A DNA stretch of 64,000 bases from a virus. The notes beneath the pieces were generated by a model, which had not been told where the DNA came from, did no database searches, and saw only the letters and a list, made by a program, of their open reading frames with translations. A program made the position numbers and the translations under genes. The stretch is taken from IMG/VR virus record IMGVR_UViG_3300046665_000589, positions 1 through 64,000 of that record; one strand, written 5' to 3'. Within the stretch, counting starts at the first letter, position 1; the number at the start of each line of letters is the position of its first letter. Below are positions 1 to 64,000 of this stretch, in pieces.

Positions 1-1908
1 GTGTACGAGGAGGTCGAACTCAACGCCGCCTACCAGCACGCCAAGAACTTCATCGACGGCTGCGACATCTCGCTGGAGAAGATGAACGAGCTGTCGGCCG
101 AGGACGACGTCACCTACGACCAGGCCTGGGGCGTGCTGCGCGGGTACCTGATCGACCAGGGTTGGGAAGGCACCCAGCCACCTTGCTACACGATCGACAT
201 CACGCCGGCGCAGGTCAAGGAGGCGTTCACCATCGTCACCGGCAAGGCGCTGGGCACCCAGATGCGCACCCTGTCCAAACTGGTGACCTTCATCCGCGAG
301 GTCGAGGACGAGCCGCAGTTCGCCGGCATGCTGGACCTGCTGGTGAAGGTACAGCCGCTGATGGAAGCCCTGCGGGCCGCGATGCCGAAGGAGGATCCGG
401 CGCTGGCGGACAGCGACGAGCCTTTTGCGCCTTGGGAGATGACGCCCGAGCAGAAGGCGGACGCGCTGCGCGTGCAGGCGGCGGAGCTCGACTTCAACGC
501 CTACGTGCGCCGCTTCTTCAAGGGCGAGCCCCAGTTCAACGACGGCAGCCCGAAGCAGATGCAGCGCCTGCTGTACGAGGTCATGGGCCTGCCGATCGTG
601 GTGCGCAACAAGCCCACCGAGGTGATGAGGAAGGCCGGCATCCGCGAGGGCACGCCGAAGACCGACGCGCTGGCGATCGCCTACGCCCTGCAGCAGATGG
701 AAGCGCGCATCAAGGAGGCGCAGGAGTTCATCGACAGCGGCATTGATGGTCTTGGCGCCTGGGTCGCCCAGCGCGACGAAGCGCAGCGGATCAAGGACGT
801 GCTGGAAGCCTTGCGGCTGATGTCGATGGTCGGCACCCGCCGCACGCTCTACTACGCCAAGTACCCGTACTTCCCGCACTGGAAGGACGGCAGGGTGCGC
901 TCGCAGCACAACCAGGCGGCGACCAACACCCGGCGCGCCTCCGAAAGCAAGCCCAACAAGCAGCAGCTGCCCAAGCACCCGAAGATCGAGGGCTACCAGT
1001 CCCGCTTCCGTGAGGTGGTCGTGCCGCACCGGCCGGACGCGGTGATCGTCTCAATCGACTTCAAGGCGCAGGAGCTGCGCATCATGGCCGAGCAGTCGCA
1101 GGACCCGGTGATGCTGTCGATGTACATCGGCGACAACAAGCGCGACCAGCACACGCTGACCGCGTCGGCAATCGCCATGCGCGAGGACCCACAAGGTGGC
1201 TGGAGCTACGAGACGTTCGAGGCGGCGCTCAAGAGCCACGACCACGAGACCACCACCTTCAAGTGGGTCAAGAAGATCCGCGGCCTGGGTAAGAAGCTCA
1301 ACTTCACCGCCGAATACGGCGCGATGGCCGAGAGGGTCGCCATCACGCTGATGATCAGCGTCGAGGACGCCCAAGCCTATCTGGACGCGCGCGAAGAGCT
1401 GTTCGTCGTCTCCGGCCAGTGGAAGGAAGACGTCAAGCGCGAGGCCAAGGAGACCGGCATCGTGCGCACCATGATGGGCGCGGTGCGCCACCTTGGGCCG
1501 GCCTTCATGAGCGACGACAAGTGGGAAGCATCCAAGGCCGAGCGCCAGGCGGTGAACTTCAAGATTCAGGGCTCGGCCGCCGAGCAGACCAAGCTGGCCG
1601 AGGGCCGGATGTGGGCGCGCGGCCTGTTCTTCCGCTACGACGCCGTGTGTATCGGGCCGATCCACGACGAGATCGTGGCCTCGGTGCGGATCGCCGACCT
1701 GTTCGACTTCCTGCCCGAGATGCACGCCTGCATGGTGGCCAACTACGCCAATATGCAGGTGCCGATCGAGGGCGACATCAGCTTCGGCCTGGACTTCTTC
1801 AACCAAGTCGAGATCGGGCCGGTGCCGTCACGCGAGGCGATCCAGAAGGGCCTGGACGAGATGTGGAAAAACAAAGCGAAAAACGACGCAGAAAGGATGG
1901 CAGCATGA
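1..1908 (+). CDS. polA: DNA polymerase family A, C-terminal part (5' end outside window)
   Basis: Motif A SIDFKAQELRIMA, motif B RGLGKKLNFTAEYG, motif C IHDEI, AERQAVNFKIQGSAA. Confidence 0.95.
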   Translation: MYEEVELNAAYQHAKNFIDGCDISLEKMNELSAEDDVTYDQAWGVLRGYLIDQGWEGTQPPCYTIDITPAQVKEAFTIVTGKALGTQMRTLSKLVTFIREVEDEPQFAGMLDLLVKVQPLMEALRAAMPKEDPALADSDEPFAPWEMTPEQKADALRVQAAELDFNAYVRRFFKGEPQFNDGSPKQMQRLLYEVMGLPIVVRNKPTEVMRKAGIREGTPKTDALAIAYALQQMEARIKEAQEFIDSGIDGLGAWVAQRDEAQRIKDVLEALRLMSMVGTRRTLYYAKYPYFPHWKDGRVRSQHNQAATNTRRASESKPNKQQLPKHPKIEGYQSRFREVVVPHRPDAVIVSIDFKAQELRIMAEQSQDPVMLSMYIGDNKRDQHTLTASAIAMREDPQGGWSYETFEAALKSHDHETTTFKWVKKIRGLGKKLNFTAEYGAMAERVAITLMISVEDAQAYLDAREELFVVSGQWKEDVKREAKETGIVRTMMGAVRHLGPAFMSDDKWEASKAERQAVNFKIQGSAAEQTKLAEGRMWARGLFFRYDAVCIGPIHDEIVASVRIADLFDFLPEMHACMVANYANMQVPIEGDISFGLDFFNQVEIGPVPSREAIQKGLDEMWKNKAKNDAERMAA

Positions 1909-2213
1909 AAGCAACACTGATCCGCGAAGCCGTATTCACCCTCGAGGTGGACGGCGTCAAATTCCCCGGCATGCGCGTCGAGTCGCGCTGGGAGGGCCTG
2001 ACCAAGCTGGTCAACGAGAAGAAGGAATCGCTGATCGTCTCGGGCGAGGAGAGCGAATGCGAATGTATCTTCGACACCTGGTTCGGCGGCATCTTCCGCG
2101 ATGCCCAGCAGACCCGGGAAGCCGGCGTGATCATCGTCATGGGCTCGCCCAGCCTGCTGCACCAGATCGCTACCGCGCAGCGCAGCACCACCGATTCACC
2201 CACCACCAACTAG
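1905..2213 (+). CDS. hypothetical protein
   Basis: ATGA overlap with polA stop; phage-like codon usage. Confidence 0.7.
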   Translation: MKATLIREAVFTLEVDGVKFPGMRVESRWEGLTKLVNEKKESLIVSGEESECECIFDTWFGGIFRDAQQTREAGVIIVMGSPSLLHQIATAQRSTTDSPTTN

Positions 2214-2228
2214 AAAGGAAAGAGACCC

Positions 2229-2438
2229 ATGCCCAAGCCTAAAATCACCATCACCATCGACGGCCCGACCGGCGCCGGCAAGACCACCTTGGCTCAGTAC
2301 ATTGGCGCCAACCTGCGACACCAGCACGGCGTCAAGGTCGTGCTGCACGACGACGGCAACTACGCGGAGGCCCTCACCCAGACGGACCTCCCCAACCACT
2401 TCGACGCTGACGTCACCATCAACGTGGAGCAAAAATAA
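2229..2438 (+). CDS. small P-loop protein (kinase-like fragment)
   Basis: ITIDGPTGAGKTT Walker A, RBS AAGGA; only 69 aa. Confidence 0.7.
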   Translation: MPKPKITITIDGPTGAGKTTLAQYIGANLRHQHGVKVVLHDDGNYAEALTQTDLPNHFDADVTINVEQK

Positions 2439-3427
2439 TGACCCAACTGCAGCCCACCTCCGCCATCAAGGCCGAGTTCAACCCCGACACCGCGCGCTAC
2501 CCGCTGATGGGCTTTCGCAAGGTCGACGGCGTGCGCGCCAGCCACCTGATCGGCTTCTTCCACGGCCGCTCGATGGACCCGTTCAAGAACACCGCGCTGA
2601 ACGCGAAGTTCAACGGCGCCGGCTATGCCGGCTTCGACGGCGAGCTGACCATCGACGGCCTGCTCACCGACGAGACGCTCGACGGCGAGACCCTGTGCAG
2701 CCTGACCACCGGCCTGACCAACCGCGAGAAGATCAAGAAGGGCGAGACCGAGCTGCCCACGAACGCCGTGTGGAACCTGTTCGACTACCTGGCGCCTGAT
2801 ACGGTCCATCTGGAGTACCAGGAACGTTACACCGCCCTGGCCTCGGTGTTGGACCACCCTTGCGCGCCGCCGCATGTCCGGCTGTTGCCGTTCGTCTGGA
2901 TCAACAACCCGGACGAGGCGCGCGCCTGGATCGTCGACTGCCTTGAGAAGCATTACGAAGGCGCGATCTTCCGCGATCCGACGGCCAAACACAAGTCGGG
3001 CCGCGCCACGGCGACGAAAAACGACTTCTGGCGCTACAAGCCGGTGTCGGACAAGGATGCGATCGTGCTCGACGTCTACGAGGCCGAGCAGAACAACAAC
3101 GTCGCGACCACCAACAGCCGCGGGCGCACCGAGCGCTCCTCGCACCAGGAGAACAAGGTCGGCAAGGGTGTGGCCGGCGGCTTCATCGCGCTTGACGTCG
3201 TGACCGGGAAGACCATCCGCGTGCCGTGCGGCCGCATGAAGCAGACCGAGCGCGCCGAGGTGTGGGCCGACCGGGCGGCGTACCGCGGGCGCCCGTTCAA
3301 GTACGAGAGCCTGGATGTGGGCGTGCTGGACCAGCCGCGCCAGGCGCGCTGGATCTGCTGGCGCTCGAAGGAAGACATGACGCCGGCCGACCTGGCGCTG
3401 GTTGCGAAGCTGCAGGAGGCAGCATGA
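2438..3427 (+). CDS. ATP-dependent DNA ligase
   Basis: KVDGVR adenylation motif, FDGEL, YEGAIFR, C-terminal OB-like region ending QPR. Confidence 0.9.
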   Translation: MTQLQPTSAIKAEFNPDTARYPLMGFRKVDGVRASHLIGFFHGRSMDPFKNTALNAKFNGAGYAGFDGELTIDGLLTDETLDGETLCSLTTGLTNREKIKKGETELPTNAVWNLFDYLAPDTVHLEYQERYTALASVLDHPCAPPHVRLLPFVWINNPDEARAWIVDCLEKHYEGAIFRDPTAKHKSGRATATKNDFWRYKPVSDKDAIVLDVYEAEQNNNVATTNSRGRTERSSHQENKVGKGVAGGFIALDVVTGKTIRVPCGRMKQTERAEVWADRAAYRGRPFKYESLDVGVLDQPRQARWICWRSKEDMTPADLALVAKLQEAA

Positions 3428-3663
3428 AGCTCGCCGACGTTAAGTTCCACACGGAATACCTGCACCGCGAATGGGGGCGCGTGCTGGTCCTCGGCTGCCA
3501 CACCTTCGACGGCGCTTGCCTGATCATCGAGCGCATGTCGACCACCGACCCGGACGACGATGACCTCGTACTCGACGCCTGCGAGGCCAGTGACCTGTCG
3601 CCGGCCGAAGGCAGCCTATGGCCGTATCTGAGCTTTACCTCGCCACCGAAGGAGGTCGCATGA
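3424..3663 (+). CDS. hypothetical protein
   Basis: ATGA overlap, RBS GGAGG. Confidence 0.7.
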   Translation: MKLADVKFHTEYLHREWGRVLVLGCHTFDGACLIIERMSTTDPDDDDLVLDACEASDLSPAEGSLWPYLSFTSPPKEVA

Positions 3664-3860
3664 TCGAAGTCTTCTCGCGCCCGGACCTTGCACAGATCGA
3701 CGACGCCGACCTGCAGGGCCTGTTGAAGCGGCACATCGAAAGCACCACCGGCCGCAAGGTCGTGGGTGACGTCGGGATCGAGGTGGAGCATGTCGAGCGT
3801 CTCGGGCGCCGGCGCACCACCGAGTACACCGCCGTCTGCGAGCTGGCCGACGCGCAGTAA
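3660..3860 (+). CDS. hypothetical protein
   Basis: ATGA overlap, RBS AGGAGG. Confidence 0.7.
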   Translation: MIEVFSRPDLAQIDDADLQGLLKRHIESTTGRKVVGDVGIEVEHVERLGRRRTTEYTAVCELADAQ

Positions 3861-3917
3861 CACCGGGAAGCCGCGCCCCGAACTTGCGCGGCACAACAAC
3901 TACAAATCCAAGAGCCC

Positions 3918-4802
3918 ATGAAACAATACCTGAACCTTTTGCAGGACATCCTGGACAACGGCGTCCGCCAAGGCAACCGCACTGGCATCGACACCTTGAG
4001 TCTGCCCGGCGCCATGCTCAAGTTCGACCTGCGCGACGGCTTCCCGGCCGTCACCACCAAGAAGCTGGCCTTCAAGCAGGTCGTCGGCGAGCTGATTGGC
4101 TTCCTGCGCGGCGTGACCAGCGCGGCCGACTTCCGCGCGCTCGGCTGCACCGTGTGGGACCAGAACGCCAACGAGAATGCGGCGTGGCTGACGAATCTGG
4201 CGCGCCGCGGCGAGGATGATCTGGGGCGGGTCTACGGCGCGCAGTGGCGTCGTTGGACTGCTCACGCCAGATGCGGTGACGATTTCGTTATCGAGAATTA
4301 TATTGACCAGATTGCCGTCGCTCTCGACACGCTGCGCTACAACCCGTACAGCCGCCGCATCATCGTCAACGCCTGGAACGCCGCCGAACTTGACCAGGCC
4401 GCGCTGCCTCCCTGCCACGTGCTGTTCCAGCTGCTGCCGCACGTCGAATCGAAGGTGCTGCACATGACGATGTACCAGCGTAGCTGCGACATGTTCCTCG
4501 GCGTGCCGTTCAACATCGCCAGCTACGCGCTGCTGATCGAACTGTTCGCCGCCTGGTCCGGCTATACCGCCGGCACCCTGACCATGTTCCTGGCCGACGC
4601 TCACATCTACGTCAACCACATCGAGCAGGTCAAGGAGCAGCTGACGCGCGAGCCGCTGCCGCTGCCGCGTCTGCTCCTGGATATTCCGGAGCGCGCGGTT
4701 GACATGGAGCTCGAATCGCTGCTGCGCCACCTGGAGCCGCGCCGCATCGCGCTGCTCGACTACCAATCTCACCCGGCGATCAAAGCGCCGATGGCCGTAT
4801 GA
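3918..4802 (+). CDS. thyA: thymidylate synthase
   Basis: NRTGIDT, DLGRVYGAQWR, ALPPCH catalytic Cys, YQRSCDMFLGVPFNIASY, HIYVNH. Confidence 0.97.
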   Translation: MKQYLNLLQDILDNGVRQGNRTGIDTLSLPGAMLKFDLRDGFPAVTTKKLAFKQVVGELIGFLRGVTSAADFRALGCTVWDQNANENAAWLTNLARRGEDDLGRVYGAQWRRWTAHARCGDDFVIENYIDQIAVALDTLRYNPYSRRIIVNAWNAAELDQAALPPCHVLFQLLPHVESKVLHMTMYQRSCDMFLGVPFNIASYALLIELFAAWSGYTAGTLTMFLADAHIYVNHIEQVKEQLTREPLPLPRLLLDIPERAVDMELESLLRHLEPRRIALLDYQSHPAIKAPMAV

Positions 4803-4960
4803 GCGCCGCCGCCCAGATCGAGCAGGCGGTAGCCGAGCTCACCCAGGCCCAGAAGGAACTGAAGATTGTCATCGAGACCGTGCAAACCACGCTGCTGGCG
4901 CGTGCCCTCGAGTCGATCGAGGACCGCATCCACGACGCTCTCGTGAAATTGGGAGGCTGA
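4799..4960 (+). CDS. small coiled-coil hypothetical protein (53 aa)
   Basis: Read by eye: MSAAAQIEQAVAEL...KLGG; ATGA overlap with thyA and fills gap to next gene. Confidence 0.65.
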   Translation: MSAAAQIEQAVAELTQAQKELKIVIETVQTTLLARALESIEDRIHDALVKLGG

Positions 4961-4961
4961 C

Positions 4962-5414
4962 ATGGCAAGCATCGGACAACGCGGCAAGTGGGCCGAGGAC
5001 CAGGTGCGCAGCTGGATGAAGAAGCGCAGCGACGCCGACGCCCGCTTCGCATTCAACCGCTACCCGGACGCGCGCGCCGGCTCCCTGCAGTCGGCGCCGT
5101 CCGACTTCGAGGCGTCGTGCCGCGGCACCCACTTCAAGGTCGAGGTCAAGGAGGTGAAGATCACCACCGTCGCGACGCGCCGGCTGCCGCAGGCGAATTT
5201 CTCGGTCGACAAGGTCGCGCGCATGAACAAGTGGCGGTTTGCGGGCGACCAGTGCTGGGTGGTGGTCTGCCACCGGGGCGAGGGGCGGGTGCAGGAGTGG
5301 CGGCTGGTGCCTCTGGACGTCTTCCTGGATACGGCGCCGTCCTGGGACGTGGGCATGTTCAAGGCCTACCCCAAGGTCGGCGACGTGATGGAACAACTCT
5401 TTGGAGAAAAGTAA
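4962..5414 (+). CDS. RecU-like Holliday junction resolvase (PD-(D/E)XK nuclease)
   Basis: GKWAE...PSDF...VEVKE motif arrangement; replication/recombination context. Confidence 0.7.
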   Translation: MASIGQRGKWAEDQVRSWMKKRSDADARFAFNRYPDARAGSLQSAPSDFEASCRGTHFKVEVKEVKITTVATRRLPQANFSVDKVARMNKWRFAGDQCWVVVCHRGEGRVQEWRLVPLDVFLDTAPSWDVGMFKAYPKVGDVMEQLFGEK

Positions 5415-5415
5415 C

Positions 5416-6483
5416 ATGAGACTAACCGTACTGAACGACTGGCACATCGGCGCCGTCCGCTCGGCCGGCACCACCCTGGCCACGGCCTACCAACTGCGCC
5501 TCGACCTGCTGCAGCAGTTCGAGGACACGCTGGCCGACATCGACACCGACCTGATGATCCTGGGCGACCTGTTCGACGGCCCGGACATCAGCAAGGCCGA
5601 CCTGCTGCGCACTTACCAGATCCTGCGTGACTGGTTGGTGCGTACGGGCAAGCGGCTGTACCTCGTGAATGGTAACCACGACCTGTCGAAGAACTCGACC
5701 AATTTTTCCAGCTTTCAGTTCCTGGCCGAACTGCTGGTGAGCGAGTGGCGCGGCGGCGAGCAGGGTGACTGGGTCATCCACATCACCGAAGGCACGATGA
5801 CGCCGCACGGCTATGTGATCCCGCACGTAGCCAACCAGGACCTGTTCAACGTCGAGCTGTCCAAGGTACCCGAGTGCGACCACCTGTTCGTGCACTGCAA
5901 CTACGACAACGGCTTCGCCGCGGAGAAGGACCACTCGCTGAACCTCTCGCGGGAGCAGGCGGAAAGCCTGCCAGTGCGCCACATCGTGTTCGCTCACGAG
6001 CACCAAGCGCGGGAAGAGTTGGACGGCAAAGTGCTCGTCATCGGTAACCAGACGCCCTCGTCGGTCAGCGACTGCCTGAACAACGACGTCAAGTCGCTGC
6101 TGGTCGTCCACCCGCCGACCCGGGAAGGAAACAAGACCCGATGGATTCAGGTGCGGCGCATTACCTGGCAGGCCGACGGCGACTTCTCCGAGCAGGACTG
6201 GCGCGAGCTGGTCGACACCGGCCGCTTCATCCGCGTGGTCGGCACCGCCACCGCGGCCGAAGCGAACCAGGTGGTCAACACGATCGCGCGCTTTCGCAGC
6301 ACGGCCAAGGCGCTCGTGATCACCAACGCCGTCAGGATCGAGGGCGTCAGCGACGGCGAGGAGTTCAGCCTCACCCACGAGCAGGTCACCAGCTTCAACG
6401 TGCGCGAAGCCTTGCGCGAGTACCTGACCGACGAAGAAAACCAGAAGATCGACAAACTGAAGGAAGAACAATATGCTGCTTGA
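5416..6483 (+). CDS. sbcD: SbcD/Mre11-like nuclease (metallophosphoesterase)
   Basis: DWH, GDLFD, GNHD, HEH motifs; directly upstream of SbcC. Confidence 0.85.
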   Translation: MRLTVLNDWHIGAVRSAGTTLATAYQLRLDLLQQFEDTLADIDTDLMILGDLFDGPDISKADLLRTYQILRDWLVRTGKRLYLVNGNHDLSKNSTNFSSFQFLAELLVSEWRGGEQGDWVIHITEGTMTPHGYVIPHVANQDLFNVELSKVPECDHLFVHCNYDNGFAAEKDHSLNLSREQAESLPVRHIVFAHEHQAREELDGKVLVIGNQTPSSVSDCLNNDVKSLLVVHPPTREGNKTRWIQVRRITWQADGDFSEQDWRELVDTGRFIRVVGTATAAEANQVVNTIARFRSTAKALVITNAVRIEGVSDGEEFSLTHEQVTSFNVREALREYLTDEENQKIDKLKEEQYAA

Positions 6484-8674
6484 CCTACACGTCGAGAACT
6501 TCCGCAAGCACGTGGACACCACTGTCCACTTCACGCCTGGCATCAACGCGATCCGTGCCGCCAACGAGGCCGGAAAAAGTACACTGCTTGAAGCGCTGGC
6601 CTACGCCTACTTCGGTACGACCGGCATCAAGAAGGGCGAAACCATCGACGACGTCGTCACCTACGGCGTGCCGACCGCCAAGCTGCGTGTCGAGCACGGC
6701 TTCGCGCTGGGCGGTGCGAAGTACCGCGTCACCCGCTCGCCCAAGGGTGCCGAGCTGTATGCCAACGGCAACGACAAGCCGCTCGTCACCGGGCAGAAGG
6801 AAGTCACCAAGTACATCGAGCGCCTGTTCGGCACGTCGCAGGACATGGCAGCCAAGCTGATGCTGGCACGCCAGAAGGACCTGGGCGGCGCGCTGGCCGG
6901 CGGCCCGACCGAGGCCGGCAAGATGATCGAGAGCCTGGCCGACCTCGACCTGATCGACGAGCTGATCGGGCTGGTGAGCGAGAAGCTGCCGTCCGGCGAT
7001 ACCGGCGCCGTCAAGGGTACGGTCGAGTTCCTCAAGGGCGAGGCCACGCCGTGCGAGATGCCGGACCTTGGGCCGCTGGAAGAGGCAGTTGTCGACGCCG
7101 AGGGCTCCAGCAACACTGCGATTCAGGGCTATACCGAGGCCAAGTCGATCCTGAACGACCTGCCGGTCGCCGCCGCCCGCGGCACCTTGCAGGACGAGCA
7201 CACCCTGAAGACCGCGATCGCCAGCCGCAGCAGCCAGATCGCGACCCTGCAGGATGCGCTGGAGGCGAAGCTGCCGGTGGTGCCGGACGAGGCGGAAATC
7301 GCGGCCTGCCGCCAGAAGGTCGAGCAGCAAAAGCAGCTGGCCGTCGCCACGCGCCTGCACGCCGAGCTCAAGGCGGCCAACATCGTCGAGCTGTGGGACG
7401 AGTCCTTGGCCTCGCTGCATGACGAGGTCGCCAAGACCGAAGGGGAGCTCAATGCGGCGACCGACCGCGTCACGGCAACCCAGACCAGCATCACCAACCT
7501 GGAGGACAAGCTGCGCAAGGCCTCCTCCGCCTGCGCGGTGCGCCGGGCCCAGCTCGAAGGCAAGCTGGTCAAGGAGGAGAGTTGCGCATTTTGCGGCAAG
7601 GATCTGAAGGACATTCCCGAGGTCGCGCTGGTCAACAACCCGCTCAACGCCGAGCTGGTCGCGCTGAAGGCCGATTTCGACGGGGTGCAGGCCGAGGTGG
7701 CCGACGCGCTCGACGTGCTGCGCACCAGCCTGGTATGCCTCAACCGGCAGCGCGCCACCCACGAGGCGTACCTGAAAGAACTGCGCGCGGTGCTGGTCGC
7801 GCACGACCGCGCCGAGCTGCTGTTCGCCAAGGCGGCTGCCTACATCACGCTTGATCGCAAGGGTGTGCCGGCCACGTGGTCCTGGACCGGGCCGGTCGAG
7901 GGCGACAGCGTCGACCACGGCGCCAAGCTGCGCGAACTGGAAGCCGACCGCGACAAGGCGCTGGCGGCCAAGGCGCGCCGCGACCAGCAGCAGGTGCAGC
8001 TGGTCGACCTGCAGAACCTGCAGGCGGCCGACACCGCCAAGCTGTCCGGGCTCGATACCGCAGCGGCGCGCGCCACCTTGCAGCGCGAGGAGGAGCAGAA
8101 GACGCGGGTCCAGCGGCTGCTGGACGCGGCGCAGCAGGCCGAGCGCGCGCTGGCCATCGCCAAGCAGGCGTTCGAGCTGGCGCGCGAGAAGCGCAACCAG
8201 CTGGTCGAGCGTGCCGAGAAGGCGAAGGCGCAGCTGGCCGCCGCCGAGGCGCAGCTGGCCGAAATCGAAGCCAACAACCTGCTGGTCAAGAAACTGCGCG
8301 CGGCGCGCCCGGCCATCACCGACAAGTTGTGGGGCATGGTGCTGGCCAACGTGTCGGCCAACTTGACCAAGGTGCGCGGCGAGGTGTCGACCATCACCCG
8401 GGTCGACGGCCGCTTCAAGATCAACGGCTACCCGGTCACCGGCCTGTCCGGTTCGGCCGAGGACGCGCTAGGCCTGGCCAACCGCATGGCGTTGACCCGC
8501 ACCTTCCTGCCCAACATCGACTTCCTGATGCTGGACGAGCCGGCCGCGGCGTGCAATGATGAGCGCGAAATCGCGATGCTCGGCCTCCTGGCCACCTGCG
8601 GCTTCGACCAGGTCATCCTGGTCACGCACTCGGACTTGTCCGACGCGTTTGCCGCCAACATCATCACTTTCTAA
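6473..8674 (+). CDS. sbcC: SbcC/Rad50-like SMC ATPase
   Basis: Walker A NEAGKST, coiled coils, zinc hook CAFC, signature LSGS, Walker B FLMLDEP, H-loop VTH. Confidence 0.92.
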   Translation: MLLDLHVENFRKHVDTTVHFTPGINAIRAANEAGKSTLLEALAYAYFGTTGIKKGETIDDVVTYGVPTAKLRVEHGFALGGAKYRVTRSPKGAELYANGNDKPLVTGQKEVTKYIERLFGTSQDMAAKLMLARQKDLGGALAGGPTEAGKMIESLADLDLIDELIGLVSEKLPSGDTGAVKGTVEFLKGEATPCEMPDLGPLEEAVVDAEGSSNTAIQGYTEAKSILNDLPVAAARGTLQDEHTLKTAIASRSSQIATLQDALEAKLPVVPDEAEIAACRQKVEQQKQLAVATRLHAELKAANIVELWDESLASLHDEVAKTEGELNAATDRVTATQTSITNLEDKLRKASSACAVRRAQLEGKLVKEESCAFCGKDLKDIPEVALVNNPLNAELVALKADFDGVQAEVADALDVLRTSLVCLNRQRATHEAYLKELRAVLVAHDRAELLFAKAAAYITLDRKGVPATWSWTGPVEGDSVDHGAKLRELEADRDKALAAKARRDQQQVQLVDLQNLQAADTAKLSGLDTAAARATLQREEEQKTRVQRLLDAAQQAERALAIAKQAFELAREKRNQLVERAEKAKAQLAAAEAQLAEIEANNLLVKKLRAARPAITDKLWGMVLANVSANLTKVRGEVSTITRVDGRFKINGYPVTGLSGSAEDALGLANRMALTRTFLPNIDFLMLDEPAAACNDEREIAMLGLLATCGFDQVILVTHSDLSDAFAANIITF

Positions 8675-8686
8675 AGGAACCACCAC

Positions 8687-8938
8687 ATGGAAATCATCAA
8701 TCACCCCGCCTGCACGCACAGCCTCGGCGCGCCGGCAGACATGCAGGACGGCAGCTGCGAGGCGCTGCCGGTGGCGTACCAGGAGACGGATCACGGCGTG
8801 TTCGCGCTGTCGTTCTGGAAGCCGACGCCCGAAGAACTGGCCGACCTGAACTCGGGCCGGGCCATCGTGCTGGGTGTGCGCGCCGTCGGGCGCCAGCACC
8901 CGGTCGTGTTCCTGTCGACCACCAAGGATCCAGTATGA
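8687..8938 (+). CDS. hypothetical protein
   Basis: RBS AAGGA, operon continuity. Confidence 0.75.
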   Translation: MEIINHPACTHSLGAPADMQDGSCEALPVAYQETDHGVFALSFWKPTPEELADLNSGRAIVLGVRAVGRQHPVVFLSTTKDPV

Positions 8939-9144
8939 GCGAGGTCCAGATCATCGACGGCTGGATGGAGATCGACGCGTTCTGCGAGAAGTACCACCAG
9001 AGCAAGAACACGATCCACAAGCGCGTGCATGACGGCGTTTGGCCGCGCGGCGAGTTCTACTCGTCGCCGTCCGGCGGCGTCGCCTACATCCACGTTGAGA
9101 AGGCGTGCAAGTGGTTGGAAGTGCGCGGGAAGCTGAAGGTGTAA
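8935..9144 (+). CDS. excisionase-like small DNA-binding protein
   Basis: 69 aa, pattern W...FCEKY..SKNTIHKR...GVW..G...YIH.....KW resembling Xis-type winged HTH. Confidence 0.55.
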   Translation: MSEVQIIDGWMEIDAFCEKYHQSKNTIHKRVHDGVWPRGEFYSSPSGGVAYIHVEKACKWLEVRGKLKV

Positions 9145-9171
9145 GCTGCGTTCGCGGTTCGCGAATCGCCG

Positions 9172-9205
9172 AATATGCCGCCGTCAGGCGGCATATTTCT
9201 TTTTG
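9172..9205 (+). terminator. intrinsic terminator at convergence of replication and late blocks
   Basis: AATATGCCGCC-GTCA-GGCGGCATATT followed by TCTTTTT. Confidence 0.75.
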
Positions 9206-10764
9206 ACGTCGGCGAGCGGCACGAATTGCTCGTCGAAGCAGCCGTCTTCGACGTTGTTGAGCAGCACCAGGCCATGCCAGTGCTTGTTGCCCTGCGGCCC
9301 CAGATAAGACTCAAGGTGTTCGTAGCAGTTGTGATGGCCGTAACCCTCGACCACCATCGTCTTAGCGTCAATCTCGATCTCGACAAACGCATCCTCGCCG
9401 ACCGGCACAATCGAGACGATACACTCAGCCTCGCTGGGACCTTGTACAGTAAGACTCCCCAACATCTCAGGAGAAAATTTGTCCAGCATCCTGGGCGGGC
9501 GAAGGGTGCCCAACACCTTGGCAATCGCGCGGGCACCTCCGCAGACGCGATACTGCCCAGCCGTCCTCGTAACTGCGCAATGGCTGCTGATGTCTACCCC
9601 ACAAACATCACGGAATGCCTCCTCGATACGCCGACATGTTGCAGGGTTGTGGGCCTCAGACTGGGCCAGAGCAAGCTGCACCACACTGCCTCCGGACGTC
9701 TTTCGATGACTTAACGAGCCCTCGCCGCAATACATTCCCGCAAGCCATCCAGACTGCCAGGACTGCACGTGTTCAAACTCATCAAGCAGGCGGACTACAC
9801 GAGTACCCCCACCCTTCTTACCTAGTGCAGACCTGTTGGTAACTCGCAACTGGTCAGTGCGCTTCCAGGCATAGAGGCTGCCGGAGTTTTTGGTGAACCA
9901 TAGGTGGTCGCCGGTCACACGGAAAACCTTACCACTGGATAAAGTGACATCGAACATCTCGCCTCGGGAATGCCTCAGCGCTGTAACCATACCGCTCTTG
10001 AAGCGTCGCTTTCGGCCTCGCTGACCGACGGCCGTAGCGAGCGGCCCCTCGTCGAAGCTGACGAGCCTGTCACCGACCTTGAGGTCCCCTAAGCGGACAT
10101 ACCGAAGATCCGAAGTAAGTACCTTATGTGATGGATGCATACAACTCCCGGCAATAATAGACGTAATTCTACGCCCATCAGCACGGTACGCAGAAGCCAT
10201 CTGGCGACCTTGTTGATGCCCTGCAACACAGGACATAAATTTCTTGTTCATCTGCGCCTGGGCGGACGACGCCGGCCGGCCCATGACCCCGGTCTGAAAG
10301 TAGTGGCTGAAGGCCACCCCGCCAATCACCACCACCTTAAGGAACTCATGCACCTCCCAACCAAACTGCGCGTAGCCCAGATCCTCGAGCCCGATCGCGC
10401 CGGCCAGCATCGGCTCCTCGTTGATGGTGCGCAGGATGCGCTCCTCGTGGTTGCCCAGCGTGAGCACCAGGCGCGGCCGGTAGATGGCGTGTTTGCTGGC
10501 CAGGCGGCGCAGGTTGTACTCGCGCAGCGGTCCCAGCAGGGCTTCCATGCCGGCGCGCGCGGCCTCAATGTCGGCCCGGTAGCGCCGGCCTTCGAACGAC
10601 TTCTTGCCCTTGTCGTAGCTGGAGAGCGACGGCATGTCTGCGAAGTCACCAATACACACGACGACGTCTGGCTTCTCCGCTACGATCATGCGCCCGATGC
10701 AGCGTAGGAACTCGAGGTCGTCGCCGGGGCGGACCTGGGTGTCGGGTATGACGAGAATATTCAT
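9184..10764 (-). CDS. calcineurin-like metallophosphoesterase containing an intein
   Basis: PDTQ, GDFAD, GNHE, SHYF, GHQQ motifs; interrupted after IIAGS by an intein. Confidence 0.9.
   Translation of the reverse strand: MNILVIPDTQVRPGDDLEFLRCIGRMIVAEKPDVVVCIGDFADMPSLSSYDKGKKSFEGRRYRADIEAARAGMEALLGPLREYNLRRLASKHAIYRPRLVLTLGNHEERILRTINEEPMLAGAIGLEDLGYAQFGWEVHEFLKVVVIGGVAFSHYFQTGVMGRPASSAQAQMNKKFMSCVAGHQQGRQMASAYRADGRRITSIIAGSCMHPSHKVLTSDLRYVRLGDLKVGDRLVSFDEGPLATAVGQRGRKRRFKSGMVTALRHSRGEMFDVTLSSGKVFRVTGDHLWFTKNSGSLYAWKRTDQLRVTNRSALGKKGGGTRVVRLLDEFEHVQSWQSGWLAGMYCGEGSLSHRKTSGGSVVQLALAQSEAHNPATCRRIEEAFRDVCGVDISSHCAVTRTAGQYRVCGGARAIAKVLGTLRPPRMLDKFSPEMLGSLTVQGPSEAECIVSIVPVGEDAFVEIEIDAKTMVVEGYGHHNCYEHLESYLGPQGNKHWHGLVLLNNVEDGCFDEQFVPLADVKKKYAA
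9328..10143 (-). mobile_element. intein (272 aa) with LAGLIDADG-type endonuclease region
   Basis: Starts CMHPSHKVLT, block B VTGDHLW, WLAGMYCGEGS, ends HHN before extein Cys; lower GC than host gene. Confidence 0.92.
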
Positions 10765-10931
10765 CAGTCCTCGGCTTCGCGCTGCTCTCGGCGCGCCGCG
10801 GTGAGCGCCAGCAGCTCGCGCTCGCAGCGCCGATAGTGCGCCAGCAGCTTCTCGCTGATCAGGTGCAGCGGCGAGTCGTCCGGCTCGTCCGCCAGCTGGT
10901 GCAGCTCAAGGAGTGGTGCCGTAGAATCCAT
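10764..10931 (-). CDS. hypothetical protein (55 aa)
   Basis: Read by eye MDSTAPLLEL...EAED; TGATG coupling to the phosphoesterase. Confidence 0.55.
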   Translation of the reverse strand: MDSTAPLLELHQLADEPDDSPLHLISEKLLAHYRRCERELLALTAARREQREAED

Positions 10932-11418
10932 TGGCGATCACCCACACTTGCAACTTGTCCAGTTGCAGCGCCAGTGCGTCGGCGCGCTTCGTCATGGCTC
11001 GAAGGCGGCCTTCAATTCGTTCAGGAAGCTCGACGGTGGCGGGGCCGGTTGCATCAGGTCCGCCGGTGCCTGCGGCTTGGGCGGGTCCGGCAGCGGCGCC
11101 GGGACAAACGGTTGCTGGGATGCGCAGCCGGTGATCGCGCCGAGCAAGGTCAGCAGCGTAATCAGCGTTGACAGCTTTAAGAGATTGAGCATAATCGTTC
11201 GACGCCTTGCGGGCGATCGCCTCATAACGGAGTTGGTCGGCACTGCGCTTGCTGACTTCGGCCAGCAGCGCGCCACGCTGGGCTTCCTGCAGCTGCAGCT
11301 TTTCCTTCTGCCAGTCGGCGCGTTCGGACTTGGTGCCGACGTGCACACCGCCAAAGAAGGCGGCGATCGCCAGCACAACGACGCCCAGCGCGGTAGCCAG
11401 GATGGCTTCGATCTTCAT
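10906..11418 (-). CDS. i-spanin (Rz-like)
   Basis: N-terminal TM helix, coiled coil, RLRIPATVC; downstream of endolysin. Confidence 0.85.
   Translation of the reverse strand: MKIEAILATALGVVVLAIAAFFGGVHVGTKSERADWQKEKLQLQEAQRGALLAEVSKRSADQLRYEAIARKASNDYAQSLKAVNADYAADLARRDHRLRIPATVCPGAAAGPAQAAGTGGPDATGPATVELPERIEGRLRAMTKRADALALQLDKLQVWVIANGFYGTTP
10992..11192 (-). CDS. o-spanin (Rz1-like lipoprotein) embedded in i-spanin
   Basis: MLNLLKLSTLITLLTLLGAITG-C lipobox then Pro-rich mature part, alternative frame. Confidence 0.85.
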   Translation of the reverse strand: MLNLLKLSTLITLLTLLGAITGCASQQPFVPAPLPDPPKPQAPADLMQPAPPPSSFLNELKAAFEP

Positions 11419-11792
11419 GCTGGCTCCCGGCGGCAAAAGAACGGCAGCGCGTAGAAGCGGCCGGGATAGCCGATCCGCATCTTCTTTTCGTTGTGCAGCT
11501 CGATGAAGCGCTGCTGACCGGCCTCGTCCAGATGATAAAAATAAAACTTGTGGCCGGGTGCCTTAACCTCTCCTGCGTCGTGCAGGTAGGCTTTGTAGCC
11601 CTTGTCAGTCGGCCCGACCTCGCCGCCAGCCTCCACGAACGCCAGGAATGCCTCCTGGCTCACGCTGCCGCAGTAGGTGCAGGTGCCGTCCGCGCGGTAC
11701 TCATCCAGGTTCGAGCCGCTCATCCTCATCGGCGAGTCGTCGCGATCCATGCCCTGCACGCGGCGGTAGCCGCAGGTATATTTGTCCGTCAT
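11415..11792 (-). CDS. hypothetical protein with CxxC, inside the lysis cassette
   Basis: ATGA overlaps on both sides; CTYCGS. Confidence 0.75.
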   Translation of the reverse strand: MTDKYTCGYRRVQGMDRDDSPMRMSGSNLDEYRADGTCTYCGSVSQEAFLAFVEAGGEVGPTDKGYKAYLHDAGEVKAPGHKFYFYHLDEAGQQRFIELHNEKKMRIGYPGRFYALPFFCRREPA

Positions 11793-12442
11793 GCCAATGC
11801 CTCCAAGGTTGCGCGGGTCATCGCCGCCCGCTCGGCCAGCGCATTGTTGCCGCCGTTGATGGCGCGCGAGATCGCGTCGACTTCATGGGCGTTGGCCAGT
11901 CCGTTCAAGCTGTGGCCGAGCGGGTTGCCGGCGTGCCAGTACCAGGCAGCCGCGAGGCACCCCGCCTCCGGTTGTTCGAGCATCTCCGGGGAACTGACCA
12001 GGTCGATGCCGAGCGCGTTGCCGCAGCGCAGGTAGTTGACCTTGCCGGTGATTTGGATTGGACCGCGCCCGCGGTAGCGCCAGCCGTCCTCCGAGTGCAC
12101 ATCGCCGTTGCCCAGCCGGTTGGCGTAGGCGATCGAGGCGATCATGCGCTGGTCGGCCGGATGCCGGGCAGTGCGCCCGAACTGTTCGGCCTGGGCAGGC
12201 GTGAAGCGGGTCACGCGGCTGGTGTTGAACGTCGACAGCAGCGCCTGTGGCGTGTAGTTCAGGTTCTCGACCATGCGCGTGAATCCCGCCGACTCGACCA
12301 GCAGCTGCGCGGTGAAATGGGCCTGCTCGACCGGCGAAACGATCGCGAAACGATGCATCGCCGCGTTCAGCGCCGGCAGGTACAGGCCGACCCGGGCAGG
12401 GCCCAGGTTCGGCGCGACCTTCAAGAGTTGTTGGCTGTTCAT
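11789..12442 (-). CDS. endolysin, glycoside hydrolase family 19
   Basis: AHFTAQLLVESAGF, ENLNY, DGWRYRGRGPIQITGKVNY, INGG. Confidence 0.92.
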   Translation of the reverse strand: MNSQQLLKVAPNLGPARVGLYLPALNAAMHRFAIVSPVEQAHFTAQLLVESAGFTRMVENLNYTPQALLSTFNTSRVTRFTPAQAEQFGRTARHPADQRMIASIAYANRLGNGDVHSEDGWRYRGRGPIQITGKVNYLRCGNALGIDLVSSPEMLEQPEAGCLAAAWYWHAGNPLGHSLNGLANAHEVDAISRAINGGNNALAERAAMTRATLEALA

Positions 12443-12672
12443 TGGCGGTGCGTCCGGTTGATGCTGGCCGCCATGTTGTAGACCACGGCGGCGAAGCCGA
12501 CCGCCTTATAGATGTTCTCGGGCAGGTACGGCGCCAGCGACGGCAGGTTGGTGTTGACCGCGTCCATGATCTCGGCGCTGAACGGCAGGGCCGCCACCAG
12601 CGCGGCGTTGACCCAGGTGGTGATCCGGCGCAGCTCAATGCGGATCGTGTCTTTTAGTTCTTGGAACGTCAT
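12439..12672 (-). CDS. putative holin/antiholin (77 aa)
   Basis: Two hydrophobic segments, immediately upstream of endolysin, RBS AGGAGG. Confidence 0.65.
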   Translation of the reverse strand: MTFQELKDTIRIELRRITTWVNAALVAALPFSAEIMDAVNTNLPSLAPYLPENIYKAVGFAAVVYNMAASINRTHRQ

Positions 12673-12902
12673 GTGGCCTCCTGTTTGCGCTGGCGCCGGC
12701 GCGCCAACCAGTTCTGCACCGTCGCCGTCTCGTACAGCCGCACCAGCGACCACACCAGCGTGACCACGGCGGTCAGGTGCGGGATCAGGCTGAACAGGGT
12801 GGCCAGCAGCAAGCCGACCGACGCCAGGTCCAGCTGGTTCTTGTAGGGCTCGATCGCGCCCCAGAATACGTGCACCGAGTGCTTGACCTCGGCCAACGTC
12901 AT
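12669..12902 (-). CDS. putative holin (77 aa)
   Basis: Hydrophobic core and strongly basic C-terminus RRRQRK. Confidence 0.7.
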   Translation of the reverse strand: MTLAEVKHSVHVFWGAIEPYKNQLDLASVGLLLATLFSLIPHLTAVVTLVWSLVRLYETATVQNWLARRRQRKQEAT

Positions 12903-13019
12903 TGGCGCGCCTCGTAGTCCGGCTCGAACAGTTCCTCCAGAAGGGCCAGGAACATCTCGCACCAAAAATGCGGACTGAAGAGAATTGCCATGATTGACCC
13001 CTGGAAATGATTAACCAAA

Positions 13020-13063
13020 ATTCTAGGGGTATTTGAACGTGCCGTCTAGCAATACTTGTGCCA
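13020..13063 (-). promoter_or_regulatory. lysis promoter: TGGCACAAGTATTGCT box abutting TAGACG-17-TAGAAT
   Basis: Direct reading of minus strand. Confidence 0.65.
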
Positions 13064-13080
13064 GCCGTCAACTTGTTGCG

Positions 13081-13458
13081 TCAAGGTCGTTCGTCGTCCT
13101 GCACCTCGGCGTCGAGGATCTCGAGCGCGCGGCCGGCTTCCAGCAAGCCGCCATCCTCCAGCGTCTGCACGTTGGTGCGTACCTCCGGGTCGTCTAGGTC
13201 GACATAGGAGGCGGCCGCCAAGTCGGCCTGGGCCACGCGCAGGTCGGCTGCCTGCTGGCGCACCGTCATGCCGGCGCCCGGGTTGTCCAGCGCGGCCAGC
13301 TCCAGCGCCACCCGCTCGGCGCGGGTAAAACGCTTGCGGAAGGCCAGCACCGTGATGTGGCGCGGCAGGGCCAGCACCACCTCCGGGCGCGCCGCCAGTT
13401 CTGCCTCCTCCTCGAGCGTCAGTTCGCGCACCTCGCCGTTTTCAATTACTGTTGCCAT
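13081..13458 (-). CDS. tail fibre-associated protein (possible assembly chaperone)
   Basis: Follows fibre gene; ITVLAFRKRFTRAER and YVDLDD patterns. Confidence 0.55.
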   Translation of the reverse strand: MATVIENGEVRELTLEEEAELAARPEVVLALPRHITVLAFRKRFTRAERVALELAALDNPGAGMTVRQQAADLRVAQADLAAASYVDLDDPEVRTNVQTLEDGGLLEAGRALEILDAEVQDDERP

Positions 13459-13467
13459 AGGTCTTCC

Positions 13468-15252
13468 TTATTTCTTGATGCCGTACAGGGTGATGGTGCC
13501 GCCGGCAAAGATGCCGCCGCCTCCCGGGTAAATGCGTATGCCCTCAATCGCTGTGTTGCCGAGGTACTGCCAGACCTTGGTGATATCGGCGTACTGGCCA
13601 CTGCCAGGCTGCGTCGATCCACGCAAGGCGACTGGGCGCTTACTCGTGCTTCCGGGCATCATGATCTCGACCGTAGCCGAGAGCAACTGGCCGCCCGGCA
13701 GCCCTTGCGGCGCCATCGAGATACCTGTCGAGGTTGTGCTCGAAGCGGTTGACGCCAGCGAGACGTAGTTTGAGCCGCTATCCACGCTCCCGCCGGCCAT
13801 CATCTGCAAAGTCGGTGAGCCAGACGTGCTTTGCGAAATACCCTGAATCTCCAGCACCAGCTTGGCGTAGGGCGAGGTGTCGATGCCGGAAAACCCGACA
13901 TACGCAGGGCTGCCGCTGATGACGGCAGTGCCGAGTGGGACCGTCGGGATGTAGGTATTGACGTTCCCTGAGTGCAAGAAGGTCTTGCCGCTGCTGTGAG
14001 TGATGTCGCCGCCGTAGGCGAACAGAAAGTTTTCGGTGGCGTTGTTATCGTTGCCGCCCATTGCGATAAAAGCACCGCCGCTCCAGGTAGTGTCCCCTGC
14101 CCGGTAGGCGCCCCACACGAGATGCTGGCGATAGCCGCCGCCGACCCGCGTGATCTGGTGCATGGCTGGCGCGAACCCTGCACCAGCCAGCACCAGCTCG
14201 GCAACTTCGAGGGGCGCGGTCGCCAAGCCGGTGACGGCGGCCACCTGCCCTGGTGGGCGGGTGATGAGCGAATTACCGGCAGCCATCGTGAGCGGCCCCG
14301 TCAGCGTACCGCCACCCAATGGCAGTTTGGTGCTGTCGGCCACAGTGATAGGGGTTAAGCCATCGAACGGCACGCCGTTGATGTTGACCGGAGCGGCGAG
14401 CTTGGTTGCCGTATCGGCCTTGCCCGTGAAGCTGGCAGCGTTGACCGGCAATGCTGCCCGGTCGTAAATGACCGACATTGACAACGCGTTCTTCACCGCA
14501 GGACCGTCGCTAGTAACCCCGCGCACCCGCAGGTAGATCGGGTTGCTGCTGGAGGCTAGGTGGGCGATGGGGATCGCGTATTTGCTGGAAGCCGCACTCC
14601 ACACCAATTCGCCAATGGCGAAGTGAAGCGGCGTATTTCCCACCGCTTCGACCACCTGGCTGGTGTTGTTCCAGATGTTGTTGTTGGGGTTGACCCCGAT
14701 CTGGAAACGCTTGACGATACCTCCTGCAGCGTTAGCGTCGGCATAGGTCGAACCCAGCGTTACTTCGATAAAGCCAGAGAAGGAGATGTTGCCCAGCTCC
14801 AGGTCCACGGCCTTCCCAGCAACAGCCGGGAAGAGCACGCTGAACGTGCGCTCGAAAGCGCACTGCATCGACAGACCAGCGGAGTTGACCGCCGCGCTGA
14901 CATCGGCACCGGTCAGCCCAAGGCTGGCACCTGTCAGCGTCACGTTGCCGCCTACCGCGGCTACGCCATTCACGGTCGTAACCGAGCCGGCACTGGCAGC
15001 CACTTCCCAGTTGGTGGTGTCCGCGCTTGGCACGACAGTGCCGGCGCCGGCCACCTTGCGGCGCCAAGTCGAGCCGCCACTGGTGGCCAGGTCGTCCACA
15101 GCATAGGTGGCACCGGAAATCCAGGCACCGGTCCAGTTCAGCCCCTTCGCGCCCGTATCGCCCTTCTCGCCCTTGGCAAGGTCGGCCAGCCTGGATAGAT
15201 AGTTCAGCTGGACGATGTAGTCGGTCTGGCCGTAGTAGAAACGGTCTGCCAT
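13468..15252 (-). CDS. tail fibre / receptor-binding protein
   Basis: GEKGDTG, W.GAW..G.TY..DD, VTTVNG, ADTATKL...INGVPFDG, LPLGGGTLTG fibre motifs; lower GC. Confidence 0.85.
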   Translation of the reverse strand: MADRFYYGQTDYIVQLNYLSRLADLAKGEKGDTGAKGLNWTGAWISGATYAVDDLATSGGSTWRRKVAGAGTVVPSADTTNWEVAASAGSVTTVNGVAAVGGNVTLTGASLGLTGADVSAAVNSAGLSMQCAFERTFSVLFPAVAGKAVDLELGNISFSGFIEVTLGSTYADANAAGGIVKRFQIGVNPNNNIWNNTSQVVEAVGNTPLHFAIGELVWSAASSKYAIPIAHLASSSNPIYLRVRGVTSDGPAVKNALSMSVIYDRAALPVNAASFTGKADTATKLAAPVNINGVPFDGLTPITVADSTKLPLGGGTLTGPLTMAAGNSLITRPPGQVAAVTGLATAPLEVAELVLAGAGFAPAMHQITRVGGGYRQHLVWGAYRAGDTTWSGGAFIAMGGNDNNATENFLFAYGGDITHSSGKTFLHSGNVNTYIPTVPLGTAVISGSPAYVGFSGIDTSPYAKLVLEIQGISQSTSGSPTLQMMAGGSVDSGSNYVSLASTASSTTSTGISMAPQGLPGGQLLSATVEIMMPGSTSKRPVALRGSTQPGSGQYADITKVWQYLGNTAIEGIRIYPGGGGIFAGGTITLYGIKK

Positions 15253-16596
15253 CTAGATGCTCTCGATTTCAAGTGTTGCCGCGGCAAGGTTAAAAGAAGG
15301 CAAGGTCATCGACGGAGTCGTGACCAGCTTGCCGTATAGCTGGTGATCCTGCTCGCGCGCGGTGTCGGCGTCGTTCGGGAACACGCTGACAAATACTGGG
15401 CGCGTGATGCCGTTGCCGCGCAGGATGCTGAACAGCTTGGCGCGGTCGACCGGCTCGAGTTTGGTCATGGGCAGCGCCAGCTTGACGCTGCGCGACCCCT
15501 GATCACTCATCAGGTCGCCGGCATCGTTGCGAAAGTTCTTGCTGGCGTCAAGCGGCTGGGCCGACGCGCCGTAATCGGCATTCTTGGCCGGCTCCCAGTA
15601 CGCGCCACAGACTAGCCGCGCGGCCTCGATGTAGCCACCCGGGTTGCCTGCATCGGTGATCTCAATACGCAGCGCGCGCACCGCGGCCGGTGCGGCGATC
15701 CAGGCACGTGCCAGGTTGCCTCCGCCATAGGCGTAAGCATTGGCGCCGAGCGGCGCGGTGCCCCAGCCCCACAGCCCGAACGGCGCGCCAGGGCAGGCGT
15801 ACACCCAGAGGGTGTCGAGATTGTACGACTGCCAACTGTCCATATAGCCGAGCGGACGGGTGGCGGGCGCGTTGGTCGTGTTCGGGTAATAGCTGTCAGG
15901 CACTAAGCCGGTTTGCAGTTGCGCACCGAACATCTCGTACGCGCCGCTGCTAAGGAACTGGATGTCGAAAAACCTGTAGGTCATGCCGGCAGGCATGTTG
16001 GCGCTGTTCGCGCTCAGCCGCCGCCAGGCGCCGTCCAGCGTCACCTGCTGCACCGTACCGTCGCAGCAGTCGAGTGTGATAGTCCGAGGCACCCCGTCAG
16101 GAGTACGCAGGAAGATCGAGGCGCAGTAGACGGTCCCAGGCGTACCGCTGCCTGTATCACCGAAGCGAACAGTCGACGAACCATTCGGAGTGCCGACAGT
16201 AAGGCGGCGCACCCCGGCTACTCCATCTGGCCCGGACGAACCAGCAACCACCCCGTTATCCGTAATATTGCCGCCAAAAATCTGGTAGACGCCGGAGCTC
16301 TCGCGCAACGAGCTGTACGAGATGTAGTTAGTGGCCGGGTCCTCGTTGGTGCCGCGCACCCGAATCGCTGCTTGCGCCGACAGGTTGCAGTATGGCAAAG
16401 CCACGCCCGCGATCATTTCGGCCGTCGGCCAGGACAGGTCCAGGGTTGCCGCAGGGATGCCTGCACTAGTTGAGCGCCACACCACCGACTTCAGGTCGCT
16501 CTTCAGGTTCGCCGCCACCAGCGCGCCGACGCTCGACGACGCGCTCAGAGTGGCGCGGTCGGCGGCATTGTCATAGATGACGCGCAGGTTGGGCAT
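15253..16596 (-). CDS. tail tip protein with inserted carbohydrate-binding-like domain
   Basis: Position in tail module; central lower-GC beta-rich segment ending FGAQLQTG. Confidence 0.65.
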   Translation of the reverse strand: MPNLRVIYDNAADRATLSASSSVGALVAANLKSDLKSVVWRSTSAGIPAATLDLSWPTAEMIAGVALPYCNLSAQAAIRVRGTNEDPATNYISYSSLRESSGVYQIFGGNITDNGVVAGSSGPDGVAGVRRLTVGTPNGSSTVRFGDTGSGTPGTVYCASIFLRTPDGVPRTITLDCCDGTVQQVTLDGAWRRLSANSANMPAGMTYRFFDIQFLSSGAYEMFGAQLQTGLVPDSYYPNTTNAPATRPLGYMDSWQSYNLDTLWVYACPGAPFGLWGWGTAPLGANAYAYGGGNLARAWIAAPAAVRALRIEITDAGNPGGYIEAARLVCGAYWEPAKNADYGASAQPLDASKNFRNDAGDLMSDQGSRSVKLALPMTKLEPVDRAKLFSILRGNGITRPVFVSVFPNDADTAREQDHQLYGKLVTTPSMTLPSFNLAAATLEIESI

Positions 16597-16646
16597 GGTC
16601 GCATTTGGCTAAGTTCCGGTAGGCAAGAGCATGGCACAGTTCTTGC

Positions 16647-18587
16647 CTACAGTCCAGCTTCAAGCTGCTGGACCCGCGCCCTCAACGCCGCCACCTCGGC
16701 CGACATCTCCTGCAACGCCTTGATCATCGGTGCAATCAGCTCCTCGTAGCGCAAGGCTTGGCGTGAGCTCAAATCGTCCTTGTCGGCCAGGACCCAGAAC
16801 GCGGCATCGCGCTCGCCCAGGGCTTCTTTGACTTCCTGTGCGATCAGCCCGTAGTGGCGACGTACTCCGGGTACCACCGTCTCGACCATCTCGTAACGTG
16901 GCGGCTCGTTCTCCAGCCGTGGGCCGGGGAGCTCGGCGCCGCGGGTGACGATGCGCTGCGCTTCCGTCAGGCGGTACGACACCGGGCGCAGCGCGTTGAT
17001 GAATTCCAGACCGAGGTCGGAGTCTTCGACCTCAGTCTTATAGCTCCGGTCCGACGTCACCACCACTGCCGATGAGCTGTAGATGCCGGACCAGGCGTTA
17101 CCGGACGTGCCGAGCGTGCCGCCGCCGGTCACATTGCCGCTGATGTAGGCATTGCCGTACGCCTGGAAGGCGTCGGCGGAGCTGACCGACTGGCACTGCA
17201 GCGCAGTGTAGCTGCTGTAGCTGCCGCCGTTGGCGAAAGCACCGACACCGCCGATAAGGTTGTCGGCCCAGACCACGCCACCACTGCTGACCTGGAACGT
17301 GGTACCGCCGCTACCGATGTAGATTTCGATACTGGACAGGGTGCCGGTACTGATCTTGCTGGCGCTCAGGTTAGAAATGTAGGCATCGCCGATCGCCGCG
17401 CTGGCGATGTAGGTGCCGACGTTGGCGGCCGTGATCTGGCCGTAGATGTTGTTGTCGAACGACGCGCCGAAAGTGGCGCCGTAGTCGATGCTCGACAGCT
17501 TGGCGCCCTCGGTTGAATTCAGGCCTGCCAGCGATGTCGGACGTCCGGACACCCAGGTCGCGTAATCCAACTTGAAGCTGGTGCCGCTGCCTAGGATCAG
17601 TGTGCCGTCCGGCTTACGCAACTCCAGGCCGTTGGAGTTGATCTTGCTGGCCGTGACCGTACCCGGCACGATCAGGCTGCCGTCGACCACCGTGCCCTGC
17701 GCCGCCCAGGCACTGCCGGTCCAGACCTTGACCATCACGAAGTTGGTGCCGTTCGAGATGGTGACAGTGTCGTTGGGCAGCGGCGTACTGCCGGGGCAGG
17801 CGGCGCTGGCGACGACGTCCGACCAGCTGCTGCCGGTCGCGTAGTAGTTGCCGGCGCCGCGGGTGCCGGGCACGCCGCTGCCGCCGCGGAATTTGGACCA
17901 CACGTAGTCGGCCGGGTTGGTGCTCTCGGTCGCGGTCGGCTTGTTGACGGCCAGCCCCAGGTACAGCGTGTTCTCGGTCGGCAGGTCGTACAGGCCGCTG
18001 CCGTCGGCATTGTCCGAATACTTGATCCAGGTGTACAGCGTGGCGCCGGTCGGGCCGGTCGGGCCGGGCAGACCGTCGGTACCCTTGATCAGCGACCAGC
18101 TGTAGTCGGCCGCCGTGGTCGACTCCACCGGCGTTGCCTTGTTGTAGGCCAGGCCGATGTAAGTCTTCCCGGTCGGATCGTCCGACAGCCCGGCGCCGGC
18201 CGCGCTGTCGGCGTACTTCACCCAAGTGTAGGTGGTGCTGCCATCACGGATCTTGGCCACGCTGTACGAGCTCGAGTAGACGATGCCGGCGTAGGTCAGG
18301 GTCACCGTCACCAGCGCCACGTCGGCGCTCATGTTGGCGGCCGTCAGGGTGCGCACGTTGGCGCCGCTGCCGGTCAGGGTGCCGCCGCTGATCGCCCAGC
18401 TGACCACCCCCGGCGCGCCGAGCTGGATCGCGGTCAGCGTCACGCTGGCCGGGGTCGGGCTGCTGCCGTCGAGCGCGGTGCGGATGACCGGGCTGCTGCC
18501 GGTCAGCAACAGGCCGCTGCCGTAGGCGCCGAAGCGCGGTTCGGCGCTGCGCAGCAGCAGGTCGAGGTCGTTGACGATCGTGCTCAT
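16647..18587 (-). CDS. tail fibre/spike with C-terminal S74-type intramolecular chaperone
   Basis: TSDRSYK, INALRPVSY, HYGLIAQEV, LRYEELIAPMIKALQE; collagen-like GPT repeats. Confidence 0.85.
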   Translation of the reverse strand: MSTIVNDLDLLLRSAEPRFGAYGSGLLLTGSSPVIRTALDGSSPTPASVTLTAIQLGAPGVVSWAISGGTLTGSGANVRTLTAANMSADVALVTVTLTYAGIVYSSSYSVAKIRDGSTTYTWVKYADSAAGAGLSDDPTGKTYIGLAYNKATPVESTTAADYSWSLIKGTDGLPGPTGPTGATLYTWIKYSDNADGSGLYDLPTENTLYLGLAVNKPTATESTNPADYVWSKFRGGSGVPGTRGAGNYYATGSSWSDVVASAACPGSTPLPNDTVTISNGTNFVMVKVWTGSAWAAQGTVVDGSLIVPGTVTASKINSNGLELRKPDGTLILGSGTSFKLDYATWVSGRPTSLAGLNSTEGAKLSSIDYGATFGASFDNNIYGQITAANVGTYIASAAIGDAYISNLSASKISTGTLSSIEIYIGSGGTTFQVSSGGVVWADNLIGGVGAFANGGSYSSYTALQCQSVSSADAFQAYGNAYISGNVTGGGTLGTSGNAWSGIYSSSAVVVTSDRSYKTEVEDSDLGLEFINALRPVSYRLTEAQRIVTRGAELPGPRLENEPPRYEMVETVVPGVRRHYGLIAQEVKEALGERDAAFWVLADKDDLSSRQALRYEELIAPMIKALQEMSAEVAALRARVQQLEAGL

Positions 18588-20050
18588 ACCAGCACCTGCA
18601 AGGTGGTGCGCGCGGTCTTCGAGTTGAGCGCGCGCGAGATGACCATGCCGGTCTGGCCGTTGGCCAGGCCGAAGCGGGAGTTCTGCAGCTGCACCGCGTC
18701 ACCAAGCTGCAGGGTCAGGCAGGGCGCCAGCCCCTCGAACTCGTAGACGGTGCGCTGCACCTTCCACAGCGCCAGCTGGCGCGCCGCCTCGGCGGCCGCG
18801 TCGGTGCGGCGCAGCAGCAGCGTGTCCTGCTGGACCGGGTCGGCGCTCAGCTTGTAGGTCGCCTGCACCGCGCTATCGACCGCGGTCTCGGTCGCCCATT
18901 CGGCGGCCAGACGCGCCTTGTGCTCGACCGGCAAGGCGGTCTGCAAGTCGTCCTGCACCGTCCAGTTCTTGCAAAAGCCCAGCTTGACCGCGGCCTTGAC
19001 GTCGGGCCGGTTGACGATCTTGATCGACTTTTCGGCGATCATGGCCGGCGTGATCGCGGTCGGCGTGCCGGGCGGCGGCAGCGCGACCTGCAGCAGGCGC
19101 AGCTGACCGGTGGCCGACGGCACCAGCTGCGCGCCGAGCGAGCCGGCCAGCTGCTGGCAGGCCGCCAGCACGTTGGTGCGGTCGCCGATGTACAGGCCGA
19201 CCGGCTGCGGGTGGGCGGCGTCGAACGCGGCGAAGTTGGCGCTGTCGATCTCGGCCAAGGCGAACCGCTCGGGCACCTTGCCATAGCTGGTCGCAAGGCG
19301 CTGGACCAGCGGCGCGACCGTGTTGGCGTAGCCGCCCGTCGTGTCGCCCTGGAAGCTGACGGTGATGGTGCCCGCCACGCCTTGGTTCAGGCGGAAGCGC
19401 CCGTTGCCCAGGTCCGTGAAGGCGACCGGCAGGCCGTTGTCGCGCACCTCGAAGATCCACTCGGTCGCGCCGTCGTGCACCTGGTACTCGAGCTGGGCCG
19501 GGTCGACCAGCAGCGGCGTGACGTTGGCCACCTCGCCCAGCCCGACCGGCACGATCTCGTCCTTGTTGGTGGTGGTGCCGCCCAGCTTGTGCTCGGTCAC
19601 CGGCGCGTTCAGGCGCTGCAGATTGTCGCGCAGCTTGATGTTGAGCGTCTCGCGGCTCTTGCTGTCGAGGTTGGCCGCGCGCCCGCTGAAGATCATGCGG
19701 AAGTCGGCGCGCGGCCAGCGCACGTCGCCGATCCAGGCCTTGACCGGGGTGTTGGTCCAGACGTAGCCGAGCCAGGCGTCGCGCGCGCCGCCGAAGTTGT
19801 GGAACTCGATGTCGCCCACCGATATCTGCGGGTCGCCCGTCAGCGACAGCGCCTCGCTGAACGTGATGCCCGAGCTGCACACCCCGACGTACGGGGTGTG
19901 GGCGGGCGCGTCGGCCGCGCCGGTGGTGTAGCCGACGGTGGCCAGGTACAGCGTGGTGGGCACGCCACCAACCAGTGGCGTAACCTCGATCAGCGTGGTA
20001 CGCCGGGCGGTCGGATCGTTCAGCCAAGCGAGGAAGTCGGCATCGGTCAT
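18584..20050 (-). CDS. tail tip / hub protein
   Basis: Directly after tape measure; VPVGLGEVANVTP; C-terminal LQLGDAV...RFGL. Confidence 0.7.
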   Translation of the reverse strand: MTDADFLAWLNDPTARRTTLIEVTPLVGGVPTTLYLATVGYTTGAADAPAHTPYVGVCSSGITFSEALSLTGDPQISVGDIEFHNFGGARDAWLGYVWTNTPVKAWIGDVRWPRADFRMIFSGRAANLDSKSRETLNIKLRDNLQRLNAPVTEHKLGGTTTNKDEIVPVGLGEVANVTPLLVDPAQLEYQVHDGATEWIFEVRDNGLPVAFTDLGNGRFRLNQGVAGTITVSFQGDTTGGYANTVAPLVQRLATSYGKVPERFALAEIDSANFAAFDAAHPQPVGLYIGDRTNVLAACQQLAGSLGAQLVPSATGQLRLLQVALPPPGTPTAITPAMIAEKSIKIVNRPDVKAAVKLGFCKNWTVQDDLQTALPVEHKARLAAEWATETAVDSAVQATYKLSADPVQQDTLLLRRTDAAAEAARQLALWKVQRTVYEFEGLAPCLTLQLGDAVQLQNSRFGLANGQTGMVISRALNSKTARTTLQVLV

Positions 20051-23000
20051 TGCAGGGCCTCCGTGTTACGGGCGTTGTAGGCGGTGGCGGCGGCGCCTTC
20101 GGCCAGGCCCTCCGCCAGTGCTGCCGCCGTGCGTTCAGCCGCTGTCATGGTGGCGTCAATCTGGTCGGTGGCCTGCTGCTTCTGGTCGCCGCGCAGACCT
20201 TCGAGCAGCTCGATCATGCGGGCGACCTGGGCTTGGGTCGGGCCGTCGGCCACGGTGACGGTCTGCGAAGCATGCACGGCACCGTTAGCCGCGGTGTACA
20301 GTCCGCCGGACATGTGCGCGAGGTACTCTTCGCTGTGCATCAGGTTCTGGGCGATCTCCGACAAGGACTCACCTGCGCCCATCTGCTGTTGCCAGTAAGC
20401 CAGTCCGTCGGTATCGACGTGGCGGCCGAGCAGCGACTGGTACAAGGCGTCGATGCCTTGCCCGCCGTGCGCCGACTGGTACTCCTCGCTTCTCGAGATG
20501 GTCTGGGCGACGTCGCCGACCGAGGAGCCACCGCGCAGCACCTGCTGCCAGTACGCAAGGCCCCCGGCGTCCGCTTGGCGCCCGAGCATGCCTTGGTACA
20601 GCGCCTGGATTGCCGCCGTCTGCGAGCCCGCCGTAGCTGCGTCACCGTCGCCGCCGGACTTGGTGATGGCCGCGCCCAGCGCCACGATGGCGTCGTGCAC
20701 CGACAGCACCTCCTTCTTGACCTCGACCAGGCCGGACACCTGGGCGTTGAGTGCGTCCAGGCTGGCCTTGGCCACGTCGACCTGCTGCTCAGCCCAGGTG
20801 GCCGCGTCGGCGGTCGCGCCGATCACCATGTTGAAGTCGTTGGTGTAGCCGGCGCTAGAGGCGTAGACCGTGCGCGAAGCCTCCAGGAACGCGTTGACCA
20901 CGCTCTGGTAGTTGCTCTGCGCATCCTGGTCGCCGGCCTTGGCCGCCGCCAGAGTCTTGCTGAACTCGTCGCGGGCGGCCGCGTACTTCTGCATCGGCGT
21001 GAGCGGCGACTTGTCGCCCAGCTTGAGGTCGACCATCAGCTTCTTCCAGTCGGAAGACAGCTTGCCCATGCGCGTGCTCAGGTCCTCGATGCTCTTCTTC
21101 TCGGCCTCGTATGCGTTGTTCAGGTCGTCGCGCGCGTCCTTGACCGCCTTGGCCGCCTGCACCTGGTCGAACAGCGCGCGGTTGCTCACGTCCAGCTTGG
21201 CGCGCTCGAGCGCGGTCAGCTCGGCCTCGGACTTGGTCAGCTGGTTCAGCTGGTCCTGCAAGGCGTCGCGCTCGTCGGCGATTTCCTGCTCGGTCTTGGT
21301 CAGGTCCTTGGCCGCGGCGTGGGTCTTGGCGAACGCGTCCTGCAAGGCCATCAGCGTGACGTACATCTGCTGCTGCGCTGGGACGGTCAGGTCCAGCCCC
21401 AGCACCACTTGCTTGAAGGCGTCGCGCGTGGTGATCCCGCTCAGCCCAAGGTTCTTCAGCTGCTCGTCGACGTACCTGGCCACCGGCGCCAGCTGTTCGC
21501 CCTTGGTCAGGAAGTTCTGGGCGAAGCCGCTGGTCTGGCTGGCCAGCTTGTCGATGCCGCCGGCCAGGTCGATCAGGTGCTCACGCGCGGCGATGCTGGC
21601 AAGGCCCGTGGCGCCGAACGTCATGCCGATGCTCTGCAGGATGCCGTTCAGGTTGGCGTAGTCGGAGGCGACCCGGGTCAGGGTCTCGAGCGCGCCCTCG
21701 CCCACCTTCTGGAACTGGCTGATGGCCGGCACTGCGAAGCTCGCCATGTCGTCGCCGACCTTCGAGAACACCGACTCCAGCGCCTTCTGGATCTCGTCGC
21801 CCGACAGCCCCTTCAGGCTGATGTTGCCGATGTCGATCACGAAGGTGTTCAGGTGCTGGATGAATTCGTCGTTGCAGATGCCCAGCAGCTTGCTGGCCTC
21901 GGTCACGCCGTCGGCCAGGCTCTCGATCACCAAGGTGAACTGGTTGCGGGTAGCCGCGTCCAGCGCGGTGCGCACGGTGTCGTGCGAGTCGCCGCGGAAC
22001 CAGCCGCCATCGGTCTTGGTGTCCGTGTAGGACATCGGGTAGGCGCCGTTGGTGTTGATGTTCTGCAGGTACATCGCCGGCATGAACAGGCCACTGTCGG
22101 TGACACTCTGCGAGCCGCCGAACACCGAGCTCAAGGCCTTGCCGAGGAAGCCGTGGCCCAGCGCCGCGCCGACGATCGCGCCGAGGGCCAGCCCGAGCGG
22201 GCCGCCCATCGCGGTGAAGGTGGTCAGCATGGCGGTCGTGGCCGCGCCGGCGATCGCGCCGCCGACGGCACCCACCATGCCCACGCCCTTGCCGCTGAAC
22301 GAAGTGAAGTCCGGCGCGGTGGCGCCGGTCACACCGGTGCTGCGCACCAGCAACGAGGCGAAGCTGCCGATGTTGCTCTCGATGTTGCGCAGCGACGCCG
22401 CCATCGCCATCGTGTAGTCGAGGGTGATGTTCGAGTTGGACGCACTGATCTGGATCGCGCGCGCGATCGAGGTCGACTTGGTGTCGGGCGCGCCCAGCAC
22501 CGAGCCGGTGCCCTGCGCCTTCTGGCGGTCGACCGCCGTGGTATCGGCCCCGCCGCCGCCCGACAGCGACACGCCCAGGCCGGCCACCAGCGCCGTCATC
22601 GCCGCCATCCGACCGAACGCGGTGTACGGGTCGCCCTCGCCCTGGGTCAGTACGGCCGAGATCGCCTTGGGCACCAGCTCGGCCACGGTAGCGGCCAGCT
22701 CGGCCGCGTGGTAGGCCTGCGACACCGCCGTCAGGGTCGCGTAGCCCTTGCTCTGCTTGTCGAAGAAGCCGGCGGCGGCCTGCGCCATGTTGCCATAGGC
22801 GTGCACCTGGGCCGAGGCGGTGTCCGCCGCAGCCTTCTGCTTGGCGACCGGGTCGTCGCCGGCCTTGGCCAGCGTCTCGGCGATTTCCTGCTGGCGCGCG
22901 CCGTACTGCAGCGACACGGTCAGCAGCTCGCCCAGCGCCTTGCCACCCTGGCCGAACGCGTCGGACAGACCCTTGCCGATCGACTTGGAGACGTCGACCC

Positions 23001-26000
23001 AGACGTTGCGGGCGCGCTCGGCGGCCGCCTCGATCTGGGACAGATCGTTAGCCGCCTTCTTCTGGTCTTCCGGCCGGCCGTTCTTGACCAGGTTGGCCAG
23101 CTCGCGCTGTTTGGCCACCAGTTGCGGCAGGTTCGCCGCGTACAGCGCGGCCTGCTCCTTGGCGGCGGCGAACATCGCCGGCACGCCCACGTCCGGCCCG
23201 GATTGCGCCTTGAGCGCGGCCAGGCCGGCGCTCATGGTCGCGAACAGTGCGCCAAACTCCTTCTCGCTCTTGGCGATGGCGTCGGCGTTCACCGCCGCAG
23301 TGATCGCGTCGTCCGAGCGTCGCTTGGCCTCCTCGAACGCGGCCACCAGCTGCACGGCGCGGGTGAAGGTCTTGGCGTCGCCCTGCTCGGCCGAAGCGTT
23401 AAGCTGCGCGCGCGCGTCGGCCAGCCCCTTGTCGATCTGGGCGATTTCGACGGCGTGGGCAAGCTGGTAGGCCAGCACGGTGTCGCCTTCCTTGCGCGCC
23501 TGCTCGATCCGGAACTGGGTGGTCTGCTCGGCCGACTTCTTGAGGATCTCGTCGTAGTCACGTGCCAGCTTGGCGTCGGCTTCGGTGATCCCTGCGCGCG
23601 CGGCGGTCTCGTCCTTCTTGGCCTTGGCGATGTCATTGCGGCCGTACTCGCGGCCGGCGGCCAGCGCCTGCTTCTTCTGGGCGATGTCAATCGCCGCCTC
23701 CAGGCTGCCGACCTGGGCGTCACGCTCGTCCTTGGCGGCCTGCAGCGCGGAGATCGCACCGGTCTTGTAGGCGCTGGCGATGTCGCGTCCGGTGGTCTGA
23801 GCCTGCTTTTGCACCTTCAGCAGCTCGTCGTCGAGCATTGTCAAGGCTTCGCGATACTCGTCGTTAGCCGCTTTCTTGTCGACTTTCGGCGCGCGCGGCG
23901 ACAGCAAGGAGTTGCGTTCATCCTGCAGCTGGCGCAGGTCGACACGCAGGGCCTCGATGCGCGCCTTCTCGGCCTCGACGTCGGCCTTGATCAGGTTCGG
24001 TGCCAGCAGCTGGGCCTTCAGGTCGTTGGCACGCAGGTCAACCGCGCGCACCGCCGCGTTCTGCTGGTAGAACTCGCCCTTCGAATTCTTGTCCGTGCCT
24101 TCCTTGGCAAACTTCTCCATCTCCTCGCGCAGCTGCGCGGTGGCGTCGTGCACGCCCTTGACCGCCTTGGCCGGATCCAGCACCGTCTCGACCCGCTTCT
24201 GGGTCGCTTCCAGCTTGCGCAGGTTCTCGTCGGCCTCCAGGATCTTGTCGCGCAGGTCGGCGTAGCTCGATGCCGCGCTGACCACGCCGGTGCCGGCATC
24301 GAAGCTGGCCTCGAGCCCGTTGCGCAACTCGCTCGGGCTGACGCCACGCTTGCGTGCCTCCGCTTCCAGCGCCGTAACCTGCTTGCGTGCCGCGTCCAGC
24401 GTCTCCGGTGTAACCGTCTCCGGCGCCAGGTACTTGCCGTTCTTGGCGTCCCACAGCGCGTTGGCTTTCTCCAGCTGCTTGATCTCGCGGTCGAGCGCCT
24501 CCTCGATCACATGCAGCGAGTTGGCGATCTTCTGGTTGGCCTTGTCGGCCTCGTCAGTGTTGTCGCGGAACAGCAGCCAGGCGCCAGCCGCCACGCCGAC
24601 GGCAATGCCCAGGGCACCCAGGATCGGCAGGAGGGCGGCTTCCCACGCCGCGGCGGCGACCGTGGCCGCCTCGGTCGCGGCCACCTGGCTTGCGGCGGCG
24701 ACCGTCACCAGCTCGGACGAGGCGGCGCCCGCGATATTGGCCGTGGTGACCGCGCCCATCGCCGCCACCTCGGCGGCCTGGGCCGCGCCCAGCGCCCAGC
24801 TGGCCGCGGTCGCCGCCTTGACCAGTTCGATCACCGGCGCAAGCGCGCGCAGCCCGACGTAGCCGACGCCCAGCAGGGTGACGGTGCCCAGGTTGTCGAC
24901 CAGGCCACTGGTCAGGCGCGCCACGTTGGTGGCGAAGTTCTGCAGGCCGGTCGAAGCCGCGCCGCCGTCCTTGAAGGCGTCGGTCAGCGACAGCGCGATG
25001 TGCTGCACGTACGGCGAGGCTTCGGCGAACGCGCGCACGAAGCTGTTCTGCACCGTCACGCCCAGACGCTGGAAGCCGCCAGCGGTGTCGTCCTCGAGCT
25101 TCTTGACGACAGTCGACATGAAACCGGTGGCGCTGGCGGCCTCCTCGGTCTTCTTCTTGAAGTCGTCCAGGTTGGTCAGCGCCAGCTCGGCCGACTTGAC
25201 GCCGCGCACCGTGAAGATGCTGCCCAGGATGTCGACGCGGGCGGCATCGTTGAAGCCAGACAGCTTGCTCTTGGCCTCTTCCAGCAGCTGGGTCAGCGGC
25301 TTGAGCTGGCCGCTCGCGGTCTGGGTCTCCAGCCCCAGCTCCTTGAGCGCGCGCTTGCCCTTCTCGGTCGGCTCGTACAGGCCGGTCAGCATGTTGGTCA
25401 GGCTGGTACCGGCGGCACCGCCGGTGACGTTGATCTTGGCCAGCAGGCCCAGCATGCCTGCGGTTTCCTCGATCGAGACGTGGAACAGCGAGGCGACGGT
25501 CGAGGCCTGCTTCATCGACTCGGTCATCGCCAGCACGCTGGTGTTCGAATTGGCTGCGGTCTTGGCGAAGATGTCCGCCACGCGCCCGGCCTCGGCGTAC
25601 CCAAGGCCGAAGGCCGAGGCGGCGCCGGTGGCGGCCAGCGCCGCCTGCCCGACCGTCATCTCGCCGACCGTGGCCAGGTCCAGGATCGCCGGCAGCACCT
25701 GCAGCGACTGGGTCGCGTTCAGGCCGTTCTGCGCCAGCATGCGCATCGCGTTGGCGCCCTCGGCCAGCGAGTGCAGCGAGCCTTCCGACACGTGCAGGAA
25801 CTGATCGAGGTTGACGCCGCTGCTGGTCAGGGCCAGCACGTTGGTCAGCTGGTGCTCGACCTCGCTGCCGACCGAGGCCACCTGCTTGAGCGAACCGGCA
25901 ATGGCCGCGCCGGCGGCCAGCGGCACGAGGCTGCCGTAGGTCAGCCACAGCCCGCCGAGCGAACCGGCCAGGCCGCGCGCCAGGCTGTGCGCCTCGGCCA

Positions 26001-27033
26001 TCGCGTGGTTGTGGTCCGTGGTCGCGGCCGTCGAGCCGTGCACGGCCGGGGTCAGTGCCGCGTGTGCGGCGCGTAGGGCGTCGACGTCGGACGCCACCGC
26101 GACGCTGCCGTAGCGCTCGACCGCGCCGGCACGCGACGCGCCCGGCTGCTGCAGGTAGGTCTGGGCCTGCACAGCCTGGCGGATCTGCGCGGCCGGGCCG
26201 GCGGTCATGAAATTGGTGTTCAGGACGCGCTGGCGCTCGGCCGCGGCTTCGGCGTCGGCCAGCTTGCGCTGCTCGATCTGGTACAGCGCGTACTGCTGGT
26301 CACGCGCAAGTTGTAGCTGGCGTGCCTGCTTGGCCTCCTGCTCGGCCAGGGTGCGGTCCCAGAAGCTGACGTAGTCCTGGAACTCGCGCTGGCGCAGCGC
26401 GTGCATCTCGACGTCGCGCTTCTGCTCGATCGCGACCTGCTCGGCGATGGCCCGCTCCCACCACGAGACGTACTCCGTGTTGGCGGCCTGGCGCATGCGA
26501 TTGAGCTCGACATCGCGCGACTGCTCGATCGAGATCATGTGATCCCACCAGGCGGTGTAGTCGGCGGCTGCTTTGGCGCGCAGGGCGTGCAGTTCGGTGT
26601 CGCGGCGCTGCTCGAGCGCGACACGCTGGGCTGCGAGCTTCTCCTGCTCCTGGGCGAACGTGACGTCGACCTGCAGCTGGCGCGTGTTCATCGCCTCCTG
26701 CGCGGCCAGGAAGGTGCGGTCGGCGTTGAGCTGGCGATCGCGCGCCTTCTCGTTGACGATGGCGATCTGCTCTTCGGTCTTCTCGCGCGCGGCGACCACC
26801 TCGTTGCCGCCCTTTTGCACCAGCGCGGCGACCTCGGCAAAGCCGGTGGTCATCGACGCCTGCATCAGCTGGACCTGCTGCTCGAGCTTGGTCAGACCGG
26901 ACACCGTGCCGAGCGCTTGCAGCGACTCGTACAGGCGGTCGATGGCCGTAACGATCCGATCGACGCCCTCGGCGCCGCTGGATGTTACGGGAATGTCGAT
27001 CGGGCCGCTGCCGGTCTCGCCGCCTTCACTCAT
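20047..27033 (-). CDS. tape measure protein (TP901-like core)
   Basis: ~2330 aa Ala-rich helical protein, GGAAGTSLTNML core; RBS GGAGG before ATG 27033 (alternative start 27066). Confidence 0.93.
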   Translation of the reverse strand: MSEGGETGSGPIDIPVTSSGAEGVDRIVTAIDRLYESLQALGTVSGLTKLEQQVQLMQASMTTGFAEVAALVQKGGNEVVAAREKTEEQIAIVNEKARDRQLNADRTFLAAQEAMNTRQLQVDVTFAQEQEKLAAQRVALEQRRDTELHALRAKAAADYTAWWDHMISIEQSRDVELNRMRQAANTEYVSWWERAIAEQVAIEQKRDVEMHALRQREFQDYVSFWDRTLAEQEAKQARQLQLARDQQYALYQIEQRKLADAEAAAERQRVLNTNFMTAGPAAQIRQAVQAQTYLQQPGASRAGAVERYGSVAVASDVDALRAAHAALTPAVHGSTAATTDHNHAMAEAHSLARGLAGSLGGLWLTYGSLVPLAAGAAIAGSLKQVASVGSEVEHQLTNVLALTSSGVNLDQFLHVSEGSLHSLAEGANAMRMLAQNGLNATQSLQVLPAILDLATVGEMTVGQAALAATGAASAFGLGYAEAGRVADIFAKTAANSNTSVLAMTESMKQASTVASLFHVSIEETAGMLGLLAKINVTGGAAGTSLTNMLTGLYEPTEKGKRALKELGLETQTASGQLKPLTQLLEEAKSKLSGFNDAARVDILGSIFTVRGVKSAELALTNLDDFKKKTEEAASATGFMSTVVKKLEDDTAGGFQRLGVTVQNSFVRAFAEASPYVQHIALSLTDAFKDGGAASTGLQNFATNVARLTSGLVDNLGTVTLLGVGYVGLRALAPVIELVKAATAASWALGAAQAAEVAAMGAVTTANIAGAASSELVTVAAASQVAATEAATVAAAAWEAALLPILGALGIAVGVAAGAWLLFRDNTDEADKANQKIANSLHVIEEALDREIKQLEKANALWDAKNGKYLAPETVTPETLDAARKQVTALEAEARKRGVSPSELRNGLEASFDAGTGVVSAASSYADLRDKILEADENLRKLEATQKRVETVLDPAKAVKGVHDATAQLREEMEKFAKEGTDKNSKGEFYQQNAAVRAVDLRANDLKAQLLAPNLIKADVEAEKARIEALRVDLRQLQDERNSLLSPRAPKVDKKAANDEYREALTMLDDELLKVQKQAQTTGRDIASAYKTGAISALQAAKDERDAQVGSLEAAIDIAQKKQALAAGREYGRNDIAKAKKDETAARAGITEADAKLARDYDEILKKSAEQTTQFRIEQARKEGDTVLAYQLAHAVEIAQIDKGLADARAQLNASAEQGDAKTFTRAVQLVAAFEEAKRRSDDAITAAVNADAIAKSEKEFGALFATMSAGLAALKAQSGPDVGVPAMFAAAKEQAALYAANLPQLVAKQRELANLVKNGRPEDQKKAANDLSQIEAAAERARNVWVDVSKSIGKGLSDAFGQGGKALGELLTVSLQYGARQQEIAETLAKAGDDPVAKQKAAADTASAQVHAYGNMAQAAAGFFDKQSKGYATLTAVSQAYHAAELAATVAELVPKAISAVLTQGEGDPYTAFGRMAAMTALVAGLGVSLSGGGGADTTAVDRQKAQGTGSVLGAPDTKSTSIARAIQISASNSNITLDYTMAMAASLRNIESNIGSFASLLVRSTGVTGATAPDFTSFSGKGVGMVGAVGGAIAGAATTAMLTTFTAMGGPLGLALGAIVGAALGHGFLGKALSSVFGGSQSVTDSGLFMPAMYLQNINTNGAYPMSYTDTKTDGGWFRGDSHDTVRTALDAATRNQFTLVIESLADGVTEASKLLGICNDEFIQHLNTFVIDIGNISLKGLSGDEIQKALESVFSKVGDDMASFAVPAISQFQKVGEGALETLTRVASDYANLNGILQSIGMTFGATGLASIAAREHLIDLAGGIDKLASQTSGFAQNFLTKGEQLAPVARYVDEQLKNLGLSGITTRDAFKQVVLGLDLTVPAQQQMYVTLMALQDAFAKTHAAAKDLTKTEQEIADERDALQDQLNQLTKSEAELTALERAKLDVSNRALFDQVQAAKAVKDARDDLNNAYEAEKKSIEDLSTRMGKLSSDWKKLMVDLKLGDKSPLTPMQKYAAARDEFSKTLAAAKAGDQDAQSNYQSVVNAFLEASRTVYASSAGYTNDFNMVIGATADAATWAEQQVDVAKASLDALNAQVSGLVEVKKEVLSVHDAIVALGAAITKSGGDGDAATAGSQTAAIQALYQGMLGRQADAGGLAYWQQVLRGGSSVGDVAQTISRSEEYQSAHGGQGIDALYQSLLGRHVDTDGLAYWQQQMGAGESLSEIAQNLMHSEEYLAHMSGGLYTAANGAVHASQTVTVADGPTQAQVARMIELLEGLRGDQKQQATDQIDATMTAAERTAAALAEGLAEGAAATAYNARNTEALQ

Positions 27034-27099
27034 AGAAAAGCCTCCATTGGAGTTGCCATTATCCAATGGAGGCTAGTTGTAGGCAAGCAATTACTATGC

Positions 27100-27435
27100 C
27101 TACTTCTTGCGTTTCTCGCCCACGTACTCGAGGTAGGCGTTGTCGATCATGGTCACGTATCGCAGCAGACGGTCCCGTTCGTTCACTTTTGAGATTTTGA
27201 ACAGGTAGCAGTAGGCGAGGATCTCTGACACCGGGATCGCCAGCGGTCCACCCATGCTGACTGGCCTGCCACGCGCGATGGACTGGTACGCGCCGTAGTA
27301 ATAGGCCTGGCGGACATCGAGGACGGGGCGATCGCGCAAGGCTTGCGGATCGTCCCCGTCGCGCCTTAGCTGTTCAAGGAACTCGAGCTGACTACCCCAC
27401 TGCAGGTCCCAGCGTAGGTAGTCTCGGAGTTTTTT
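27100..27435 (-). CDS. tail assembly chaperone -1 frameshift extension (gpGT-like)
   Basis: -1 frame open from slippery A AAA AAC (27429-27435) to TAG at 27100. Confidence 0.8.
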   Translation of the reverse strand, partial: KKLRDYLRWDLQWGSQLEFLEQLRRDGDDPQALRDRPVLDVRQAYYYGAYQSIARGRPVSMGGPLAIPVSEILAYCYLFKISKVNERDRLLRYVTMIDNAYLEYVGEKRKK

Positions 27436-27836
27436 GCGTCAGCCGCTTCCGTCTGGTAGCGGAAGTTGCGGAACTCGGCGGCCAGGGCGCCGATCACCTT
27501 CTGGAACTCCTCGTGCTGCAGCATGGTCTGGGCCTGGCTGACGCTGTGGCTGACCGGCTGACCCTTGTAGCCCAGGCCTTCGAAGTCGAGCAGGATGGTA
27601 TGCGCCATGACTTCGGCCATGATCTTGCTCGAGCGTGCCTTGGCAGCCGCGACCTGCTCCGGCGTGTCCTTCTGGTCCAGCTCGTGCTTGAACTGCTCGT
27701 AGCGGGCGTTGACCATGCGGTTGTAGGCCGGATTGCCGGCGCGTGCGACCCGCACGCGGCCAGTGCCCAGCGGGAACCAGCGGCCTTCTTGTTCGGCCTT
27801 GGGGTCGACGGCGTACTCGGCGAAAATATCGAACAT
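27366..27836 (-). CDS. tail assembly chaperone (gpG-like)
   Basis: Between tail tube and tape measure; EGRWF..G..RVRVARAGNPAY. Confidence 0.85.
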   Translation of the reverse strand: MFDIFAEYAVDPKAEQEGRWFPLGTGRVRVARAGNPAYNRMVNARYEQFKHELDQKDTPEQVAAAKARSSKIMAEVMAHTILLDFEGLGYKGQPVSHSVSQAQTMLQHEEFQKVIGALAAEFRNFRYQTEAADAKNSETTYAGTCSGVVSSSSLNS

Positions 27837-27867
27837 GGTATGGGACTCCTAGTGGTTTGGAGCGGCC

Positions 27868-27896
27868 AGTGTACGCAAGCTTTTGAACATTGTCAA
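27868..27896 (-). promoter_or_regulatory. sigma70-type promoter for chaperone gene
   Basis: TTGACA-17 bp-TACACT. Confidence 0.75.
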
Positions 27897-27910
27897 AAGG
27901 AAAGCTGCGC

Positions 27911-27949
27911 AAAAGCAAAAAGGGCGCAGCCCTTGTTGGCGCTGCGCCC
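27911..27949 (-). terminator. intrinsic terminator after tail tube
   Basis: GGGCGCAGC stem followed by TTTTTGCTTTT. Confidence 0.75.
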
Positions 27950-27974
27950 ACCCACTTCCCCACCACGAGAAATC

Positions 27975-29192
27975 TTACGGCGTCACGGCCGCGCCCACCC
28001 GGTCGATGAACATCGTCGCGCGCAGGGCCGGCGTCGCGTTGGCGACGTCCTTGTACGCAGTGTACTCGAAGCTGGCCATCAGGTCCGAATTCTTCGAGCC
28101 GGCGTTGACGGTGGCCTTGGTCAACTGCACGCGCGGCAGGGTGATCACGTAGCCGTTGCCCAGCGAGTCCTTGGTGGCCAGGCCCAGCGAGGTGTACACG
28201 TCGTTCATGAACTTGGTGAACAGCGCGCCGTTGGCGAAGTACACCTCGAGCGAGCCCTTGACCACGAAGGTGCCGATGCCCGCGCCGACCAGGCCCAGCA
28301 CGCCCAGGCCGTCCTGCGCGCGCAGGCCCGAGTCGATCTCGATGCTCATCTTCTTGATCGTCACGCCAGCCAGCGGGGCGCCGTTTTCCCAGATGTTGCC
28401 CACGCCGGTCACGCCGTTGTGGATGTCGTAGGTCTGCGACGCCGCGGTGACGCCCGGCAGCTGCGAGGCGGCGTTGAGCACCATGTCCTTGCCGAGGAAC
28501 GTGAAGGTCCCATCGGTCATCGACTTAGAGGCAAACTCGGTCGTGAACTTGCTCGGGTACTGGCCGCGGTAGGTGAAATACTGGTTGACCTCCGCAACCT
28601 GGCGCTCGATCGTGAACGGGGTCAGGGTCACGCCGTTCTGCAGGCGCGAGGTCGAGATCGTGCAGCCAGCGATCGGACCGGAAGCGGTGGCCGGGGTGCT
28701 CGGGTCGAGCGTGATCGCGGTCGTGGTCGGCGCAGTGGTGCCGTGCACGCGGAAGAACTTGCCGTCGTTGGCGTCGCCCGGCGCGTTCAGCTTGAACCAC
28801 TGACCCTTCTGCAGGGTCGTGAAGGCGCTCGAGCCGATCGGCGCGGCGCCAGCGGTGATGGTGGTGGCCGTCATCGTGCCGGCAAAGGCGGTGCCCACGC
28901 CGTTGGTGCCGTAGACGCTCCAGGCGCTGCGCAGCAGCGAAGCGAACAGACGGTCGTACTCGGCGTACTGCATGTGGATCTTGATGTCACCACCCGCCTG
29001 GGCGCCGGTCGTGGTCGACGAGGTCAGCTCGGCCGTGGCGTTCATCTCCTTGTCGTTTTCCTTGGTCAGGTCGAAGTTCAGCGTCTCCCCAGTCATGCGC
29101 AGGTAGGCGCCATTGCCAGCGACCGGCACTTGGCCGAAGTTGGTTTCCGGGATGTAGGCAAGCTGTACGCGGTCGGCTGATGGCAGCGGCAT
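27975..29192 (-). CDS. major tail tube protein
   Basis: LAYIPETNFG, LRMTGETL, VKGSLEVYF, YVITLPRV; position upstream of chaperone. Confidence 0.85.
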   Translation of the reverse strand: MPLPSADRVQLAYIPETNFGQVPVAGNGAYLRMTGETLNFDLTKENDKEMNATAELTSSTTTGAQAGGDIKIHMQYAEYDRLFASLLRSAWSVYGTNGVGTAFAGTMTATTITAGAAPIGSSAFTTLQKGQWFKLNAPGDANDGKFFRVHGTTAPTTTAITLDPSTPATASGPIAGCTISTSRLQNGVTLTPFTIERQVAEVNQYFTYRGQYPSKFTTEFASKSMTDGTFTFLGKDMVLNAASQLPGVTAASQTYDIHNGVTGVGNIWENGAPLAGVTIKKMSIEIDSGLRAQDGLGVLGLVGAGIGTFVVKGSLEVYFANGALFTKFMNDVYTSLGLATKDSLGNGYVITLPRVQLTKATVNAGSKNSDLMASFEYTAYKDVANATPALRATMFIDRVGAAVTP

Positions 29193-29273
29193 GATAGTGC
29201 TCCAAGGTAAAGTTTCCCGAAGTCTACCTTGGTTGTTCTGTCAAGTGTTGCAAAGTTTGCTGCCTGTGTGCAA

Positions 29274-29693
29274 TTATCGTGCCAGCCTGTCATACCAGAA
29301 ATCTAAAAGGGTCGGTACGTACCACCAACCCTTGACCTTGCGGGCGCGGATCGCCTGTGCCGCGTGCAGCTTGACGCTGCCGCAGGTCTGCAGCTCGAAG
29401 TACGGCACCACGAAGTCGAGCAGCCGGCGGGCGGCGTCGGTGCCGCTGTCCTTCTTGACCACTGCGTACAGGCACAGCTGCCCGACCTGGCGCACCAGCG
29501 GACGCTCGGCCAGGTCGAGCTGGCCTCCGCCGGGCAGGAAGTCGACCTCAACCAGCAGGTAAGGATCCTGCTGGGTGACCTGGTCAACCACGCTGCGGTT
29601 GTCGATCTCGACCACCAGCGGGTAGTCGGTGAAGTCGGCCTGGATTTGCGCCACCACGGCGCGAAGGTCTCGGCTGGCCTGTGCCTGGCTCAT
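29274..29693 (-). CDS. putative tail terminator
   Basis: Synteny just upstream of tail tube, 139 aa. Confidence 0.6.
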   Translation of the reverse strand: MSQAQASRDLRAVVAQIQADFTDYPLVVEIDNRSVVDQVTQQDPYLLVEVDFLPGGGQLDLAERPLVRQVGQLCLYAVVKKDSGTDAARRLLDFVVPYFELQTCGSVKLHAAQAIRARKVKGWWYVPTLLDFWYDRLAR

Positions 29694-30190
29694 GCGGTGC
29701 TCCCAAGTTCGCGCGCGCGGGCGCGCAGGTACGATTCGATCCGGACGCGGCCGGGGATGATGTTTTCGGGGCGCAGCTGCTCGACACCATCGGGCCCGAT
29801 CATGCGGGTACCGTCGGTGAACAACTCGGTGGCGTTGACGAAGTGCACCTGCGATTTCATCGTGACGCCGCGCAGCTGGGCCGCGCCGCGCGCCATCGCC
29901 GTGGCCACTGCCTCGGGGTCGCCGGCCTTGTGCGGCATCAGCTTTTGGCCATCGTGTTCGACCGCGTGCTTGCCGGGCCACGGCTTGAACACCGGCATGT
30001 TGCCGTCGACCACGATGTTCCAGTTGCTGGCGAATTCGCCTGAGAACTGGGGCGACACTACGACCCCCAGACCGTACAGGTAATACAGCTTCTGGCGAAA
30101 GCCGGCGTCGCCGCGCTTGACCACGGTCTTGCGCGTTGATTGCAGCCGCGCAAGGCTGAGCTTGATGGCGTTGGCGTTGAGCGCGATCAT
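29690..30190 (-). CDS. putative neck / tail-completion protein
   Basis: SPQFSGEFASNW motif, synteny. Confidence 0.6.
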   Translation of the reverse strand: MIALNANAIKLSLARLQSTRKTVVKRGDAGFRQKLYYLYGLGVVVSPQFSGEFASNWNIVVDGNMPVFKPWPGKHAVEHDGQKLMPHKAGDPEAVATAMARGAAQLRGVTMKSQVHFVNATELFTDGTRMIGPDGVEQLRPENIIPGRVRIESYLRARARELGSTA

Positions 30191-31020
30191 GCCAGACGCA
30201 CGTGCAAGAGCCAGGCGTCCTGTTCGCTGACGATCGTCAGCGCGCGCCACTTGGCGCCTTGCATCGTGAATTCGGCGCCGACCACCGGCATGTAGGCGGC
30301 CTTGGCGATGTAGACCGCGCGGTCGCCCGGCTGCAGGGTGCTCTCGGCCAGCGTGCGGAACTGGTAGCACTTCTGGGGGTCGGTCTGGATCGCCCAAGTC
30401 GACACGGAAGTAGCGGTGCGGGTGTCGGCCACCAGGTCCAGGACCGAGCTGATAAAAGTCACCGGCTGGCGCGCGTCGGCATCAAGCTGGTCGGCCTCGG
30501 CAATGGTCAGATCCTCGATCGACGGGTAGGCGTTGCGCACCCGCAACAAGGTGGCGCCCTGACGCAGGAAGGTACCCTTGGCCACCGGCTCGCCGGGCGG
30601 GCAGAACACATTCCACATCACGTCCCAGTCGGCGCTGGTCTTGGCGTCCTGGGTGTCGCGGAAGTATTCCTTGTGGACGTGAAACTCGGTGCCGGCCGCC
30701 GCAAGGCAGACCTCGCCCGGGGTCAGCGCGCTGACCAGCCCGCTCGACTTCTTCAGCCCGTAGCTGCGACGGATCGGCACGCCCTGGAAGCTGTCGACGT
30801 TGCTATTGCCGACCAACCAGGTCTCGCCGTGGATCTGGACCACCGCGCGCGCCGGCGCCGCGGTACCGGGCACCGTGGTCATGGTGCGGCGGCGCGCGGT
30901 CGCGCCCGACGAGGTGTGGTCGTCGTGCGGCGTGGTGTGGCAGTGGAACAACAGCGCCCCGGTGTACGCGTCGTACACCGGGTCGTCGTCGAAGTAGCTG
31001 TCGACGTCGGCGATGTCCAT
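30187..31020 (-). CDS. putative head-closure / virion structural protein
   Basis: Synteny, beta-rich, ATGA overlap. Confidence 0.55.
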   Translation of the reverse strand: MDIADVDSYFDDDPVYDAYTGALLFHCHTTPHDDHTSSGATARRRTMTTVPGTAAPARAVVQIHGETWLVGNSNVDSFQGVPIRRSYGLKKSSGLVSALTPGEVCLAAAGTEFHVHKEYFRDTQDAKTSADWDVMWNVFCPPGEPVAKGTFLRQGATLLRVRNAYPSIEDLTIAEADQLDADARQPVTFISSVLDLVADTRTATSVSTWAIQTDPQKCYQFRTLAESTLQPGDRAVYIAKAAYMPVVGAEFTMQGAKWRALTIVSEQDAWLLHVRLA

Positions 31021-31021
31021 G

Positions 31022-31516
31022 TCAGCTGCCGGTGATCGGGCTGGTACCCGGGGTGGCGGCCAGCGCCGCCAGCCGCTCGGCCGGCGCGGGCGGGGTGGCG
31101 TCCGGGTTGAGCCTGGCGTAGGCCGCGCGCAGGCGGGTGCGCAGGATGCTGAGCGTGGTCGGGACGTCGATGCGCAGCTGGGCATAGGCGTCGGGAACTC
31201 GCTCCGCCTCGCTCTTGCCGGCGGCGCTGATGCGCGCCGGCGCGAACATCGCCACCGCGCCCAGACACTGCTTGGCGATGTGATAGGCGGCGTAGGCCTG
31301 CACCAGGTTGACGAAGCGCTCCTGGTCGTCGGTCTTGGTCGCGAGCGGCGCGGTGGCAGCGAAGTCGGCCAACATCTGCGCGTGCAGCGCGTCGATGTCG
31401 CCGGTCAGCTGCGTGGTGTAGAGCGGCAGCAGCAGTACGTCGTCGTGCAGCTCTTTCTCGGACACGCCGAGCACGGCGCGCACTTCGGCGGTGGAGGTGA
31501 TGTCGGTGAATGCCAT
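31022..31516 (-). CDS. putative head-tail adaptor
   Basis: TSTAEVRAVLGV N-terminus, helical, synteny. Confidence 0.6.
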   Translation of the reverse strand: MAFTDITSTAEVRAVLGVSEKELHDDVLLLPLYTTQLTGDIDALHAQMLADFAATAPLATKTDDQERFVNLVQAYAAYHIAKQCLGAVAMFAPARISAAGKSEAERVPDAYAQLRIDVPTTLSILRTRLRAAYARLNPDATPPAPAERLAALAATPGTSPITGS

Positions 31517-31561
31517 GAGGGCTCCTTTTGGGAAACATTATGGCACGGAAAATGCTTGCGC

Positions 31562-31590
31562 AAAAGAAAAGCCCGCTGGCGCGGGCTTTC
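31562..31590 (-). terminator. intrinsic terminator
   Basis: GAAAGCCCGC-GCCA-GCGGGCTTTTCTTTT. Confidence 0.8.
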
Positions 31591-31624
31591 TCGGCTCAGG
31601 CGCCGCCAATGCCGTCGCGGGGCG

Positions 31625-31903
31625 TCATTTTGCGGCGGCAGGGGCCTTGGGCGCCTGCGGTGCGTCAGCTACCGGCTCTTCCTTGAAGCGGATCTCGCCA
31701 TCGGTCGGGTCTTCGATCAGACGCAGCAGCGGCTGGGCCTTCAGGAAGTCCGAGCGGACAATGCGGGTCGGCACGCCCGGCTCGAGGATGACCAGGTCCG
31801 AGCCTGGGGTGTCGACCTGGCGCTGGTAATCCGGCAGGCGGACCTCGCCGGTATTGAGGACCCACTCGCCCTTCTTGTCGATGATCTTGAAGTGTTCGGA
31901 CAT
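31625..31903 (-). CDS. hypothetical protein (head module)
   Basis: RBS AGGAG, 92 aa. Confidence 0.7.
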   Translation of the reverse strand: MSEHFKIIDKKGEWVLNTGEVRLPDYQRQVDTPGSDLVILEPGVPTRIVRSDFLKAQPLLRLIEDPTDGEIRFKEEPVADAPQAPKAPAAAK

Positions 31904-31952
31904 TCTTGTTCTCCTGTGGATGAGTTCCCGAAGTATGCCATGAATGTTTCCT

Positions 31953-31981
31953 TTGACAAAGTTATTTTAAGGAGGTAGAGT
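31953..31981 (+). promoter_or_regulatory. sigma70-type promoter of GIY-YIG gene
   Basis: TTGACA-17 bp-TAGAGT, RBS AGGAG downstream. Confidence 0.65.
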
Positions 31982-32014
31982 CGAGGCCGGTTAAGACTGA
32001 AGAGGAGAAGCGTC

Positions 32015-32869
32015 ATGTTGGGAGAATGGGTAGCGTTGGACGACTGGCAGCAGCTGCCAGACGTTTCCGGGATCTACGTGATCCGGCACCGGCAGAGCCA
32101 GAAGGCGTATGTGGGCCAGTCGAAAAATGTGCGTCAGCGCATCGCAAGTCACCGGTACGCGCGGTCCTGGCACTACTTCGGGCGCGCGCTGCGGCGCCAC
32201 GGCCTCGCCGCGTTCGAGGTCTGCCTGCTGACCACAGGCGCACCGGAAGACCTGGGGCGCCTGGAGAAAGAAGCGATTGCCACGCTTGGCACGCTGGCGC
32301 CGGCCGGCTACAACCTGGCCGCTGGTGGCCTCGGGCCTACCGGCGTGACCTGGGCTTACGAACGCCGGCAGGCGCAGTCACTGGCGCGTACAGGCTTTCG
32401 GCACCGCCCTGACTCGATCGAGAAGATGCGCGAGGCGGCGCACAAAAACAATGGTTTCCGTGGGAAGAAGCACACGGCCGAGGCGAAAGCGAAAATCGGA
32501 GCAGCAACCGTGCGTGTCCACACCGGGATGAAGCGGTCACCGGAGGTACGGGCAAACATCTCGGCGTCCTTGCAAGGTCGTGCGGCGCCTGTGCTGTCGC
32601 CGGAAGCCCGAGCGCGCATCGCAGAAGCCAACAGGAAGCCAAACCCGAAAAAGGCTCAGAGAGGTGAAAAGAACGGCATGCATGGGGTCAGGCTAGGTGA
32701 GCACCCGGCTGCAAAGCGGGTTGGCTTGTGGCTGCCCGAAGCCCTGACCCCGACCACCTTCGAAACAGCGACCGAAGCAGCTGCCTGGGCGGGCGTCAAA
32801 GTGTCTACGCTATCCTGCTGGTGCTCCGGCAGACACAGGTCAACGCTGGGCGCCTGGGCCTACCTGTAA
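32015..32869 (+). CDS. free-standing GIY-YIG homing endonuclease with NUMOD3 repeats
   Basis: SGIYVI...AYVGQS..VRQR, GYNL, repeats GFRHRPDS/GKKHTAEAKAK/GMKRSPE, C-terminal HTH. Confidence 0.9.
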   Translation: MLGEWVALDDWQQLPDVSGIYVIRHRQSQKAYVGQSKNVRQRIASHRYARSWHYFGRALRRHGLAAFEVCLLTTGAPEDLGRLEKEAIATLGTLAPAGYNLAAGGLGPTGVTWAYERRQAQSLARTGFRHRPDSIEKMREAAHKNNGFRGKKHTAEAKAKIGAATVRVHTGMKRSPEVRANISASLQGRAAPVLSPEARARIAEANRKPNPKKAQRGEKNGMHGVRLGEHPAAKRVGLWLPEALTPTTFETATEAAAWAGVKVSTLSCWCSGRHRSTLGAWAYL

Positions 32870-32872
32870 ATG

Positions 32873-32898
32873 AAAACGGCCCCTTTCGGGGCCGTTTT
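32873..32898. terminator. bidirectional terminator between capsid and endonuclease genes
   Basis: AAAACGGCCCC-TTTC-GGGGCCGTTTT. Confidence 0.85.
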
Positions 32899-32911
32899 AA
32901 GTTTGGTCAGA

Positions 32912-34144
32912 TCAGGAGATGACCAACACATCGAATGCCGTGAGGTCGGTATCACCGAATAACCTTAGGGCTTCCTCGCTCCAAGTCCAGATCATGCGAC
33001 TCGAGCGGCGCAGCACGAACTCCTCGGTCGCCTTGTAATCGGCGCTGGTGTTGGTCACCAGCTTGATCGCCTGCGACTGGTCCAGGCCCCACACGGTGTT
33101 GGCCGGCACCGGGCCACCGTTGGCGGCGTCGTCGACGATCAGCCACTTGACATCGTTGCCGAAGCCGATCGAGCCCTTGGCGGCGACCAGCTGCGGGTCG
33201 ATGCGGGCCAGCGTCGGGTCGTAGTTGTTCGAACCCGGGCGGCCGGTGCGCGACTCGATCTTCAGGTAGGTGTCGAGGTCGCACATCACGTGGGTGATCT
33301 TGCGGCGGCGGCGGTTGCGCGCCAGCCACTTGACCCAGGCCTTGTGGGTGACCACGCCGCCGGTGGCAGCCGCGTCCAGCGAGTTGGTGGTCACCGCCGG
33401 CACCGCGCCGTTGTTCTGGTCCGTGTCGCCCAGGAACAGGTTGCTCAGGTAGGTGTTGACGCGCGCGTTGTGCTCGATGTCGATGTAACGCTTCATCGTC
33501 AGACCGAACAGGTCGAGCGTGGTGCCCTTCATCGCTTCCTGGCTCATCTCGATGCCGATACCGTAGGCCGGGATGTTGAAGGCGCGCTCGGACGTGGTGA
33601 TCGTCAGCATGTTCGGCAGCTCGCCCAGCTGGGTCACGCGGGCGGCCTTGGCGGCGTCGGCACCCTTGTTGGCGCCACCGGCCTTCTGGTAGCTCAGCAC
33701 CGGCTGGCGGTAATAGTCGTCGGCCACCGGCACGGTGGTCTTGACCAGGTCACGGAAGCGCACGTCTTCGTCGCTGCGGCTGTCGTAGAACATGTCCTCG
33801 ACCATCTCGATGACGACCGACGGGAACAGGATGCGCGACTGGTTGCCCAGCGGGTCACCACGCTCGCGGCTGTTCGAGGTGCCGCCAGCCTGGAAGCCGG
33901 CATTGCCTTCGAGGATGTCGTGGATCGACGCGGCGCGCAAGCCGAACGGGTTCTTGCCGACCAGCGACAGGCCCTCCGAGGCGGCGATCTGCTGGAACGC
34001 CGTACCCTTCTTCGGGTCGGCGTCCTTGTAGGTCATGTTGATCAGGTGCGCGACCTTGACGTTCTTGTCGACCGCTTCCTTGTAGAGAGTGTTTTCCAGC
34101 TTGACCTGCTGGACGTTCCCCTCGGCATTGATGTAAAAGCCCAT
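32912..34144 (-). CDS. major capsid protein
   Basis: 410 aa after protease and decoration genes, strongly biased codons, YGIGIEMSQEA, followed by terminator. Confidence 0.85.
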   Translation of the reverse strand: MGFYINAEGNVQQVKLENTLYKEAVDKNVKVAHLINMTYKDADPKKGTAFQQIAASEGLSLVGKNPFGLRAASIHDILEGNAGFQAGGTSNSRERGDPLGNQSRILFPSVVIEMVEDMFYDSRSDEDVRFRDLVKTTVPVADDYYRQPVLSYQKAGGANKGADAAKAARVTQLGELPNMLTITTSERAFNIPAYGIGIEMSQEAMKGTTLDLFGLTMKRYIDIEHNARVNTYLSNLFLGDTDQNNGAVPAVTTNSLDAAATGGVVTHKAWVKWLARNRRRRKITHVMCDLDTYLKIESRTGRPGSNNYDPTLARIDPQLVAAKGSIGFGNDVKWLIVDDAANGGPVPANTVWGLDQSQAIKLVTNTSADYKATEEFVLRRSSRMIWTWSEEALRLFGDTDLTAFDVLVIS

Positions 34145-34165
34145 TGTTGTTCTCCTGTTGAGGGG

Positions 34166-34654
34166 TTACTTGACGCGCTCGATGACGCCGGTGGTGCCCA
34201 CGGCGCCGGTACCGACGGTGCCGAGCGACATGACGCGCCAGGCGAACGGGCTGGCCTTGGCGGCAGCCTGGTCGGTGGCCTTGCACACCTTCGCATACGT
34301 AGCCAGTTGGGTGCCCTTGGCGGTGATGGTGCCGGCCACCACGTAGTCGCCGACGGCGATCGTGCCGGTGCCCGGGGTCGCCTGCAGGCCGTCGAGCGTG
34401 ACGAACAGCGCACGATCCTGCACGCGGCCGCCGACGGTGAAGCCGCCCGAGGTCGCGGTCTCGACGCCGTAGATCCAGCCTTCGATGGTGTCGCCAGCGA
34501 CGCACAGGTCGTAGCGCGACTCGCCGGCCAACTTGATCAGCTTGCCTTCGTCCTTGACGGACAGATTGTTGGCCGCGCCGGCGCCGGCGCCGAGGCGGAC
34601 CGGCACGACGATCGGGGTTTCCCCGGTCGGCATGAAGTAGTGCAGTTTGGACAT
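34166..34654 (-). CDS. head decoration protein
   Basis: 162 aa Gly/Thr-rich, between scaffold and capsid. Confidence 0.7.
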   Translation of the reverse strand: MSKLHYFMPTGETPIVVPVRLGAGAGAANNLSVKDEGKLIKLAGESRYDLCVAGDTIEGWIYGVETATSGGFTVGGRVQDRALFVTLDGLQATPGTGTIAVGDYVVAGTITAKGTQLATYAKVCKATDQAAAKASPFAWRVMSLGTVGTGAVGTTGVIERVK

Positions 34655-34667
34655 GCTGGCTCCTTGA

Positions 34668-35237
34668 TTAACGGTTGGCGGACGGCGCGGTTTTGAGGGC
34701 GAACTCGAAGCCGAACGGCACCGCGGCCTTGTTCGTGTCCTTGTCGTCGGCGTCGCTGGCGACCGACTGGCGGCCGACCGGGAACTTGGCCTTGAACTCG
34801 GTTTCGACGCGGGCGTGCTCGGCGATCACGGCGGCGGCGTCCATGCCATCGACCGCGGCCTTGGTGCCGCCCAGCGGGATCAGCATCTTGGCGGTGGCGT
34901 CCTTGGCGATGGCCAGCAGGCCGTCGTGGTGCTGGGCCACCTTCTGCAGGTCGCCCACCTTGGCGGTGGCGGCGGCGGCATCGGCCTTGGCAGCGGTCAG
35001 CGCGGTGTTGGCGCTGGCCAGCTCGGCCTGGGCCGTGGTCAGCTGACCCTTGACGGTCGCCAGCTCGGCCTTGATGGTGGTCAGCTCGGCGGCTGCCTGG
35101 TTCTGGGAAGCGGCGGCGTCGCGCGCGGCGATCTCCTCGGCGCTCATCGCGGTGCCGTCTTCGTGCAGGCCGATGTCGGCCATCGACTTGCCGGCGCGCA
35201 GCAGGTTCAGTTGATCTTGAGTCAGAGTAATGGCCAT
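34668..35237 (-). CDS. nested in-frame scaffolding protein
   Basis: Internal ATG with RBS GAAAGG and promoter elements inside a low-GC linker. Confidence 0.7.
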   Translation of the reverse strand: MAITLTQDQLNLLRAGKSMADIGLHEDGTAMSAEEIAARDAAASQNQAAAELTTIKAELATVKGQLTTAQAELASANTALTAAKADAAAATAKVGDLQKVAQHHDGLLAIAKDATAKMLIPLGGTKAAVDGMDAAAVIAEHARVETEFKAKFPVGRQSVASDADDKDTNKAAVPFGFEFALKTAPSANR

Positions 35238-36095
35238 AGCTTTACCTTTCGAATGGGAAGGAGTATTGCTGGAGTGTTTCTGCTTGTCAAGCAATTTTAG
35301 TGCCAGGTCGAAACTTTGCACTTTGTCCACAAGGCCGGCCTTGAGCGCCATCTGGCCGAGGAAGGTCTGGCCCTTGGTCACTTCGGCCAGCTGGTCGGCC
35401 GACAGGTTGGTACGGCCGGCCGCGACCTGCTTCTTGAACAGCTTGTGCACTTCGGCAAGCTGGGCCTGGGCGCGCTCCTTGGCGCCTTCGGTCAGCGGCT
35501 CGATGCTGTTGACCTCGGCCTTGTATTCGCCGGCGCGCAATACGGTGCGGGTCACGCCGTTCTGCTCGGCCTGCTTGCTGTTCTCGGCATGCACGCGCAG
35601 CACGCCGATCGAGCCGACCACCGCGGTCGGGCCGGCGCTGATCGCGCCGCGAATGGCGCTGGCCATCCAGTAGCCGGCCGAGGCCATCAGCTCGGTGGTG
35701 TGCACGGCCGACGGCTTCAGGGCCGACAGCTGCGACAGCAGCGCGCTCATGTCGACCAGGCCGGCAACATCGCCGCCCGGCGTGTTGATGTGGTACAACA
35801 TGGCTTTGGTGTCGGCGTGGGTCGCGGCCTCGATCGCGGCGGCCGCGATGTTGTCGTAGCCGAGCACGCCGAACAGGCGCATGAAGCCGGCATCACCCTG
35901 CACCACCGGACCGTTGATCTCGAGCACGGCGCTCGAGCCCTCGTGGCGCCAGAGCTTGGGCAGCTTGGCGATGGCCTCGTCCAGCCAGCCGGCGGTCATG
36001 CCGGGCTTGGCCAGCAGGTCGTCGACCTTGGCCTGGGCCTTGACGACCAGCTCGTACGACTCGTCCGAGCCGGCCCAGAAAAGTGGGACGCTCAT
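34668..36095 (-). CDS. S49-family head maturation protease fused to scaffold
   Basis: INTPGG, MASAGYWMAS, VGSIGV, RAGEYK; C-terminal Ala-rich coiled coil. Confidence 0.9.
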   Translation of the reverse strand: MSVPLFWAGSDESYELVVKAQAKVDDLLAKPGMTAGWLDEAIAKLPKLWRHEGSSAVLEINGPVVQGDAGFMRLFGVLGYDNIAAAAIEAATHADTKAMLYHINTPGGDVAGLVDMSALLSQLSALKPSAVHTTELMASAGYWMASAIRGAISAGPTAVVGSIGVLRVHAENSKQAEQNGVTRTVLRAGEYKAEVNSIEPLTEGAKERAQAQLAEVHKLFKKQVAAGRTNLSADQLAEVTKGQTFLGQMALKAGLVDKVQSFDLALKLLDKQKHSSNTPSHSKGKAMAITLTQDQLNLLRAGKSMADIGLHEDGTAMSAEEIAARDAAASQNQAAAELTTIKAELATVKGQLTTAQAELASANTALTAAKADAAAATAKVGDLQKVAQHHDGLLAIAKDATAKMLIPLGGTKAAVDGMDAAAVIAEHARVETEFKAKFPVGRQSVASDADDKDTNKAAVPFGFEFALKTAPSANR

Positions 36096-37633
36096 TTTTT
36101 CGCGGGTCCTTTCGGTTGTTGCGGCGTCTTCTTCATCGCCGAGGTCGGCGAGGCCGGGTTGCCGGGGTTGTTGGGGTCCTGTTCGGCGGCCGGGGCCGGG
36201 GTCTTGAACATGGTGCCGCTGAGCGGCTTGAAGGTCGGCGGCGGCAGCTGGTAGGTCAGGCGCAGGCAGGCCTCCTCGTCGCTCATCATGCCGATCGACA
36301 GCAGGTTGGTGATGCGCTCGTACTTCATGGCGCGGTAGGCCTCGAGCTCGCCTGCGGGCTTGAGCTCGATGTCGTCGAATTCGAACTCGACCGTCACGTC
36401 CATGCCCAGCAGGCGCACCGCCAGGGTCAAGGCCTTGCTGTAGAGTTCCTGCAGCTTCAGGCGGATCATGCCGTCGGCGTTCTTCAGGAACATCAGGGTC
36501 TCGGTCGAGGCCACGGTCTGCGACTTCGCGCCCATGCCCAGCACCGACGGCGGGGTCTTGGTGGCGGTGGCGATCTTGCCGTCGTAGATGCCCTTGACGG
36601 TCTCGAAGGTGTCCGGGGTGTCGCCGTTGTCGCCCTCGACGTACTTCAGGTGGAAGAAGTCGAAGTGCACCAGCGCCTCGTCCACGCCCAGGTTGCTGAT
36701 GGTGTCGTTGATCTGCGTGAGCAGCGTGTTCAGGTAGGCGGTGATCTTCTCGTCGTCGCCGATGTACTCGGCCGGGATGCGCTTGAGCAGCTTCTCCTCG
36801 TCGATCTCAACGTCGTAGCGCTTGTAGACGTGGCGCTCGCAGAGCTTACGCAAGGTCGACAGGAAGTTGGTCGAGGCCAGCACCGGCTGGATCGCCGCCT
36901 CCATCGGGCTTTGCGGGTAGACGTCGTACAGGCTGGGGTCGAGCGCGACCCAGAAGAAGGTCGCGATGTCCAGGTCGATCTCGTCGCCACCCACCTTCTG
37001 CACCGGTTTGACGCCCTTGCCGTCCTGGTAAAAGATGATCGGGCCGGTTGGCACCGGCACCCACTGCAGCGGCAGGCGCTGCTTGTCGAGCACCAGTTCC
37101 AGGCCCATCGCGCCCTGCTGCTGGATCTCCTTGGCCAAGGCCTCGGAGGTCGAGCGCAGGCTGCCGACCTGGGAAAAGCCGTTGATGTAGTCCGGCATCG
37201 TGTTCATCGTGCGCAGCAGCTGCAGCGCCAGGCGGGTGGCGTCGACGTTGAAGTTGCCGTCCGGGTCGCGCGCGATCGCGATGTACTTTTCCGGGATGCC
37301 TACCCGGTTGTTGGCCGCGACCGAGCCGGCCAGCTCGGGCGAGATGCGCGACAGGTTGCGCACCAGGGTCGGGGTGTCCGCGGCGGTGCGGTAAGTCGCG
37401 GTCAGGTCGACGTTGGCAACGTCGAAGGCCGGCTTCTGGATCTTGGCGGTCGAGGCCACCGTGCTGGTGCGGAAACCCGGGAACGCGGCTCCGCCCGGCT
37501 TGGGCGGCTTGGGCGGCGGTGGGGACGGCAGCGCGGTTGCCGCGCTCATGCGCGAAGCGTCCGTGTTCACCGGGCTGTCAGCGTCGGTGAACCGGACCCC
37601 GCGGCGCGAGAAGATGGTCGGCAATTTCCACAT
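36092..37633 (-). CDS. portal protein
   Basis: ~510 aa between terminase and protease (alternative GTG start 37639). Confidence 0.8.
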   Translation of the reverse strand: MWKLPTIFSRRGVRFTDADSPVNTDASRMSAATALPSPPPPKPPKPGGAAFPGFRTSTVASTAKIQKPAFDVANVDLTATYRTAADTPTLVRNLSRISPELAGSVAANNRVGIPEKYIAIARDPDGNFNVDATRLALQLLRTMNTMPDYINGFSQVGSLRSTSEALAKEIQQQGAMGLELVLDKQRLPLQWVPVPTGPIIFYQDGKGVKPVQKVGGDEIDLDIATFFWVALDPSLYDVYPQSPMEAAIQPVLASTNFLSTLRKLCERHVYKRYDVEIDEEKLLKRIPAEYIGDDEKITAYLNTLLTQINDTISNLGVDEALVHFDFFHLKYVEGDNGDTPDTFETVKGIYDGKIATATKTPPSVLGMGAKSQTVASTETLMFLKNADGMIRLKLQELYSKALTLAVRLLGMDVTVEFEFDDIELKPAGELEAYRAMKYERITNLLSIGMMSDEEACLRLTYQLPPPTFKPLSGTMFKTPAPAAEQDPNNPGNPASPTSAMKKTPQQPKGPAKK

Positions 37634-37683
37634 GGCCACGATTTTGGCACGGAACTTGCTTTCTGTCAGCTTTTTTGATGCGC

Positions 37684-37710
37684 AAAAGAAAAGGCCCGCT
37701 TGCGCGGGCC
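37684..37710 (-). terminator. intrinsic terminator after terminase
   Basis: GGCCCGC-GCAA-GCGGGCC followed by TTTTCTTTT. Confidence 0.8.
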
Positions 37711-37768
37711 AAAAGCTTACGTGGAGACGGGCTTACTCTACCGCAAGCCGTGGCATTGTTCAATATCC

Positions 37769-39532
37769 TTAGGAGAGAACTCGGCCGATGCGCTGCTGCA
37801 TGCGCGCGGCCAGCGCCTGGGTGGGGGACTGCTTATCGACGACTTTCAGCGCGACTGCCATCGGGAAGGTGCCAAAGCTCATGTTATGCGAGGCTACCGG
37901 CGCCAGCTCGCAGGCCACGTGCAGGTAGCCCAAGGCGTGCATGTAGTGGTCCTGGCCCTCGTTGGACTTGACCCAGGTCCAGACCAGGTCCATCAGCGAA
38001 TTCATGATCTGCTTGCGTTTCATGTCCAGGCAGTGCTCGACGAACAGGTCGTCCTCGGCGGTGCCGTCGGCCTGCCACAGGATCATGCCGGCCTTGATCT
38101 TGAACATCACCTCGTCGAAGTTGACGTCGCGGTGGATCTTGGCCTGGTTGATCGGCAGCTTGCCCTCGGCCGGCTCGGCGCCGACCATCACCAGTTCGTA
38201 GGTGGCCAGCTTCTTGTTGCTGTGGTAGACGCCGCCGTACAGGTTCTTGTCGGTCTTTTGCAGCTGGTGCACCAGGTAGGTCTCGGGCTGGCTGTCGATG
38301 ACCGTCATTAAGACCCGAAACTGCTTCTTCAGCTCGTTCTTGCGGGTCGGCAGCTTGGCCAGCAGCACGCGCTCCTTGTGCACCACCAACAAGCGCCCAA
38401 GCTCGTCCTTGCGGCCGACCGCCACCGTGCACATCTGGCCGACGTCGATGCCCATGTTGTGCAGGCTGTTGGAGGCCAGCACGCCGTCGGTGAATTTGCA
38501 GGCGGTCAGGTCGCTGCGAGTGAGCTGGCTCTCGGACTCGTTGGCGGTCTCGCCCAGCGCCTGGTTGACGAACTCGGCCCAGGTCTTGTACTTGGTGATT
38601 TCCTGCACCAGCGAGGGCACGGTGACCACGTTGGGCACGTCGAACGGGGTGACGTAGTAGCCGATCGCCTCGAAGTTGTCGTTCGGGTTCTCGCAGATCC
38701 AGGCGCGGTGCTCCGGCGCCAGGCTGGGCTCCTCGTCGCAGTGCGGGCAGTGCAGGCGCGCGTGCTGCCAGTCGATGGTCGGCAGGTTGTACTTGGTGAT
38801 GTCGCGCAGGCGCCCGCTGTAGCCGGGGATCTTGACGTCGGTGTGAAAGCTCGGCACGAAGGTGTGGCTGCAATGGTGGCAGATCACCGCGCGGCGGTAA
38901 CGCATCGCGCTCTTCATGTCCAGCGCGATGCCGTCGTCGTCGATGGTCGGGGTGCCGAACTTGCGGGTCAGCTTGTAGCGCGAGTGCTTGATGCGCGACT
39001 GGTACTGGCCCAAGGCGTCCGGATCTGAGCGGTCGACCTCGTCGTGGATCAGCATGTCGGCCGGCACCGAGATGGCCGAGGTCGTGCCCGAGCAGCCGCG
39101 GGTGTACAAGAGGCTGGTGCCGATGCCCTTGATCTCGCTGTTGTCGAGGTCGCGGTCGACCACCTCGCGCAAGTCGGGCGACTCGTCGATAATCGGGGTC
39201 AGGCGGGTCTTGGAGAAGTTGGCCGAGTCGGCCGCGAACGGCATCGTCAGGATCACCGAGAAGTACGGCATCACGCGGCAGATCGCCAGCGCATAGCGCG
39301 CCATCGCCTCGGACATGCCGATCTGGGCGCACTTCTGGACGTACACCACGCGGCTGGTGTCGGACAGAATGTCCTTCTGGAATTCGTGGTCGACGAAGGA
39401 GAAGCGGTTGCCCTTGAGGTAGGTCTTGTCCTCGAGATAGCGCACGACGTCGCCCAGGTCGTAGCTGTTGAACAGCGCCGTTTCCAGGCGCGTCAGGTGG
39501 GCCCGGATTTCGGGATCGTCGACCAGGTTCAT
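37769..39532 (-). CDS. terL: terminase large subunit (lambda gpA-like)
   Basis: KCAQIGMSE Walker A variant, LIHDEVD Walker B, GTPT, CHHC/CPHC Zn motif, MGIDVG nuclease, DHY. Confidence 0.9.
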   Translation of the reverse strand: MNLVDDPEIRAHLTRLETALFNSYDLGDVVRYLEDKTYLKGNRFSFVDHEFQKDILSDTSRVVYVQKCAQIGMSEAMARYALAICRVMPYFSVILTMPFAADSANFSKTRLTPIIDESPDLREVVDRDLDNSEIKGIGTSLLYTRGCSGTTSAISVPADMLIHDEVDRSDPDALGQYQSRIKHSRYKLTRKFGTPTIDDDGIALDMKSAMRYRRAVICHHCSHTFVPSFHTDVKIPGYSGRLRDITKYNLPTIDWQHARLHCPHCDEEPSLAPEHRAWICENPNDNFEAIGYYVTPFDVPNVVTVPSLVQEITKYKTWAEFVNQALGETANESESQLTRSDLTACKFTDGVLASNSLHNMGIDVGQMCTVAVGRKDELGRLLVVHKERVLLAKLPTRKNELKKQFRVLMTVIDSQPETYLVHQLQKTDKNLYGGVYHSNKKLATYELVMVGAEPAEGKLPINQAKIHRDVNFDEVMFKIKAGMILWQADGTAEDDLFVEHCLDMKRKQIMNSLMDLVWTWVKSNEGQDHYMHALGYLHVACELAPVASHNMSFGTFPMAVALKVVDKQSPTQALAARMQQRIGRVLS

Positions 39533-39702
39533 GGTTTGCGCGAGTTACGGAGCTCACACACGATGGCGCCGGTCAAATAGCTGACAGACAGACCAAGTAA
39601 CCGATCGTTTTGTACGTCAAGGAGCATTAGTAGTATGAGCAGGGCAACCAGTGGCGTCAGGATCAGTGCCAGTTCGCGGATAGTGTCGAGGATGATGTTC
39701 AT
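39529..39702 (-). CDS. small membrane protein (57 aa)
   Basis: Read by eye; ATGA overlaps at both ends; two hydrophobic segments. Confidence 0.6.
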   Translation of the reverse strand: MNIILDTIRELALILTPLVALLILLMLLDVQNDRLLGLSVSYLTGAIVCELRNSRKP

Positions 39703-40127
39703 TTCGGCGTGCCGTCCGCGTTCAGGTAGTCGCTGTAGAGGTCGAAGAACCGGCGCTGCTGCGGCTCGGGCAGATCCTGGAGGGTCTTCATGAAGGCGGC
39801 CTCGTAGCGCTTGAGGCGCTCGGCGTCATACACCACGCCCATTAGCTTGGTCAGCTCCTTGAGCATGGCGCCGACCGAGTTGAACACCTGGGCGCGCTGG
39901 TTGGCCGGCACGTCGTCGTCGTCCTGGATCTTGGCCAGCAGGGCCTTGCCGGCGCGGTACTGCGCGCCCAGCTCGTCGCCCATGTTCAGGCTGCGCGGGT
40001 CCAGCTGCAGCTTCTTGTCGATCTCGTTGCGCAGGCGCAGCAGGTCGTCGTCGCTCAGGTCCTTGAGCAGGTCAACCGCGGGCGCCTTGTCGGGCTTGGG
40101 GGCCAGGCTGTGGTTTTTCAGGGTCAT
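39699..40127 (-). CDS. putative terminase small subunit
   Basis: Helical 142 aa protein upstream of terL; assignment by position only. Confidence 0.5.
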   Translation of the reverse strand: MTLKNHSLAPKPDKAPAVDLLKDLSDDDLLRLRNEIDKKLQLDPRSLNMGDELGAQYRAGKALLAKIQDDDDVPANQRAQVFNSVGAMLKELTKLMGVVYDAERLKRYEAAFMKTLQDLPEPQQRRFFDLYSDYLNADGTPK

Positions 40128-40462
40128 GGCTTGGCGTTCCGGTAGCGGTAGATGGTGCGTTCGCTGCAGTGGGCCTGGCGCGCGGCCTCGGTCACGCTCA
40201 GGCGAGTGTCGTCGGTGGCGCGGGTGCGTGCGGCTACTTCGCGGCGCAGCGCTTCACGCGCCTCGAGCAGTTCCATTTCTTCTGGCCGTGACCGTTTGCC
40301 CTCGCGGGACGGCGGCGGCTGGCGCTGCACGTCCATTTTCTTGAGCAGGCGGCAGATGTGGCCCTCGGATACGCCCAGTTTGCGTGCGACGTCGCGGTTG
40401 GTCAGCTCGCGGCGGACGATGGCGGGGATGAGCGGCTTGAGCCGGTCGCGTAGGGTTTCCAT
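40124..40462 (-). CDS. double HTH DNA-binding protein
   Basis: TNRDVARKLGVSEGHICRLLK and SVTEAARQAHCSERTIYRYR. Confidence 0.75.
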   Translation of the reverse strand: METLRDRLKPLIPAIVRRELTNRDVARKLGVSEGHICRLLKKMDVQRQPPPSREGKRSRPEEMELLEAREALRREVAARTRATDDTRLSVTEAARQAHCSERTIYRYRNAKP

Positions 40463-41141
40463 GCAATAAGTATGCCAGCTTTGTCGGGATTTGCCAATTT
40501 TGTGCAAAAGTTGCGCAAAATTTTCAAAAATTTTTGAAAATCGGGTGGTTTTGGCTGTTTTGTTGCAGAAAAGCAACAAAAAGTTTGAAAAATTGCTGGA
40601 AATGGCGGAGGGACCTGGTAGGCCAGGCGCCGGCAACAGGCCAAAAGCTCCTATACGTCACCCAAGGCACGATCGGCACCGCCCGCGTGCGTTCCGTCGT
40701 CCGGGTTCGCGCGCCCCGCCACGGGCCTAAAAACGGCCTTGCTGGGCGTGGCACACTTCTTGCTTTAACCGGCCGGGCCATAGGCTAGGCCTATCAACTT
40801 GACAGTGGCCATAGCCTGGCACAGTTCATGCTTAAGCGCCGCTGACCAGTACAGTTACCAGTACAGTTACCAATACAGCGCCGGTACAGTGGACCAGTAC
40901 AGCGGCACTGTACGGGTGCGCCAGCCGACCTCGCCAGCCGACCCGTGCGGCCGCACGATAGGGAAAAGCTATCACCCCGATTAATAAAATAAATTGGTAA
41001 AAGTAAGTTATTCCCGGCATACTAAGGGCTCAGTAGCGGTGCGGCTGGTCCGGCGCACCGTGGGCGCTAGCTTTTGCCCCTGTAGTTTCCCATAACCGTT
41101 GTCCGGCGCACTGTGCGCCATCTATCCAAGGAGCCCTTACC
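40463..41141. promoter_or_regulatory. divergent control region; candidate packaging (cos/pac) region
   Basis: Non-coding, A/T tracts, 22-bp palindrome 40520-40541, TTGGCA-17-CATACT (-), TTGGTA-18-CATACT (+) with AT-rich upstream element. Confidence 0.6.
40846..40902 (+). repeat. five CCAGTACAG-type direct repeats, 11-13 bp period
   Basis: ccagtacagtta ccagtacagtta ccaatacagcg ccggtacagtgga ccagtacagcg. Confidence 0.85.
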
Positions 41142-41837
41142 ATGAAACTCACCCACATCTCCGCTGTCCTGTTGTCGCAATTCGTCGCTGCCGATGCCGG
41201 TTCAGTCGAAGCGCAACACGATGCCCGCTTGTGCGCCGTCTATACCGCCTACCGCACCGCCCTCAAGGACGGCAACAAAACCCAGCTGATGCTTGTGCAG
41301 GCCGCGTGCGACAAGTACGCCACGCCCAAGGCTTGCTTGGAACTGGTTGGCGCGGCCAAGGTCAACGCCGCTGCGCGCCGCGCCCATGCCACTTATGCAG
41401 CCTACAGGCTGGCGCTGGCGCAGGTTGGCATTCCGTCGCTGATGAAGGGCGCGGACATTGACGCGGTCGAAGCGCAGGCGGCGGCGCTGGCCGGGGAATT
41501 CGTCGAAGTCATCACGGTAGCGCTGACGCCCGAAACCAAGCCGGAAGCATCGGCAGAAGAAAAGGCAGCGGCCAAGGCCGCCAAGGAAGCGGAAAAGGCC
41601 AAGGCCGCGAAGGAAGCGGAGAAAGCGCACCGTGCGGAGGTGCAGGCAGCGGCGCAGAAGATCGCCGAAACCAACGCGCTGACCTTGGACGACATGGCGC
41701 GCGCCGTCATCAACGCCATGCGCGCCGGTGCGCTGTCGGCGGAACTGTTGCAGGAGCTCGACAGCGCGCTGGACGCAGTGGCCGCTACGGTCGTGCCGGT
41801 TGTCGTCAAAGTCGAGCCGGAACACGCCCCGACCTGA
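41142..41837 (+). CDS. Ala/Lys-rich hypothetical protein, first early-type gene
   Basis: RBS AAGGAG; KAAKEAEKA repeats. Confidence 0.8.
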   Translation: MKLTHISAVLLSQFVAADAGSVEAQHDARLCAVYTAYRTALKDGNKTQLMLVQAACDKYATPKACLELVGAAKVNAAARRAHATYAAYRLALAQVGIPSLMKGADIDAVEAQAAALAGEFVEVITVALTPETKPEASAEEKAAAKAAKEAEKAKAAKEAEKAHRAEVQAAAQKIAETNALTLDDMARAVINAMRAGALSAELLQELDSALDAVAATVVPVVVKVEPEHAPT

Positions 41838-42560
41838 TCCGCTTGCCCCGCATGGGGCATTTACCAAGGGCCGCGCGCCCTTGGTAAGTGTCTCAAGTCC
41901 AAGCATAGCGCTTGGCCGCGTCGGGTTCCCGCTTCGCTGGCGTCGCTTCGCCACTGTCGCGTGTCTCCTTCGTGTCGCTCTTAGCTGGCAGCAGTCGCGC
42001 CAGCAGACAATTTGATCCCGCCAACCTGACGCCAGTCGCGCCAGTGTCGCGCCCTTGCTTCGCGCCGTTTCCCTCGGTAGCGTCGCTTGGAGCGCTTCAT
42101 GGGCAACGCTGGCAGGGCGCGGGAATTGAAGCTTAAAAGCAAGAGTAGATATCGGTACAGTCAGCTAGATGAACGATGATATCGGATTGCGGAGCATAGA
42201 GCATTGACGCGGGCAGCAACTAGGCCAGCGCACAGCGCGCCGACAGTGATACGGTCGGCTACAGGGTGGGCCAGCAAGGTCATACCGCAGCGCGTAGATG
42301 CCTGATCCTTCGGGAGCTAAACCGGCCACACCGGGCACGCAAATAACGCTAGTCACTGGACACATTCGATCCTTGCCAAGGCCAGCCACATCGGCTGGCA
42401 AATCCTAGACGGCATGCAAGCCGGACTAGGCCGCGATGAGCGGGACCGCTTTGGCAAGCGGCCATACGCCTTGCCCTCCCCGGCGTCGAAATAGGGGAGG
42501 GGGAATACCCTGCGCATTGTGGACTGTTCAGTGCGCAGTCATTCCAGACAGGAGGACCAC
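41838..42560 (+). ncRNA. candidate large structured non-coding RNA
   Basis: ~720 nt with no credible ORF, many hairpins; no known family recognised. Confidence 0.45.
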
Positions 42561-42869
42561 ATGGACCTGCAATCGGCCTTGCGCGGCATCCTGCCGCAGA
42601 TCACGCCAGCAACACCGGCAGCACCGGCCAAACCGAAGGCGAAGGCGAAGGCGAAGGCGAAGGCGAAACTGCCGCGGCGCCTGGCCGTCGGTAGTTTCGA
42701 CTGCGGCCGCAAGGCGTTCGACACTACCGGCACGGTCGGCCGCTTCGACCCGAGCCGGCCGCCGCCGGTGCACCCGCCCGGCTATTCCGAGCACCGGTGC
42801 GACCCGCACCGCATCCACCTGAGCACCACCCGCGCGCTGCGCCTGTGGTCGAAAACCGAAGTCAAATAG
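42561..42869 (+). CDS. hypothetical protein with (KA)n tract
   Basis: RBS AGGAGG; tandem GAAGGC x5. Confidence 0.75.
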   Translation: MDLQSALRGILPQITPATPAAPAKPKAKAKAKAKAKLPRRLAVGSFDCGRKAFDTTGTVGRFDPSRPPPVHPPGYSEHRCDPHRIHLSTTRALRLWSKTEVK

Positions 42870-42878
42870 GAGAACATC

Positions 42879-43073
42879 ATGAAACGCATCACCGTTTTCG
42901 GCTTTGCCGTGATCCACGCGGCGCTGCTGCTGTTGCTGGACCAGATCGCCAGCGAGAATTTCCTGGGCTACGGCCTGCTGCTGCGCGGGCTGGTCATGGT
43001 CATGCTCGCGGCCGATGTCGTGGTCGCCTACGAGGCGCTGCGCGGGCTGTGGCGGGCCGAGGTGCGGGCATGA
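42879..43073 (+). CDS. small membrane protein
   Basis: RBS AGGAG, two TM-like segments. Confidence 0.75.
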   Translation: MKRITVFGFAVIHAALLLLLDQIASENFLGYGLLLRGLVMVMLAADVVVAYEALRGLWRAEVRA

Positions 43074-43144
43074 ACCGCGGCCTGGCGGTGGGTTTGCTGA
43101 TGCTGGCCTGCATGGCGGTACCGGCGCTGTTGCGGTTGCTGTAG
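43070..43144 (+). CDS. 24-aa hydrophobic peptide
   Basis: ATGA overlap, RBS GAGG; MNRGLAVGLLMLACMAVPALLRLL. Confidence 0.45.
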   Translation: MNRGLAVGLLMLACMAVPALLRLL

Positions 43145-43173
43145 AGTAAGGACAGGGGCGGTGTCGGTTTCGA

Positions 43174-43202
43174 TTGAAACACGCCCCTGTTCGATGTAAG
43201 TT
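43174..43202 (+). promoter_or_regulatory. sigma70-type promoter within an inverted repeat
   Basis: TTGAAA-17 bp-TAAGTT; IR ACAGGGGCG/CGCCCCTGT 43152-43190. Confidence 0.5.
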
Positions 43203-43231
43203 ATTTAAACCAAAATAAAAGGGGAAATTGT

Positions 43232-43429
43232 ATGTACAAAGCACGCAAAATGCTGCCCAAGGAATTGCAGGCAGCAGACAACAAAGGTCGCCAGCGCGTT
43301 TTCTGCGTTGAGCACGACAGCGGCAAGGTTGTCAGGGCTAACCTGACTTGGCCGGAGGCCTGCACGGAGGCGCGCGCCCGCACGCGCAACGAGGTCGAGC
43401 GCAGCTTCGCCGACCTCTGCCCGGCCTAG
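43232..43429 (+). CDS. hypothetical protein
   Basis: RBS AAGGGG. Confidence 0.65.
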   Translation: MYKARKMLPKELQAADNKGRQRVFCVEHDSGKVVRANLTWPEACTEARARTRNEVERSFADLCPA

Positions 43430-43431
43430 CA

Positions 43432-43486
43432 GGACGAAACCCGGCCGCGCGCCGGGTCTGTGCGTGTGACGCACACTGACGAGTCC
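43432..43486 (+). ncRNA. hammerhead ribozyme, type II
   Basis: GGAC-GAA-ACCCGGC/GCCGGGU-C-UGUGCGU/ACGCACA-CUGACGA-GUCC: complete catalytic core and three stems. Confidence 0.93.
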
Positions 43487-43505
43487 ACCCACCACGGAGC
43501 CCACC

Positions 43506-43805
43506 ATGACCACCCAAATCACCACCTTCAACACCGGCCGCCAGTACAGCGACAAGGGTCAGCGCATCGCCTGCGCGCTGCTGCCCGACGGGCGCGTGAT
43601 GTTCGCCGACGTCGACCGCAACCTCGACGGCATCACGCAGGGCGCCATTGCGCCCGGCTTGCAGGCCGGCGCCGACCTGCGCGAGTTCGTGATGAACTCG
43701 TACGACTATGGCGCGTACAACAGCGGCTGCCACGAGTGCACCAGCGGACAGGCCGCCCGCGACCAGATGATGGCCGAACTCAAGGCCGCAGCACTGAAGC
43801 TGTAA
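43506..43805 (+). CDS. hypothetical protein
   Basis: RBS GGAG; FNTGRQYS..GQRI. Confidence 0.8.
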   Translation: MTTQITTFNTGRQYSDKGQRIACALLPDGRVMFADVDRNLDGITQGAIAPGLQAGADLREFVMNSYDYGAYNSGCHECTSGQAARDQMMAELKAAALKL

Positions 43806-43830
43806 CCAGACAGCAACACCCGAGCAACAA

Positions 43831-43853
43831 GGCCGCCGCGAGCGGCCATTTTT
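43831..43853 (+). terminator. putative intrinsic terminator
   Basis: GGCCGC-CGCGA-GCGGCC-ATTTTT. Confidence 0.55.
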
Positions 43854-43861
43854 ACGCCACC

Positions 43862-44976
43862 ATGAAGACACTCATCCAAAAAATACAGGGAGGCATCATG
43901 CATCACCTGCTGTCGGAGCGCCTGCCGCGCCCCATGCCCACCGGCGAGAACCACCTGACCCCGCTCGACCAATTCACCATCACCGCAGGCACCACGCCGT
44001 TCGCACTGTGCAAGCAGCACGGCCACTACGACATCGTCATCAACCTTGAGCTCGAGGTGGGCTATTTCCGCCACCAGAAGGGCCTGTACGAGGGCCGCTT
44101 CTGGCTGGCCGGGCGCACCTTCCTGGCAGCCGAGCACCTGCTGCCGCGCGACGTGCAGAGCGGCCTGGCCAAGCTCGGCTACGAGGTGGCGTGATGAGCG
44201 CCGCCCGACTTTTCCGCGGCGAGGCCCGCGAAGACATCCTCTTCCACGATGTCGCCGTCTGCCACTATTTCAGGTTCCGCGGCCACGTGTATGAGAAAGT
44301 CAGCACCGACAAGGGTCGCCCTTGGGGTTGCGGCGAGCGCGAAATTCGCACGTTTGCAGCCGACGACATCGTGCAGGTGGCGAAATGAACCCCGACTATG
44401 CCAACCTGTTTCTGCTGACCGACGCGCTCAAGCGTCTGTTCGCAGCCGAGTTCAAGGGTGAAGGCAGCCAGCGCCGCGCGATCGCCGAGTACGACTCGAC
44501 CCGCGCGCGCGTCCAGAAGGTCAACCCGGAAGCCTTCACCGCGTTCTGCCAAGCCTTTATGGTGCGGCCGGACGCCACCGGCGCTGACATCCTCAAGGGA
44601 GGCTCGTGATGTTGGCCTTCGTTAGTCCTGGCAGGTGGCGCATCCCTGCGTGGAAGGGCGCCTTCGCCGTGCGCGTGCACCGCCGCCCAGCCGCATGGGA
44701 ATTGCAGGACGCGCAAGGTCGCCTCACCTTCGGTGACGGCTTCGAGTCGCTCGCGCACCTGCGCGCCTGGCTGAAGGAGGCAGCATGAAACGCGCCGCCA
44801 TCGCCTTCAAGCACATCGGCATTGGCCAGTGCTTCACCTGCGAGCTCCAGGTCTGGACCAAGCTCAACGAGCAGGAGGCCAGCTCGGACACCTGCCGCGC
44901 CACCTTCCCGCCCGACCACCCGGTTACTCAGGGCACCACCGTGCCGTCACCACGGAAGCCCCAGACCTCGCGGTAG
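43862..44976 (+). other. five coupled hypothetical CDS (43862-44194, 44191-44388, 44385-44609, 44606-44788, 44785-44976)
   Basis: Stop/start overlaps with RBSs. Confidence 0.7.
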
Positions 44977-45644
44977 GTAGGCTGGAACACGAAGCGCACC
45001 GCGCCTGCCTTCCACTTGCGCAGGCGCTGCAGATAATCATCGGCCACGTGGCAGGCCACTGGCACGCTGACCCACGCGCCCTCGTACCAGTGCCACTCCA
45101 TGCCCTCTACCGGGGCCGGGCGCGGCGGCAACCCCGACGCCTTGCGGCTGGCGCTGCGCGGCCTGCGCACCTTCGTCAGCACAGGCGGAGGCACCTCGAC
45201 GCCGCGGCGCAGCTCGCGCTCTTCGGCCTCGATCGCCAGCACGTGGTGCAGGTCCTGCATGTAGTAGTCGCGCGCGTGCGCCTGCCAGTTGAGCAGGCAC
45301 TGCTCCGGCGTGCTAAAGCCCATCTTCTCCAGCGGGTGGTAGAACTTGCCGCCGCGCGCGGTCTCGCGGTAGCGCAGCCGCTTATGGCGGGCCGGCATCA
45401 GGTTGTCGATCGAGCAGTTGAAAGGGTTGCCGTCCAGCTGCACCAGCGGGAACTTCGGCCAGTTGCCGTAGTGCAGGCACCAGGCGATATCCGGCGCCGC
45501 AAGCCGCTCGCCGTTGATCGTCGCCCACAAGCGGCCGGCGGTCACATAGGACAATTCTTGGTAGGACTTGTCCGCAAGGATGCGGTAAATCGACTTCGAG
45601 CCCGTAAAGTAGTGCGGAACATGCTCAGCAGGTAGGTTATACAT
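44928..45644 (-). CDS. degenerate HNH-endonuclease-like protein
   Basis: DIAWCLHYGNWPKFPLVQLDGNPFNCSIDNL matches the phage HNH pattern but Gln replaces the catalytic His. Confidence 0.6.
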   Translation of the reverse strand: MYNLPAEHVPHYFTGSKSIYRILADKSYQELSYVTAGRLWATINGERLAAPDIAWCLHYGNWPKFPLVQLDGNPFNCSIDNLMPARHKRLRYRETARGGKFYHPLEKMGFSTPEQCLLNWQAHARDYYMQDLHHVLAIEAEERELRRGVEVPPPVLTKVRRPRSASRKASGLPPRPAPVEGMEWHWYEGAWVSVPVACHVADDYLQRLRKWKAGAVRFVFQPTYREVWGFRGDGTVVP

Positions 45645-46198
45645 GGCAGTCTTATATAAGAGTGGAAGAAATACCACAGTACGAAAGTGGTAAGTCGTAT
45701 TGTACTCCGCAAGCCTCTAGAGGGCAAGTAAGACTGTATGTAAGTCAGTATTCTACTAACTATGGTCGCATTACCCTCCCGTCAAAATTTGCCAATGGGT
45801 CATTTTCGTTTTTTCGTGATTTTTGGCCTTTTTCCGTTTTTTACCAACTTATTTTGCCCGTTTTTGGCCCACTTTTTGGCCGTACTTGCGTTTTGGCTTG
45901 CTTATAGCGTTTTTAAAAATCCCTCTCAGTTTGGTATAAAAGCCACGTAAGTGTGTGCAATGTCAGTTCAGTTATATTGACAGGGTCCGAACTGCTCAAA
46001 CTTACGTGCGAGCTTATATAACTTACTTTGTCAAACTTTCGCACTTTTTGCCGGAGTTAGAAAAACAACTTGTATTGCCTTGCAAAAATGTTGTCAAAAA
46101 GTCTTGCATTATCACCCAACATTTCGGCCTCTTACAGCACCCGCTTAAGTGCTGTTATTTTATTCCCAGCTACTTTGGTATTTTTTTGGAGCTCTTAC
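45645..46198. other. AT-rich non-coding tract (candidate unwinding element)
   Basis: Sharp GC drop, T-tracts at 45800-45915. Confidence 0.6.
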
Positions 46199-46405
46199 AT
46201 GTTGAAAAATTTGTTCCGTCCGCCTTCTCCGGAGGCTGTTCGCCACGAAATGATTGCCGAAACAGCAAGACAGCTACTGCACGCCGAGGGACGCTTGCGC
46301 CAGGCCCAGGCCGACCGCGACACCTATGACCAGCTGCTGACCCACCTGAAAAGCCTTAATTTTCAAGGACTTAGCTCGGAGGCCGCTGTCAATGACAGTC
46401 AATGA
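46199..46405 (+). CDS. hypothetical coiled-coil protein
   Basis: RBS GGAG, MLKNLFRPP. Confidence 0.6.
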   Translation: MLKNLFRPPSPEAVRHEMIAETARQLLHAEGRLRQAQADRDTYDQLLTHLKSLNFQGLSSEAAVNDSQ

Positions 46406-46735
46406 CAGTCAGCGATAGTCAATTCGAGTCAATGACAGTCAATACCCATCAGCCCGTCATGGGTATTGACTGTCACTGACATTGACTCGAATTGACAGTC
46501 AGTGACTGTCACTGACTCGGATTGACAGTCACTGACTACGATTGACAGCGATTGACAGCGATTGACAGCGATTGACAGAGTCATTGACAGCAATTGACAG
46601 CGATTGACAGCGATTGACAGAGTCATTGACTGTCACTGACTACAATTGACAGCGATTGACAGCGATTGACAGCGTCATTGACTGTCAGTGACTGTCAATC
46701 GTAGTCAATGACATTGACAGTCATTGACAGTCAGT
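46385..46735. repeat. 10-bp-period TTGACAG / TGACWGTCA array
   Basis: Tandem ATTGACAGCG units plus palindromic variants and an internal inverted repeat. Confidence 0.95.
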
Positions 46736-46782
46736 TCTGCCAAGCTGTACGATGTTTGCTTTCCCTTCCTGAGGATTCTGCA

Positions 46783-47478
46783 ATGAGCATTGCACCTGGT
46801 ACCGTCTTCGGCCCTTTCACCGTGGTCGGCGACGCCCCGGCCAAGTCTGGCCACCTGTACACCAGCATCACCTGCACCTGCGGCGCGCCACCCCGCGCTG
46901 TGCGTGCCTCGTGGCTGCGTAAGGGCGATATCACCTGCCCTTCGTGCGGAGCCCGTGCCCAGAGCCTCGCCCCGGCGCAGGCCGGCCAAGACCTTGGGCT
47001 ACTGGTCGAGCATCTTGCCCCACTGACCAAACAGCTTGCCGAGATGGGCAAACAGCTGGTCATCTTGACCGAGCTCGTACGCTCGCTCCAGCCCCAGCCC
47101 AAGGCTCCTGGCCTGAAAAACCACAGGTTCGAACTCGACCCGACCGCCGTCACCGCAGCCGGCGCCGCGGCCCGCCTTGCCGCGCTGCCCGCCAACGCCC
47201 CGATCACCAAGGACAGCCTGCTGGCCGGGTGCAGCAGCAAGGAGGAAGCGCGCAAAGCGCTGGACGACAACCAGCAACGCGCCCTGGAGCTCGCCGCGCT
47301 GCCGTTCGCCGAGCGCACGCCGGCCCTGAAGGAAGAGCTGCGCCAGCGCATGGTGGCCAATGCCGAGCGCCTGCACGGCCGCCTGCCCACCGACCCCGGC
47401 TACACCGACATCGCCACCCACAACCGCACCTTGCATCGGGCCTTCGCCGACTGGGACCGCGACACCTCGAAGGATTAG
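46783..47478 (+). CDS. protein with N-terminal Cys-rich Zn module and coiled coil
   Basis: GTVFGPFTVV...CTCG...LRKG...CPSCG; RBS GAGGA. Confidence 0.7.
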   Translation: MSIAPGTVFGPFTVVGDAPAKSGHLYTSITCTCGAPPRAVRASWLRKGDITCPSCGARAQSLAPAQAGQDLGLLVEHLAPLTKQLAEMGKQLVILTELVRSLQPQPKAPGLKNHRFELDPTAVTAAGAAARLAALPANAPITKDSLLAGCSSKEEARKALDDNQQRALELAALPFAERTPALKEELRQRMVANAERLHGRLPTDPGYTDIATHNRTLHRAFADWDRDTSKD

Positions 47479-47487
47479 GGAGACATC

Positions 47488-48537
47488 ATGGGTATCCAGC
47501 AAATCATCGAAGAATGGTTCAACGACCTGGGCATCGACATCAGCCTGCGCGACTCGCAGCGCCTGGCGGACGCCATCACGAAGGCCCTGCCGCCGGCCCC
47601 TCTCACCTTGCACTGCCCGGCCTGTCACACCTTGCACGTGGACGCGGGCGAGTGGGCCACGCGGCCGCACAAGACGCACCAGTGCCAGAACTGCCAGCAC
47701 GAATGGCGACCGTACGACTACCCGACTGTGGGTGTAGCGCCGTCAGCGCTGCCCGCCGAGGCGGCCTTCGACGTTATCGTTATTGCGGGCCAAGCGTACA
47801 GCGAGAGGCTTGCAGACCATGCGTATGTGAGGGGTGAGAGCGTCGCTGCTAGCGCACCGCAAGCATGCACCTATCCGAACTGCACCTGCATTGGTGGAGG
47901 CGTGTTTAAGTCGTGCGTGAAGGCCAGCGCAACGCAAGCGCCTGCCGCCGAGAGCGTCGATTGGATGGCGTTCAGAAAAATACTGCGCGACTACGCCGAC
48001 GAGAAAAACATGGATGTCGGCTCAGGCGATGTGATCCGGTTCGTCGAATCCCTGATCGACGCGGCGGTAGCACAGGTCGCGCCTGCGGTGCGCGAAGCCC
48101 CGGGCTATGGCCACCCCCTGCCGCTTAAGCGGGAGACAGACAAGCGCGAGGTGGTTCAAATTTGCGATGCTGACGGCCAGACGATATTCGAACTGAACAC
48201 GCACACACAGCGCTCGCTGGACGACAAAGCAGGACTGGCGGAAGAACGCAAGGCTGCCGAAGAATTTGCCGATTTCGTCGTTCAATCGGTCAACCGCGCC
48301 GCGCCTGCGTTGCAAGACGATAGCTCAATCCTTGCGCTGTCACTGGATGTTATGACACGCGCGCTTGACACCTTGGTAGGTGCTTGCATGGACGAGAACG
48401 GCAAGCCGAAAGCACCTGAGCGGCGAGAGCTAATGCAGGCACGCGGGTATCTGCCTGCCAAGTGCCGCCATGCGTTCGTGCGCACCACCAGCACCCCGGC
48501 AGACGACAGCCAGCCCGCTGTGGGAGGTGCGGAATGA
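47488..48537 (+). CDS. mosaic hypothetical protein with Zn ribbon
   Basis: LHCPACHTLHVD...H.CQNC; patchy GC. Confidence 0.75.
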   Translation: MGIQQIIEEWFNDLGIDISLRDSQRLADAITKALPPAPLTLHCPACHTLHVDAGEWATRPHKTHQCQNCQHEWRPYDYPTVGVAPSALPAEAAFDVIVIAGQAYSERLADHAYVRGESVAASAPQACTYPNCTCIGGGVFKSCVKASATQAPAAESVDWMAFRKILRDYADEKNMDVGSGDVIRFVESLIDAAVAQVAPAVREAPGYGHPLPLKRETDKREVVQICDADGQTIFELNTHTQRSLDDKAGLAEERKAAEEFADFVVQSVNRAAPALQDDSSILALSLDVMTRALDTLVGACMDENGKPKAPERRELMQARGYLPAKCRHAFVRTTSTPADDSQPAVGGAE

Positions 48538-48824
48538 CCACGAAACCGAGCGACACCAACATCCTTGGCCTTCTGAGCAGCCGACGCGGCATGGTGATGC
48601 CGACTTACTTCATCAAGAACCTGCTGCGCGAACACTCCCCTGGGCTGCAAACGCCGTGGGTTCTTCGTCGGCTGAAAGCGCTGGAAAAAGCTGGGTACGT
48701 TCAGCGCGCGCCGACTACCTACGCGACCATGATCTGCTGGGAGCTGGTCGCACAACTCCCCACCCAGCAGGCAGACGACAGCCAGGCAGCACCACCAGCA
48801 CCGACCAACAAGGATAAGCCATGA
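48534..48824 (+). CDS. putative winged-helix protein
   Basis: TPWVLRRLKALEKAGYVQR. Confidence 0.55.
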   Translation: MTTKPSDTNILGLLSSRRGMVMPTYFIKNLLREHSPGLQTPWVLRRLKALEKAGYVQRAPTTYATMICWELVAQLPTQQADDSQAAPPAPTNKDKP

Positions 48825-50263
48825 CCGACAAGACCACCGCAGGCATCGACCTAGACAAGCTGCAGCGCTTCAACATGCGAGGCGGCCTGATGAATCCCGA
48901 GCCGTGGGGCCTGTACGTGCGCTATGAAGATGTTGCCGCTCTCATCCAGCAAGCCGCGCCCGATGAGCGCCGCAACATCGCCGAGGTCAAGCGCAGCAGC
49001 GACATGGGCCTGTCGATCCGATTCCTGTCGGCTCGCGCATGCTCTGCGTTTGAACGCTTTCTCGCCGAGCCTGCGGCCACCCCGCAGGCCAGTGCAATCC
49101 CGGCGCATGCGTGCGAAATAGGCCTTGCATCGGCGCCGGTCGTGTACTCCAAGAACGGCGGCCCCGACGAGGCCACCCAGCAAGCCGGGGCGGCTGTCGT
49201 AAGCGAAGCCTTCCTGACAGGTGCGCACGCCGAGTTCAGCGAAGCCCTGCCGCCTGGCAGCCTGACGAGTTTAGGCCACCGCCACGTCGTTAATGCGCTT
49301 CGCTCCGCGATCAGGTCCTACATCGAAGTCTCCCGCAGTTCATCCCTTGTGGCCACCACGGCAAGCGCGAGCGACGAGACCATTACCGTGCAGGAGGCAT
49401 GGGAGGCGGCCGGCGGCAACCCCGGCATCAAGGCGACGAAGCAGGAATTGCTGGACGCCCTGCGCGTCATGGATGAAGCCGTCGATGAGTGCGACGATAA
49501 GCACGGAAAGGCCCCCCAGCAGGCAGGGGAGGCTGTCGACCACAGCACCATCTGCCACGACTATAGCGACCCCACGCTGGCCTGCTCATCCTGCGGTCTG
49601 ATGATGGGCGAATCACGCACTCTCGGCCATATCAAGTTAGGCATCCTCGCCGTATCCCCTGCGGCCACCACGGCAAGCGCGAGCGATCGTGAGAAGTTCG
49701 ACGCAGCGATAGCCCGTGCAGACCGGCCCGGCGCTGAAATTCTTGCCGATGCTATGCGCCGCGCCCCAGCAACCAGCCGTAAGGCTACACCGCTGGGGAT
49801 TTCGGATGCAATGGTCGATGCATACCTTGCTGCACAGCGTGAGCAAGTGGAGCGGAAGGATAAGCGCCCGTTCGGTGTAGTCGACCCGCGCGCCGCATGT
49901 CGTGCAGGTCTCCGCGCCGCCCTCGCCCAGCAGGGAGCAGCACCCGGTCGCTTGATTGTCCAGCGGTACACCAACGATGGCGAAGGCAACATGCTGGAGA
50001 ACCCTGAGGGGGTATGGTGCTACTACCAAGATGCCGTCGCCCAGCAGGGCGCAGCACAGGCAGCGGAGGGGGATGCCGATCTGCTGAATTTCATGGACGG
50101 GCCTGATTTCGTAAGCCTGCATCAATATGTCAGCAGTGACAAACTTTTTATCGAGGTGCAACGCGAGAACCCGGACAGCAACCACCGAGCCGACACGGCA
50201 CGCGCGGCACTTGCCGCCGCCATTGCCGCCGCACCTGCAAGCCAGAAAGGAGACTGCAAATGA
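48821..50263 (+). CDS. mosaic multi-module hypothetical protein
   Basis: Short modules separated by repeated Ala/Gln linkers. Confidence 0.75.
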   Translation: MTDKTTAGIDLDKLQRFNMRGGLMNPEPWGLYVRYEDVAALIQQAAPDERRNIAEVKRSSDMGLSIRFLSARACSAFERFLAEPAATPQASAIPAHACEIGLASAPVVYSKNGGPDEATQQAGAAVVSEAFLTGAHAEFSEALPPGSLTSLGHRHVVNALRSAIRSYIEVSRSSSLVATTASASDETITVQEAWEAAGGNPGIKATKQELLDALRVMDEAVDECDDKHGKAPQQAGEAVDHSTICHDYSDPTLACSSCGLMMGESRTLGHIKLGILAVSPAATTASASDREKFDAAIARADRPGAEILADAMRRAPATSRKATPLGISDAMVDAYLAAQREQVERKDKRPFGVVDPRAACRAGLRAALAQQGAAPGRLIVQRYTNDGEGNMLENPEGVWCYYQDAVAQQGAAQAAEGDADLLNFMDGPDFVSLHQYVSSDKLFIEVQRENPDSNHRADTARAALAAAIAAAPASQKGDCK

Positions 50264-52986
50264 GCCCCGTACAACAGATCGGCAGCATCGACCACCTGCG
50301 GCACGGCACCTACTACATTTACTGGAACTGCAACAACGGCTGCTACGGCATCTCCCGCAAGGCCGCCGACCTTACCACCCACTGCGGCTACGTCAGCCTG
50401 GCCGCCCTGTTCGCCATGAAAGGCCTGTGACATGGACTTCCTTTACGGTATGCCCGTCGAAGTGAATCCTATCTGCCAGGATGTGCCGCGCATGCAGGTC
50501 AGCGCCGAGTTCACCCGGCTCCAGCACCCCGATCTGGTCGCCAAGACCAACGCCTGGCTTAAAGAGTTCTTCGGCGTGCATGACGTCGTCTACAAGTTCG
50601 ACCACCCTGTCCTCGGCCAGTGCCTGGTCATGGGGCCGCGAACCTTGGCCCAGCTGAAAGCGCACCGAGCCAGCGCAGCATTTTTGAAAGGCCTGTGACA
50701 TGCTCTACGTAACCCACATTTCCACCGTCGTCACGCGCAGCCGCCGCGGCCTTGGCACGCACATCCGCAGCCGCACCGTGGCCCGCGTCTCGACCCGCCC
50801 GTTCGACCACAGCGCACCGAAGCGCAGCTTTTCGCCGCAGGCTTGGGCAGACTTGATGCAGCGGCCCGACGTCATGTACCGCCCCAACAGCCGCAGCCGC
50901 TACCTGCGCGGCGAGCACCCACCCACCCTTCACCAATAAGGACCACCGATGAACATCGACCAAGCAATCGCCCAGCTGGAGCTGCTCAAGCAACAGCAGG
51001 GCACCGGCGATCTGCCGCTGCAGGTGTACGTGCAGACCGGCGCTGACAGCTGGTTGTGGAAGAAAGTCCAGAGCATTGATGTCGCCAAAGTGCCTCGCAA
51101 AGGCCTCGTGGTGAACGTCGACTACTAAGGAGGCACCATGCCCGAAACCATCAAATCCAGACGGCTCGCCGACCCGGCCTACCACTTCCTGATCGCCGCC
51201 ATCACCGCGCACTTCAACGGCATTATCACGGATAACCGCTTCTGCGGACCACTCGAGGTCGAGTTCAAGTGCAACGGCGTCGAGCTGCCCTTCACTGTTG
51301 TGGTCGAGGACATCTACAACCGCTTCGACGCTGACGTCCAGAAGCGCGCGCTGGCGCTGGCCGAGCAGCTAGTCGGCGACGCCGCGCTGGACAAGCTGCT
51401 GCAAGCCTTGCAGGACGCCGAGCACGAAGTCACCGCGGCGCTGAACGAGGCGCTGGAACGGAGGTCCGCATGCAAGCCCTGAAAGACATCAGCTGGCTCC
51501 TCTGGCTGCTTGTTACCGCCGCGATCGTATTCGAGACGATCGGCTGGCGCGGTCTGGTCCGTATGTTCCCGGAAGCCCGGCGCTGGTGGCAGCTGCCAGC
51601 CCAGCTGGCCTCGCTCGCCGCGTTCGCCGCGGTCGTCCTGTTCCACCCTTTCTAAGGACCCACCATGCACACCGACACCTACGGGCGCCACTGGCGCTAC
51701 CAGCCGCACCCCGACCACGACCTGTCCCAAGCCCTGCAGGTCAGTACGCGCATCGCCGAGTTCATCACCCAGACCGACCTGCGCTTCCTCGGCCACACCC
51801 CCCACCGACAACAGGAAGTCGACACCGACAGCGAGCCTTATCTGCTCAAGGACCGCAACGGCTGGACCTTGTGGGTCCGCGTGGACCACGGCCCGCTCGA
51901 CTATTGCATGTGGGACGACATCGACCCGCGCATCATCGCCCTCGCGATCGAGATGCACGGCAAGACCCTGGACGACCCGCGCGAAGCCAAGGCCTACGAC
52001 GCGCTGGTGCCGGCACCGCTGACGGTGGGCGAGGCTTGGGCCGAGTGGGCGGGCAAGCGTCATCCGATGCTCGACACCACGCACAACCGCAACATCTTCG
52101 AGGCCGGCTTCGCCGCCGGGGAGAAGGCCAAATGAACGAGCGCCTGATTCCCGAGGGTGGCAAGAACCCCTACGCCGATCATCCCGGCTTCACCGCGGAC
52201 GGCTGTCCGCTGCGCTACACCGTCACGCAGCGCGGCGCCTACGGAGGGGTGCGCGGTGGGTTCGGCTGCGAGATGACGGGCGGTCACTGCCTGCCTGGCG
52301 AGCACTGTGCCAAGCGACGCGAGGACGCCGCCCGGCAGGAGGCGTTCGCGCAATCGGTGAGGTGGGCCAAATGAAAGTCACCATCCAGCACTTCACCGGC
52401 GGTCCCTTCGCCCTGATCCAGCACGCCGGCAAGGAAGTTTCGGTCATGCTCGAGCCGTCCGTAACGCCGGCCGAGTCGCTGCGCGCCGAAGCCCAAGACC
52501 TGCGGGCCCACGCCGACAGGCTGCTGCATCGCGCCGCCCTGTACGAAATCGCCGCAACCCACCTGGAGACCACACCATGAGCATCCTGCTGCTGTCGATT
52601 TTCTTCGGCCTGCTGATCGACGCCCTGTGCTGGCTTGCGATCGGCCTGGAAATGAAGCGCTGGCCGCGCTCGCGCCCTGTCGTCGCCTGGCCGTTCATCT
52701 GGTTCAAGCGCATCGCCCTGCGGCCGCGCGGGAGGTGGATGTGAACCTCACCGACATCATCAAGGCTTCGGCCGCGCGCATGGCCCACGTCGACGTCGAC
52801 ATCAACAGCGGCCTGCCCACCGTCTGCATCTCGGCGCCCGGCGAGGAAGACATCTTCATGCAGGGCGAGGAGGCTGAGGCATTCATCGCTGAGGTGGGCA
52901 AGCTCTACGACGAGTCGGGCGACGTTACCTACGACGAGTGCGCCCTGCACGCGGCCGAGGCGTACTGCGAAAACCTTTGGAGCTGA
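50260..52986 (+). other. array of small hypothetical CDS (50260-50430, 50432-50698, 50700-50939, 50949-51128, 51138-51482, 51470-51655, 51665-52135, 52132-52374, 52371-52580, 52577-52744, 52741-52986)
   Basis: Head-to-tail ORFs with RBSs and overlaps; 51470 and 52577 encode membrane-like proteins. Confidence 0.75.
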
Positions 52987-52987
52987 C

Positions 52988-53272
52988 ATGACCCGCACCG
53001 TCCCGCCCAGCATCACCCGCGAGCAGTTCGAGGCGATCCGCCCGCTGCTCGAACGCCACAAGCGCGTCACGCGCCGCCGCAGCCACGACCTGTACGACGT
53101 GGTCAACGCCATGCTGCACAAGCTCTACACCGGCTGCGCCTGGCGCGCCCTGCCCGGCGACATCCCGTGGCGCACCGTCCACGAGTATTACTACCAGTGG
53201 ACGATGGCCACGCCCGACGGCAAACCCGGCCTGCTGCCGCAGGTCCTCAACACCTTGAAGGAGACTGTATGA
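52988..53272 (+). CDS. stand-alone IS5-family transposase N-terminal domain (DUF4096-like)
   Basis: ITREQFEAIRPLL...DLYDVVNAML..LYTGCAWRALPGD.PWRTVH.YY..W; no DDE domain follows. Confidence 0.8.
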   Translation: MTRTVPPSITREQFEAIRPLLERHKRVTRRRSHDLYDVVNAMLHKLYTGCAWRALPGDIPWRTVHEYYYQWTMATPDGKPGLLPQVLNTLKETV

Positions 53273-56114
53273 AGCCCTACACCGTCCTGCTGCTGCGCCC
53301 TGCCCGCCAGCGCGAAGACGACGCCCACCCGAGCGACTGGGTCTACCGTGCCTGGGTCGAGGCAGATAACCCTGATGACGCGGAAGTCGCCGCCTGCGAA
53401 AAGCTCGCCCGCGGCGACGAGGATGTCGAGCCCGCCGAACCCTTCGAAGTGGCCACGCTGGCCATCTACGAGGGCCACCTGTTCGACCTGTACCTGCCAT
53501 GATCACAAGGAACCCACCATGCCTACCAAGAAGAGTAACGAAGCCAAGGTCACACTCTGGACCGACACCATGAAGTCCGAGTTCAGCGGCACGATCAGCG
53601 GCTGCGTCCTCGAGATGTTCGGCTACATCATGCCAAGCAAGGCCAAGACCAAGACCGCCGCCGAGATGCGCGGGCAGGTGCTCAAACTGCTGCAACGTCA
53701 ACATGAGCAGCTGAAGGCCGTCGGCCGCTAACCCACCACCACAAGGAAGCCACCATGCACATCGACACCGAATTCGCCACCTCCGCCGTCGCCATCACCG
53801 TCGGCATGTCCATCCGCGACCACGACCCGGTCTTCGACTGGGCCAGCAGTAACGGCTGGGGCGGCATCGAGCTCTACCACGAGATCGGACAGCTTGCCGC
53901 CTTCTCGTGCGATCTGGCCAACAAGGTCGCCACCTGCCCCGACTTCCTCGTCACCGGCTTCCCCGGCGTGTACGCCTACGAGGTCGAGGAACCGTTAGGC
54001 GCCTGGCTGGCCGCAGCCATGCGCAACGGCAGGCTGCCGACCGGCCCCGAGACGCCGGCCCACCTGCTCGACTACGCGCCGGTCAAGCGCGAGCTGGGCC
54101 GGCTTGCGTACGAATTCTTCCGCAAGGCGCCGCACCCGATCCCGTACACCGATGGCATCATCTTCGAGCTGACCGGCTACGACCACGGCGAGCATGTCAT
54201 CGCGGTGCAGGTGGTGCCGGTCGTCGAGGACAGCGACCATAACGTGACCGCGCAGTTCGCCGGGCCCGACGAGAAGACCACCGGCTGGGCGATCTATGAC
54301 CGCCTGGCCGACGGCACCGCGCGCTGGTTCTCCGACCGCTACACGGAAGAGCGCGCGATGGCCGCCGGCTTCAACCGCGCCGCCGGGCTCGGCGTGGCGA
54401 TCGAGCCGCAGCCGTGGCGGGTGGCCAAATGAAGTGCCGCCCCGGCGACCTGGCGCTGGTCCTGCGCTGCCGCATTCCCGAGAACGTCGGCCGCTTCGTC
54501 ATCGTCGAGCGGCGCGCCGTGGAGGGCGAAGTGCTGGCTTTCATTGGCCGCAAGTCTGTGGTGACATCTCCTGGCGCCGATTGGGTGGTGCTCCCGGTGC
54601 ACGGCACGCTGACCGGGCGCGGGAGCATCAGCGGAAAGACGTTCCAGACGACGCTTGCCACGTTCAAGGACGAGGACCTGCTGCCGATCCGCCCCGAGGA
54701 CCCGGACCAGGCCGACACCACCGACACACCAACCGAGGAGCACGCATGACCATCGACGACATCGTCGCCGAGTTCATCCGGCTGCCGGCGCCTGGCACGC
54801 CGGCAGCGGATCTGACCGACCGCGACAGGGTAGCGCTGGCACACGCCGCAGGCGTGCCCTGCGAGCTTGTGGTGGAAGGCTTGCAGGCCACGTTCCGCAC
54901 CAAGGTGCCGGTCGGCGTCGCCGACCGCGGTGACGGCGGCTATCTCGTTTATCGACTGGAGGAATAAATGGAAGACCTCAAAACCCTGCTCGAACTCATC
55001 GCCCGCCTGCCGCAGATGGCCCTCTGGGTCGCCCTGGGCTTCTGGGCCTACAAGGTCGTCGTGATCGGCTCGATCTACGGCGTGATCCGCCTTGGCATCA
55101 TTAAGCTGCACAGCTGGCTGACCACGCCCAAGCACGAGTTGATCTACCAAGATGTGCGCCTGCTGCTCGACGGCGAGGTGATCACCGGCTCCAAGGATGC
55201 GCTGGTCGCCCAGCTGCAGCGCATCAAGCGCTCCACTGGCCAGTACGTGCATCCGTCTGACATCGCCTGGCTGCGCGAGGCGATCGACGAGAAACTGGCC
55301 AAGGAGCAGAAATGACCGACACCGACGTCCTGTTCCGCCACTACGACCCGAACGACTGGCTGTTCGACCGCACCGGCAGCACCCTGTTCATCGACGACCA
55401 GGCCTACGCCACCAGCGACCGCTTCAGCCCGGCCTTCGGCAGCTATACCGCCGTGCTGTACTGGCGCACCGGCTACTTCGGCTTTCACCCATAAGGACCC
55501 ACCATGAAACTGATCCTGACCGACGGCTACGCTTTTCCGTGGCCGCAAGACCTTTCTCAGGCCGAGGCCGACCGCCTCTGCGACGAGGCGCACGAGCGCA
55601 GCCTGACTCTCGAGGGCGTCAAGGCGTTCGAGATGAAGTACACCGTGACCGTCGAATTCGACGACGTCCCGTCCTACTTTGCAGCCAAGGTGAGCACCGG
55701 CTGGGCCGAGTGGGATCGTGATGGCCTGATCCTGGAAGCGACCACCAGCGCCAAGGAGGGCAACGAGTTCCCAGCACTGGTGGCGAACGGCTTCGCCTGG
55801 TGCGGCATTTACCTGTCGGAGGACCAATGAACCGCCTGTCCGTATTTGACGCCCACGACAAGGGCCTCGTCGAGGTCGAGATCGTGCAGTGCGTCAGCCT
55901 CACCCGCATCGTGGTGCGCGACCGGCAGGGCGGCTTGCATCGCCTGTACTCGCACCGGATGCTCGAGACCATGCTGAGCGTGCACGCCGCACGCTGCGGC
56001 ATTCACGACACCCGCGGCCTGGTCGGTACCCGCCTCAAACTCGAGCTGGTACAGCGCATGACCGGCAGGAGCCGGCCGTACCGCTGGGCTGTCGTCGAGC
56101 CGGAGGTCGCATGA
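53269..56114 (+). other. array of hypothetical CDS (53269-53502, 53519-53731, 53755-54432, 54429-54749, 54746-54967, 54968-55315, 55312-55494, 55504-55830, 55827-56114)
   Basis: Head-to-tail ORFs with RBSs. Confidence 0.75.
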
Positions 56115-56482
56115 AGGCCAAGACGCGAGAGCTGACCGGCGCCGCGCTGGACTGGGCGGTGGCCGTGTGTGAGGGCGCTACAGAAGAGTGGCGTGACGAT
56201 GGGCCATTCTTTTGGAGGGGCGTACCCTGCATACGTGTTGGTGGGCATGACGTTGAATATAGTCCGGCCACCGACTGGGCTCAAGGTGGGCCGATCATCG
56301 AGCGTGAACGTATCCATGTCTGCCCGATCGTCTATAACGACTTGCCAGCCACCGAGTGCTGGGTCGACGCCTACCATCCGAAGGGCAGCTTTTATGGCCC
56401 CACCGCCCTGATCGCCGCCATGCGCTGCTACGTCGCCAGCAAGATGGGTGAAGAGATCGACATCCCAAGGAGCCTGATATGA
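56111..56482 (+). CDS. NinX/DUF2591-family phage protein
   Basis: ELTGAALDWAVA, YSPATDWAQGGPIIERERI, TALIAAMRCYV. Confidence 0.8.
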   Translation: MKAKTRELTGAALDWAVAVCEGATEEWRDDGPFFWRGVPCIRVGGHDVEYSPATDWAQGGPIIERERIHVCPIVYNDLPATECWVDAYHPKGSFYGPTALIAAMRCYVASKMGEEIDIPRSLI

Positions 56483-59400
56483 CCCCGATGACCCAGGAAG
56501 AGTACATACGCGACCCCAACCAGTGCCCGCATTGCCACTCGCGCGACATCGAGGGCCGGTCGGGCCTCGACGCCGAGGCCGGCACGGCCTGGCAGGACAT
56601 CGGCTGCCGCGACTGCGGCGAGAAGTGGCAGGACGAGTACAAGCTCGTCGGTTATGTGGACCTCGAATAAGGAGAACAACCATGCCCACTTTCGACATCA
56701 AGATCCCCGGCGGCGCCACCGTGGCCGTCGAGGGCCAGCCGTTCCGCGCCAACGTCAAGAACGCCCGCTTCGAGTTCTTCGTGCACCAGGCGCACGACAA
56801 CCTGCTGCAGTGGTGCGTCTCGCACAGGAGTGGCGTGCTGATCACCACGGTCTCGCAGCAGCGCCTGCGCCTGAACCGCGGCGACCCGTTCGAAGCCGGC
56901 AAGGAGGCGCTCAACGAGTTCGTCGCCACCACCAACCAGGACGCGCTGGTCCAGGCACTGGCGCAGCTGGAAGACACCCTGAAACGGAGCCGGGCGTGAA
57001 CGCCGCCTACCGCATCACCGACGACATGCTGGTCGACGCCACGAAGATCGACGACGTCAACGAGGCGCTGCGCAGCGTGATGGACCAGGTCGGCATCGAC
57101 GAGGGCGGCGTGGCCGGCCGCGTGTTTTGCGGCGAGTTCGAAGAGGACTGGCCGACGGCGGACGCGCACTACCGGCTTGCGATGCTGCGCGAATGGCACG
57201 ACGTCGAGAAGGTGCACAACCTGCCCTACCCACTGAATAAGGAACCATCATGATCATCTCCTTCCCCAACGACGGTCGCGGCCTGATCTACCACATCGTC
57301 GACCTGCACGGCCAGACCGTGCACGCCTACCGCGACTTCGACGCCGCATGGTGTGCGCGCGAGGACGACCAACGTCTCTGCATCTACGACGAAGGCTGGA
57401 AGCGATGGCTGACCGACCCGCCGGCGCCGGACCGCGATATCGCGGAGACCGAGAAGCTGCTCCGCTGGCTGGGCAACAGCTACTACGGCGTCTACAAGAT
57501 CGACGGCGGACAACTTGATCCGGCCGCGAAGTTCGCTGTGGCCGACACGCAGGACGACGAGGAGGGCTTCTACCTCGAAGGGCCTGACCTGCTCCAGCTG
57601 TGCCGTGATGCTGTCAGCCATCTGGAGATCGCATGAACCGCGAACAAGCCCTCCCCTACGTCGCCTACGCCGTCGACGACGCGCTGTCCGAGCGCCGCGT
57701 CGACGAGATGCCGGCCAATGCCCGCCTGGTCGGCTGGCAGTGCGGCGCCGAGCCGCTGTTCGTCGCCGTCTGGAGCTACCTGGGCGGCCGACTGGACGAC
57801 GACGAGGCGACTGACCTTGCGATCGACCTACTGCTTGAGAAGAACTGGTTCGCCGCCCGCCAGTTCACTGAACCCGATTACATCCTCTGAAAGGAACCCA
57901 CCATGAACACCCCCGAAAAACTGGTGCTGCTGCACACCACCCTCGCCTTCGCCATGCCGGCCGACGCTGGCCTTGACGAAGTCTTCGACAGTGCCAACAT
58001 GGCCCTGGTACCGCTGCAGCGCTGCGAAGGCGGCACCAACCTGATCGACTACGCGTTTGACGGCGAGCCGGTCGTCTCGCCGACGCCGGTCGAAGCCTGG
58101 ACGCTCGCTACCGGCTTCACCGCCCCGGCGCCGCGCTACGAGGTACTGACTGCGATCGGCAACGGTTGGGAGAGCGTCTGGACCCAAGACGACAAGCCGC
58201 AGACCTTCGCCTCGCCGTGCGAGGCGCTGGCCGGCCTGCTGGGGCACATCGCCGGCCTGATTGAATCCAGCATGGACTTCAATCCGTGCGACTTCAAGAT
58301 CGAGCCGGTCGGAGGTGCAGCATGAGCTTCTTCAACCCGAAAGACCCGGCCCGCGCCCTCGCTTTGTTGCTGAGCCTGATGGCGCGCCGGCCGGCACCAC
58401 CGCCACCGCCTACGCCCGCACAGCTGGCCCGGCGCGAGCGTGCCGACGCCATCGCCGCCCACAACGCCGCCGTCGACGCCAAGCGTCGCGAGAAGCAGGC
58501 CGCCAAGCGCGCCAGGAAGGGTCGCTGATGGAAGATGAGATCCTCCCCGGCGACAAGATCGTCTTCATGAGCGGTTCCGAGCCGACGTCACGCGAGGTAC
58601 TCGATGCGATGCTTGCGGCGAACTACCAGGTCGTGACGGTGCGCCCCGGCGTCCACGGCCGGACGCAAGGTGCCCTCGCACCGTACAAACCCACTAACCC
58701 CGAGCGCGACGCGTGGAACGCCGCCGTCGACGCCAAGAAGGCTGAAAAGAAAGCCAAGAAAGGACTGAAATGACACCAAACCAGCTGATCCTGCTGCTGC
58801 AGATTTACCGCGGCACGGAAGACCGCGAGACGGACATCGGCTCGTACCCGAACGACCTGAAGTACCTCATCCACCAGGGCTACGTGCAAACGAACCGTGA
58901 CCGGCAGTATGTCACGCCGCTGGCCAACATCTGGATTCGCGACCACGTTCTGAAGGAGCCACAATGACCATCCAAATTCTCGACGCCCTGCGCGCCGCCG
59001 TCGACGCCAAGGCCGCCTACTGGGACCGCATGCACGAACTCGAGGCCGCCCTCGGCTGCGAGGACCCGCCCGACAGGGTCAACAACCACCTGGTCGACTA
59101 CGTCGACGGTCTGGCCTTCAACGTGGATGTGCCGGGCGACGTTGAGTGGATCGACGGCGTCATGGCGGACGAGATGGAAGCCAAGGTGCGCGAACTGCAG
59201 GCCAGGGAGGGCAATCATGGATGACACCATCGCCGTCGACCGCGCCGCGTTACGCCAGGTGCTGGAAGCTCTGACCGGCCCGGGCTACTACATTCGCGAG
59301 CTGCAGGTCACCATGAGCCTGCCCGACAACCCGATCGCCAAGCTGGTCGAGCAGTTCAATGCGGTCATCGAACAGGAGGCAGGCAATGCTGATTAAACTT

Positions 59401-60116
59401 TCCGACGGCTGCGCCGTGGCGGCCGACCACATCGCCGAGGTGAGCGTTAAGGAGCACGACAGAGGTGTCACCGTGCGCATGAAGGACGGCATCGGCCATC
59501 ACCTGGACAACGATTACCGCAAGAGCAGCTGGGCCACGCAGGCCCGGCTGGTCAAGGAGATCAACGAGGTGCTGGAGGGCAAGCCCACATGATGTCCGAA
59601 GCTCGCTTCAGCCAGATCATCTCCGGCCAGACCGCGATTGCACAGAAGGTCTACGAGCACGTGCCGCTGCAGGAGCACTGGAGCGTCAAGGAAGTCTACG
59701 CCGCGGCGTCCAAGTCTGGCATGGTGATTGACGCGGGTGTGCTGCACGGCTGCCTGCGCGCCCTGACCGACTGCGGCCTGCTGCGTGAGAACCGGCTTGG
59801 CTTTAAGCGCGAAGGTGTGCGCAAAAAGGTCGAGCTGTCCAACCTCAAAGAGGCCATCCAGGCCCAACCCCAAACTCAAGAGACAAAACCCATGCCTAAA
59901 CCGCAAGACACCGGGGCCAGCGCCGTCGACACGCTCGGCAATCTCGCCCAGCGCCTCGCCGCGCTGGCGCAACGTCACCAGCAGGAAATGAAGGAGCTGG
60001 CCGACCTGGTCAGCGACGCCGCGATCGAGGTGCAGGCTCAGTTCGAGCGCCACGAGGCGGACGTGGCTGACTTGGGCAAGCTGCGCCAGCTGAAGGACCT
60101 GTTGAAGACCATCTAA
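56479..60116 (+). other. array of hypothetical CDS (56479-56670, 56682-56999, 56996-57253, 57250-57636, 57633-57890, 57903-58325, 58322-58528, 58528-58773, 58770-58967, 58964-59224, 59217-59396, 59386-59592, 59589-60116)
   Basis: Head-to-tail ORFs; 56479 has two CxxC. Confidence 0.75.
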
Positions 60117-60126
60117 AGGAATTCGA

Positions 60127-61287
60127 ATGAAAACCCGCACCCACTCCTACACTACCTACGTTATTCCCGGCACCGAGATCGAGGTTGAGCTGCCGGTCCA
60201 GCCCTCACCGATCATGGACTACCACGAGACGTTGGTCAAAATCACCGACGACACGATCGTGCTCGGCTACCTGGCGCACGACGGCGACTGCGCCAACCCG
60301 CTGGACGACGACGGTGAGGGCCACATCTACGAGGCACGGCGCCATGGCAACACGCTGGGCAAATACTGCGATGCGCTCGGCCTGCGCCACGACGGCGGCG
60401 GGCCGGACCTGGGCCTGGTCGACGAGGAGGCGGCGGTCGAAGAAGCCGTGCGCCGGATCCTTGCCGATCCAGGGGAGACGGCCAAGGCGCTGGAGCACTG
60501 CCGTAACTACTGGGAGCAGCCGGACGGCCGCGGTGACGACCGCTTCATCGAAGACTGCCTCGATTCCCTCAACGAGCTGAATCCGGTTTTCGACGTCGAC
60601 GCCCTGCTGCGTGAGATGTGGCAGGAAGGCCGCAAGAACGGCACGATCGGCAATCGCTATGCCATCATGCTCGACGTCTACGAGCACAGCGGCATCACCT
60701 TCAGACTGTCCGGCCAGGGCATGCAGTGTCAGTTCGACACGGCGCGCGGCGGCGCGGTGTGGGTGCCGGACAAGTACGCCGAGGATGAGATCAAGCGCCG
60801 TGGCGAGGTGTACCGGAAGGGCGATATCTTCCATGAGGGCCGTGCCGACTTCAACGTGCGTACCCTCAGTCCTGACACGCTCGTCTACGACGACGTCGTG
60901 CATCCGACGTTCGGGCACTGGCACCAGGCCTGCGCATACCTCGAGGGCCTGGCGGCGACAAACCTGCGGGACCTTGCCACCGCCGAGCACATCGCCGCCC
61001 GCGAGCTGGCCAAGGATGCCGCCGAGCAGTACACCGACTGGTGCAACGGCAACTGCTTCGGCGTGGTCGTGGTCACCTACGACAAAGAAGGCAACGAGAT
61101 CGAACACGACAGCTGCTGGGGCTTCGTCGGCGACGACTATGCCTACGAGTCGCTGAAGAACGACTACTTTCCGAAGGAAGACCCAGAGTGCGCGAAAGGC
61201 CTGCACTCCTGGATCGGCGAGACCGGCAAGCTGCCGCCCGACACGCGCTGCACCCGCTGCGGCGAGCCCTACGGCAATCCTGATTGA
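60127..61287 (+). CDS. acidic hypothetical protein (386 aa)
   Basis: RBS AAGGA; LDVYEHSGI and DSCWGF motifs; C-terminal Cys/His tail. Confidence 0.8.
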   Translation: MKTRTHSYTTYVIPGTEIEVELPVQPSPIMDYHETLVKITDDTIVLGYLAHDGDCANPLDDDGEGHIYEARRHGNTLGKYCDALGLRHDGGGPDLGLVDEEAAVEEAVRRILADPGETAKALEHCRNYWEQPDGRGDDRFIEDCLDSLNELNPVFDVDALLREMWQEGRKNGTIGNRYAIMLDVYEHSGITFRLSGQGMQCQFDTARGGAVWVPDKYAEDEIKRRGEVYRKGDIFHEGRADFNVRTLSPDTLVYDDVVHPTFGHWHQACAYLEGLAATNLRDLATAEHIAARELAKDAAEQYTDWCNGNCFGVVVVTYDKEGNEIEHDSCWGFVGDDYAYESLKNDYFPKEDPECAKGLHSWIGETGKLPPDTRCTRCGEPYGNPD

Positions 61288-61296
61288 AGGACTGAC

Positions 61297-63300
61297 ATGA
61301 TCCCACCCAATCTGCAGCACTACGAGGTTGGCGCCTACCTGCAGGCTGTCGGGCTGGTGATGCGCCGATACGACCTGTGCGCTGACGCCGCAGTCCAGCA
61401 GCCGACTGTCGACCTGGTGCCGGCAATGTCTGATACCGGCATCGACGCCAAGCGCGCCGAGGAGATCGCCACCAGCCTGACACTGGCCGAGGCGATCGAG
61501 TTCATCGAACCCCGCTTCACGGAGGTCTGACATGGCCTACGTCCGCAAGACCCGCGACGAGTACGAAATCGAGCAGAAGACCTGCCAGGGCTGGGAGGTC
61601 GTCTGCAGCGAAGACGACCCGGCCGAGGCGCGCCAGCGCCGCAAGGAGTACCGCGAGAACCAGCCCGAGTACCCGGTGCGCATCAAGAAGCGCCGGGTGA
61701 AAATCAACCAGCAAGGAGCCTGACATGCAACGTCTGACCCAAGAAGAAGCCCGCGCCCAGGGCTACACCATCGACACCACTATCTACCCGCACGTCGCCT
61801 ATAAGGGACCGCGCTTCGCGCCAACCGTGTACTGCAACTGTTACACGGACCTCGAGGCCGACCTGCTCGCCCTGCGTGACGCGGTCGAGAAGCTGATCAA
61901 GGCCAAGGGCCGCTTCCACACCGAGCAAAACTACGCCGCGCTGGTTGCCGCCTTCGACAAGGTGAAGCCATGAACGACATCTGGGCACCCAAGATGCACG
62001 CAGGTTTCGCCTGCACCAAGATCCCGTACAAGGGCTACGAGATCAGCATCGCGATGAACGACAGCTGCGGCGCGTTCGACTACTACGGACGCGCCAACAT
62101 CGCGGTGTACCAGGGCGACGACAACGTCGCCGTCACCCTGTTCGGTGCCGATCCTGAGCGCGGCACGCTGCCGGCCGACGCCGAAACCCTGAAGGCAATC
62201 TTCCACAAAATCGACATGCTGGAGAAACCATGAACGACCCCTACAATCCCTACACCATTTCCCTCGATGACGGCAAGTATACCGTCATCAACGACAACGG
62301 CCTGCTGACCCTGCGCCGGCACGGTGAGGACTGGCCGGGCGGCGATAAGCTGCGCTACAGCAAGCTCGTGCTCGCGATGGCTCAGCGCATCGAGGAGCTC
62401 GAGATCGCGATCAAGTCCGTGATCGACGGCACGTTGGATAGCCGCGGTCAGCGCGAGGCGGACGGCCTCCGTTCGTACGGCACGCAGTCGCTGGACATCC
62501 CGCTGCGTTGCTGGGAGAGCCAGCTGCGCAAAGTGCTGGAGCAGAAGCCATGACCACCAAAATCCCCAAGGCCGTGCTGCGCCGCGCCGTCGAGGCGCTG
62601 CGCCACAGCGCCCGCGCCTATGCCGGCCTGAGCCAGGCGCCGTATCTCTTCACCGCCGAAGAGACCCAGGAATGGGCAGACGCCAACACCATCGCCCGCG
62701 CGCTGCGCGCTGCCGGCGACACCGACATCGAAGTGGAGGAGCCATGACCTACAAAGAAGGAGACCAGCTGACCGTCTGGGAAGTCAAGCACACCCGCACC
62801 GACTGCCAGATCGTGCAGGTGACCGGCAAGGTCGGCCTGGTCGACGCGCAGCTGCAGCGCCTCGAAGTGCACGTGCCGCGCCGGCGCCGACAGCTGTTCG
62901 TCAGTCTGTCGGCGGACCGGCCCAAGCACCACTGCGCCAACGCGTTCCTGTCGTTCGGTGGAGCCAAGCAGGAAGCCTTGCGCCTGCTGGCCTGCTCCGA
63001 GCACAACCTCAAGGACGACCTGCGTCAGATCGCCGAGGCGCGCAAGATCATCGAGAACCTGAAAGGACCAGCATGAACCAATCCTACGAATTCAGCCTCT
63101 GGCTGCGCGTGCTTGACCCCGAGAAGCTGCTGGCCGCCGCGCTGGCCCACCCGGACGCCGCAGGCGACACGCGCGACGACTACCTCGACGAGGGCGGTGA
63201 GATCGACACCAACGCGTGCCTGGTCATGCTGCTCGATCCTGGCACCCTGCCGGGCTGCGAGATTCTCGACTCCGGCGCGCACTTTGGAGGCGAGGCATGA
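61297..63300 (+). other. array of small hypothetical CDS (61297-61530, 61532-61723, 61725-61973, 61970-62233, 62230-62553, 62550-62747, 62744-63076, 63073-63300)
   Basis: Head-to-tail ORFs with RBSs. Confidence 0.75.
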
Positions 63301-63881
63301 CCATCATCAGCATGCGCCGCGCCGGCTTCCTCGACCGCAAGGAGAAGTTCGAGGCGTGGTTGACGGAAGCCGGCGCCGAGGTGCTGACCTGCACCAACGA
63401 GTGGGAGCTGTGCCGCTTCCGCTGCGGCAGCGGCACCTCGATCGTGTACACCAACAAGCGCCACGAGCTTACCTACGTGGGCCAAGCGAGTACCGCGTTC
63501 GCCAGCTTCCTCGGCGCCAAGCGCTGGCGCGCCGCGCCGCGCACCAACCGCACCACCAAGTCCAACCCGACCTGCGCCACCTTGCGCCAGCGCGACGGCG
63601 ACAACTGCTTCTACTGCCACCTGCCAGTGGCCGTCGAGGACGAGTCGGTCGAGCACTTGGTGGCGCTGACGCACGGCGGCCCGGATCACATCGCCAACAT
63701 GGCGCTGGCCCACAAGTTGTGCAACCGCGAGGCCGGGCACCTGGCACTGATGGAGAAGATCCGCTTCCGCGAGATATGCTGGCGGCGCCTGCATACGTCC
63801 GGCACCGTCGCCAGCTTGGTGCTGCCTGGCGTTGGCGAATTCGAAACCACCGATAACAGCCCACCCTGGGAGACCACATGA
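63297..63881 (+). CDS. HNH endonuclease
   Basis: RDGDNCFYC, SVEHLVALTHGG, NMALAHKLCN. Confidence 0.85.
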   Translation: MTIISMRRAGFLDRKEKFEAWLTEAGAEVLTCTNEWELCRFRCGSGTSIVYTNKRHELTYVGQASTAFASFLGAKRWRAAPRTNRTTKSNPTCATLRQRDGDNCFYCHLPVAVEDESVEHLVALTHGGPDHIANMALAHKLCNREAGHLALMEKIRFREICWRRLHTSGTVASLVLPGVGEFETTDNSPPWETT

Positions 63882-64000
63882 AAGGCTACCGCTTTTACGC
63901 CGAGATGCCGGGCATACGCAGCAGCAAGTCGGCCAGCAAACATTGGTCGGCCTTCACCCGCGAACTGCTGCAGCAGCAAGCCGCCCGCGGCTGGCACAAC
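63878..64000 (+). CDS. hypothetical protein, partial
   Basis: ATGA overlap, MKGYRFYAE; runs off window. Confidence 0.6.
   Translation, partial: MKGYRFYAEMPGIRSSKSASKHWSAFTRELLQQQAARGWHN

Follow-up and report, generated by a model that had tools for sequence, protein, structure and literature searches.

Near-perfect σ54 boxes overlap σ70-type late promoters in a phage family and may act as brakes rather than as promoters

Why would a phage place near-perfect copies of the σ54 promoter consensus at its late promoters, some of them pointing towards the gene and others away from it? The question is raised by the window analysed here, a stretch of 64 kb from a virus record of 93,507 bp, in which a first-pass annotation had listed ten σ54-like boxes and read them as marks of late-gene promoters in both orientations, interlocked with σ70 elements. 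All ten 16-mers were found where they had been listed, strands included, and two further boxes lie beyond the window (record positions 78548 and 78581), i.e. ten is the count for the window and 12 that for the whole record. Eight of the 12 are perfect and four near-perfect copies of the σ54 consensus TGGCAC-N5-TTGC with GG-N10-GC spacing, the motif agreeing with the consensus at all ten core positions; 11 lie in gaps or at gene starts and one ahead of an internal scaffold start. The boxes, the promoter elements beside them and the gene of a small two-helix-turn-helix (HTH) protein, P0001, are (window positions unless marked):

13048-13063, minus strand: forward box ahead of the lysis cassette; its final T doubles as the opening base of the -35 in TAGACG-17-TAGAAT (13048-13020)
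16632-16647, plus strand: reversed box in the gap before the tail-fibre gene (15253-16596); runs into the minus-strand extended -10 TG-C-CATGCT (16628-16633)
27086-27101, minus strand: forward box AGGCAT...TTGCT ahead of the tape-measure gene; adjoins TTGCCT-17-GATAAT (27086-27058)
29269-29284, minus strand: forward consensus box ahead of the tail-tube gene (27975-29192)
31541-31556, plus strand: reversed box after a terminator; fills the spacer of a minus-strand promoter with TG-C-CATAAT (-10 at 31537-31542) for the gene 31022-31516
35290-35305, minus strand: forward box within the protease-scaffold ORF; adjoins TTGACA-17-AATACT (35290-35262), with an internal scaffold ATG near 35215
37645-37660, plus strand: reversed box at the portal promoter, in the spacer of the TG-extended CTGACA-17-CAAAAT (37669-37641)
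40124-40462, minus strand: gene for P0001 (112 aa, two HTH motifs), first gene of the late block
40462-40477, minus strand: forward box at the two-HTH gene, doubling as TGG-CATACT, the extended -10 of TTGGCA-17-CATACT (40497-40469)
40749-40764, plus strand: consensus box in the divergent control region, directed towards plus-strand genes; no adjacent σ70 promoter recognised
40817-40832, plus strand: second divergent-region box, 68 bp past the first, with TTGACA before it and CCAGTACAG repeats after it
Record position 78548, outside the window: reversed box serving the leftward gene 78041-78514 via TTTACA-17-CAGACT

The motif is strongly enriched. The relaxed form TGGCA-N7-TGC occurs 12 times in the window (4.4 expected) and the strict form TGGCAC-N5-TTGC six times (0.22 expected), counts that none of 100 shuffles reached; in the whole record the strict form is found eight times versus 0.39 expected, and in four complete relatives 5, 5, 2 and 5 times versus about 0.3-0.4. 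Enrichment in the window and the record is approximately 20-30 fold. Enrichment over coding DNA and conservation in relatives, both proposed earlier as checks, were borne out, as strict boxes lie almost wholly outside coding DNA and the motif is kept at syntenic positions. In G000, with crude gene calls, 8 of the 82 TGGCA sites that lie outside gene interiors have TTGC after TGGCA-N6, as do 2 of the 118 within them. The other one-mismatch matches have G+C-rich spacers, lie in their majority within genes and are taken for chance. In a matrix of 42 curated family sites, chosen with at most one mismatch, GG and GC, including the C at -12, are kept in 42 of 42, which is partly built in by this selection; a purine follows TGGCAC, and position 6 is mostly C and sometimes T.

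The interlock with σ70 elements was recovered as well, since an independent promoter scan returned the -35 and -10 elements that the first-pass annotation had named. In this minus-strand pattern scan five boxes overlap σ70-like promoters, and seven promoter-like sites were found in 26900-41200 where 1.7 are expected; the -10 hexamers CATAAT (31541 box) and CATGCT (16632 box) were read from the sequence rather than taken from the scan. Forward boxes adjoin the -35, and reversed boxes take up the spacer and continue into an extended -10 of the form TG-C-CAnnnT. Late promoters are thus found under boxes of both orientations as proposed, except that the boxes at 40749 and 40817 have no recognisable late promoter. 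In all relatives the portal gene and the two-HTH gene have TG-C/G-CAnnnT hexamers 6-7 nt ahead of their ATG. As the conserved portal ATG (37633) lies 7 nt past the -10, the portal transcript is predicted to have little or no leader. At the two-HTH gene the distance from the extended -10 CATACT to the ATG is 6 nt, and the 40462 box covers both the -10 and a start predicted to be leaderless. Many of the late promoters under the boxes are of the extended -10 type, and for two of them a leaderless mRNA is predicted. Extended -10 (TGn) promoters and leaderless mRNAs are ordinary elements; new here is that they are fused to the -24 half of a σ54 box.

Near-perfect σ54 sites lying over late promoters in either orientation look more like brakes or switches than like promoters themselves. 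The reading that we favour, with a probability of roughly 45% and judging from sequence, is that the host σ54 holoenzyme docks on the boxes and competes with σ70 polymerase, and that forward copies may also fire. On a -24/-12 site σ54 holoenzyme forms a stable closed complex until it is remodelled by an enhancer-binding ATPase; a box over a -35, over spacer and -10, or over -10 and start would thus exclude σ70 polymerase. The boxes would be high-affinity docking sites for host σ54 RNA polymerase holoenzyme atop the σ70-type late promoters of the phage, forward copies blocking the -35, reversed copies the spacer and -10, and the 40462 box the -10 and start site. Given a host activator, the forward copies at the lysis, scaffold, tail-tube and tape-measure genes could also fire as σ54 promoters, in the way reported for YuA. 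That σ54 is the binder, and that its binding is repressive, we infer; the earlier proposal that the boxes are operator-like on σ70 promoters, not just sites of a conventional σ factor, fits the anatomy, i.e. the reversed copies, the 40462 start within an ORF and the orientation flips.

Such occlusion has a bacterial precedent. In E. coli, σ54 holoenzyme occludes σ70 promoters at overlapping sites in vivo and in vitro (Schaefer et al. 2015, PMC4551910), the overlapping sites all keep C at -12 (PMC4551910), and binding competition was observed in vitro at argT, chaC, mdfA and patA (PMC4551910; Zafar et al. 2014 cited there). The phage likewise has the -24/-12 site inside the σ70 -35/-10 footprint, as in the occlusion classes I and II of that study, with GC at -12 retained, and more overlaps were read directly in the genome and its relatives. 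The E. coli cases are scattered and chromosomal, whereas in the phage such putative occlusion sites recur at the majority of the late operons; they keep fixed registers, come in both orientations and are conserved across the family. σ54 late promoters (YuA) and σ54 occlusion (E. coli) are each known, and what we describe is an overlap that recurs across the late operons of a phage family. A more specific version, which we regard as quite improbable, is that σ54 closed complexes on the boxes form a copy-number-sensitive repressor of the σ70 late promoters: the few σ54 molecules of a cell might shut down the dozen boxes of a single incoming genome and, after replication, be titrated away. Replication would then time late transcription without a phage-encoded late activator.

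It is less probable still that no separate factor is involved and that the motif is a by-product, duplicated and inherited, of a family style of σ70/σS-type promoter combining a TG-extended -10 with CAnnnT and a TTGCCA-like -35. GTGCCAnAAT can be read as RTGn followed by C-13 and a CAnAAT hexamer, TTGCCA is the -35 in several relatives, and a box-free late promoter (31959-31932) uses TGGCATACT as its extended -10. Such a style would nevertheless leave unexplained the presence of GCAA or TTGC at a constant distance of 5 nt, the forward boxes upstream of the -35 with their variable N5 spacers, and the boxes without an adjacent -10 (40749, 29269). The GTG-C-CA of the reversed boxes is to be expected anyway of an extended -10 whose bases at -13 and -12 are both C, a point that speaks against σ54 docking.

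The boxes recur at syntenic places in relatives with portal protein identities of 45-93%, i.e. down to 45%, and into a relative with 51% G+C. Every well-conserved box overlaps a gene-facing σ70-type promoter, and conservation is highest among the reversed boxes, which keep a near-constant register with the minus-strand -10. Wherever a relative has a box at the portal gene, that box is reversed and lies either within the spacer or on top of the -35 (TTGCCA). The scaffold promoter has a forward box in close relatives and a reversed box in distant relatives, where it lies in the spacer of TTGACA-aaGCAAAATCCGTGCCC-AATAAT, and the overlap is kept. The conserved property is thus the overlap with a σ70 promoter, not the direction of the box, suggesting that the main effect would be competition or occlusion, i.e. 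a brake or timer on late transcription. At the lysis promoter the box, T[AG]GAC and CTA[GA]AAT are kept in G001, G003 and G005 and the N5 spacer varies; the same three genomes keep one divergent-region box, followed by an ATAG...CTAT palindrome. The 18-mer TGGCATACTTATTGCATG of the 40462 box is near-invariant in ten relatives, spacer included, and 17 stretches on 16 IMG/VR contigs share the 20-mer AGCAATTTCTGTGCCACAAT of the 31541 class without a single change, including an N5 spacer whose invariance σ54 alone would not demand. G004 and L004 carry two reversed boxes only 19 bp apart, too close for two holoenzymes to be bound at once but not for a small protein.

Beyond the closest relatives, the tape-measure, tail-tube and fibre promoters retain their σ70 elements but not their boxes, and this absence from distant relatives is a further observation against σ54 docking. 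The tape-measure σ70 promoter is present in all relatives, its box only in the closest (L001/L002) and, in another register, in G004. Conservation of the 29269 box is confined to L001-L003, the closest relatives (93% portal identity); it is degenerate in G001 and absent from G003-G005, and in G003 and G004 the tail-fibre promoter retains its extended -10 (TGGTATTTT) and lacks the box.

The boxes might also be plain σ54 promoters on the YuA model, fired by an enhancer-binding protein of the host; we consider this unlikely. Forward copies would then drive the genes for lysis, scaffold, tube and tape measure, those on the opposite strand would yield antisense or rightward transcripts, and the σ70 elements would be independent tandem promoters. 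The boxes match the -24/-12 consensus perfectly, start codons follow four forward boxes at 60-90 nt, and a box pointing at a gene with a translatable start approximately 12 nt past the GC is found at 13048, 27086, 29269 and 35290. The 29269 box has no well-spaced, usable σ70 partner beside it and is thus the best candidate for a stand-alone σ54 promoter, and those at 40749 and 40817 are directed towards plus-strand genes. However, a downstream mRNA made by σ54 is impossible at 16632, 31541, 37645 and 78548, which are reversed, and at 40462, where the σ54 start would land inside the box's own ORF; at least 7 of the 12 boxes are counted as lacking such an mRNA, including 40749 and 40817, which have no nearby gene. 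Moreover, nothing would oblige an antisense promoter to hold the near-constant minus-strand -10 register of the reversed boxes, nor is an orientation flip at one promoter expected. No PF00158 enhancer-binding activator exceeded the Pfam cut-off in six complete genomes (G000-G005; one weak sub-threshold match in G005), and sequence inspection of this genome and its relatives revealed no upstream enhancer-like repeat common to the boxes. Neither the phage enhancer-binding protein nor the RpoN-box protein that the first-pass annotation had suggested looking for was detected in the genome, and searches of this phage for σ54 domains, for Sigma70_r2 and, without positive control, for a T7-type RNA polymerase gave no hit.

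Ceyssens and colleagues reportedly found in 2008 that the YuA promoters are rpoN-dependent. YuA has been described as σ70- and σ54-dependent (PMC10914365), and its record (NC_010116) annotates -24/-12 promoters with high promoter-trap activity before the scaffold gene and the tape-measure region. Both phages have a G+C content of approximately 64%, -24/-12 elements in the morphogenesis/lysis region and no annotated phage activator. They are nevertheless unrelated: portal and terminase searches led only to distant Vibrio, Pseudomonas PMBT3 and Acinetobacter siphoviruses, YuA being absent, and at the DNA level there was no match to cultured phages or in the genome collection. The strict TGGCAC-N5-TTGC is absent from the first 50 kb of YuA, and unlike the phage studied here its record has no reversed or in-spacer boxes annotated. 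YuA also possesses a further class of promoters that is specific to the phage and keeps its spacer conserved.

P0001 is a candidate box binder or a small-terminase-like DNA binder. Its profile matches are HTH_23 and a σ70 region 4-like domain, and the structure model is confident (pLDDT 87; helices 22-42 and 90-109). We found no AraC-type Pfam family match; the best Foldseek E-value, 0.46, is not significant, Tc3 and AraC-type domains being among the weak fold matches, and the PDB sequence search gave matches of E 0.076 or worse. The main rival reading, somewhat unlikely in our estimation, is that the boxes are operators for P0001, which would bind as a monomer and place its two HTH units on TGGCA and on TTGC, a helical turn apart. 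P0001 would repress where the box lies in a spacer, a -10 or its own start and activate promoters with a weak -35, e.g. that of lysis, giving a late-to-lysis switch with autoregulation, and the likeness to σ54 sites would be coincidence or mimicry. It is improbable a priori, however, that an unrelated protein should match the universal σ54 consensus at ten positions plus the tolerated substitutions, and in a host with rpoN, σ54 holoenzyme is expected on consensus sites regardless of P0001. Furthermore, the gene occupies the place expected of a small terminase or pac-binding protein, and an adjoining conserved A+T-rich repeat tract could be its real target. Like MarA/SoxS/Rob and Tc3-type paired HTH proteins, monomeric bipartite regulators that recognise asymmetric sites whichever way these face, P0001 is small and its two HTH units could contact two major grooves one turn apart; it differs in having no significant sequence or fold membership among MarA/AraC or other defined bipartite regulators, and in that its box would equal the σ54 consensus. 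Marboxes vary in orientation and in position relative to -35 and -10, as the phage boxes do, although to our knowledge MarA-type sites do not lie inside a promoter spacer. Both recognition helices (xCRxL, CSERTIYR) are kept in ten orthologues that otherwise diverge to about 40% identity. Homologues of P0001 in IMG/VR were found only in this phage's family, where protein and boxes occur together, and the distant cultured relative PMBT3 has neither. Finally, a small binder would suit the double boxes, the lysis promoter combines a poor -35 with a forward box, and the -10 and start codon of the P0001 gene itself lie under the most invariant box.

The whole record (93,507 bp, 64.6% G+C, the window being bases 1-64000) carries its structural and lysis genes on the minus strand, where they run leftward between about 40,460 and 11,415 in the order two-helix-turn-helix (two-HTH) protein, 142-aa protein, large terminase, portal, protease/scaffold, major head protein, tail tube, chaperones, 2,339-aa tape measure, fibres and endolysin. 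Replication and accessory genes occupy the plus strand from 41,142 to the record end and continue through bases 1-9,144; tRNA genes were not found within the window. Close relatives are metagenomic contigs only: no cultured phage matched the record in a near-DNA search, searches of cultured phages with the portal and terminase proteins returned only relatives of 24-31% identity, none of them close, and the portal protein had no match among 185,579 species genomes. A portal search yielded 13 loci, between 44% and 93% identical, and the full sequences of four of the complete 87-93-kb relatives were retrieved. Within the protease ORF (34668-36095) an internal in-frame start at about 35215 has its own promoter and RBS, pointing to a scaffold gene nested in the manner of lambda C/Nu3; at the matching point of distant relatives, protease and scaffold seem to be separate genes.

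The ten σ54-like 16-mers (boxes, named here by start coordinate) listed by the first-pass annotation are all present at the coordinates it gives, and the motif is clearly enriched. Its strict form, TGGCAC-N5-TTGC, has six copies in the window (0.22 expected), a count reached by 0 of 100 dinucleotide shuffles; the whole record has eight (0.39 expected), and four relatives have 5, 5, 2 and 5 (0.3-0.4 expected). Two extra boxes, 78548 and 78581, lie beyond the window in a second divergent gap. One-mismatch matches with G+C-rich spacers are mostly intragenic and are taken for chance, the tally of coding versus non-coding boxes being rough because the crude GC3 gene caller extends ORFs across some promoters. 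A curated family matrix of 42 sites reads T38 G42 G42 C40 A42 C32/T7, then a purine in 39, an A/T-rich centre, and T39 T42 G42 C42 T29, its invariant positions being partly a result of site picking. As a sequence, this is the σ54 consensus including its usual tolerated changes.

Boxes are interlocked with σ70-like promoters. A σ70 pattern scan blind to the boxes returned seven σ70-like promoters in 26,900-41,200, where 1.7 were expected; of the six that lie on the late strand, four overlap boxes. The scan also found the promoter at the lysis box.

σ70-like promoters at boxes, as found by the box-blind scan
27086-27058, minus strand, TTGCCT-17-GATAAT, overlapping a box
35290-35262, minus strand, TTGACA-17-AATACT, overlapping a box
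37669-37641, minus strand, CTGACA-17-CAAAAT with TG, overlapping a box
40497-40469, minus strand, TTGGCA-17-CATACT with TG, overlapping a box
13048-13020, minus strand, TAGACG-17-TAGAAT, at the lysis box

The anatomy described in the first-pass annotation, i.e. boxes overlapping σ70 promoters and occurring both as forward copies, which face the gene served, and as reversed ones, is thus borne out. In the forward boxes 13048, 27086 and 35290 the final T doubles as the first -35 base, so that the box covers about -50 to -35. In the reversed boxes the CA of GTGCCA forms -12/-11 of a CAnnnT hexamer with TG before it, and the box therefore covers about -26 to -11. Two good late σ70-type promoters, 27896-27868 (minus strand, TTGACA-17-TACACT) and 31959-31932 (minus strand, TTGTCA-16-CATACT with TGG, using TGGCATACT), have no box, which is therefore not obligatory for late promoters. 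Two other layouts were considered and rejected: forward boxes as reversed-type promoters of the opposite strand, most of which have no usable -10 on that strand, and their N5 spacers as -10 hexamers, as N5 varies among relatives.

The boxes are kept in relatives at the lysis, gene 31022-31516, portal, two-HTH, scaffold and 78548 promoters. At the lysis promoter TGGCAC, TTGCT, T[AG]GAC and CTA[GA]AAT are all kept at fixed distances in G000 (this record) and its complete relatives G001, G003 and G005, and the N5 spacer and all remaining bases vary. The promoter of gene 31022-31516, which comes after a terminator, contains the 20-mer AGCAATTTCTGTGCCACAAT; no base of it changes in relatives with as little as 45% portal identity, and 17 stretches on 16 IMG/VR contigs carry it unaltered. 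Wherever a relative has a box at the portal gene it is reversed, either lying in the spacer and running into CAAAAT, CACAAT or CATACT, or covering the -35, in which case its TTGCCA serves as the hexamer placed 17 nt ahead of GATACT or CATACT. The start of the two-HTH gene, TGG-CATACT-TATTGC-ATG, is near-invariant in ten relatives; one forward box takes in its extended -10, the six bases after it and the start codon. The reversed-box promoter 78548, which serves leftward gene 78041-78514 (TTTACA, a box-containing 17-nt spacer, CAGACT or CAGAAT), is kept in four of four relatives. The most telling case is the scaffold promoter: the box is forward and abuts TTGACA in G000 and the loci L001, L003, L004 and L006, and is reversed within the spacer, TTGACA-aaGCAAAATCCGTGCCC-AATAAT, in loci L007-L012, in both orientations at the same place after a conserved protease motif. 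Even a relative of 51% G+C retains reversed boxes at its scaffold and portal promoters. The tape-measure, tail-tube and fibre boxes occur in the closest relatives only, and the σ70 elements there persist beyond.

In all relatives the ATG of the portal and two-HTH genes lies 6-7 nt past the TG-extended -10 (window 37631-37646 and 40460-40474, minus strand), and leaderless mRNAs are therefore predicted for both, the latter being first of the late block. The true start of the portal gene is ATG 37633, not GTG 37639. The gene 78041-78514 (locus L071 14041-14514, minus strand), among the few leftward genes in the plus-strand block, is transcribed divergently from an RdgC-like gene, and its 157-aa product matches nothing in Pfam or PHROG.

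Could the boxes simply be σ54 promoters? Four are reversed relative to the gene that they precede, and from box 40462 a σ54 transcript would start past its own ATG; judged by this geometry, the reversed boxes and 40462 cannot be conventional σ54 promoters. No common enhancer-like repeat was seen upstream of the forward boxes. Profile searches of the record with PF00158, Sigma54_DBD, Sigma54_CBD and Sigma70_r2 gave no match, and the phage enhancer-binding protein whose search the first-pass annotation had proposed did not emerge over the PF00158 cut-off in the five relatives either, G005 having one weak match of 15 bits. A search of the record for a T7-type RNA polymerase was also blank; it was equally silent in every control genome, so this blank is not evidence of absence. 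Place and orientation of the box vary and the overlap with the core σ70 promoter is kept, a pattern to be expected of an operator that acts by exclusion; neither a directional promoter nor an activator site would be expected to show it. An operator-like role on σ70 promoters is thus the reading that best fits the anatomy: by overlapping the core promoter, a bound box factor would keep σ70 polymerase off.

As binder we favour the host σ54 holoenzyme, since at every core position the motif of these diverged phages equals the near-universal consensus, sites of that kind would be expected to be occupied in any rpoN host, and in E. coli the holoenzyme represses σ70 promoters through binding competition at overlapping sites (PMC4551910). 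A Salmonella rpoN-linked phage resistance (PMC8744999) was rejected as a parallel, being an indirect metabolic or RpoS effect. A serious rival is the phage's own 112-aa two-HTH protein, P0001, whose distribution matches that of the boxes and whose own promoter carries the most invariant one. It has two HTH motifs, a confident structure model and recognition helices kept in ten orthologues, and G004 and locus L004 carry double boxes with a distance of 19 bp, which would suit a small monomer better than two holoenzymes. However, if P0001 were the binder, the motif would equal the σ54 consensus by coincidence; no family or fold could be assigned to the protein with significance, a PDB search with its folded model turned up generic HTH matches only, none of them to an RpoN domain, and its gene sits where a small terminase is expected, beside a conserved A+T-rich repeat tract. 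This tract (window 40478-40600, with TTTTGAAAA / TTTTGCAA-type repeats), directly upstream of the two-HTH gene and conserved in kind in all relatives, could be a UP/IHF region, could bind pac or terminase proteins, or could be what P0001 really targets. In the whole genome of PMBT3, a cultured distant relative, real boxes are absent and an HU-like protein takes the place of P0001; PMBT3 is unable to separate the two hypotheses.

Phage YuA is a precedent for σ54-type late promoters. Three -24/-12 promoters of high promoter-trap activity are annotated in its GenBank record; one precedes the scaffold gene, and another lies immediately before the tape-measure region. The 2008 YuA paper reportedly confirmed these σ54-type promoters in an rpoN mutant. 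The first 50 kb of YuA contain no strict TGGCAC-N5-TTGC, and its phage-specific promoter repeat is unlike the reversed-box promoters. The YuA trap fragment 38392-38570 (locus L034), labelled '-24/-12 consensus', also holds a textbook σ70 promoter, TTGACC-17-TACAAT, just before the scaffold gene, so that σ54 and σ70 elements may be interlocked there too. A later transcriptome paper reports that YuA depends on both σ70 and σ54 (PMC10914365).

Late-gene timing in large virulent phages without their own σ factor or polymerase is often unexplained. In the literature searched, phage use of σ54 is documented for YuA only, and σ54 as a repressor of σ70 promoters so far concerns a handful of E. coli genes; the G000 family would join and conserve both ideas, YuA-type use of σ54 and σ54 occlusion of σ70 promoters. 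Its consensus σ54 sites are fused to σ70 late promoters, with fixed registers and in one or the other orientation, and no activator gene was detectable (PF00158 cut-off, record and five relatives). If σ54 binds, the virus turns a silent closed complex of the host polymerase into a regulatory device; if P0001 binds, the phage has a new small regulator, with a site that is a copy of a host promoter.

Palindromes and repeats were also noted. The distant-relative tail-tube promoter (G005 about 72,560-72,620; locus L032 about 12,560-12,620) consists of TT[GT]ACA, a 19-bp spacer and TAGACT, a MerR-like long-spacer architecture in G003, G004 and G005. The spacer holds the perfect palindrome GGCAATAATTGCC in G003 and G005, with one base different in G004, and its half-sites resemble box halves placed 2 bp closer together. 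The divergent-region box is flanked in the window by five copies of CCAGTACAG (40836-40905) and in G003-G005 by GGTCCAACCAAT repeats (G003 12225-12265, locus L019), and ATAGGC..GCCTAT palindromes occur in G001 (14385-14530, locus L014) and between both divergent-region boxes of G000. These lineage-specific sets look like operators or iterons of a putative early regulator.

Follow-up and report, generated by a model that had tools for sequence, protein, structure and literature searches.

Comparative sequence evidence for a large, previously uncatalogued structured RNA in a clade of soil siphophages

Introduction

Why would a phage genome keep some 0.7 kb of DNA with no credible reading frame between two genes of one operon? 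The question is raised by the window analyzed here, 64 kb from the start of an IMG/VR virus record whose total length is 93.5 kb and which is complete according to CheckV; in this window the gap follows the gene for a 231-residue protein. The original prediction was that this gap encodes a large structured RNA on the plus strand, belonging to no recognized class. Non-coding RNAs that are both large and intricately folded are seldom met in bacteria and phages, and the few known classes, namely ribosomal RNA, RNase P, group I and group II introns, OLE, GOLLD, ROOL and raiA, are each a catalyst, the core of a ribonucleoprotein or, as recently recognized, a self-assembling cage. The comparative analysis reported here indicates, at the level of sequence, that positions 41838-42548 of the window encode a large structured RNA (~0.7 kb) of several domains, whose family has not been catalogued before.

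Results

A stretch without coding signal

The source phage is a G+C-rich siphophage, in which a minus-strand and a plus-strand series of genes diverge (Table 1). Its terminase is 31.6% identical to the best match in a search of 50,697 deposited phage records, and the phage thus belongs to a clade without a close sequenced isolate among those records. The stretch under study, which is single-copy in the 93.5-kb genome, follows the stop codon of the 231-residue gene (TGA, 41835-41837) and precedes the AGGAGG (42550-42555) and the ATG (42561) of the next gene. The bounds that we give for the RNA within it are limits of conservation, not mapped transcript ends.

The GC content of the stretch is 0.57-0.67. 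Between codon positions it differs by 0.04-0.16 (maximum minus minimum), versus 0.3-0.6 in the flanking genes, and third-position periodicity is absent from the stretch in the ten phages examined. On either strand one can draw open reading frames of 36-78 codons, which are not kept in relatives; the longest in any member has 158 codons and occurs in one relative, from which close relatives differ at that place by insertions or deletions of 1 nt. The prediction that the gap has no credible reading frame is thus borne out.

The hairpins that had been named within the gap are all present at the expected places; in the window, CCGAC/GTCGG is found at 42240/42254, a UUCG hairpin at 42306, and further pairing at 42381/42393. 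Single-sequence folding gives a modest signal (z = -3.25 on the plus strand and -2.88 on the minus strand, from 20 shuffles), which by itself is unconvincing, whereas the comparative evidence is far beyond chance.

Rfam 15, whose families include GOLLD, ROOL, OLE, HEARO, group I and group II introns, RNase P, tmRNA, 6S and the phi29 pRNA, gave zero matches at the gathering threshold in the whole window and in eight related loci. With E-values up to 10, the stretch and the related loci gave only scattered weak matches to unrelated small families, and ARAGORN detected neither a tRNA nor a tmRNA gene in the 64-kb window. The RNA therefore falls, as had been proposed, into none of the recognized classes covered by these scans.

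Table 1. Positions, in the window, of the predicted RNA, its elements and the surrounding genes
Feature	Position	Strand	Remarks
Portal, protease, major head protein, tail genes, 2339-aa tape measure	further leftwards	minus	
gpA-type large terminase	37769-39532	minus	
HTH small-terminase-like gene	leftwards from 40636	minus	Start of minus-strand series
Small-gene series	rightwards from 41142	plus	Function not assigned
Upstream partner gene, 231 aa	41142-41837	plus	Open reading frame and periodicity; homologues precede the RNA in nine contigs
Structured RNA	41838-42548	plus	Bounds set by conservation, from stop codon to 3' arm of terminal hairpin
5' domain, first half	41838-41983	plus	Matched by covariance model R2, built from other phages only
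Hairpin H1	41844-41859	plus	Short stem, rich in G+C, immediately 3' of the stop codon in all relatives
Hairpin H2	41853-41871/41877-41895	plus	19 bp with three G-U pairs; inverted repeat and minimum-free-energy fold
Hairpin H4	41899-41916	plus	Loop region conserved in sequence across the family
ACAAU-core motif	42005-42016	plus	Most conserved unpaired motif of the 5' domain; version of the window
Variable central domain	42140-42400	plus	Type of the window common only to L011
Hairpin P-a	42404-42430	plus	Outer stem 42404-42408/42426-42430, inner stem 42410-42413/42420-42423
Hairpin P-b	42431-42443	plus	4-bp stem, invariant GAUGA loop; 100% paired, both partners changed in 3 of 4 pairs
Hairpin P-c	42446-42461	plus	Invariant UGGC loop; 98.7% paired, both partners changed in 4 of 7 pairs
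Stem S1	42466-42470/42482-42486	plus	Nearly invariant
Stem S2	42474-42481/42494-42501	plus	Crosses S1; complementary in several versions
Terminal hairpin P-term	42502-42545	plus	Lower stem 42502-42506/42541-42545, upper stem 42510-42519/42530-42539
Ribosome-binding site and next gene	42550-42869	plus	Ribosome-binding site 42550-42555, ATG 42561, 102 aa

Related loci in other phages

No near or distant DNA match to the stretch was found in the phage record collection, and the flanking proteins had no match in IMG/VR, either as single sequences or as a family alignment. Used as a probe, the large terminase retrieved 18 related IMG/VR phage contigs, with 52-81% identity. The layout of the window recurs in nine IMG/VR contigs (L006, L008, L009, L011-L015 and L020); that is, a helical protein of ~230-260 residues is followed by a non-coding stretch and then by the ribosome-binding site of the next gene, with homologues of the upstream protein that are often only ~35% identical. 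The conserved 3' block begins 535-594 nt after the stop codon in eight relatives and 592 nt after it in the window, and the next gene follows the stop codon by 690-723 nt, or by ~470 nt in L012, which is without the middle part. The last ~145 nt of the stretch have 74-93% DNA identity, above that of the neighboring protein genes, and more islands of identity are scattered along the full length of alignment A1.

The members of the family form a clade of uncultured siphophages of 85-93 kb from soil and rhizosphere. A motif scan of IMG/VR gave 95 stretches, among which nhmmer upheld only the nine relatives already known, and stricter scans of metagenome and genome contigs returned chance matches only; they thus provide no prophage and no clue to the host. 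Among sequencing runs, the stretch of the window was found in no RNA run and in seven rhizosphere metagenome runs (DNA), four of which contain identical short contigs only, with no variants and no ends. In other public assemblies the upstream 231-residue protein has 17 further homologues, which implies that closer relatives of the window's RNA exist.

Conservation of pairing in the 5' and central parts

For this region, seven phages that align well were folded with RNAalifold, with 135 pairs in 20 helices as the result. Among these helices are a 19-pair hairpin immediately downstream of the stop codon, another hairpin whose loop is conserved in sequence, and two long-range helices that close sub-domains (A1 columns 186-193/309-314 and 353-361/596-604), the latter spanning ~250 nt. 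In these seven phages 90.6% of the alignment cells are paired, versus 31-42% with slid partners, and 65 of the 135 pairs have changed on both sides, versus 14-22 in the slid controls, a covariation that 0 of 500 shuffles reach; here as elsewhere in this work, pairing was scored on structures taken from the alignments being scored or fitted to a model.

Because the 5' and central structure came from the very alignment on which its pairing was scored, a separate test was made with a covariance model, R2, which covers the first 170 positions in eight phages, with the window left out. R2 finds the window on the plus strand at 41838-41983, with 41.8 bits and an E-value of 3e-8, and it matches L016 as well, immediately 3' of the stop codon of a 242-aa gene, with an E-value of 1.8e-8.

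The 5' domain, of ~300 nt, is conserved, and its elements can be followed individually. The 3' arm of H1 overlaps H2, such that the two stems compete. The stem homologous to H2 has 19 aligned pairs, 10 of which have changed on both sides; for H4 the proportion is 5 of 6, and the same loop motif is seen in both L007 and L016. These two phages also have the motif with the ACAAU core, whose positions A190-A193 are invariant in alignment A1. The 5' part of the window also contains short direct repeats.

The 3' domain and its crossing stems

The 3' domain, of ~145 nt, is conserved; it begins with three small hairpins, continues with two crossing stems, a candidate pseudoknot, and closes with the long terminal hairpin. 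Across 11 members, 93.6% of the cells of this domain (42404-42545) are paired, versus 35-39% when partners are slid by 1-3 columns, and 27 of its 42 pairs have changed on both sides, values that 0 of 500 shuffles reach; since the 11 full members include several close kin (L020/L009/L015), the independent compensatory events are fewer than the cell counts suggest. A covariance model of the 3' domain, R1, recovered all ten of its seed sequences and also found L007, which lies outside the seed, with 60 bits and an E-value of 1.7e-16. The stems of the L007 domain are rebuilt from different letters, i.e., they are compensated, and L007 is among the phages in which pairs of P-c have changed on both sides. 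In the upper stem of P-term, 10 of 11 pairs have changed on both sides, and its G-U pairs arise only when the plus strand is read. P-term ends 4 nt before the ribosome-binding site in the window, and 4-8 nt before it in every member.

Particular attention is due to stems S1 and S2. The original prediction had included the pairing of CCCUCCCC with GGGGAGGG, and this is indeed a conserved pairing; it is not, however, a plain hairpin, since it crosses a second conserved stem, S1. Among ten phages, S2 occurs in seven complementary versions; the window has CCCUCCCC/GGGGAGGG, and three other phages share UUUCCC/GGGAAA. L007 adds an eighth version. S1 varies at one pair only, which is G-C in 7 cases, A-U in 2 and G-U in 2, and the S1/S2 loops have 0-3 and 6-8 nt. 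Such loop lengths allow a classical pseudoknot, which S1 and S2 may form together; they may also be stems that alternate. Across the clade, then, place, length and base-pairing of the stretch are kept, and its sequence is kept little. This comparison of homologues and the empty Rfam scan are among the checks that had been proposed for the prediction.

The strand on which the RNA is encoded

Among the predicted pairs, G-U combinations outnumber A-C combinations roughly fivefold (119 versus 25). RNAalifold itself rewards G-U pairs, and for that reason the reverse complements were also folded. In all three alignments the minus strand has fewer predicted pairs; its energies are worse, its covariation terms are smaller, and G-U and A-C are almost equally frequent. 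The excess of G-U over A-C and the better folding of the plus strand show that the RNA is read in the direction of the flanking genes. With the covariation in 11 contigs, the covarying candidate pseudoknot and the two detections by covariance models, these strand tests support the prediction of a large structured RNA on the plus strand, and we regard it as very probable that a conserved structured RNA of that strand exists.

A variable and dispensable central domain

The central domain is of several types. That of the window is common only to L011, to which it is 56% identical; another type, closed by a long-range helix, is found in six phages; L006 has a type of its own, and L012 has none. 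The predicted fold of the window's own central domain is therefore weakly supported, by thermodynamic prediction and by one relative, L011. In L012 (L012:5235-5420, minus strand, and downstream) the whole domain, ~270 nt, is cleanly lost, a natural deletion which indicates that it is dispensable. The same phage has an extra open reading frame of ~58 codons between the terminal hairpin of the RNA and the usual downstream gene.

Divergent forms in the same genomic slot

By tblastn, no recognizable homologue of the 231-residue protein was found in L003/L004, L007, L010 or L016, where L003/L004 are the closest terminase relatives of the window phage. L004, L007 and L016 have a gene of ~240-264 aa at the equivalent position, with similar N-terminal motifs, and after it 700-1000 nt of non-periodic DNA that opens with the same two abutting hairpins. 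L007 and L016 carry parts of the family proper. The ~240-aa protein of L004 has a weakly similar C-terminal domain, for which profile comparison gives a probability of 20% over the C-terminal 32 residues only.

In L004 (4342-5076, minus strand), the equivalent slot holds a different stretch of ~730 nt, non-periodic and rich in hairpins, which comes after a helical protein of ~238 residues and shares a short motif with L010 (1-800, minus strand). The motif set common to L004 and L010 is not that of the family proper. Models R1 and R2 do not detect this stretch, and its relatives are too few to show covariation. It may represent a second, divergent family of large RNA in the equivalent slot.

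Neighboring genes and transcription signals

The 231-residue protein is all-helical and acidic (pI 5-6), and its AlphaFold model has 9 helices with a pLDDT of 81.7. In searches it was assigned to no Pfam or PHROG family and to no named Atlas cluster, and no PDB entry matched its fold. Because the protein is acidic, a complex between it and the RNA is not suggested. Downstream, the neighbor varies among phages, from the 102-aa gene of the window to the MRK... family and others, whereas the type of upstream protein is constant. This combination argues against a leader dedicated to one downstream gene. The 102-aa gene opens with Lys-Ala repeats that are encoded by a 12-nt tandem repeat (42626-42667), where the assemblies of other runs break.

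A scan of positions 40500-43500 found no sigma-70-type promoter and no intrinsic terminator. Within the RNA itself, the invariant TTGGCA of P-c was considered as part of a sigma-54 or sigma-70 promoter and was rejected, since its spacing is not of the -24/-12 type and no such promoter emerged from the scan. Two near-consensus sigma-54-type -24/-12 boxes (40749-40764 and 40817-40832, plus strand), with GG and GC at a distance of 12 nt, lie in the divergent region that separates the small-terminase gene from the 231-residue gene. They point rightward and may drive or gate transcription of the unit to which the RNA belongs. In the same region an 8-9-nt unit with a GTACAG core is repeated approximately six times, at a spacing of ~11-13 nt (40847-40915), followed by two copies of a 13-nt direct repeat (40922-40947) and an A+T-rich tract (40970-41015). 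The GTACAG array could be a binding array for a regulator or for the terminase.

Discussion

Comparison with known RNAs

Hairpins cut by RNase III are known from polycistronic early transcripts of phages, namely at the R sites of T7 and in the N leader of lambda, where they are single hairpins of ~50-60 nt. The stretch described here likewise has long, irregular intercistronic hairpins in a phage operon, one after a stop codon and one before a ribosome-binding site, with pairing rather than sequence conserved; it differs in that its two hairpins bracket ~600 nt of further conserved structure. RNA II of ColE1, a structured replication pre-primer of ~550 nt whose folding is conserved and required for function, is similar in being non-coding, several hundred nucleotides long and conserved in its folding. 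Here, by contrast, there are no origin features, no antisense partner and no homology, and the position within an operon is unlike that of a plasmid origin.

The closest parallels are GOLLD and ROOL, which are phage-borne RNAs of ~580 to >800 nt that form cages and have no assigned function (PMC12286853). The present RNA is like them in size class, in its many helices and candidate pseudoknot, in being phage-encoded and in having no assigned function. GOLLD consists of one universally conserved region, one that is less conserved and a disordered linker (PMC12286853), and conservation is uneven here as well, with conserved 5' and 3' domains on either side of a variable, dispensable center. GOLLD and ROOL often lie near tRNA genes in phages or prophages (PMC12286853), whereas the 64-kb window has no tRNA genes, and the RNA lies between two protein genes of one operon, after one type of protein. 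It also differs in that neither Rfam model matches it even at E-values up to 10, and in host range and habitat, being from soil and rhizosphere phages with 57-65% G+C. The resemblance to GOLLD and ROOL is one of kind only. A search of IMG/VR for structured RNAs has yielded ~8,500 candidates, with motifs of 29-151 nt (PMC10690425). The data source is the same, and so is the type of evidence, i.e., covariation in phage intergenic regions; because those motifs do not exceed 151 nt, at most fragments of the present RNA could be among them.

A proposed mode of action

The overall picture that we favor, with somewhat more confidence than doubt, is that a conserved RNA is cut out of an operon transcript at its end hairpins and acts as a stable RNA. 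For the narrower proposition that it is released and acts in trans, we put the chances at about even. The RNA would be transcribed within a rightward operon that starts in the divergent region, 40637-41141; it is probably part of a transcript from there, given that no sigma-70-type promoter or terminator was found between 40500 and 43500. This transcript would presumably be an early one. A host nuclease specific for double strands, such as RNase III, would cut it at the two long, near-perfect end hairpins, 41853-41895 and 42502-42545. The first, with 19 bp, has the approximately two turns of near-perfect double-stranded RNA of an RNase III substrate; the second has 5 + 10 bp with an internal loop, and is longer in most relatives. 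By their likeness to the sites of T7 and lambda, both are candidate processing sites for RNase III.

Cutting would leave the upstream mRNA with a protective 3' hairpin that stabilizes the message, would let the downstream mRNA begin at a defined point just before its ribosome-binding site, and would free a stable RNA of ~650 nt that acts on its own. What the freed RNA might do is a matter for speculation; by analogy with other large ornate phage RNAs, we would guess at a scaffold or a decoy during host takeover. That the RNA represents a new functional class, i.e., a large ribozyme or a self-assembling RNA machine made with the upstream helical protein of ~240 residues, seems to us rather improbable. 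On that reading, the divergent versions that appear to occupy the same slot throughout the clade, L003/L004, L010 and L016 among them, would point to a step that infection requires, such as the shutdown of a host defense or the priming or organizing of phage DNA.

Alternative explanations

The RNA might instead act only in cis, as a giant intercistronic leader or trailer that is never a separate molecule and that stabilizes the upstream mRNA, sets how often transcription reads through into the genes downstream, or controls how the next cistron is translated. The lack of a promoter or terminator inside the RNA fits such a role, as do its ends, of which the 5' one abuts a stop codon and the 3' hairpin lies 4-8 nt from a ribosome-binding site in every member; S1 and S2, moreover, could equally be mutually exclusive stems, and hence a switch. 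On the other hand, 700 nt with ~20 conserved helices far exceed what known bacterial leaders, antiterminator RNAs or RNase III sites need, the comparators being lambda nut, HK022 put and the R sites of T7. The downstream gene, too, is not conserved among members, and in L012 an extra small gene lies between the RNA and the usual downstream gene. We take this explanation seriously, and nevertheless hold it to be unlikely.

The pairing could also be a property of the DNA, with a structured single strand at a replication origin, at a site of priming, or at a packaging signal close to the terminase genes. The stretch is 1.2 kb from the small-terminase gene and adjoins the repeat-rich divergent region, the 5' part of the window's stretch has short direct repeats of its own, and folded single-stranded DNA, too, tolerates G-T mismatches. 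However, helices that span ~250 nt, a candidate pseudoknot and an excess of G-U are typical of RNA and not of protein-binding palindromes; the stretch, with its GC of 0.57-0.67, contains neither an iteron array nor an A+T-rich unwinding tract; and the relatives keep the pairing, not the sequence. A role at the DNA level is thus very unlikely. That the stretch encodes one or more small proteins or is a decayed gene, with incidental hairpins, is scarcely credible, since the reading frames that can be drawn (36-78 codons on both strands, 158 in one relative) vary in place and frame between members and are broken by single-base insertions or deletions between close relatives, none of ten phages shows codon periodicity, and compensatory changes would not be expected in coding or decaying DNA.

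Significance

The RNA is well suited for further study: with clear covariation over ~180 base pairs and a candidate pseudoknot, it lends itself to the determination of its structure and to tests of function, and it has a fixed genomic partner. The known classes of large RNA come from gut, lake and Firmicute settings; with the present family, the range of such RNAs extends to G+C-rich soil phages.

The operon also holds a candidate self-cleaving ribozyme. Within the same transcription unit, 870 nt beyond the RNA, an intergenic segment (43432-43493, plus strand) matches the model of the type II hammerhead with 29.6 bits, versus a gathering score of 37, and a local E-value of 0.0002, and falls below threshold in the scan of the whole window. 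This near-threshold candidate possibly counts toward a processed transcript, and it has the core elements CGAAAC, GUC and CUGAnGA in place.

Follow-up and report, generated by a model that had tools for sequence, protein, structure and literature searches.

A predicted type II hammerhead ribozyme of compact, pseudoknot-less form between two small genes of an uncultured phage

The window, i.e. the whole stretch of 64,000 nucleotides that was analysed, is part of the 93.5-kb genome of an uncultured phage. The large terminase gene is on the minus strand (37769-39532), and across a divergent control region a plus strand block of small genes extends from about 41.1 kb. The label 'early' for the genes of this block is plausible on the basis of their position opposite the terminase and structural module. 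The structural module also contains an open frame of 2339 aa (20047-27066, minus strand). Further along the window, the segment 46386-46733 consists of dense TGACAGTCA and ATTGACAG repeats with many overlapping inverted repeats, directly upstream of an open reading frame that starts at 46708.

Two adjacent genes of the plus strand block, neither with an assigned function, enclose the candidate ribozyme. The upstream gene (43232-43429, plus strand) is present in the list of open reading frames, encodes 65 aa and has a homologue of 48% identity in two related phage contigs. Its TAG stop codon at 43427-43429 ends one base before A(-1), the base that precedes the ribozyme helices. The downstream gene (43506-43805, plus strand) encodes 99 aa, and ten homologues (at least nine) align with the product from the first residue. 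Its ATG at 43506 is 19 nt past the ribozyme 3' end and follows a C/A-rich leader (43488-43505, plus strand), recognized in the sequence and in the fold, with the SD sequence GGAG at 43496-43499. The sequence-only reading had set the motif between a stop codon and the next RBS, and the positions of stop, SD and ATG match that description. No match to either product was found in Pfam or PHROG. The 99-aa protein has a confidently predicted beta-sheet plus two-helix fold (pLDDT 85.6); this predicted fold has no match in the PDB and resembles only uncharacterised phage proteins in BFVD (A0A7S5UX14, E 2e-4). The strongly conserved core of the protein consists of FNTGRxYSDKGQRIA and GRVMFADVDRNIDGIT. 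Judging from sequence comparison, both neighbours of the ribozyme are real genes, because homologues of both exist in viral and metagenome contigs. Just upstream of 43232 there is a possible sigma-70 promoter (TTGAAA, 17 nt, TAAGTT), picked out by eye, that fails the promoter-scan criteria.

Past the 99-aa gene, the hairpin GGCCGC-cgcga-GCGGCC followed by AUUUUU (43831-43853, plus strand) resembles an intrinsic terminator. It is found by the terminator scan and has a folding energy of -12.6 kcal/mol (z -2.2); the terminator that had been placed at 43831 is thus present, both as a hairpin and as a T run. Long stems elsewhere in the block had been pointed out as well. Two of these, 41853-41895 (-33.4 kcal/mol, z -5.3) and 43150-43192 (-26.4 kcal/mol, z -5.0), greatly exceed shuffled sequences in stability, but the stem at 42502 shows no significant excess (z -1.6). 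Do these stems form part of an RNA processing programme, as had been suggested? The hairpin at 41853 has a positional counterpart: in a related phage, a long hairpin of different sequence comes right after the homologue of the 231-aa gene (L009:1739-1778) and is followed by a similar gap, and the hairpin position after this gene seems kept in the relative. However, nothing links the stems to processing over termination or stabilisation, and this part of the proposal is not established. Hairpin 41853-41895 opens a region of about 720 nt (41838-42560) between the 231-aa gene and the next one that is without a convincing open reading frame. Hairpin 43150-43192 has no clear T run; it lies 5' of the 65-aa gene, after the small, membrane-like open reading frames that end at 43144, and might serve as a terminator, in processing or in stabilisation.

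The sequence 43432-43486 on the plus strand has all the elements of a type II hammerhead, in the strand order helix II strand, GAAA, hairpin III, C17, hairpin I, CUGACGA and helix II strand. The first strand of helix II, GGAC (43432-43435, with C11.1 at 43435), is supported by the sequence, the local MFE fold and the covariance model alignment. Just 5' of it is A(-1) at 43431, a base conserved in the compact class described below and with a putative role in a tertiary contact. The core bases G12 A13 A14 (GAA, 43436-43438) follow and are placed by both the Rfam and the covariance model alignments. Helix III is the hairpin ACCCGGC/loop CGCGC/GCCGGGU (43439-43457), present in the sequence, the fold and the covariance model; here 43439-43445 pairs with 43451-43457 and includes A15.1-U16.1 (A43439-U43457) and C15.2-G16.2. 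C17 is at 43458. A cut between 43458 and 43459 had been predicted, and the alignment to the hammerhead consensus puts the scissile bond at this same position. Helix I is a 17-nt hairpin (43459-43475, UGUGCG-U-GUG-A-CGCACA), seen in the sequence and the fold, with G6, U7 and C12 as bases of interest; UGUGCGU (43459-43465) pairs with ACGCACA (43469-43475) around the loop GUG. The remaining core bases, C3 U4 G5 A6 C7 G8 A9 (CUGACGA), occupy 43476-43482, again in both the Rfam and the covariance model alignments. The 3' side of helix II with the base after it occupies 43483-43487, according to the sequence and the fold: GUCC (43483-43486) pairs with GGAC (43432-43435), with G43483-C43435 (G10.1-C11.1) at the base of the helix, and A(+1) comes next.

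Helices I, II and III have 7, 4 and 7 pairs, respectively, or 18 stem pairs in total. The topology is that of type II, with helices I and III capped by loops and helix II open to the flanking RNA. The bases that define a hammerhead core are all there (C3-A9, G12 A13 A14, A15.1-U16.1 and an H17 that is not G). The three-way junction is both the MFE and the centroid fold of 43425-43495.

Could the motif have arisen by chance in GC-rich DNA and lack any function as RNA? GC-rich DNA forms many hairpins, and the local fold of the motif region is no more stable than that of shuffled sequences (z -1.1). However, a descriptor consisting of the core plus minimum helix lengths of 4 (I), 3 (II) and 4 pairs (III), with hairpins of up to 40 nt, finds 43432-43486 as its sole match in the genome (93,507 bases). 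When the genome was shuffled 400 times with its dinucleotide content preserved and scanned on both strands, two loose matches appeared, with 12 and 14 stem pairs, vs. the 18 observed; this amounts to 0.005 loose matches per genome, none with 18 stem pairs. A covariance model, R1, was built from an alignment (A3) of 57 copies in 36 phage loci, from which this phage and its relatives were left out. R1 aligns with the motif over its full length at 64.6 bits (E about 6e-17 under a rough calibration), with no second match in the 64-kb window and none in the remaining genome. The motif is also on the coding strand, fits the intergenic space exactly and has the spacing typical of its class. A match without RNA function is extremely improbable, and a chance origin of the motif is excluded. 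The claim of the sequence-only reading that a complete type II hammerhead sits between two genes is thereby upheld, with respect both to its elements and to significance.

The standard family model responds less strongly. The Rfam Hammerhead_II model (RF02276) aligns with the motif from end to end at 29.6 bits (E 3e-4 in a local search, 2.1e-5 per genome), which does not reach the gathering score of 37 bits; at that score an Rfam scan gave no match in the window or the rest of the genome. A blastn search with 42400-44400 gave no match in the GenBank phage collection. The type II hammerheads on which RF02276 is based (PMC3088659; clan CL00010) have the same core and the same permutation as the window copy. 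They also have the same setting on the coding strand between small phage genes, and the same message-cutting role has been proposed for them. The consensus, however, has a short helix II and a long loop I that forms a pseudoknot of at least 4 pairs with the 3' tail (PMC3088659). The window copy differs in having a loop I of 3-5 nt, no pseudoknot and a 4-bp GGAC/GUCC helix II. Its longest match between loop I and the tail is 3 nt, vs. at least 4 pairs in the RF02276/Perreault consensus. It is also single in its genome and not clustered, unlike the published prophage copies. The score is below the cut-off because the copy belongs to a compact subclass without the pseudoknot, as the following comparison indicates.

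The viral contig collection IMG/VR was searched with a pattern in which the core and a GAC/GUC helix II were the sole fixed elements. At least 120 viral loci were found, many with several matches. Helices I and III, which the pattern leaves free, are also present in 153 of the 161 raw matches among those listed. With the descriptor, 193 hammerheads are recognized in 114 of the at least 120 loci listed. Most of the listed copies have one compact form, in which helix II is the 4-bp GGAC/GUCC, hairpin I has 17-18 nt and helix III has 6-7 pairs. Compact copies are often present in two to seven per contig or locus, e.g. L018:7258-11604, L025:621-2633 and L033:5507-6947, and the phage of the window has one. 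The compact subclass is very common in uncultured phages.

Base counts were made on the non-redundant compact copies among the matches listed, for the positions that the search pattern leaves free. A(-1) is A in 132 of 136 copies, a conservation not found in the long-loop class with the pseudoknot. The base 3' of GUCC, A(+1), is A in 91 of 136, and H17 is C in 133 of 136. N7 is C in 44 of 136 copies, as it is in the window copy. Position 7 of hairpin I is U in 135 of 137 copies, and among the hairpins I of 17 nt, G6 is found in 70 and C12 in 69 of 89. The window copy carries every one of the class-specific bases: A43431, A(+1), G43464 (G6), U43465 (U7), C43470 (C12) and C17. It has U in the middle of loop I, where A is commonest in the class (62/89), and a helix III of 7 pairs with a 5-nt loop, where 6 pairs with a 4-nt loop are commonest. 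Compensatory changes are abundant in helices I and III of alignment A3; in 13 of 16 pairs both partners have changed. The 100% pairing in A3 is there by construction, as the copies were selected by the descriptor, but the variety of pair types is not.

How does the subclass relate to the hammerheads with the pseudoknot? In copies with a loop I of at least 7 nt, a match of at least 4 pairs between loop I and the tail is present in 72%, vs. 22% with swapped tails; in these copies helix II has 3 bp and is not preceded by a conserved A. In compact copies, the match between loop I and the tail is not above the control (2.28 vs. 2.33 nt). The compact copies in six multi-copy loci score about 30-34 bits with RF02276, at most 33.6, all below 37. 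The low Rfam score and the absent pseudoknot are therefore properties of the subclass and not defects of the window copy. The compact IMG/VR copies and the window copy share architecture, class bases and the spacing to stop codon and SD.

What might the conserved A and U do? The sTRSV type III hammerhead has the same 4-bp GUCC/GGAC helix II as the window copy, and its loop I U and the A that ends its helix II cap are thought to make a conserved reverse-Hoogsteen contact. The topologies differ, as sTRSV has a GUGA-capped helix II and an open helix III; in the window copy, A(+1) and A(-1) flank the position at which the cap is open. The conserved A(-1) and loop I U of the compact class appear to fit the reverse-Hoogsteen loop-loop contact of type I and type III hammerheads, although here, unlike in sTRSV, it is base conservation that points to the contact. 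Such a contact has been described for both types (PMC6155905), and the conserved A and U also fit tertiary-contact classes given in the Figure S5 legend of the prophage study (PMC3088659).

Where did the window copy come from? Four phage contigs were found in a search for copies that share its helix III; these differ from it in helix I and in the flanks, so that none is an evident donor. A scan of genome contigs found no relative. The locus comparison covered contigs other than those of the closest protein homologues (66-67% identity). Two contigs, L008 and L009, the closest related ones among those compared, have homologues of both flanking genes at 48-59% identity, and in the gap between them is a GC-rich hairpin followed by TTTT. 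In both contigs (L008:3190-3260 and L009:3190-3260), the hairpin GGGCCGCCGCGCGCGGCCC-TTTT is found and not a hammerhead, and a TGC-TATAAG word is situated just upstream. When the gap in the window is compared with the terminator-bearing gap of a relative, only the SD and the start region align. For more distant homologues of the downstream gene, the gene before them is either tightly adjacent or separated by an AT-rich spacer. No hammerhead was detected with Rfam or R1 beside the homologous genes in eight related loci, nor a type II hammerhead with RF02276 in four related phage records, two of them complete. Given its absence from these relatives, the window hammerhead is a lineage-specific gain, for which selection on the window copy cannot be shown. 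Phage hammerheads are sporadic in their distribution, and such a gain agrees with this.

The same absence can be read in another way. The window copy might be recent or decaying, might fold poorly or cut too slowly, and its two GC-rich hairpins might act as stabilisers or as a weak terminator. The hammerhead is missing from all the relatives found, the same slot of a relative (59% protein identity) contains a GC-rich hairpin plus T run, and the copy itself lacks the pseudoknot and is under the Rfam cut-off. However, these last two traits are shared by the whole compact class, which reaches about 30-34 bits on RF02276, and no T run follows either hairpin. Decay should show as core changes. It is very unlikely that the copy is a decaying one, because no core or class-specific base has changed.

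The placement of the window copy between its neighbours can also be compared with the class. An SD-led start and an open frame are present 3' of the ribozyme in 122 of 136 compact copies, at a median distance of 23.5 nt (IQR 19-29). Upstream, 127 of 132 copies have the stop codon of an open frame no more than 120 nt away. The gap from the stop to A(-1) has a median of 0 nt, and in 60 of the 127 the stop shares one or two bases with the ribozyme. With a stop gap of 1 nt and a start at 19 nt, and with its position on the coding strand, the window copy is typical of its class. The ribozyme fills the whole intercistronic space, as is usual for these elements.

The fold of the RNA before and after the predicted cut was also considered. 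In the upstream coding sequence, 43378-43390 (GCACGCGCA) and CCCGGCC at 43420-43426, a direct repeat of a helix III strand, can pair with the strands of helices I and III. For naked RNAs of 200-570 nt, this alternative fold is predicted to be better than the best hammerhead-containing fold by 1.4-3.2 kcal/mol. Once the RNA is divided at the predicted bond, the picture is different. The fold of 43400-43458 retains the helix III hairpin. In the centroid fold of 43459-43510 the SD is unpaired, and the leader 43459-43505 keeps only the helix I hairpin. The upstream pairing is a folding caveat, and at the same time it suggests why an insulating cut might be of use, in that there would be something to insulate against. 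Ribosomes on the upstream gene, together with local co-transcriptional folding, would favour the hammerhead over the competing fold.

Is the main job of an active ribozyme here a regulatory one? The cut might be gated by ribosomes or by the competing fold, or it might shorten the life of one message. In the ribosome version, a ribosome that terminates at the stop 1 nt upstream would have a footprint extending over helix II and GAAA, and in the gated versions generally translation of the upstream gene would determine how much free downstream message there is. In most of the 127 class members the stop touches the ribozyme 5' edge or extends into it, but tight packing of phage genes could by itself explain this proximity. 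The alternative fold with 43378-43390 and the CCCGGCC at 43420 does compete with helices I and III, but it is a thermodynamic prediction for naked RNA. A GUCAG word in the 3' tail that could mask the core is present in 22 of 132 compact copies, but it is absent from the tail of the window copy. There is also no experimental hint of gating. Regulation as the main function is rather unlikely.

The sequence 43431-43487 (plus strand) probably specifies an active type II hammerhead that belongs to the compact, pseudoknot-less phage subclass; its transcript would be a message extending through the 65-aa gene into the 99-aa gene. How might it work? On emerging, the RNA would fold into the three-way junction. 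A(-1) and the U that opens loop I would probably form a contact between helices I and II, which may allow fast cutting at cellular Mg2+ levels, and the RNA would then cut itself in vivo after C43458. The 4-bp helix II would melt after the cut and the halves would separate. The helix III hairpin, with a 2',3'-cyclic phosphate, would form the 3' end of the upstream RNA, 29 nt past the stop codon. The downstream RNA would start with a 5'-OH and the helix I hairpin, and continue through the open leader with its SD and the 99-aa gene to the terminator at 43831. This product would be a single-gene message of about 395 nt, with 43506-43805 as its only gene. The two cistrons would become separate hairpin-capped RNAs, the second RBS would be freed from pairing with upstream coding sequence, and the two genes might then differ in stability and in translation, as with a synthetic ribozyme insulator.

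Two known systems offer comparisons. RiboJ, a synthetic insulator derived from sTRSV, cuts off upstream RNA and standardises the 5' end before the SD. The early genes of phage T7 have RNase III sites between cistrons, where the long transcript is cut into hairpin-ended single-gene messages; RNase III is a host enzyme that acts on long double-stranded stems, and the ends it produces are a 5'-phosphate and a 3'-OH. In the phage of the window, by contrast, the RNA itself is predicted to do the cutting, leaving a 5'-OH and a 2',3'-cyclic phosphate.

Published work on phage hammerheads bears on this proposal. Prophage type II hammerheads that flank single genes cleave in vitro and in Escherichia coli, and in 2011 it was proposed that clustered prophage hammerheads split transcripts into single-gene mRNAs (PMC3088659). 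The processing into single-gene messages has since been restated as a hypothesis (PMC6765202). In Desulfovibrio vulgaris, three type II copies beside phage genes cleave in vivo (PMC8782182). Reviews still call the biological role of bacterial and phage hammerheads open (PMC6155905, PMC6765202). The compact hammerheads of phages probably cut long messages into single-gene pieces. A monocistronic mRNA for 43506-43805, bounded by the cut and the terminator, had been put forward from the sequence; it would have a length of about 395 nt, and it agrees with the interpretation given for the clustered prophage copies (PMC3088659).

A bolder scheme, which seems improbable, is that the compact hammerheads, as a subclass missed by Rfam, are ribosome-gated, and also that ribozyme and intrinsic terminator are interchangeable fillers of one slot in this lineage. 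In the gated form, a terminating ribosome would hold helix II and GAAA open until its release. If gating were true, translation of the upstream gene would time the cut, and with it the moment at which the downstream message is set free, insulated and capped by a hairpin.

Since 2011, type II hammerheads have been known to occur between phage genes, and 43432-43486 is a typical, single further copy. For this phage, a two-gene message would yield two hairpin-capped RNAs, the second of about 395 nt and coding for the conserved 99-aa protein. Standard Rfam annotation misses the whole compact subclass, as its members score under the gathering score. The class-level results, namely the sub-cut-off Rfam scores, the kept A and U and the wedging between stop codon and RBS, are perhaps more useful than the single copy.
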